Positions 1 through 26,932 of a stretch of DNA of 26,932 bases are shown piece after piece. The DNA lies in the NCBI GenBank assembly GCA_041739995.1, contig JBGSMV010000050.1, forward strand, positions 1 through 26,932. Reading direction: 5' to 3'. Source of the DNA: Bdellovibrionota bacterium (lineage in GTDB: Bacteria > Bdellovibrionota_C > UBA2361 > JBGSMV01). The translations under genes and the position numbers were made by a program. Below the pieces are notes generated by a model that did no database searches, was not told the origin of the DNA, and was given only the letters and a program-made list of their open reading frames with translations. Positions within the stretch are counted from its first letter, which is position 1; the number at the start of each line of letters is the position of its first letter.

Positions 1-1074
1 GGGAGAGGAGCCACGCGGCTCTCTGCTAGAGACCTCTCGGACACCAGGGCGAGAGCATTACTGGGCAAAGTTCTCTACCGCGGACCAGTCAAAGAACTCT
101 CCGATAGCGTCGAACTAATCATCGAAGACAGCACCAATAGCCTCTACCGCATAGCGCTTGGACGATACTCGGAACGGGGCGGACAGATCAGTAGGGAAGG
201 GGACTGGATACTGGTGTCTAGCCCAGGAAGAAACGCCGCAGACTTCGTACTCTCAAAACTCGCCACCGATGCGCTGCGACTAGGTCGAAGCGCCATTAGT
301 GCCCGCGACCTTGAGCGCTACGCGCTAGAGCGTGAGGCACAGGAATCTTTGCCCGCCGGCGCCACGTGGCAGAGCTACTTGGCTCGACTCACCACGCGCC
401 TAAAAAGCCTTGAAGACCTTGGTGTAGTGCGCTCCGAGAGGGAGAGTGAGTGGAGCATTCCATCCGACCTAAAGGGGGCGGTAGAGCAGGCAGAACGAGC
501 GTCTGGTAGAGAAGAAAAGAGACACCTCGCCGTCGAGCGCGGCACCGCACTACCGCTTTCACACCAAGTTAACGAGCAGGGCTACACGTGGCTTGACCAA
601 GTGTTGGTGCGCTTTGGCCCCGAGACCCACTTGGCCCCGCGCGGAGAGGCGGCAGTGGAGATATCAGAACTCCTTTCTGCGCGAACCCAAGTGCTAAAAG
701 ATAGAGGGTTCGCACTTCCCACCGACACGCAACGCGCCCAGCTTATTAGCGAAGGGAAAGATCACTTACCAGAGGAAGCTATCCCGTTCGTTCGTGGACT
801 ATTACTCCAAGGACTAATGCACGCTGCTCCTCATGTGGCACGCAGCACCGAAGAAACATTCATTGCACCAGGCGCAAAGCCTTTTAGAGGAGTAGTGGAC
901 GGGAGCCTCACCATCTCTGGGCTCCAGTACTCAGTGGTTCGAGCCCAAGGCGCGTTCACCATGGTGCCGCGCTGGGGCGCAAGAGCCGAACTCGAAAAAG
1001 GAGCGCGAGTTGAAGTGACACTAGGCAACCGCTTTTTGGTGCGGCAACAACCCACGGTTAGAGAGCGAGAATAG
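1..1074 (+). CDS. C-terminal part of a VirD2-like relaxase (DUF3363-type); 5'-truncated by the window edge
   Basis: The frame of ORF 214..1074 is open back to base 1 (GRGATRLSARD...GKVLYRGPVKELSDSVELIIED). It has DUF3363-like segments (RLKSLEDLGVV...WSIPSDL; GYTWLDQVL; AFTMVPRW) and lies directly upstream of traG. The HUH nuclease domain is not in the window. Confidence 0.65.
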   Translation, partial: GRGATRLSARDLSDTRARALLGKVLYRGPVKELSDSVELIIEDSTNSLYRIALGRYSERGGQISREGDWILVSSPGRNAADFVLSKLATDALRLGRSAISARDLERYALEREAQESLPAGATWQSYLARLTTRLKSLEDLGVVRSERESEWSIPSDLKGAVEQAERASGREEKRHLAVERGTALPLSHQVNEQGYTWLDQVLVRFGPETHLAPRGEAAVEISELLSARTQVLKDRGFALPTDTQRAQLISEGKDHLPEEAIPFVRGLLLQGLMHAAPHVARSTEETFIAPGAKPFRGVVDGSLTISGLQYSVVRAQGAFTMVPRWGARAELEKGARVEVTLGNRFLVRQQPTVRERE

Positions 1075-1091
1075 TAGGGGAGAAGCACTAT

Positions 1092-2930
1092 ATGCAGGGG
1101 GCAAAGATAGGAACACGCATTGCGGTGTTTGGAGCAGCAGTGACGCTCTTTTCGTGGGCCGGCACGTACTTAGTTGCGTACTCATTTGCCTTCTCCAAGT
1201 ACTTACCGCTTGGCACCGAAGTGGTGGGAATTCCGCTCTACGCACCATGGGCTTTCATCAGTTGGCAATTTCGGTTCTTCGAGCTTGACCCAGCGGCGTT
1301 TCAAAGCGCTGCAACTCTGGTGACTTTAGGTGCAGTGGGTGCCCTGTTCTTGGCGCGAGGAGTGAGCGAACAGGTGCAGAAAAAAGGTGCTGATACATTT
1401 GGTAGCGCGCGCTTTGCTACTGAAAAGGAACTGGAGAAGGCAGGATTCTTCGCGGACAATGGAGTGCACCTAGGCAAAAGCGCGAGCGGTAAAGTGATTC
1501 GCTACGACGGGCCAGGTCACGTGTCAGTGATTGGTCCCACAAGAGCAGGAAAGGGGGTGAACACCGTAATTCCCACTGCACTCACCTACAAAGGCTCGCT
1601 TATCGTTACCGACATTAAATCCGAAGTCTGGAACCTAACCGCACACGCCAGAAAGGAGTGGAGCGACGTACTGTATTTCAATCCCCTAGACCTCCACTCC
1701 TGTCACTACAACCCAATGCTTGCAGTGCGGCGCGGTTTTAACCCAGAAGGGGGACGCTTTAACCCAGTGGCGGACGCACAACTTATCGCCACCACCATTA
1801 TGACCGCCCCAGAGGCGGCTCAAGAACGAATGACCCACTGGGACAGAACAGGACGAGACCTTCTTACCGCCATCATCCTGTACGAACTCTACTACGGTCG
1901 ACGCAAAACTCTCGAAGCCGTGTCCGACATTCTTAACGATCCAGCAGGCGTGGACCTACGAGATCATTTGCAGCTCATGATGGACGCTCCCCCAATCTCC
2001 GAACAGGACGACCCGGGCGTGACGAAAGCAATCAAGAAGGGCGCTGGCGCTATGCTTTCTCGTGAGCCGAAAGAATTTAGCCACATTCAAAGCACCTGCA
2101 ACGGATTCCTTGGCCTGTGGTCAGACCCCATTATTTCGAAGATCTCAGAGGACTCAGACTTCGCTGTCGAAGACTTCGTGCGCGGCGCCCGGCCTGTCAC
2201 TCTGTATTTGTGCGTACCTCCAGCACACTTGGACCGCGTGCAGCCACTGTTCCGATTGTTAGTTGAGCAAATTTGCGGACGCCTAACTGAGACCATTGCG
2301 GATAGTTCGACGAGACGACGCGTATTGTTCCTGTTGGATGAATTCCCAAATCTTGGTCGCATGGAAGTGTTCGAAAAACGCGTCCCCTATATGGCCGGCT
2401 TTGGACTCTCCGCTGTAATGGTGAGCCAAGACCTTAAGCAACTAACGAGAGTGTACGGAAAGGACCACTCGCTTATTGCGAACTCGAGGGCGACACTCTT
2501 TTTCCCAACCAACGATCACGAATCAGCCGATGCAATCTCTCGTATAGTAGGAAAAGCCACGGTGGAAAAAGACAGGCGTACTATCTCTGGGAAACGAGCA
2601 TCGTTTTGGTTCGACAACGAGTCACTGTCGAAGGATGAGACTGGACGACAACTCCTTAACCCAGACGAGATACGCACACTCGAGTCAGGCACCGCACTAC
2701 TGTGCGTTGAAGGACTTCACACTGCACGCGTGAAGCGTTTTGAGTACTTCTCTGAACGCGATCTCAGTGCGCGCACAAAACAACGAATTGAGTTTCGCTC
2801 AGAAGGCTCCTACCCGTTTGGTCCGCGAGAGGACGAAGGGGAGGGGGGTGGCTCCATTGGAAAACGGCACTGGGGCATTGCGCGGCGCTCAGGCGAGATG
2901 GCTCAGTATCAAGTTGTTGAGAATAAGTAG
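1092..2930 (+). CDS. traG: Type IV coupling protein TraG/VirD4
   Basis: N-terminal TM segments, FGSARFA motif, Walker A GPTRAGKG, IVTDIKSE, Walker B LLDEFPNLG, and ETGRQLLNPDEI. Confidence 0.95.
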   Translation: MQGAKIGTRIAVFGAAVTLFSWAGTYLVAYSFAFSKYLPLGTEVVGIPLYAPWAFISWQFRFFELDPAAFQSAATLVTLGAVGALFLARGVSEQVQKKGADTFGSARFATEKELEKAGFFADNGVHLGKSASGKVIRYDGPGHVSVIGPTRAGKGVNTVIPTALTYKGSLIVTDIKSEVWNLTAHARKEWSDVLYFNPLDLHSCHYNPMLAVRRGFNPEGGRFNPVADAQLIATTIMTAPEAAQERMTHWDRTGRDLLTAIILYELYYGRRKTLEAVSDILNDPAGVDLRDHLQLMMDAPPISEQDDPGVTKAIKKGAGAMLSREPKEFSHIQSTCNGFLGLWSDPIISKISEDSDFAVEDFVRGARPVTLYLCVPPAHLDRVQPLFRLLVEQICGRLTETIADSSTRRRVLFLLDEFPNLGRMEVFEKRVPYMAGFGLSAVMVSQDLKQLTRVYGKDHSLIANSRATLFFPTNDHESADAISRIVGKATVEKDRRTISGKRASFWFDNESLSKDETGRQLLNPDEIRTLESGTALLCVEGLHTARVKRFEYFSERDLSARTKQRIEFRSEGSYPFGPREDEGEGGGSIGKRHWGIARRSGEMAQYQVVENK

Positions 2931-2938
2931 TTGTAGTT

Positions 2939-3595
2939 ATGGAACGCAATCGTTGGTCAGTACGACTTCCTGAGGAACTCGAGAAACGAGTCGAGCGCGC
3001 CGCGCTTGGAGCTGGATTGAATCGAAGCGACTACCTCAGAAAAGTATTGAGGGATTCGGTTTCTGATGCAGGAGAGAACGAAGCGTTAAAGGCTACGGTC
3101 GCAAAGCTTCATAACCGCATCACCACCCTGCAGAACTCTCTAGACATGATGCTTTCTATGCTCTCTCTTTTTGTACGGCGCTGGTACACGCACCAAAGAC
3201 CCATTACCGATAAGCGAGAGAGGTCTGTGGCTGAGGCAATTGGAGAGAGGGCGCACCGCGCGTTCTTGCGCCAACTTCTAGAAAACCCAGAGCTTGGGAG
3301 CGAACTTCTTGAGTCTGAAATTAGCGAATCCGCACAGGACGCTCAAAGCGAGGAAGGGCAGGGGAGAGAGGTTGATGAGCAGCCTGAGCCGTTTGATTTT
3401 GAACCTGCACCAGAACAACCAGCGACCATAGCCGAAGTGGCCCCTGCGGCTAGCGTGACAGACACCGCTACGTCACCCGCCGCTTTTGTCAGAGAGGATC
3501 AACGCTGGGAGGATTGGAGCGGCAACGGAGCAGCGCGGCCGGCAAAGAGAAGGTTGCAGGTGCCGGCGGGGCCGAATGTTCCGTCGCTTCGCTGA
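2939..3595 (+). CDS. CopG/ribbon-helix-helix DNA-binding protein with coiled coil and acidic low-complexity tail (probable relaxosome accessory)
   Basis: N-terminal RHH pattern WSVRLPEELEKRVERAA...NRSDYLRKVL. It follows traG directly, as the CopG gene does in Tn4371-like elements. Confidence 0.7.
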   Translation: MERNRWSVRLPEELEKRVERAALGAGLNRSDYLRKVLRDSVSDAGENEALKATVAKLHNRITTLQNSLDMMLSMLSLFVRRWYTHQRPITDKRERSVAEAIGERAHRAFLRQLLENPELGSELLESEISESAQDAQSEEGQGREVDEQPEPFDFEPAPEQPATIAEVAPAASVTDTATSPAAFVREDQRWEDWSGNGAARPAKRRLQVPAGPNVPSLR

Positions 3596-3731
3596 TGATG
3601 TGAGGGCGCCTCATCCCATTTAGTATAACAAAGCAGGTGGGGGTAAATGCGCCTGTTACACCTTCTCTAGGCTGAGGAAGAGGGGAGAACTCAAAGGTCA
3701 TTTTGTTGACGCCGCACCATCGACCAGGACC

Positions 3732-3758
3732 AGCCGCCACGCTACTCCCGTGGCGGCT
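3732..3758. terminator. GC-rich hairpin (10-bp perfect stem, 7-nt loop) overlapping the exonuclease stop codon
   Basis: AGCCGCCACG-CTACTCC-CGTGGCGGCT lies between convergent genes. There is no U-tract on either strand, so terminator function is uncertain. Confidence 0.45.
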
Positions 3759-4398
3759 AACGTACGGTGCCAAGACTTTCAAGGAGGGCACTGAGCACCC
3801 TGACCTTCGAACGCGGAAGAGTTTGCGTGAGCAGTTGAATTCCCGCCCGGCAGTCGTTCACTGCCCTATGCGCTTGAAAGGTAATTCCATATCTGCGAGC
3901 TAAGCTCATGAGACTGATTCCAGAAACTCCCTCCCTTCTCCAAGGCACGTCAGCAATCGAACATCCCCATGTAGCCTTTCTGAATACAGGGAAACGCGGT
4001 TCAAGAAAGGCCCGGTCGAACTCAGCATTGTGGGCCACTACCAACTGCACTCCGCGCAGAAGTCTCAATACGCGGCTGTCGTCTATCCGCTCCCCCCTTA
4101 CATGCTCGTCCGTAATTCCAGTGAGGGCGACTATCGTTGAGGAGAGAGGAATGCCGGGGTCCTCCAGCTGCCTAAATGGGGATCCTACAGCGAGAACTTC
4201 GCCCCCCAAGGTGTACTCAAAGGGCATCATCGCCAACTCAATGATTCGATCTACCCTTGGATCGAGCCCACTAGTCTCTACATCTACAAACAGACCTTTC
4301 TTTGAGCATCCACCATCATTCGCAGCGTCGAGCGGCAAGAACGTGAGGGCGCCCCGCTTGCAATATCGAGTACCACCTCGTGTCTTTTGCCTTACCAT
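3757..4398 (-). CDS. DEDDh 3'-5' exonuclease (DnaQ/epsilon-like)
   Basis: ExoI VDVETSGL, ExoII AHNAEFDRAFL and ExoIII HRAVNDC motifs are all intact. Confidence 0.92.
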   Translation of the reverse strand: MVRQKTRGGTRYCKRGALTFLPLDAANDGGCSKKGLFVDVETSGLDPRVDRIIELAMMPFEYTLGGEVLAVGSPFRQLEDPGIPLSSTIVALTGITDEHVRGERIDDSRVLRLLRGVQLVVAHNAEFDRAFLEPRFPVFRKATWGCSIADVPWRREGVSGISLMSLARRYGITFQAHRAVNDCRAGIQLLTQTLPRSKVRVLSALLESLGTVR

Positions 4399-4492
4399 TT
4401 CTTTAGTCCTGGCGATATTGTAGCCATACCGTTCTAGTCGGTGAGACGCGATTGCGATATTTGAGGAACACTATATTTTTACCGGTACGGCG

Positions 4493-5479
4493 ATGCACAC
4501 TGATGGTAGCAGTTTTCTTCGGCGAGCCAGGGTATTTATTCAAGCATTGAGCGCGAATGAATATCCCAACGCCTCTGTGATCATGCGGATCGATGGGTGC
4601 TCCCGCAGTACGGCGATGCGCGTTATTGATCGACTTCGGTATGAATTTGCTGTTCCGTTCGGCTTCGACGAAGCCAGACGAGGGTACTTCCTCAGAGATA
4701 GCTCCTATCGGTTTTCAACTCTCCCACCCGGGACTGACGAACTTACAGCCCTGCTTCTGATGCGCGATATGGCGCGGCTGGTCGGCTCAAAGGATCTCTA
4801 TGAAAAGGCAGACAGCTTGTGGTCCAACATCGTTCAGGGGAACCCCCGCCTAGAGCAAGACCTCAGAAGACTGGTGTCTTACTTCTCCAGCGAATCCTCT
4901 GTAGTAGTGAAACTTTCGGAGCTTCGAATACTAGATCTTCTATCAGTGGCTTCCCGCGGTGACTCGGTCTCACTTCGATATAAATCACCATGGCGAGAGG
5001 GGGAGGCTAAGGTATTTCGAGGGCAAGTGCTTCGAGTTCATCTCTCTGACGGCCTTGTGTACCTTCTATTCCATTCTGAATCCGGGCGAGAATTTGTGCT
5101 CAACGCATCCTTTATTGAGGGATTCGAGGTGCTCGACACCTCGGTATCTCTGCCATACATTTCTGACGTTGCTCAGAGAGCACACAACTGGCTCGAAGGC
5201 TTTGGGGTATGGGCCGGTGCAGCAGTCGAAACTGTAGAGGTTCGCATTCGTCCTCCTGGGGCACACTATTATGCCTCGCAAAGTTGGCACGAGGATCAAG
5301 AGGATAAATGGGAGGAGGGGCACCTGGTGCGTACTTTCCCAGCCATCCCATCGCCAGAACTGGCACGGCGATTATTAAGCCTCGGCCGATATCTCGCAGC
5401 GGTCAAACCTACGAGTATTGCAGCCCTCCTCGAGGACGATATTGCATCTCTCGCAGCACTCGTCGATAGAAGCCCCTGA
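4493..5479 (+). CDS. HTH-WYL-WCX transcriptional regulator (degenerate WYL motif)
   Basis: N-terminal wHTH (CSRSTAMRVIDRLR...FDEARRGY), central WYL-like region (LRYKSP...DGLVYL) and C-terminal WCX-like region (WHEDQE...ELARRLLSLG). It sits immediately upstream of cas3. Confidence 0.82.
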   Translation: MHTDGSSFLRRARVFIQALSANEYPNASVIMRIDGCSRSTAMRVIDRLRYEFAVPFGFDEARRGYFLRDSSYRFSTLPPGTDELTALLLMRDMARLVGSKDLYEKADSLWSNIVQGNPRLEQDLRRLVSYFSSESSVVVKLSELRILDLLSVASRGDSVSLRYKSPWREGEAKVFRGQVLRVHLSDGLVYLLFHSESGREFVLNASFIEGFEVLDTSVSLPYISDVAQRAHNWLEGFGVWAGAAVETVEVRIRPPGAHYYASQSWHEDQEDKWEEGHLVRTFPAIPSPELARRLLSLGRYLAAVKPTSIAALLEDDIASLAALVDRSP

Positions 5480-5555
5480 GCGGTTTGGACGTGTAGCGCG
5501 TCTCGATACAGGTCTTGATCGCCCCCTTGGAAGCACTATCCTGTCGTTGGAAGCG

Positions 5556-8291
5556 ATGACCACAGAGGCGAACTATTATAATTATTGGGGCAAGACTGCT
5601 CCCGCTGAGGACGGGCCGTGCCCCTTTCACCTGCTGCCGTACCATTCGCTGGACGTCGCAGCGAGCGGGTATGCTCTCTTAATGCACAACTCGGCGCTTC
5701 GGCATCGTTTGACGGAGCTCAGTGGGATAGAAGAGGATCAGCTCGTTCCTCTTCTATCGCTGAGCCTCGCCCTGCACGATCTCGGCAAATTTTCATCCCG
5801 ATTCCAAAACCTCTCTCCCAACGTTAACGCCCGCCTCGGTGGGGAACAAACCGCTCTCCCCTATTCAACAAGACACGACAGTCTCGGATTTCTGTTCATC
5901 CTGTCGACTTTTGAGGGACCTACTGGGAAGAACTTTTCCTTACTGGAGTCCAAGTGCAATCAATATGATTTTTGGGATATCGTTAGCCCTTGGTTTCGAG
6001 CCATCACTGGGCACCACGGACAGCCCCCACTAAACCCGCAGCAAGTATCGTTTGAGGCGAGCCAGCACTTCTCTGCTCAAAATACTATCGACGCACACTC
6101 ATTTTGGTCTGATCTTGAAACCCTATTCAAACGCCCTCGCTTTCCAAGCGACCTACTAGCGGAATATGAATCCTCTAGGCGCAAAGTAGCACGCCTCGCT
6201 TGGATTCTCGCTGGTTTTGCAGTGGTGGCCGATTGGCTGGGTTCGAATCGAAGCTTCTTCCCGTTCCTCGATACGCCGCTTCCGCTCTCTGAATATTTTC
6301 AAGATCGTGCGATTCCAAGCGCGGAGAGAGCCGTCTCAGTTACGGGACTCGCTCCTTCAACCCTCTTGCCTCAAGCGAATACTTCATCGCTCATTTTGGG
6401 CTCGTTTTCACCATCTCCGCTTCAGAAGGCGGCGCTTGAGGTTGAACTCTCAACTGGACCGGAGCTCTTCATCGTGGAGGACATGACCGGATCCGGAAAG
6501 ACGGAAGCGGCGCTGATTCTGACGCACCGCCTCCTCCAAGCAAACCATGGACGCGGATTCTTCTTCGGCCTTCCGACGATGGCGACATCAAGCGCCATGT
6601 ACGATCGGGTGAGCGCCCTGTATCGAGGCATGTTTGATGCATCGTCTCATCCATCTCTGGTACTCGCCCACTCCACGGCTCGCTTGAGTGACACCTTCAT
6701 GAGTTCAGTGCCTTCCGCCGATGCGTTGGTAAGTGACTACTGGGAAGGCGAGGCTACCGCAGAAGCGTTCTGTACTTCCTGGCTCGCTGACTCATCAAAG
6801 AAAGCACTGCTAGCCGACGTTGGCGTGGGAACAATTGATCAAGCACTTCTCGGTGTCCTTCCCCGAAAGTACCAGAGTCTTCGCTTATTCGGGCTCCTAG
6901 AGAAGGTGACAATTATTGATGAAGTTCATGCTTTCGATGAATTTACTCGACGTCTCATTTGTGGGTTGATTGAGTTTCAAGCTACATATGGCCGATCAGT
7001 TATTGTTCTTTCGGCGACACTACCTAGCTCCACCCGAGAAGAGCTCGTTGCTGCGTTTAACCGCGGGGTCTGCATAACAGGGCCGGTTGTGACTCCGGAC
7101 CTGTCATATCCGCTTCTTACCACAACTTCTATCTCCGGCACGCGGTTCACCCCACTCAGCACCCGAGAGGGACTCGCCCGAAAGATCGACATTCTTCCGT
7201 TTCACGACGAGTCTTCAGTGCACGCAGAGATTATTCAGCGCTCGCTTCGGGGCGAGTGTGTTTGTTGGATCAGAAATACTGTGGATGACGCAATTAGCGC
7301 CTATATTGCTCTTAAAGAGCGCATCGATGCTGAGCACTTGCGCCTTTTTCATGCGCGCTTCATTTTCGACGATCGGGATCGGATCGAGTCTGAGGTTCTC
7401 GACAGCTTCGGGCCCCGCTCAGGAGCTTTCGAGAGGCGTGGTAGAGTAGTAATTGCTACGCAGGTCATTGAGCAATCCTTAGATATCGATTTTGATTTCT
7501 TAATATCTGACCTAGCTCCCATAGATCTTCTTTTGCAACGCATGGGACGATTGCGGCGGCATTCACGAGCAGAGGACGGATCACGAGTGGAGCGAGACAG
7601 GAGGGGTGCTATCGTATTCGGGCTCCACTCCCCCCCGTACATAGAAGAACCTTCTCACACCTGGTACTCAGAAGTTTTCAAGCGATCATCTTTTGTTTAC
7701 GAGGACCATGGAAAGCTCTGGCTCGGTGCTAGGGAGCTTCTTTCTCGAGGTCAGATTGAGCTTCCGAAAGATGCCCGCTCCTTAATAGAGGCAGTGTACG
7801 GCGCAGAGGCACCGTACCCCAGCGGGATGGAGTCCGTTCGACTCAAAGCCGAGGGGGCGGAACGCGCTCGCGCCCAGCTCGGGGAGCTTGGTGTTCTTAA
7901 GCCACTCCGTGGCTATGAGCGTGGAGTAGAGTGGGGGAGTGATGACATTGTCGGCACAAGACTCGGTGATTTAAGCTTCGAGATTCGTCTGGGCGTATGG
8001 CGCGGCACCGAAGTTCAGCCTCTTAGCAGTGCGCCCAAGGGGCAATGGGTGCGGAGTGCCGTTCGCGCGCCGCGCCATAAGGTCGCACGCGCCGCGCCCC
8101 CCACTAGCGCAGCGCGACTTAAGTCCCTGGAGACAGCATCAAAGCTGCCTCTTAACAAGTTCTCCACCATCATTCCACTTGACTTTGCTGGGGATCAATT
8201 CTACGCGTCAGTGTGCAACGAGTCGGGGCGCCGGCACCAACTTGCCTACTCGCGCGAGCTTGGCCTCTACTTTCCCGAAAGGCAGAGATGA
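5556..8291 (+). CDS. cas3: Cas3 HD nuclease-helicase (type I-E)
   Basis: YWGK, HSLDVA, HDLGK, GHHG and ADWLGS (HD domain); TGSGKTE, DEVH, SAT and QRMGRLRRH (SF2 helicase). The start was moved to ATG 5556 to avoid overlap with the WYL gene. Confidence 0.97.
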   Translation: MTTEANYYNYWGKTAPAEDGPCPFHLLPYHSLDVAASGYALLMHNSALRHRLTELSGIEEDQLVPLLSLSLALHDLGKFSSRFQNLSPNVNARLGGEQTALPYSTRHDSLGFLFILSTFEGPTGKNFSLLESKCNQYDFWDIVSPWFRAITGHHGQPPLNPQQVSFEASQHFSAQNTIDAHSFWSDLETLFKRPRFPSDLLAEYESSRRKVARLAWILAGFAVVADWLGSNRSFFPFLDTPLPLSEYFQDRAIPSAERAVSVTGLAPSTLLPQANTSSLILGSFSPSPLQKAALEVELSTGPELFIVEDMTGSGKTEAALILTHRLLQANHGRGFFFGLPTMATSSAMYDRVSALYRGMFDASSHPSLVLAHSTARLSDTFMSSVPSADALVSDYWEGEATAEAFCTSWLADSSKKALLADVGVGTIDQALLGVLPRKYQSLRLFGLLEKVTIIDEVHAFDEFTRRLICGLIEFQATYGRSVIVLSATLPSSTREELVAAFNRGVCITGPVVTPDLSYPLLTTTSISGTRFTPLSTREGLARKIDILPFHDESSVHAEIIQRSLRGECVCWIRNTVDDAISAYIALKERIDAEHLRLFHARFIFDDRDRIESEVLDSFGPRSGAFERRGRVVIATQVIEQSLDIDFDFLISDLAPIDLLLQRMGRLRRHSRAEDGSRVERDRRGAIVFGLHSPPYIEEPSHTWYSEVFKRSSFVYEDHGKLWLGARELLSRGQIELPKDARSLIEAVYGAEAPYPSGMESVRLKAEGAERARAQLGELGVLKPLRGYERGVEWGSDDIVGTRLGDLSFEIRLGVWRGTEVQPLSSAPKGQWVRSAVRAPRHKVARAAPPTSAARLKSLETASKLPLNKFSTIIPLDFAGDQFYASVCNESGRRHQLAYSRELGLYFPERQR

Positions 8292-9904
8292 TTTTCAATC
8301 TACTTGAGCAACCATGGCTGCCGATCGTACGTAGAAGCGGCTTACGCACGCTAGTCTCTCCGAGCGCCATTACCTCGGGAATCACAGAAGACCCAATTCT
8401 ACGCCTCGGCGCTCCACGCCCCGATCTCAATGGCGCGCTGATTCAGTTCCTGATTGGCCTTGTCCAAACTGCCATGACGCCCGAGACGCCGAGAGATTGG
8501 CGAGCGAGAATCGCCACACCCCCCACACAAGAAGAGCTTACTTCCGCCTTTAAGCGTTATGGGCACGCTTTCAACCTCATTGGTGCTGGCCCAAGATTTA
8601 TGCAGGACCGAGACGAGGAACTTGACGGCAATCTATTTGACGTTGGACGCCTATTGATTGATTCACCAGGAGATCAATCGGTAAAACGAAACATTGACCA
8701 CTATGTTCACCGCCAACCCAGGAGACCTTTCGGGCTCCCGGCTACAGCTTCGGCACTAATGTGTCTTCAACTGAACGCACCCAGTGGCGGCCAAGGACAT
8801 CGCGTCTCCTTGAGGGGGGGAGGGCCTCTTACCACTCTGGTGACAAGCGCACGGAGCCTCTGGGATCTCGTATGGCTGAATATCTTGCACAAGGAGCAAC
8901 TGCTCGATCTTGGCGGCTCACTAGATGAGACTGATACAAGCATCTTTCCCTGGCTTTCGACTTCTCGCACGAGCGAAAATGACGAGGAAGTTACCCCGCT
9001 TGACGTCAGCGTTCTGCAAGCATTTTGGGGAATGCCAAGGAGAATTCGCCTTTCAGTAACTTCCTCTGAGGAGGGGGCCCTATGCCCAATCTTCCATACC
9101 CAGGAGAAGCACCTTTGCTCCGGATTTACGATGAAGGCGTACGGCTCGAGCTACGGAGGCAATTGGCGCCACCCCCTTACTCCCTATTCAACTCGGAAAG
9201 ATGGGGCGCTAAACCCAATAAAGACCGGGGTTGCCTCCCCTGGCTACTCAGACTGGCTTGGGTTGTTGTTCTCCGAGGCAGAGAGCGGAGGGCGAGAACC
9301 ATCAAGAGTAGTTGAAGCGTTATTGGGTGACCGAGCCAAGCAAGAATACTCCGCCTCGAGGATTTGGGTCTTTGGATACGCCGTCGATAACATGAAACCG
9401 TTGCGTTGGGTCGATTCGGAGATTCCCATTTTGTTCTTCGAGGAGGACGACCGGACTCAACTTTCTGTTTCAATTCGGAGGCTGATCAAGAGCGCATCTT
9501 CGGTGCACCAGGACTTGCGCGCTGCGATCAAAAGCGCCAGCCTTCCAGACGCTAAGAACTTTTTTAATGCCTCCTGGGATCCAACGTGTGAGTTTTGGTC
9601 GTCCACAGAGGCGGAATTCTTGGATATAGTGAAGGGGCTTTCGAAGCTACCTAACGCTTGGGAGAGCTCTGCATTGAGATGGATTCAGTACCTCTCTGAG
9701 CGTGCTCAACGCATCTTCTCGGACGCCGTACTTTCTGGTGAGAACGACTTTCTTAATTGGCAGAGATCTTTTGTTGCACTAAGCAGACTCAAGATGAATA
9801 CGGGGCCCTTTTCCAAGAAACTGAGAAAGATTCTCGACCTCCCTGTTGAGCCGAAGACGAAGCCGACAAGGAAGAAGCAAACAGAGGGAGTCGCACAACG
9901 ATGA
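8288..9904 (+). CDS. cas8e: Cascade large subunit Cas8e/Cse1 (CasA)
   Basis: FNLLEQPWLP, RPDLNGALIQFLIGLVQT, GPRFMQD, SLRGGGPLTTL, FWGMPRRIRL and WRHPLTPY motifs. ATGA overlap with the cas3 stop at 8288-8291. Confidence 0.95.
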   Translation: MIFNLLEQPWLPIVRRSGLRTLVSPSAITSGITEDPILRLGAPRPDLNGALIQFLIGLVQTAMTPETPRDWRARIATPPTQEELTSAFKRYGHAFNLIGAGPRFMQDRDEELDGNLFDVGRLLIDSPGDQSVKRNIDHYVHRQPRRPFGLPATASALMCLQLNAPSGGQGHRVSLRGGGPLTTLVTSARSLWDLVWLNILHKEQLLDLGGSLDETDTSIFPWLSTSRTSENDEEVTPLDVSVLQAFWGMPRRIRLSVTSSEEGALCPIFHTQEKHLCSGFTMKAYGSSYGGNWRHPLTPYSTRKDGALNPIKTGVASPGYSDWLGLLFSEAESGGREPSRVVEALLGDRAKQEYSASRIWVFGYAVDNMKPLRWVDSEIPILFFEEDDRTQLSVSIRRLIKSASSVHQDLRAAIKSASLPDAKNFFNASWDPTCEFWSSTEAEFLDIVKGLSKLPNAWESSALRWIQYLSERAQRIFSDAVLSGENDFLNWQRSFVALSRLKMNTGPFSKKLRKILDLPVEPKTKPTRKKQTEGVAQR

Positions 9905-10413
9905 CTACTGAGAACCCAAAAAACAAGGGAACAGATTTCGCAACCATCGTTGGGGCATGGTGGACGTCGAGGCTGCGAAAGGAGCTAGCAGCGAAGTCTG
10001 CCCTCCGGCGTTGCCGAGTGACTGATGACGCTTTCTACATTCCTCTATTTCACGAACTCCTCAGTAGAGTTCGCGCAGCGGAGATTCCAGTTAATGCGGA
10101 CCAACTTGCTCTTGTTGCCTGCTTGCTCTCTCATGTTAAGAGCCCTCACACAGAGGACAACACCTCGCTTGGTCGCATACTTGCCAAACTCCTCACCAAC
10201 TCCCCTTCGGGACAGATACGCTTTCGACATTTACTGGCCGTGCCCTCTATCCGCCGCGACGTTAACGCTCGGACACGCCTGTTAACCGAAGGGCGTCGCG
10301 TGGTCGCACTGCTTGGGGGACGCGTTCCTCTTGAGGATTTCATTGATACTTTTTACTGGTGGGACGATCGCAGGAAAAAAACACTTGCGATGTCCTTTTA
10401 TCAGTTCAGCTAA
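9901..10413 (+). CDS. cas11: Cascade small subunit Cas11/Cse2 (CasB)
   Basis: Small helical protein with SALRRC and IRFRHLL motifs, located between cas8e and cas7. ATGA-coupled to cas8e. Confidence 0.88.
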   Translation: MTTENPKNKGTDFATIVGAWWTSRLRKELAAKSALRRCRVTDDAFYIPLFHELLSRVRAAEIPVNADQLALVACLLSHVKSPHTEDNTSLGRILAKLLTNSPSGQIRFRHLLAVPSIRRDVNARTRLLTEGRRVVALLGGRVPLEDFIDTFYWWDDRRKKTLAMSFYQFS

Positions 10414-10436
10414 CACTCATTTTGTGAGGGACTTAC

Positions 10437-11522
10437 ATGAGCAACTTCCTACAATTACACCTTCTCACCTCGTATCCGCCGGCGAATTTGAATCGCGACG
10501 ATTTGGGACGACCTAAAACTGCGATAATCGGAGGGAGCGAGCGACTACGAATATCATCGCAAAGCCTCAAACGGGCGTGGCGCTCTTCGACAGTTTTTAC
10601 CGAGCACCTTGGAGAGAACTTAGGTGTTCGCACGAAGAGAGTCGGACAGAAAGCATTCGATACGTTAGTGGAGAAAGGGCTCTCCCAGGCGAAGGCGAAG
10701 GAGAAAGCCCTCCAACTCGCGAAATGTTTTGGGGCGGTGGGGGACTCCGAAGAGGAGGAGGATTCGGACAACGAGACCGGCGGTGGAGAGTTACGAAATA
10801 AGCAGCTCTTTTTCTTTAGCCCAGAAGAGACCAGGGTGGTTGACGCCCTTACGGAAAAGCTAGGGTCAGGGGAGGAACTGGATGATTCCGACATTTGCGC
10901 GGCGATCTCTGCTGCGAGTCCCACAGCCTCAGATATTGCATTATTCGGTCGCATGCTTGCTCTAAAGGACCTAGGTGTGGGGAAGAACATTGAGGCTGCC
11001 TGTCAGGTTGCGCACGCCTTCTCTGTCCAGCCCGTAGTAGTGGAGGACGATTACTTTACGGCCGTGGACGACTTAAACTCCGACCAGAGTGGCGCGGCGC
11101 ACATCGGCGTCGTCGAGTTCGGAAGCGGGCTGTTTTACCTATATATTTGCGTGAACAAGGACCTTCTTACGAAGAACTTGAAAGGGGACGCACCCCTTGT
11201 TCGTAAGACCCTAACTGCGCTTGTTGAGGCTAGCGCAACGATCGCACCCACCGGCAAGCAGAATAGCTTTGGCTCTCGAGCTTGGGCCTCATACATTTTG
11301 GCCGAGCGAAGCGCGAAGCAGCCCCGCTCTCTAAGTGTCGCGTTTCTTGATCCCATACGAAGCGCTTCCGGCATGCTGGAGGAGGCGGTCAGTCGCCTTC
11401 GAAAGCAGCGCGATTCATTCGACTCATGCTACTTCGACGCAGGCAGCTTCGAACGATATGAGCTCTGCGTCTCGGAAGGAGCTGGAAAACTTTCAGACCT
11501 CGTCGAGTTTATGGCGCGATAG
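10437..11522 (+). CDS. cas7: Cascade backbone Cas7/Cse4 (CasC)
   Basis: ANLNRDDLGRPKTA, RISSQSLKRAWR, DIALFGRMLA, DDYFTAVDDL and PTGKQNSF motifs. Confidence 0.97.
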   Translation: MSNFLQLHLLTSYPPANLNRDDLGRPKTAIIGGSERLRISSQSLKRAWRSSTVFTEHLGENLGVRTKRVGQKAFDTLVEKGLSQAKAKEKALQLAKCFGAVGDSEEEEDSDNETGGGELRNKQLFFFSPEETRVVDALTEKLGSGEELDDSDICAAISAASPTASDIALFGRMLALKDLGVGKNIEAACQVAHAFSVQPVVVEDDYFTAVDDLNSDQSGAAHIGVVEFGSGLFYLYICVNKDLLTKNLKGDAPLVRKTLTALVEASATIAPTGKQNSFGSRAWASYILAERSAKQPRSLSVAFLDPIRSASGMLEEAVSRLRKQRDSFDSCYFDAGSFERYELCVSEGAGKLSDLVEFMAR

Positions 11523-11534
11523 AGGGGGGCAGCT

Positions 11535-12257
11535 ATGCACCAGTTCCTTCTTTTCACATTATATGGCCCGCTACAAAGCTGGGGAAACATCGCAGTCGGG
11601 GAGTTTCGTAGCTCAGATTCGGTACCAACCAAATCGGCTATTATCGGACTCGTAGCCGCGTGCCTTGGGTTCCAACGCGAGGAAGAGGGCCTTGTGGCGC
11701 TCCAGAGGTCAGCGAGGATTCTTGTTCGCGTAGATCGGAGTCCGGGGCGCCTCACCGACTTCCACACCGCACAAGTTCCGGGCGCTCAGCGGAATACCAG
11801 GTATCTAACTCGCTCCGAAGAACTCTCAGCCCCAGAACTTCACACAGTGGCCCCATCAAGACGAGAATATCTCACCGATGGTGTCTTTAGTGTCGCCCTC
11901 TGGTCAGACCACCCCGCACCCGTTGCTCTCGAAAATGTACGCGACGCTCTGTTGAACCCAGTGTTTGTTCCGTATCTCGGTCGAAAAAGCTGCCCCCTCG
12001 CCGTTCCACTGTCTCCGTCACTTATTGAAGCGACCAGCGCGCTCGCGGCCATTGGACAGTATTATCCATCGCGCAAGTGGTTCCCAGGCTCGTTTCTTCT
12101 GGAGCGAGGGGCTGAGGTACTAGTGTTCTCGGATGATAGTCCCTTAAGTGGGGTAACCGTCGATCGTTACACAGTTCGACGCGATCAACCGATCGCGTTA
12201 ACGGATAGACAATTCGATATTCGCAGCGAGTGCATAGGGCGAACGACGCTCCCATAG
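11535..12257 (+). CDS. cas5: Cas5e (CasD)
   Basis: LYGPLQSWG, PTKSAIIGLVAACLG, DFHTAQ, RREYL and YLGRKSCP motifs. Confidence 0.96.
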   Translation: MHQFLLFTLYGPLQSWGNIAVGEFRSSDSVPTKSAIIGLVAACLGFQREEEGLVALQRSARILVRVDRSPGRLTDFHTAQVPGAQRNTRYLTRSEELSAPELHTVAPSRREYLTDGVFSVALWSDHPAPVALENVRDALLNPVFVPYLGRKSCPLAVPLSPSLIEATSALAAIGQYYPSRKWFPGSFLLERGAEVLVFSDDSPLSGVTVDRYTVRRDQPIALTDRQFDIRSECIGRTTLP

Positions 12258-12265
12258 GATCTGAT

Positions 12266-12949
12266 ATGCATTTCTCTAAAATCACTTTCGACTCCCACGG
12301 TCTCACTCGACTACTCCAATATCGTGGAGCAGACGAGTACTTCTTCCACCAATTGCTGTGGGAATTATTCTCGGATCAGCCATCTAGTAGGCGAGATTTT
12401 ATCTATCACCAGGCCCTCTCCGCTTCACAGGCATGCTTCTATATTGTCTCGAAGCGGCCCCCCACGGTTCCACCCAATCGTGCAGAGGTTATGTTTGCCC
12501 AAAGCAAGCCTTACCACCCAACACTCCGTAATGCACAGTCTCTAAACTTTCTCGTTCGCGTCAACCCAGCGGTTCGTAAGACCTCCCTAGATGGCCGCAC
12601 AGCTCGTCACGATGTCGTGATGGAAGCGAAGCGGATCGCTTCGAGCGCGGACAACTCTCCGACAGCCAGAATGCTAACCTCCGATTTAGTTACGCAACGG
12701 TGCCAAGCTTGGTTATCCAAGCGCTGCGAGTTGCATGGCTTCACCTTCAAGTCCGAGGAGGTGATGGTCAATGCCTATAGACAGCACTCGTTTCCACGCA
12801 GAGGCAGCCGAGTTAGTTTTTCCTCAGTTGAGTTGAGTGGCATACTCACGGTATGCGATCCCGACTCGTTTCGCAGAGCCCTATATTCTGGAATTGGGCC
12901 CGCTAAGGGTTTTGGGAACGGTTTGATTTTGATCCGGCCACGCACATGA
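12266..12949 (+). CDS. cas6e: Cas6e/Cse3 crRNA endoribonuclease (CasE)
   Basis: HQLLWELF, VRVNP and C-terminal G-loop GIGPAKGFGNGL. The start was moved to ATG 12266, after the cas5 stop. Confidence 0.94.
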   Translation: MHFSKITFDSHGLTRLLQYRGADEYFFHQLLWELFSDQPSSRRDFIYHQALSASQACFYIVSKRPPTVPPNRAEVMFAQSKPYHPTLRNAQSLNFLVRVNPAVRKTSLDGRTARHDVVMEAKRIASSADNSPTARMLTSDLVTQRCQAWLSKRCELHGFTFKSEEVMVNAYRQHSFPRRGSRVSFSSVELSGILTVCDPDSFRRALYSGIGPAKGFGNGLILIRPRT

Positions 12950-13863
12950 CGGAATTTCCCGATCTAAAGCCGATAGCGATTAAAGAACGCGCCTCAGTGC
13001 TCTTTGTCGAGAAGGGGCAGATCGACGTGATTGATAATGCATTTGTGGTAATCGATGCTACGGGGATCAGAACCCAGATTCCCTTAGGTTCCATCACTTG
13101 CTTACTTCTGGAGCCAGGGACTCGAATCAGCCACGCTGCAGTAGCCTTGGCGAGTCGAGTCGGATGCCTTCTACTATGGGTCGGAGAGGGGTCCGTTCGC
13201 CTTTATGCCGCTGGGCAGCCCGGCGGGGCCCGCTCCGATCGCCTCCTCTATCAAGCAAAATTGGCCCTCGAGGAAACTCTCCGTCTTAAGGTGATTCGAA
13301 AGATGTACGAGTTACGATTTGGATCTGCTGCCCCTGCTCGGAGGAGTATCAATCAACTTCGAGGGATAGAAAGCGCTCGAGTAAAGGCTACATATCGGTT
13401 ACTTGCCCAGAGATACGGACTCTCTTGGAAGGGCCGGAACTACGACCATTCCTCCTGGAATGCAGGGGATCTCTCGAACCGGTGCATTAGCTCCGCAACC
13501 GCCTCTCTATACGGAGTGGTGGAGTCTGCCGTGCTCGCAGCTGGCTATGCTCCAGCAATAGGCTTTCTCCACACAGGGAAAGCCCTGTCTTTCGTTTATG
13601 ACATTGCAGATATCGTAAAGTTTGAGACTGTTGTGCCGCTCGCCTTTGAAGTTGCGGCGATGGCGCCCAAAGACCCGGAGAGACAGGTCCGCCTCCGCTG
13701 CCGCGACGCTTTCCGGAGCTCGCGCCTTCTGAGGAGGTTAATTCCTCTAGTCGACGAGGTTTTGGCAGCTGGAGAAATTCAACCACCGCCTCCGAACGAG
13801 GAGGCATTGCCAATTGCAATTGTAGAGGAAGCTGGGCCTGGAGATGTTGGTCATCGCCACTGA
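12946..13863 (+). CDS. cas1: Cas1 (type I-E)
   Basis: LEPGTRISHAA, LYAAGQPGGARSD, QLRGIE, GYAPAIGFLH and SFVYDIAD motifs. ATGA-coupled to cas6e. Confidence 0.98.
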   Translation: MTEFPDLKPIAIKERASVLFVEKGQIDVIDNAFVVIDATGIRTQIPLGSITCLLLEPGTRISHAAVALASRVGCLLLWVGEGSVRLYAAGQPGGARSDRLLYQAKLALEETLRLKVIRKMYELRFGSAAPARRSINQLRGIESARVKATYRLLAQRYGLSWKGRNYDHSSWNAGDLSNRCISSATASLYGVVESAVLAAGYAPAIGFLHTGKALSFVYDIADIVKFETVVPLAFEVAAMAPKDPERQVRLRCRDAFRSSRLLRRLIPLVDEVLAAGEIQPPPPNEEALPIAIVEEAGPGDVGHRH

Positions 13864-14134
13864 AGCCGTCTTGCCCAAACTTAGAGGGCGACTAGCTGTA
13901 TACATGCTCGAAATTCGCGCCGGCCTCTATGTCGCCGATCTCTCCGTACGGGTACGAGAGCTTTTGATCGCACAAGTTTGCGCGGGGCTAGGTGATGGCT
14001 CTGCTATCGTGGCCTGGAGCACCAACAACGAAGCTGGGTTCGAGTTCTTGACATTTGGACCTAACCGAAGGATCCCAACTGCCATCGACGGGTTTCAGCT
14101 AGTTTCGTTTTCCCAGCCACCAGAGACAGCGTAG
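13844..14134 (+). CDS. cas2: Cas2 (type I-E), not fused to DnaQ
   Basis: LRGRLAVYMLEIRAGLYVAD...NNEAGFEFLTFGPNRRIP. 96 aa, overlapping the end of cas1. Confidence 0.96.
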   Translation: MLVIATEAVLPKLRGRLAVYMLEIRAGLYVADLSVRVRELLIAQVCAGLGDGSAIVAWSTNNEAGFEFLTFGPNRRIPTAIDGFQLVSFSQPPETA

Positions 14135-14237
14135 GATTTCCGAAGGCCGGAGAGAGATTCATCCTCGACGAGGACAAGGTTTTGGTAGCTCATTGTCAAT
14201 CTTATTTGGGTAGAGGATCTCTATGGTTAGCTCAAGT
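14135..14237 (+). promoter_or_regulatory. CRISPR leader
   Basis: 103-bp non-coding stretch between cas2 and the first repeat, containing TTTTGGTAG and ending GGTTAGCTCAAGT, resembling type I-E leader ends. The degenerate repeat is at the opposite end of the array. Confidence 0.8.
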
Positions 14238-16217
14238 GTGTTCCCCACATACGTGGGGATGAACCGTGAGCGTTCCGCCGCTAAAGTCTTGTGACGAGGT
14301 GTTCCCCACATACGTGGGGATGAACCGCACCCACGTATAATTAGTGTTCGCCCCACCTAGTGTTCCCCACATACGTGGGGATGAACCGCAACATGAAAGC
14401 CTGGAGATGGCTCAGAGCCGGTGTTCCCCACATACGTGGGGATGAACCGTTCAACGCAACCTGCTTCCAGTTGTACTGAAAGTGTTCCCCACATACGTGG
14501 GGATGAACCGGGACTAATAGCTAGAATCGGAACGGCACGCCCGTGTTCCCCACATACGTGGGGATGAACCGGCTTTTGCAGGAATTCAGCGCATTGTTCT
14601 TCCGTGTTCCCCACATACGTGGGGATGAACCGTTCTCCGCTCCGAGTTGCATAGCTCGGGAAACGTGTTCCCCACATACGTGGGGATGAACCGATAACTG
14701 GGTTTATCAGCTAACTGGATGGGATGTGTTCCCCACATACGTGGGGATGAACCGCGCATACTGACCCAGTCTTGAAACTGGAGACCGTGTTCCCCACATA
14801 CGTGGGGATGAACCGCCGCCGCGCTCTGCGAACATAGCCCAGCCCTCGTGTTCCCCACATACGTGGGGATGAACCGAAACACGCCGCACGCAAAGCCTTG
14901 CGGGAATGGTGTTCCCCACATACGTGGGGATGAACCGAGTTTTGGGCGGGCCGGAGCGTTAGCGAGCTAGTGTTCCCCACATACGTGGGGATGAACCGTT
15001 GAATTGTTAGAAGTGCAAAGGAAAGTTACAGTGTTCCCCACATACGTGGGGATGAACCGCATTTCCATCACATCGCAAGTTAGCGTGCGCTGTGTTCCCC
15101 ACATACGTGGGGATGAACCGAGCTTATCCGGCAGGACTTGGCTCCTGACTTTGTGTTCCCCACATACGTGGGGATGAACCGTTACCGGCAAAGACGGGGA
15201 AGACCTAATTCCTGTGTTCCCCACATACGTGGGGATGAACCGTTGTTCAGATTCCAGTGAGCAGAATGTTTCACGTGTTCCCCACATACGTGGGGATGAA
15301 CCGCCGGGGAAATCTGTATTCCAGGGGTATATCTCGTGTTCCCCACATACGTGGGGATGAACCGGCACGAGGTAGTAAAAACACCTTTTGTAGAAGTGTT
15401 CCCCACATACGTGGGGATGAACCGGAAATAAACATTCAAACAAGAATCGCTAGTAGGTGTTCCCCACATACGTGGGGATGAACCGAAAGGCTGGTTCAGT
15501 TCATGACTGAGGTTGAGGTGTTCCCCACATACGTGGGGATGAACCGACACGCGGATATCTTGATACGCAGTGGGCTGAGTGTTCCCCACATACGTGGGGA
15601 TGAACCGCGCCGCCAGATACCAAGGTCGGCGCCTTGAATGTGTTCCCCACATACGTGGGGATGAACCGCATGGGCGCTTATGGTGGCTGGTCACATTCGG
15701 GTGTTCCCCACATACGTGGGGATGAACCGCGTAACTGGCCGGTGCTGGTCTTTACGCTACTGTGTTCCCCACATACGTGGGGATGAACCGACCCCAGCCG
15801 CTATCTTGCAGAAGACTGGTCTGTGTTCCCCACATACGTGGGGATGAACCGTCTCCTCGGTGGGTCTATCACGCACTGAAAACGTGTTCCCCACATACGT
15901 GGGGATGAACCGTTGTACCACTGCGGGGTGGTCGGAATGTTCCAGTGTTCCCCACATACGTGGGGATGAACCGTTTGCGAACGTAACGTTGCGAATGAAT
16001 TTTTTGTGTTCCCCACATACGTGGGGATGAACCGTAATCAACCTCGTCAGCCAGCTTCTCGTAAATGTGTTCCCCACATACGTGGGGATGAACCGAGTCC
16101 CCAACACAAGCAATAGAGCCAGAGTCTGTGTTCCCCACATACGTGGGGATGAACCGTCGTACCAGTCGACACTGCCTCTACGTTTTTGGTGTTCCCCACA
16201 TACGTGGGGACGAACCT
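14238..16217 (+). CRISPR. Type I-E CRISPR array: 33 repeats of 29 bp (GTGTTCCCCACATACGTGGGGATGAACCG), 32 spacers (31 of 32 bp, one of 31 bp)
   Basis: 61-bp period counted by hand from 14238. The repeat hairpin is TCCCCAC-ATAC-GTGGGGA. The terminal repeat 16189-16217 is degenerate (...GGGGACGAACCT). No duplicate spacers were seen. Confidence 0.99.
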
Positions 16218-16580
16218 CAGCCCCGACAACCACGGTAGAACTAGATTCTCAGCATCATCCGCAAAGAAGACGGAGACCTGGCCATATCGCCTCCCTGGCA
16301 GGCATCGCGCGGTGTTCCTTCCCGCCCCAACCACCAAGTTGGCAAGTTCGTGGCCTCAATTTCCAACCCCCTGTAACTGAGCATGTAATTCGGATTCACT
16401 ACGGAGCTTCCAGCCTCCTTGCATCGAGTCCCGCCCATAAGGCGATCTTTCTGCCGCAGAGCAATACTTGCTGGGGCGGCCCCTTCTGGTTTCTTAAGAA
16501 CTCCATCTGAAGTAAAATTCATAGGAATCGTTTGCTGAATGGGCGAAGTAGTTGAATATACCTTGAGCGCAGGGGGCCCA

Positions 16581-17789
16581 ATGGAAATTAGACATAGCAC
16601 CCCTTCTGAGGCGACTCCCTCAACTGGCGAGCTCATTGAATTAAGACACCCAGACGTCAGTGCCATCATATCTCGCACACGCTTTGCCTCGACTAATCAA
16701 CGCGAGGCCAGGGTAGTATTCGAAGACCTAACCACTAGATCATTGGAGAACTTCCTTCGCTTTCGTTGGGAGCTTACTCCCAGCGAATTTGCCCTCGCTC
16801 AAGAAGCTATGTCCTTTGTCGACCGACGATATTCTGAAATGGGAATAACGGATCTCCCGAAGGCTTTTGGCCCGTTCATTTATGAAGACGTGGATTTTTT
16901 TACTCACGACCATGGCAACCGAAAGAACTTTTGGGAGGACCTTGCCTGGGCGGGAGCAGCAGGCAGAGGTTCGGCAATGTACCGAGTGCTTGGGGTCAGG
17001 GAACAGTCAGGTGTTTCCGTTGAATTTCCAACCGATTTCGCATGTAAAATAGCCCATGAATATACTCACGCTCTAGGGGCTGTTCGAGTATCTTTGCGCG
17101 GACTCAGAGCGAGGGTCCCAGATCTCAGCGGACTCCAGATTGATAGCCCCGAAGGCCACAAGCTCTTTGCGTGCCTCGACGAGTACGTAGCTGAATTGAA
17201 CTCCCACTGCTTCCTTCTTTCCAAAGAGGGCATATCGGAGATTCGCAGCCTCTCAAATGTGGACTTTGACCTAGCGGAAATGTCTGCGAAACATCAAGAA
17301 GCAATCATTGAGGTGGTCAATCGACTTCAATCGCCGCTACGCGAAGAGGAGGGGCAATTCCTACCGAAGCAACTAGAAAGTCTCTATTACAGAGTTGTTG
17401 TGGGTGGCAAGCCTTACGCCTATCGGACTGGCTATGGGGTAAATAACGCTTCGATACGCGCACTCGCTGCGGAGATGTTCGAAGAATATCCCGCCGAAGA
17501 AGCGGAGTCTCTGTTCTCGAGATACGCCCTATTGGCGCATGTTACGGGCGAATATCAAGACTTTTTTAAGCTCATCAAGTCAAAACTAGGGGCTAGAGGA
17601 CTTAAGGTTCTGGCATTTTCTGACCCATACGGAGATGTTTCGTTGGAGAGCGGTCTTTTCATCGTTAGCGCGTCTACGGCCCTGCTGTCTCTCTACGCCG
17701 CTGCTCGAAAGTTACCGTTGGATGAACGCGAATACGTACGCGACTTAATATCAGTGGCCATTGACCCGCGCGGAGCTTCTAAGGCTTAA
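16581..17789 (+). CDS. Hypothetical protein with HExxH...E zinc-metallopeptidase-like motif
   Basis: About 400-codon ORF with IAHEYTHALG followed by LDEYVAE. The start is ATG 16581 (preceded by AGGGGG) or ATG 16539. Confidence 0.6.
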   Translation: MEIRHSTPSEATPSTGELIELRHPDVSAIISRTRFASTNQREARVVFEDLTTRSLENFLRFRWELTPSEFALAQEAMSFVDRRYSEMGITDLPKAFGPFIYEDVDFFTHDHGNRKNFWEDLAWAGAAGRGSAMYRVLGVREQSGVSVEFPTDFACKIAHEYTHALGAVRVSLRGLRARVPDLSGLQIDSPEGHKLFACLDEYVAELNSHCFLLSKEGISEIRSLSNVDFDLAEMSAKHQEAIIEVVNRLQSPLREEEGQFLPKQLESLYYRVVVGGKPYAYRTGYGVNNASIRALAAEMFEEYPAEEAESLFSRYALLAHVTGEYQDFFKLIKSKLGARGLKVLAFSDPYGDVSLESGLFIVSASTALLSLYAAARKLPLDEREYVRDLISVAIDPRGASKA

Positions 17790-17801
17790 AAAGACACCTT
17801 T

Positions 17802-17836
17802 ATCACTATTGATAATATAACATTATCGATAGTGAT
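17802..17836. other. Candidate tyrosine-recombinase crossover site (lox/rst-like)
   Basis: ATCACTATTGATAA-TATAACA-TTATCGATAGTGAT has 14-bp inverted arms with one mismatch around an asymmetric core, about 95 bp upstream of the recombinase start. Confidence 0.7.
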
Positions 17837-17931
17837 GCTATATAAGCCTTAAAAAGCATACTCTAGGCATCTCTTTGTCTATATGATATTTTTGAGTCTA
17901 CTCGAACAAGCAGGTCATCTACACTCATACT

Positions 17932-18891
17932 ATGCCCAAGACGCCCTCACCCCTGATCGACGATAAGGACTTATCCGCCCTTCACCAAGCTGCGAGGAAA
18001 TACGCACGCGCAGCGCTCTCGACGAATACTCAACGTGGGTACAGAAGCGACTTCGAAGACTTCGTACACTGGTGCCATCGGGTCAACCGCAAGTCACTTC
18101 CCGCATCGCCTGAGACTGTGGCGCTCTACCTCACTCAAATGTCACAACACCTAAAAACAAGCTCCCTTCGACGTCGGGTTACCGCCATCTGCCGCGCACA
18201 CGAGCTATCTAAATTTTCATCCCCGACTCTCGACAGCGGAGTCAAAACAGTCCTTCGCGGGATCATTCGAACCAAAGGAGAGGCCGCATCACACGCGGCC
18301 CCTACTCTGCTGAAGCATATCACTCGGCTTGTTTCAGCAATGCCTGATTCCCTAAAGGGGAAACGAGACACCGCTCTTCTTCTGCTTGGCTTCGCCGGGG
18401 GGTTTCGACGAAGCGAGCTTGTCGGGATCGATGTCGACGATGTTTCCCTCCACGAGGAAGGCTTAGTGGTGAATCTTTCTCGCAGCAAAACCGATCAGAC
18501 AGGAAGAGGTCGAAAGGTGCCGATCTGCTACGGTACCCACTCCCACCTATGCCCAGTACGAACATTCTTGTCGTGGTTGTCTGCCTCAAATATTACAACC
18601 GGCCCTGTTTTTCGTCCCGTAGATCAATGGGGCTCTCTTGGCGACGCCCGCCTTACTGCACAGTCAGTGAGGCTTGTCCTGAAAGAGGGATTACTTCGCG
18701 CCGGCATTTCACCACGAGGCTTCTCCGGTCACTCGCTGCGGGCCGGCTTTGTTACCGTAGCCTTTATCAATGGGGCGTCAGAGCGGGAGGTCCAAAGTAG
18801 TACAGGGCACGTCAATTCAAACGTATTGCGCCGTTATCACCGCGACGCCAACTTATTTCGACAGAGCGCCTCGAAGAAACTTGGGCTCTAG
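17932..18891 (+). CDS. Cre/TnpS-like site-specific tyrosine recombinase
   Basis: N-terminal SAM-like NTQRGYRSDF...LPASPETVALYL. The catalytic set is present: R (GGFRRSEL), K (SKTDQ), HxxR (GHSLRAG), H (TGH), Y (RRY). Confidence 0.93.
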   Translation: MPKTPSPLIDDKDLSALHQAARKYARAALSTNTQRGYRSDFEDFVHWCHRVNRKSLPASPETVALYLTQMSQHLKTSSLRRRVTAICRAHELSKFSSPTLDSGVKTVLRGIIRTKGEAASHAAPTLLKHITRLVSAMPDSLKGKRDTALLLLGFAGGFRRSELVGIDVDDVSLHEEGLVVNLSRSKTDQTGRGRKVPICYGTHSHLCPVRTFLSWLSASNITTGPVFRPVDQWGSLGDARLTAQSVRLVLKEGLLRAGISPRGFSGHSLRAGFVTVAFINGASEREVQSSTGHVNSNVLRRYHRDANLFRQSASKKLGL

Positions 18892-18968
18892 CGTCCACGT
18901 TCCCATTTGAGGGACCCCACATGTAGCGCTTAGTCGAATACCCTCAGAACCTTACAGAAGGTTCCTAA

Positions 18969-19487
18969 ATGCCAAGAGGTCGAATCATCATAGTCAGCGC
19001 CGTGGTCTCAGTTATTACAACTCTCTATGGCTACGCAGCCTACAGTCACTTCAATGGACCCCCTTTAGTATTCAACGGAACGCAAAGCGCACCACGCGGA
19101 TTCTACTACCGAGATCTCACTTCCACCCTTTCGCGGGGCACCCTCGTCGCATTCGCTGGTCCGCGCTTAGTAGAATCGCGGCTTCAGGGGAGGATTCCCA
19201 CTCGCAACACCCCCTATCTGCTTAAGCGAATCGGAGCCATCTCCGGCGACATAATCTGCGCACGCGGCAGCAGATTCCAAGTCAACGGCAGGCACCCACT
19301 TCGCATCCCGCGCCTATCACGTCGCGGGACTCGATTTCCGCGCTTGTTTCATGGCTGCACAACAGTCAAGGAGCACCAATGGCTACCCCTTGGGGTTCAT
19401 CTTCGAACAAGCTTCGATGGACGTTACTATGGGCCTCTAAATAGGGCTCTGATAGTGGGGGCATATAAGCCCCTTCTGACCTTCTAG
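18969..19487 (+). CDS. traF: Conjugative S26 peptidase TraF (pilin maturase)
   Basis: N-terminal TM, NGTQSAPRGFY (catalytic Ser), LLKRIGAISGD (catalytic Lys) and SFDGRYYGP. Confidence 0.88.
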   Translation: MPRGRIIIVSAVVSVITTLYGYAAYSHFNGPPLVFNGTQSAPRGFYYRDLTSTLSRGTLVAFAGPRLVESRLQGRIPTRNTPYLLKRIGAISGDIICARGSRFQVNGRHPLRIPRLSRRGTRFPRLFHGCTTVKEHQWLPLGVHLRTSFDGRYYGPLNRALIVGAYKPLLTF

Positions 19488-19565
19488 CCATTCCCATCCG
19501 AGCACCCCCTTCTACGCGCAACAAGCGCGGCATACTCCGCTCATTACATTGAACTCGGAGACTCT

Positions 19566-20696
19566 ATGCTCAGCTTTTTTCGCTACATTCCCCTCTCAAT
19601 AGCCCTCTGTTCCTCGCTCGCCATTGCAGCGCCGGACGTGGAGTTGGTTCCCGTGAAGTATTCCTACGCTCGAGCAACTCGAATAGTGGACCCTCGAGAA
19701 ACCAAACAAGTGATCTTCTATGCTCGCACACAGGGAAATATCTCCGACCACTTCTCCGTTCGGGTTACCGCCCCTAAAGGCGCGAAGGTCTTTATCCGCG
19801 GACTCAGAGGCACCCGACAGTTCTCAGGCTCTCTACGCGACTTTAGAAGATCCTTCCCCGTTAGATCTGAAACTCCGGCAGACACTAGGGTTCGTGGAGG
19901 GCAGTGCATCGAGTTTTCCCCGGGCGAAATTGCCGACGATGAGCAGGTTAACAAACGGGAGGTCACACACCCCGTGTGCGATCTTTTCCCGCCCGACAGT
20001 ATCGGAGCACTCGCCTCGGGACTCGGCCAACGGTTTGGCGGTAGTTGGAGCGCAGGGGAAACTTGCGGCTATATCGTAGACAACTACCTCGGAGGAGCTG
20101 GAGATTGTGACTGGGAGAATCTATCACCAGAGTGCGAAGAACTCCTTAACGAGCTATTCGGAGGCTTCCCTCCAGTATCCGAAGCTCGTGCACGGAAGAG
20201 TAGTCGGGACTCCTTCCGCACCCTTTCCGGAACATTCTCGCGAGACGCATGTGGCAGCGAGACAGAACCTTACATTTTCGCTGTTTACGTAGATCTGTCG
20301 CGAGCCAGCGTCGATCCCTCAGATCGCACCACCATTTCATACTGGGGCCAATCACGCAGACGTAGCGGGGGTCGCGAAGCATCCATTAAGCCAGTTTCTG
20401 ACGGTAAATATGCCCCGCGTCCTCTGATTCTTATGCGCTCGCTTGGGGCATGCGGACAGGAACTGAACGTGGTGCAGTGGAATGCCAAGAAGCCAACCCG
20501 CATCGTTAAGAGTCATCCGTACGATATGCTTCCCTATCACGGAATGATCCTCAACCGATCCCCTTTGGGCCCAGCAGAACTCACCGGGGGCATGGGCACG
20601 TTCGAACTCTCCAACTCATATGAGAGCTACGGAGTCTGCTTCAACCTTGTTGCGCAGCGCCAACGTGCTAACGGCTATCCAGGGGGCGAAAACTAG
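19566..20696 (+). CDS. Secreted hypothetical protein, Cys-rich
   Basis: GGAG RBS, a Sec-type signal peptide (MLSFFRYIPLSIALCSSLAIA) and 8 Cys in the mature part. No family recognised. Confidence 0.7.
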   Translation: MLSFFRYIPLSIALCSSLAIAAPDVELVPVKYSYARATRIVDPRETKQVIFYARTQGNISDHFSVRVTAPKGAKVFIRGLRGTRQFSGSLRDFRRSFPVRSETPADTRVRGGQCIEFSPGEIADDEQVNKREVTHPVCDLFPPDSIGALASGLGQRFGGSWSAGETCGYIVDNYLGGAGDCDWENLSPECEELLNELFGGFPPVSEARARKSSRDSFRTLSGTFSRDACGSETEPYIFAVYVDLSRASVDPSDRTTISYWGQSRRRSGGREASIKPVSDGKYAPRPLILMRSLGACGQELNVVQWNAKKPTRIVKSHPYDMLPYHGMILNRSPLGPAELTGGMGTFELSNSYESYGVCFNLVAQRQRANGYPGGEN

Positions 20697-20713
20697 AGGA
20701 GCGGAGTCTAGTC

Positions 20714-21667
20714 ATGAGCACAAACAACGCCCTCAGCGATGCACGTCGCCTCACAATGCTCGAATCCGCCTTGGGCCCTACCGCACTTGGCTATCTCGAC
20801 GATCCACAGGTCGTTGAAGTCATGCTTAATCCTGACGGGAAGCTGTGGATTGATCGCTTAGGAGATGGCCGGCAGTTCACGGGACATGTCTTTAGTCGAG
20901 AAGACGCAGAGCGAGTGATCAGCGTTATTGCCACTCGCATGGGAGCCGTCTGCAATCAAGAAACCCCTCTCCTTTCTGCCGAACTGCCAGGTTCTGGAGC
21001 TCGCTTCCAGGGTCAGGTTCCCCCAATAGTGGCATCACCATCGTTCACGATTCGGAAAAAGGCGGTGCGAATATTTCACCTTTCTGACTACATAAAGAAC
21101 AACATTATCTCCGCCAAACGCTCTGCATTTATTGAGCGCGCCGTGCATGAACGAAAGAACATTTTGATTGTTGGGGGCACAGGCTCGGGGAAAACCACCC
21201 TTGCTAACGCTATCCTTCAGGAGATCTCGAAGACCGGAGATCGGATTGTTACGATCGAGGACACACTGGAGCTTCAGTGCGAAGCGCCCGACTGGCTCAG
21301 CTTCAGAACCAAAGACGGGTCGGTTACAATGAACGATCTTCTGCGCGCCACCCTTCGCAATCGCCCGGACCGAATCGTTGTCGGAGAGGTCCGAGGCGCC
21401 GAGGCGCTCACTCTTCTCAAGGCATGGAACACAGGCCACTCCGGAGGCTGCGCCACAATCCATGCCGACTCTGCGGGACGAGGATTAAGCCGCCTTGAGC
21501 AACTTATCCAAGAAGCAAACGTAACTCCGTCCAAGGAGATGATTGCAGACGCGGTCAATATCGTTGTCTTCATTCAACGGACCCCCGAGGGTCGAAAAGT
21601 GACAGAAGTCGTTTCAGTGGATGGCCTTTCTGGAGGCCTCTACACACTTAGAGATATTGAGGAGTAG
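20714..21667 (+). CDS. trbB: P-type conjugative transfer ATPase TrbB (VirB11 family)
   Basis: MLESALGP...VVEVMLNPDGKLWIDRL, Walker A GGTGSGKTT, IEDTLELQC, RPDRIVVGEVRGAEA and WNTGHSGG...IHA. Confidence 0.96.
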   Translation: MSTNNALSDARRLTMLESALGPTALGYLDDPQVVEVMLNPDGKLWIDRLGDGRQFTGHVFSREDAERVISVIATRMGAVCNQETPLLSAELPGSGARFQGQVPPIVASPSFTIRKKAVRIFHLSDYIKNNIISAKRSAFIERAVHERKNILIVGGTGSGKTTLANAILQEISKTGDRIVTIEDTLELQCEAPDWLSFRTKDGSVTMNDLLRATLRNRPDRIVVGEVRGAEALTLLKAWNTGHSGGCATIHADSAGRGLSRLEQLIQEANVTPSKEMIADAVNIVVFIQRTPEGRKVTEVVSVDGLSGGLYTLRDIEE

Positions 21668-21671
21668 CAAT

Positions 21672-22334
21672 ATGCCACATCAAGAAGATCGCTTCATCCC
21701 ACTCCATCCCAATTACATCGATCAAGGGCTGCGCCTTGGGGTCTCAAAAGCCGCTCTTTCGGAAGCTCACCTTCCAATTCAACGCGACTCCGTCCTCGAA
21801 GGTGTCACTACACATCTTCGCCACCACACGCTACTCAACGCAGCTTCACGTCACCGCGGGTCAATCGTCGTTGCGATGGTTGCCGTCATGTGCGCAATCG
21901 CTTGCGTCACGGGAGTCTCCGTTGGGTGGTGGCGCCTCTCAACCGTGGAACGCACTGCTCGAATTCTCCCTTCAATCACCGCCCGCGAAACAGCCGCTCT
22001 CGACAATAAAATCGGAAATCTCGCACAGGTCGTGGCCACCCTAGTGAAGGAACTTAAGCGCTCATCCCCCGCCCCAGAAGCTAGCGCCCCTTCCATGGAA
22101 GCACTCCCAGCCCCAATCCCCGCACGTCACGCGAGGACCACAACTACGACTGGAGTAGTGTCGGTTAAGCGAGCCAGCCTTCACAGAGAGCCGACCTCGA
22201 CAAGCGAGGCCGTCATGCACCTCCCTCAGGGCACACGCGTTTTAGTTGAAGGCAAGGAAGGGGATTGGGTGCGTATTGTTTCTCCTCGAGGAACCGCAGC
22301 CTTTGTTCTCGCAAAATCAGTTAGCATTAGGTGA
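21672..22334 (+). CDS. Membrane-anchored protein with coiled coil, Pro/Thr linker and C-terminal bacterial SH3 domain
   Basis: TM IVVAMVAVMCAIACVTGVSVGWW and SH3b-like ASLHREPTSTSEAVMHLPQGTRV...GDWVRI. The start was moved to ATG 21672. Confidence 0.75.
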   Translation: MPHQEDRFIPLHPNYIDQGLRLGVSKAALSEAHLPIQRDSVLEGVTTHLRHHTLLNAASRHRGSIVVAMVAVMCAIACVTGVSVGWWRLSTVERTARILPSITARETAALDNKIGNLAQVVATLVKELKRSSPAPEASAPSMEALPAPIPARHARTTTTTGVVSVKRASLHREPTSTSEAVMHLPQGTRVLVEGKEGDWVRIVSPRGTAAFVLAKSVSIR

Positions 22335-22341
22335 GAAGGAT

Positions 22342-22821
22342 ATGCCGACACCATTCGATCTCCTTGGACTATTTCTATTGGGTCGAATTCTGACCTATGA
22401 ACCACCACCCCCTCCGCTAGTATTTCCATTAACCGCTAGTTCGCTCTCCAGCGCCTTTGGTCCTAGAAGCGACCCATTTTCGAAGGTCATATCGCATCAC
22501 TCAGGAGTAGACATTCCCGCCACTCAAGGCTCTCCAGTTAGATCTATCGCTAACGGACTTGTCGTTTTCTCTGATCGTTACGACGCATATGGTAATTTGA
22601 TAGTCATCCGACATGGCGACGAAGACACCACCAGCCACTACGGACATCTACGAGACATTCTCGTACGCACTGGGCAAAAGGTACGCGCAGGCCAGATCAT
22701 TGGGTCAGTCGGCAGCACCGGAAGAAGTACCGGACCGCATCTTCACCTCGAGATTCGGAAACAGGGCGTTGCCGTTGACCCACGGATCCTCCTCCCTGCC
22801 CTAAATGTGCCTAGTACCTAA
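22342..22821 (+). CDS. M23 family peptidoglycan metallopeptidase
   Basis: SSAFGPRSDP, HSGVD (HxxxD), YGNL, YGHL and STGPHLHLE (HxH). AAGGA RBS before ATG 22342. Confidence 0.93.
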   Translation: MPTPFDLLGLFLLGRILTYEPPPPPLVFPLTASSLSSAFGPRSDPFSKVISHHSGVDIPATQGSPVRSIANGLVVFSDRYDAYGNLIVIRHGDEDTTSHYGHLRDILVRTGQKVRAGQIIGSVGSTGRSTGPHLHLEIRKQGVAVDPRILLPALNVPST

Positions 22822-22830
22822 AGTACACGC

Positions 22831-23478
22831 TTAGGCGTTCGACGCCGCCTTAATGTCCGCAACGCCCTTTGGAAACAATAGGGTAAGACTGGTAGAGGGA
22901 AGAAGCTCTAGTTCCATCGGAATTTCGAGTTCGTCAGCGATCGCGTCTACGAATATCGCCCCCAGAGAATCTCTCTGAAGATACTGAGCAATACACTCAG
23001 TCATATTATCGAACCGCATGTTTCGCTGCTTATCAGCGGGCACGTGAAAGGGAGTATTGCCTTTCACCACCATTTTCACTGCCGGGCCGTCATCACTTAG
23101 AAGAATTCGATCGATTGGTGCAAGCACACTAAACGCATCCTGAAGCCCCCAGACGAGCAAACTACAGAGCTCGCGGTCAACCTCTACCGGCTCAACATCT
23201 CCGTCTACCCACACCTCCGCGCAACGTTCCTTAAGAACCTCCCGAAGAGCGATCGTGGTTGGATTAAGGTCTCGCGGCGCAAGCGCCGTAGGAGCCTTTA
23301 GGATATCCGCGATCTCATTACACTTTCGCTTTGCGCGCTCAAAATCTTCCTCAGGGATCATGCTCTTGAGAAAAAAGAGGTCATTGGACAAGACGGAAAG
23401 AGGCGTTCTCACTTGGTGATTCAAGTGACGCGCCATTGCAGTGAGCAATCGAAGTGCCTTGGATCTGTGCGGCCGCAT
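22831..23478 (-). CDS. HisKA-domain protein with degenerate ATPase domain (pseudo-kinase or phosphotransferase candidate)
   Basis: H-box LNHQVRTPLSVL. The N-box is missing and only G-box remnants remain (SDDGP, SLGAIFVDAI). Confidence 0.65.
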   Translation of the reverse strand: MRPHRSKALRLLTAMARHLNHQVRTPLSVLSNDLFFLKSMIPEEDFERAKRKCNEIADILKAPTALAPRDLNPTTIALREVLKERCAEVWVDGDVEPVEVDRELCSLLVWGLQDAFSVLAPIDRILLSDDGPAVKMVVKGNTPFHVPADKQRNMRFDNMTECIAQYLQRDSLGAIFVDAIADELEIPMELELLPSTSLTLLFPKGVADIKAASNA

Positions 23479-23480
23479 AA

Positions 23481-25331
23481 CTACTTCTCTCCAACCGCCT
23501 TAGAACGAACGCTCAACGCTTGCGCCACTTCCGCGAGCAGCCGCTCAGGTTCGATTGGCTTCTCTAGAGTTCGGACATCTACGAGCTCTTGCTCATCCGC
23601 CACACCGCTCCCTGAGAGCAGGATTAGCGGCATTGCCCTCTCTCGTCGTTCTATAAACTTAAGCACCTCTACCGCCGTACCGTCCCCGAGGTTCTTGTCA
23701 CAAAGAATGAGATTCGGCGTATCAAAGTTAAGGAGAGCAACTACGTCAGCAACACTATAGGCACGCAACGTCTTGTACCCCGCACGCTCCAGAATCCTCG
23801 CCGTGGTTCCCACCACATCACGATCGTCGTCTGCGAGTAATATAGTAACGCCCTCCAGGTGTGCCGCAGGACTTGGCTCCGACAGATCAAGGCTCGAAGT
23901 GTTGTGCCCGGGAACTTCCAGGGCGAACCTCGTCCCCTTCCCCTGCTCAGATTCTACACGGAGACTTCCACCATTGAGGTCCACCAGCACCTTACTTAAG
24001 GCGAGACCCAGCCCAATCCCATCTACAGACCGATCAAATCGCGTAAATGGAGTAAAGAGGGCATCCAAATTCTCCCTGCACATGCCTCGCCCCGTATCAA
24101 TAACGCTAATACAATAGCTGCCGGAGCCTGCTGCGGCACGCGAAACCACTACATTCACGCCTCCTTCGTCGGTGAACTTCAGCGCGTTACTAATGAGGTT
24201 TGTCAACACACGCTTTAGGTGGCGCGGATCCGCACGTACCAAACACTCGCGTTCGCTTGGCAGACTTATAGTCAAATTTAGCGCCTTCGCACGAGCCGTG
24301 GGCTGAAATGATCCCACCAATTCTTTCACCGTGGCTGCAAGATCCACTGTTTGTATATCCGCCGTGAGTTTACCCACTCGGTGACGCGCAAAATCGAGAA
24401 TTGAGGTGAGCAACTCGGTCATATTCTGAGCATTTGTCATGCCCATTTCAAGTAACTCGCTCCGCTCGTCTTCATTCTTTTCCTCGCGAAGTAGCGCAAA
24501 AATGTTCTTAATATTATTTAGCGGCGTTCGAATGTCGTGGGACATATGAGCGAGAAACTCACTCTTCTCTCGTGCGTCAGATTCCGCCTCGGCTACTTTG
24601 CCACTTAGATTTTGTACCACCGCAGCGGCCTGAACCTGTCGCGCTACTTCGTCTGCTCCTGCTCTAACAACATGAACCTCTAAGTCACTCGGCACTACCG
24701 GCTGCTGATAGCCAAACCATATGAGCCCACGTCGCGTCTTTCCATTTGTAACGCAGGCGACAGGGAAGCAGATAGCGTATCTAAATCCAAAAAATACCAG
24801 CTGTTGGGCGCCCTCTGTTACGAGCTCTATGCGTCCCGTGGGACCAAGCGATCCACCACTCTGAAGGTAGTGATCAAAATACTCACTCAACTCCCGCTCA
24901 AAGCGCTCACCCTTGGTTCCATGATAGGTAGCCATCGGCTCACCATCATCGGAATTCAAAATAATCGCCCCCGTATGGGCGCGGAGCTTGGGCTGAAGCT
25001 CCCGCATCACTTGAGCCATCGCATTACGCTCGTCCGCCAACACGTCACGACCAAGCTCGCTCGGGAGTCCCTCCGTCGGCGTCTTACTTTGTATCTGCTG
25101 GGCTAGGTCAATCTGCCACTCGAGTGAGTTTAGTCGGAATCGAATCGCCTCTAAGTGCCCCAAGAGCAACTTAGCTATGGAGGTAAGGAACTTCGCATTC
25201 GTCACCGCGGCCGACGCCTCTCCTCGCCCGATTCCCAAAAGCATCCGCCGAAGAGAGAGCACGTCCCAGAGCACACAACCAAGGTACGTTGCTGCACACA
25301 GAGACAGAAAAATTCCTACTGGAACTACCAC
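23481..25331 (-). CDS. Hybrid sensor histidine kinase (TM, GAF-like, HisKA, HATPase, REC)
   Basis: MSHDIRTPL, NLISNALKF, DTGRG, GIGLGLAL; REC domain LLADDD...ILCD...LEKP. Confidence 0.94.
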   Translation of the reverse strand: MVVPVGIFLSLCAATYLGCVLWDVLSLRRMLLGIGRGEASAAVTNAKFLTSIAKLLLGHLEAIRFRLNSLEWQIDLAQQIQSKTPTEGLPSELGRDVLADERNAMAQVMRELQPKLRAHTGAIILNSDDGEPMATYHGTKGERFERELSEYFDHYLQSGGSLGPTGRIELVTEGAQQLVFFGFRYAICFPVACVTNGKTRRGLIWFGYQQPVVPSDLEVHVVRAGADEVARQVQAAAVVQNLSGKVAEAESDAREKSEFLAHMSHDIRTPLNNIKNIFALLREEKNEDERSELLEMGMTNAQNMTELLTSILDFARHRVGKLTADIQTVDLAATVKELVGSFQPTARAKALNLTISLPSERECLVRADPRHLKRVLTNLISNALKFTDEGGVNVVVSRAAAGSGSYCISVIDTGRGMCRENLDALFTPFTRFDRSVDGIGLGLALSKVLVDLNGGSLRVESEQGKGTRFALEVPGHNTSSLDLSEPSPAAHLEGVTILLADDDRDVVGTTARILERAGYKTLRAYSVADVVALLNFDTPNLILCDKNLGDGTAVEVLKFIERRERAMPLILLSGSGVADEQELVDVRTLEKPIEPERLLAEVAQALSVRSKAVGEK

Positions 25332-25343
25332 ATCAATCTCCCA

Positions 25344-26588
25344 CTAGGCTGCCGGCTTTTGCGCACTGCGCTCTAACATTCGCTCAAGGTACCCAAGAAG
25401 CACTTTCGGATCTTCAGACTTCCCGACAAACGCATCCGCTCCGCTCTTTAGGCTAGTTAACTCCGCTTCTAAGGCCTCATCCGACGTAAGCATTATTATC
25501 GGAGTGGACTGAAATGCCGGGAGCATTCGCACTCTTCGCACGAAGGTAATTCCATCCATTTCAGGCATATGAATGTCACATAGAAGAACCGAGGGCTTAC
25601 ACTCCCCAAGCGTCAAGGCTTCTAGAGCCTGTGCGCCATCAGGATACCAACGACACCGCACTTTGGTGGTGGCAATTATCTTCCGCAGCACACTCGCGAT
25701 TGACGGATTGTCCTCTATCAGGACAACTTCACGGTCCGCGCCCCCAGTAATCACATGCAACTGCGCGACTTTCTCCGGCACTGCATCAGGGATAACCACT
25801 CGCTTGCGCCACGTTATATGCATTCCAAGCTGGGAGGTTGTGGTAACTGCCAGCAGCGGCATATCCAACGCTTGGCGAACTGGTGCCAGACACTCCGGCT
25901 CTGAGGTTGCGCGCGCAAGTAACTGAGCAACCTGTGCAGCCACAGACTCATCGACCGTACCGGTCGCCTCTCGCCCATCTACGCCCCACTCAGCCCGTGA
26001 ACGAGCTCGAAACGAATACTCAAGCGAGTTCTCTCGCGGCTTGATCCACGCCTCCGTTCCTGCGTACTTGCGAACCTCTCGAATGATTTCTTCCAAAGCA
26101 CGAGTCGGGGATGGCGCCTCTTTCCGATACTCTGACTGAGCCTCCGTAACATCAAGCTCGTGCCCTGACTGATCCCATGCGCTCTTAATCTCACCCCAGG
26201 GAGCTAGCGCGACAGGGAGTTTTGTTTGCTGAAGCGTCTCTGAGATTAGCCCCGGATCCACTGCGATTACACCGCGGATGAGACCCCCCTCACAGAATGG
26301 AATAGCACCGCCAGCAAAGAGCTTCTGTCGCAACTCCTGCGGACACCTCTTGGCGGGAAAGGCGGGCACCTCTCCTACTACCGGCAACCCCAGGACCTTG
26401 CCGACCTGCACCAAGAGTTCCCGCTGAGATACTCCAAGCGTCTGAGCTGCAAACTCTACCATACGGCGACGATCGGGAGACAATGCAGAGATAGCCTCAC
26501 GCTGCTTCTTGGTAAGAATAGTAGCAAACGCTCCCTCCATATTCAGAGGAGAACTTCGTGCTACCCATTTTTTAAGCCACGCGAACAT
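25344..26588 (-). CDS. Response regulator: PilB/GspE N-terminal-like domains fused to a C-terminal receiver domain
   Basis: REC domain VLIEDN...LLCDIHMPEMDG...IIMLTS...GADAFVGK. The N-terminal part resembles T2SSE N domains (VGKVLGLPVV...AIPF...IAVDP; LEEIIREVRKYAGTEAWIKP). Confidence 0.75.
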   Translation of the reverse strand: MFAWLKKWVARSSPLNMEGAFATILTKKQREAISALSPDRRRMVEFAAQTLGVSQRELLVQVGKVLGLPVVGEVPAFPAKRCPQELRQKLFAGGAIPFCEGGLIRGVIAVDPGLISETLQQTKLPVALAPWGEIKSAWDQSGHELDVTEAQSEYRKEAPSPTRALEEIIREVRKYAGTEAWIKPRENSLEYSFRARSRAEWGVDGREATGTVDESVAAQVAQLLARATSEPECLAPVRQALDMPLLAVTTTSQLGMHITWRKRVVIPDAVPEKVAQLHVITGGADREVVLIEDNPSIASVLRKIIATTKVRCRWYPDGAQALEALTLGECKPSVLLCDIHMPEMDGITFVRRVRMLPAFQSTPIIMLTSDEALEAELTSLKSGADAFVGKSEDPKVLLGYLERMLERSAQKPAA

Positions 26589-26932
26589 TCCAACTACTCC
26601 ATGAGCGAGCGAATTACGACCGCCTTTTTTGCACCTAACATCTCCTCTCCAGACATCTCACTCCAAATTCTTGATGTGAGGGTGTCCCCAAATCCCATAA
26701 CAACACGCAGGCCGATCAATGCAGTGCGAGGAAGAAATCGCCAATCTGCCTCGTCCCCACGAACACCCGTAGGAATTGCAAAGAGTGAGCCCTCGCCAAC
26801 CCCACCCTCCCTCTCAATGAGGCTCTCGAAATGGGTATCAAGATTCGTCTCCTCCTGAGTTCTGTTATCAGGGGTAAGGCTCCCGATGTGTCATGAGGAC
26901 AAAGCTGGTCGGTCTATTTGCCCAGTTGGCCT

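Follow-up and report, generated by a model that had tools for sequence, protein, structure and literature searches.

[quoted passage not shown] Families were assigned by profile searches against Pfam, NCBIfam, PADLOC and PHROG, with curated cut-offs noted, and all of the genes given by an initial annotation of this DNA were recovered in place (ORF list, Pfam and NCBIfam). The features are as follows (coordinates, strand, description):

1..1074, +, relaxase, C-terminal part (DUF3363, 1.1e-20; weak RlxS match)
1092..2930, +, TraG/VirD4 coupling protein (T4SS-DNA_transf, 1.5e-83; IncP-type TraG, 1.2e-140, below the curated cut-off)
2939..3595, +, RHH protein in the copG position, 218 aa (RelB-like RHH, 1.4e-5, weak); final backbone gene ahead of the cargo
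3757..4398, -, short DEDDh 3'-5' exonuclease, 213 aa (RNase_T, 9.7e-16, Pfam), its 3' end toward the left junction
4493..5479, +, WYL/WCX protein, likely regulator (WCX, 1.1e-5, Pfam; PADLOC CRISPR-associated WYL profiles, 1.1e-9 and 8.3e-7)
5556..8291, +, cas3 of type I-E (Cas3_HD and Cas3 C-terminal domain; Cas3e, 4.2e-194, PADLOC)
8213..9904, +, cse1/cas8e (CRISPR_Cse1, 1.8e-88)
9901..10413, +, cse2/cas11 (CRISPR_Cse2, 1.5e-10)
10437..11522, +, cas7e (Cas_CT1975, 9.7e-93)
11535..12257, +, cas5e (Cas_Cas5d, 2.9e-35)
12230..12949, +, cas6e (CRISPR_assoc, 3.9e-43)
12946..13863, +, cas1 (Cas_Cas1, 3e-12)
13844..14134, +, cas2 (Cas_Cas2CT1978, 3.3e-28)
14135..14237, +, putative leader, placed between cas2 and repeat 1, the degenerate repeat being the one most distant from cas2
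14238..16217, +, CRISPR array, 33 repeats of 29 nt and 32 spacers of 31-32 nt
16539..17789, +, orf416, 416 aa, with an HExxH motif (H173, E174, H177)
17802..17836, no strand, lox-like site, an imperfect palindrome with 15-nt inverted arms (14/15 match) and a 5-nt centre
17932..18891, +, Cre-type tyrosine recombinase, 319 aa (Phage_integrase and SAM-like N domain, Pfam)
18969..19487, +, TraF-like S26 peptidase (Peptidase_S26, 4.1e-13; TraF_Ti, 2.2e-16, below cut-off)
19566..20696, +, orf376 (no family match in Pfam or NCBIfam)
20714..21667, +, TrbB (TIGR02782, 415 bits, exceeding the cut-off of 304.55), where the backbone resumes
21621..22821, +, SH3-domain protein and M23 peptidase (Pfam), a pair kept behind trbB in this lineage

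Cargo within the transfer cluster

The window has the same RlxS-like relaxase, TraG and small RHH gene as the Trb/MPF_T clusters of IncP and Tn4371-like elements, such as that of pPNAP01 from Polaromonas naphthalenivorans, in which the order onward from the RHH gene is TrbB, C, D, E, J, L, F, G and I, and TrbB is 52% identical to that of the window. TraG, CopG/RHH and TrbB overlap in the annotated record of pPNAP01, and the TraG-RHH-TrbB span is 0.45 to 7 kb in four comparators versus 17.8 kb in the window, where the gap between the RHH gene and trbB is 17.1 kb. The distance from the TraG stop to the TrbB start is 0.83 kb in comparator G001 (contig C98), 1.96 kb in G059 (C23) and ~7 kb in G103 (C35), where the copy is decayed. 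Thus, the spacing in pPNAP01, G001 and G059 bears out the initial proposal that the block breaks into a normally contiguous traG-copG-trbB order. As to the empty-site alleles that the proposal named as a check, relatives have the backbone with a short TraG-TrbB distance, but no close empty-site allele is present among the comparators, of which the TraG proteins are only 36-39% identical to that of the window and the TrbB proteins 49-52% (G001, G059, G061 and G103), and so we infer insertion from gene order rather than from junction sequence. Between the RHH protein of the window and its counterpart in the same position in G001 the identity is 21% (E 9e-6); no similarity to the CopG annotated in pPNAP01 was detected.

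Unrelated cargo occupies the same junction in two comparators, namely a 79-aa gene and a gene with a Fic motif (read by eye) in G059, and genes for RtcB, LRR proteins and a lipoprotein in G103; the RHH|trbB junction is therefore a cargo hot spot in this lineage, a recurrent loading bay. The contiguous traG-copG-trbB-trbC order of Trb/MPF_T elements is also broken in the window at the trbB-trbC junction, where SH3, M23, kinase and regulator genes follow trbB in place of trbC, and hence accretion has taken place more than once, the CRISPR block being a single instance. Compared with pPNAP01, the cluster is cut twice by cargo (RHH|trbB and trbB|trbC), and the SH3/M23 peptidase pair behind trbB belongs to the lineage of the window: it was found behind TrbB in G059, G103 and G061 by tblastn or Pfam, and in G001 M23 alone was matched, the preceding 195-aa ORF having been left out of the scan. 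The TraF-like gene and orf376 lie inside the RHH-trbB gap, but neither was found at that place in relatives, which leaves it uncertain whether the cargo ends on the right at 18968 or at 20713. Relatives of the C-terminal domain of orf376 sit on other contigs in G001, G059 and G000, and its N-terminus, hydrophobic by eye, suggests export.

Genes for the relaxase, TraG, TrbB, TrbC, TrbD, TrbE, TrbL, TrbF, TrbG and TrbI are spread over contigs C4, C24, C3 and C59, so that the relaxase, TraG and the TrbB-to-TrbI set of Trb/MPF_T systems are represented, with a candidate for TrbJ that has no family match. The N-terminal part of the relaxase sits at the end of C4, and RlxS-like matches are found on both C4 and C24. 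The assembly does not reach the ends of the element, and relatives of RepA and ParA are encoded on C21 and C81, for which no link to the element was found. The window is likely to represent the central part of a conjugative element of Trb type (IncP/Tn4371-like), which may be a plasmid or an ICE. The remaining conjugation machinery is located on three other contigs.

The CRISPR-Cas system and its neighbouring genes

All eight genes of a type I-E operon are matched, open and in order (5418-14134; the cas3 reading frame is open from 5418, and the start at 5556 is our choice, being the first ATG ahead of the HD domain), and directly behind cas2 is an array with the repeats of ~29 nt and spacers of ~32 nt expected of this subtype. 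The repeats are identical in 32 of 33 instances, the last being degenerate. The intact genes and near-identical repeats suggest that the system may be active in interference and adaptation. No spacer matches its own genome over more than 19 nt, and no targets were matched in plasmid or phage collections. The distribution of type I-E systems in the phylum is patchy (eight genomes out of 124, with this one counted, but none of four in the same family); the Cas1 protein of the window is 68-70% identical to those of G038 and G044.

The sections of Pinilla-Redondo et al. (NAR, PMC9071438) cited here describe plasmid and conjugative-element loci in which, likewise, a complete system is accessory cargo beside conjugation genes, and give an enrichment of conjugative functions among CRISPR-Cas plasmids (>47% versus ~36%). 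The present locus differs from the loci of those sections in that its host belongs to an uncultured lineage, its subtype is I-E, and the cargo lies inside the transfer cluster, between the RHH gene and trbB. CRISPR systems on plasmids and ICEs have been described before, so the window extends this picture without changing it: a whole adaptive immune system can ride in the transfer operon of a conjugative element of a poorly known bacterial lineage.

The WYL/WCX protein is likely a transcription regulator of the cas operon, judging from its domains and their recurrent adjacency to defence genes. It matched WCX and the PADLOC WYL profiles alone, with no match to the Pfam WYL model, and its gene is directly upstream of cas3, in keeping with the WYL defence regulators treated in the cited part of Makarova et al. 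2014 (PMC4012209). A relative with 42% identity is encoded upstream of cas3 in G038, and a paralogue with 48% identity is encoded ~3 kb from a second cas3 of the genome of the window (contig C19), so that the pairing recurs at two further loci. Among the accessory genes of the block, the WYL regulator alone recurs with cas3.

The DEDDh exonuclease matches the PADLOC profile for CRISPR-ancillary DEDDh nucleases (1.3e-26), on the basis of which it may have a role in spacer trimming. Its score against PRK09182 of NCBIfam is 206.9 bits (cut-off 207), and it lacks the C-terminal domain of ~80 aa that characterizes the family, aligning to residues 37-216 of relatives of ~295 aa; complete homologous ORFs (n = 68) are all at least 255 aa long. 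Genes of this family were beside cas or WYL genes at none of 80 metagenome loci (41 of which reach 2.5 kb or farther on the side in question), and DEDDh is absent from both of the related I-E loci. The enzyme has the domain of an ancillary nuclease, but its relatives lack recurrent linkage to cas genes, and together with its shortening this speaks against a self-contained cassette of which it would be a part. Like the stand-alone I-E DEDDh proteins that are considered alongside the Cas2-DEDDh trimmer-integrase in the cited portion of Wang et al. 2023 (PMC10284694), it adjoins a Cas4-less I-E system; in contrast to the enzymes of that portion, it is unfused to Cas2, divergently oriented and shortened, and its PRK09182-like family (~297 aa) is without cas linkage at 80 of 80 loci.

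On the other side of the array, orf416 has no match in Pfam, NCBIfam, PHROG or PADLOC, and only six relatives among 1.84 billion representatives, across which H173, E174, H177 and E215 are invariant; its product may be a zincin-like metallopeptidase, and the family is very rare. The G+C content is 0.48-0.50 across the stretch containing orf416 and the recombinase gene, versus 0.52-0.57.

The Cre-type recombinase, its site and the assembly of the block

The best solved relative of the recombinase is Cre (E 1.4e-9, full length), followed by XerD. Residues 26-306 align to residues 34-328 of Cre, giving a two-domain protein with no arm-binding domain; the HxxR motif and tyrosine align with those of Cre, and the catalytic series R-K-H-R-H/W-Y (R159, K186, H267, R270, H293 and Y302) is invariant in 11 sequences. 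The lox-like site, for which 14-nt arms and a 7-nt spacer are an alternative reading, is 96 nt upstream of the gene. No half-site occurs elsewhere in the window at 0 mismatches (the observed count was reached in 0 of 100 shuffles), and the site has one copy in the window and one in the genome, with no second lox-like site in either. A near-match on contig C42 was dismissed, being inside an ORF and having an 8-nt centre. The palindrome within 100 bp of the gene and the G-A-T-A beside its spacer, the latter reported for active sites by Jelicic et al. 2023 (PMC10250229), recall Cre/loxP of P1 and the Cre-type recombinases with nearby palindromes treated in that paper; the two-domain recombinase here aligns to full Cre. 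Differences from Cre/loxP are that the sequence likeness is distant (E 1e-9), the centre of the site is 5-7 nt rather than 8, and the module, a putative recombination system, is placed among the transfer genes of a conjugative element.

The site is kept upstream of the gene in 8 of 11 homologues from the phylum, with changes mirrored in both arms, and a lox-like motif is upstream at 29 of 79 wider recombinase loci, as compared with 2 of 74 downstream. As a discrete module of 1.1 kb, the recombinase and its site are present in no fewer than 596 species genomes of many phyla. At the 91 loci of recombinase homologues there is neither a CRISPR array (the window served as a positive control) nor a relative of the cas, traF or trbB genes of the window. 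Hence the co-occurrence of this recombinase clade with cas operons that the initial annotation had proposed to test was not observed. In favour of that annotation, the linkage to traF/trbB that it had named as a sign of the element's own resolvase was absent (none of 11 loci in the phylum and none of the 80 wider loci). The Cre-like recombinase is a separate, widespread module and not the private excision enzyme of a cassette. In G105 the site-recombinase pair shares a 41-kb contig with RepA, ParA, ArdC, relaxase and TraG genes, and in G059 it is 40 kb from TraG on one contig. The modules of G103, G105 and G107 are alike in DNA from exactly the outer site arm to the stop codon of the gene, and each relative has different DNA on the site side. 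G107 also possesses an orphan full site, without a recombinase, on a 164-kb contig, and extra fragments of the 3' end of the recombinase gene are found on its contig C51 and at three of the 80 wider loci.

We consider it probable that the block arose by stepwise accretion of cargo on a Trb-type conjugative element, and that the CRISPR system is not separately excisable. The RHH|trbB junction would have collected independent pieces, among them the shortened DEDDh gene, the orphan HExxH protein and the 1.1-kb Cre-type module with its own lox-like site, and the CRISPR system would travel whenever the entire element conjugates. A dimer of the recombinase is predicted to bind the palindrome ~100 bp upstream of its own gene. 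Cre and loxP resolve multimers of the P1 plasmid, and by analogy the recombinase probably functions in multimer resolution or integration, the most likely role being resolution of multimers of a circular element, with integration and excision of the element as a second option.

It is very unlikely that the DEDDh, WYL and cas genes, the array, the HExxH gene, the lox-like site and the recombinase gene constitute one self-contained cassette that is excised and moved by the recombinase, as first proposed. All of these parts are adjacent within an interrupted backbone, the recombinase appears catalytically intact with a good site adjoining, and the cargo is on the site side of its gene; excision would call for two sites in direct orientation around the cargo, but the window and the genome contain a single one, no repeat of at least 9 nt is shared between the left junction and any of five candidate right junctions, and the same unit of cargo and recombinase is found in no other backbone (0 of 91 loci, counting arrays and cas relatives alike). 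The shortened DEDDh, with its family away from cas and WYL genes (0/80 and 0/2), and the heterogeneous G+C of the block argue in the same direction. That the juxtaposition is an assembly chimera in a metagenome-assembled genome, as a draft of 81 contigs with the element broken across at least four of them might lead one to fear, is extremely improbable: short contigs of 100% identity from other public runs, which may include the source sample of the window and so are not fully independent, bridge the left junction, the site and the right junction (3479-3911, 17361-17966, 18505-19111 and 18714-19051), and the G+C of the window is close to that of the other contigs of the element.

The sharp break in likeness at the site arm and the stop codon is a counterpoint to a plain resolution site, and has more the look of a moving module or of an att-type junction. 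The recombinase and site could serve as integrase and attP, either for the element as a whole or for a smaller mobile unit starting at the site, which would then mark a past or potential integration junction. Variable site-side DNA, the orphan site of G107 and the 3'-end fragments also favour this reading, but a 319-aa protein that aligns to Cre end to end has no arm-binding domain, a second site within 10 kb was found at none of 29 loci, and the site in the window is not at a border between chromosome and element, because element genes lie on both sides (cas and traG versus traF and trbB); we regard it as unlikely. The break in likeness, the variable site-side DNA, and the orphan site and 3' fragments of G107 point to another use of the 1.1-kb unit, which we likewise think unlikely, as a point at which conjugative elements dock and exchange their cargo, or as a mobile unit of minimal size. 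If so, DNA circles or co-resident elements bearing this site would recombine there, the site-side DNA, here the whole CRISPR-Cas block, would be swapped as a single piece, and the recombinase would have brought CRISPR into the transfer operon despite not being dedicated to it.

With its sharp edges, the module makes the shuffling of cargo between conjugative elements a question that can be tested. Pairs of recombinase and site are sought as tools of genome engineering, and in this widespread family the site is recognizable in the sequence immediately ahead of the gene; this by-product of the analysis may be of more use than the CRISPR finding. The public runs in which the locus was found are labelled as hot-spring and biofilm metagenomes.

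A cargo block between the RHH gene and trbB

The window is a single whole contig (C24, 26,932 bp) of a draft genome of 81 contigs (3.81 Mb). Its gene order was taken from an ORF listing and family scans, which placed the genes and the CRISPR array where the initial annotation had put them:

1-1074, relaxase C-terminus
1092-2930, TraG
2939-3595, RHH protein (218 aa)
3757-4398, minus strand, DEDDh exonuclease
4493-5479, WYL/WCX protein
5418-14134, cas3, cse1, cse2, cas7, cas5, cas6e, cas1 and cas2, in that order
14238-16217, CRISPR array (33 repeats and 32 spacers)
16539-17789, orf416 (416 aa, with HExxH)
17802-17836, palindrome (lox-like site)
17932-18891, tyrosine recombinase (319 aa)
18969-19487, S26 TraF-like peptidase
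19566-20696, orf376 (376 aa)
20714-21667, TrbB
3' of TrbB, SH3 protein and M23 peptidase
3' of SH3/M23, minus strand, three signalling genes (signalling block within 21621-26588)

Short contigs from four public sequencing runs, possibly including the window's source sample, are 100% identical to the window and bridge the left junction (3479-3911), the lox-like site (17361-17966) and the right junction (18505-19111 and 18714-19051). The G+C content drops to 0.48-0.50 across orf416 and the recombinase gene.

The canonical order was verified on the annotated record of the Polaromonas naphthalenivorans plasmid pPNAP01, in which the genes of TraG, a CopG-family RHH protein and TrbB through TrbG either overlap or directly adjoin one another. 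As initially proposed, the block from DEDDh to the recombinase interrupts a backbone that is contiguous elsewhere, the distance from TraG to TrbB being 17.8 kb here versus 0.45-7 kb in the comparators.

Gene order at the junction in the window, pPNAP01 and three genomes of the same phylum (G001, G059, G103), with the distance from TraG stop to TrbB start

pPNAP01: TraG, CopG, TrbB, overlapping; 0.45 kb
G001, contig C98: relaxase, TraG, RHH (157 aa), 77-aa gene, TrbB, M23; 0.83 kb
G059, contig C23: as G001, with a 79-aa gene and a Fic-motif gene after RHH; 1.96 kb
G103, contig C35 (a decayed copy): RtcB, LRR and lipoprotein genes fill 6.5 kb between RHH and TrbB; about 7 kb
Window: DEDDh through orf376 in between; 17.8 kb

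Because these comparators are distant (TraG 36-39% and TrbB 49-52% identical) and closer relatives were not found, the insertion is deduced from gene order: TraG relatives occur in 8 of the 91 genomes of the order, the window's own included, with 39% as the best identity, and a single-protein query of genome_contigs and metagenome_contigs returned no close TraG relative or empty-site allele. The same gene orders show the RHH|trbB junction to be a recurrent cargo site. The RHH protein of the window bears a weak but significant likeness to that of G001 (E 9e-6) and none detectable to the CopG protein of pPNAP01; the SH3/M23 pair 3' of TrbB is conserved in the window's lineage. TraF relatives were not found by the query used in five related genomes, and relatives of orf376 match by the C-terminal domain only and lie on other contigs; thus the cargo may end on its right side at 18968 or at 20713. 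The genes at the G059 junction (C23, locus L067, 10631-11574), of which the second has the motif HPFxDGNGR recognized by eye, look like a toxin-antitoxin system. Contigs of the public runs X3 and X4 match the window rightwards only from 2882 (the end of traG) or 13918 (inside cas2), with unlike sequence to the left, a sign that the element may have mosaic relatives.

The recombinase and its lox-like site

The recombinase is nearest by sequence to Cre (E 1.4e-9, residues 26-306 against 34-328 of Cre) and then to XerD, and its catalytic R, K, H, R, H and Y residues are invariant in an alignment of 11 sequences. The palindrome, 96 nt 5' of its start codon, has 15-nt arms matching at 14 of 15 positions and a 5-nt centre; at 0 mismatches the 15-nt half-site is unique in the window, and the observed count was reached by none of 100 shuffles. 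Homologues of the recombinase were found in 17 of 124 phylum genomes, its own included, with 61-63% identity in G103, G105 and G107 and about 42-45% in the remainder. A similar palindrome lies at an equal upstream distance in 8 of the 11 phylum homologues examined (none in the other 3), and where one arm differs the opposite arm shows the mirror-image difference, as between G103 and G105. A wider scan yielded 596 relatives from 603 candidate stretches in many phyla, of which 80 were kept as loci; the core CGATAA-N5-9-TTATCG (at most one change) occurs within 300 nt upstream at 29 of 79 of these loci and downstream at 2 of 74, against a background of 22 matches per 1.13 Mb. The upstream conservation of the site, its mirrored arms and this enrichment show that site and recombinase are a real conserved pair. 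Cre-type recombinases with nearby sites are already documented in PMC10250229, which names G-A-T-A beside the centre as a feature of active Cre-type sites; the window site likewise has G-A-T-A there.

The initial annotation had seen in the block a self-contained, perhaps excisable cassette with its own recombinase, a reading that was not borne out: the palindrome is present once in the genome, comparison of the left junction with every candidate right junction gave no common repeat of at least 9 nt, and the recombinase is not linked to CRISPR. In 91 loci (11 from the phylum, within 6.5 kb, and 80 wider, within 10 kb), there were no relatives of the window's cas proteins and no CRISPR-like array, the array detector having found the window array as a positive control. 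TraF or TrbB relatives were likewise at 0 of the 91 loci, so that the recombinase is not a fixed companion of traF/trbB, and neither TraG nor orf416 relatives were near it at any of them; of 29 loci, none had another such site within 10 kb. The neighbours of the recombinase in relatives include ArdC, ParDE, AbiE, metal-efflux, and MmeI and SNF2 defence genes, among others. In G105 the pair is on a 41-kb contig with RepA, ParA, ArdC, AbiE, relaxase, TraG and an RHH gene, and in G059 it is 40 kb from TraG. From these loci, the pair belongs to conjugative elements generally, at variable positions. Among contigs of the four public runs on 2400-22300, none spans across the block as an excision junction would; their depth is only 1-5x and they are contigs, so that excision is not thereby shown to be absent. 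An X4 contig has a replacement at 17707-18007, covering the lox-like site and the start of the recombinase gene.

The favoured reading is that a Trb-type conjugative element has gained its cargo stepwise at a hot spot, that the CRISPR system moves along with the element as a whole, and that the Cre-type pair probably resolves multimers of the circular element. Multimer resolution is most likely the role of the pair, given one site per genome and the plasmid-like contigs of relatives. Integration or exchange as its role instead is considered unlikely; in its favour are the modules of G103, G105 and G107, in which DNA likeness starts exactly at the outer arm and stops at the stop codon, and an orphan full lox-like site and two leftover 3' fragments of the recombinase gene in G107. 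The orphan site (C5, L062, about 1490-1530), on a 164-kb contig, has the same centre as the window site and no adjacent recombinase; it may be an unoccupied target, or it may mark the distal end of an element that has integrated. The fragments (C51, L047, 2146-2259 and 5273-5395) consist of the last 106-129 nt of the gene only, ending at the stop codon, and lie downstream of an intact gene, where they bracket unrelated cargo (GNAT, methyltransferase and AbiE genes). With comparable C-terminal fragments in 3 of the 80 wider loci (L088, L147 and L154), the 3' end of the gene may be a second recombination hot spot. A bolder version, with the site-recombinase pair as a docking point for cargo, is judged quite improbable.

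Two candidates for a partner site in the genome were rejected: a near-match on C42 is within an ORF and has an 8-nt centre, and a perfect 14-6-14 palindrome on C36 differs in arms and centre and has no recombinase nearby. A 16-nt stretch of C19 identical to part of the site lacks a palindromic counterpart and was put down to chance. The C36 palindrome (178660-178693) has ATAA/TTAT inner arms and is intergenic, with genes of housekeeping type on both sides; it is a candidate dif site of the chromosome. The window palindrome is flanked by the two copies of a 13-nt direct repeat (17781-17793 and 17844-17856), which agree at 12 of 13 positions; the first overlaps the orf416 stop codon, and the repeat was not seen in relatives.

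The CRISPR-Cas system, DEDDh exonuclease and orf416

Type I-E systems are patchy in the phylum, being found in 8 of 124 genomes, the window's own included, and in 0 of 4 genomes from its family. Conjugative plasmids are well-documented carriers of CRISPR-Cas (PMC9071438). The WYL protein matches PADLOC profiles of CRISPR-associated WYL proteins, and a 42%-identical relative is upstream of cas3 in phylum genome G038 (in G044, a WYL relative was not found by this query); these profiles and cas3-adjacent relatives make the WYL gene and the cas operon a believable unit. A 48%-identical WYL paralogue is encoded on C19 of the window's own genome (about 6200-12760; L015:1192-7760). Another cas3-like gene, whose 827-aa product has HD, helicase and Cas3 C-terminal domains, lies at a distance of about 3 kb, with a trypsin-like protease gene between the two; the genome may have here a further CRISPR-Cas or cas3-based locus of a different kind.

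The array had no megablast match in plasmid or phage collections, and no self-target was found in its own genome, where the longest spacer match is 18-19 nt. All seven joints listed in public-run contigs are internal to the array and resemble spacer variants. X2 and X3 contigs have the same repeats with other spacers (window array 14329-16129), and thus the array varies in the community.

The DEDDh protein belongs to a PRK09182-like family whose members are about 297 aa long; there are 255 matching proteins with an E value of 1e-10 or lower, the best of them 54% identical. It aligns only with residues 37-216 of the family, and is 213 aa long versus 255-642 aa for the 68 complete ORFs at 80 metagenome loci. 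None of these 80 loci (41 of which extend for 2.5 kb or more on the relevant side) has a WYL or I-E cas relative nearby, and neither of two related I-E loci has a DEDDh gene. A spacer-trimming role by likeness to Cas2-DEDDh (PMC10284694) is possible but unsupported.

A full HMMER search of 1.84 billion representatives found 6 relatives of orf416, and a word-indexed search zero. Its family is thus very rare, and with H173, E174, H177 and E215 invariant, orf416 may be a new zincin-like peptidase. In the ESM Atlas its look-alikes were phage clusters named 'Peptidase MA-like', a zincin-like lead that is weak (scores of 0.84-0.91); a single-sequence structure model was set aside (mean pLDDT 35).

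The remainder of the conjugative element

The N-terminus of the relaxase is at the end of contig C4, which also encodes DUF932, an RHH protein and the C-terminus of AbiEi, the start of which is on C56. C3 ends with TrbC, TrbD and the start of TrbE, and C59 opens within TrbE, followed by a TrbJ candidate, TrbL, TrbF, TrbG, TrbI and SSB. The transfer genes on C4, C3 and C59 are present in one copy each in the genome, and with those of the window (C24) the set is complete but split. The order trbB-trbC is also broken by other cargo, a second block of signalling genes in the trb operon (window 21621-26588 and C3 1-6215): 3' of trbB, a hybrid histidine kinase and a response regulator follow the SH3 and M23 genes, and 5' of trbC on C3 there are a sigma-54 response regulator and a 750-aa double-AAA ATPase.

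Two pairs of RepA (RPA family) and ParA genes were observed in the genome, on C21 (3-4330) and C81 (about 30270-32370), and it probably contains one or two plasmids, one of which may be the window's element. The C21 RepA is 41% identical to that of G105, whose contig also carries the recombinase and TraG.
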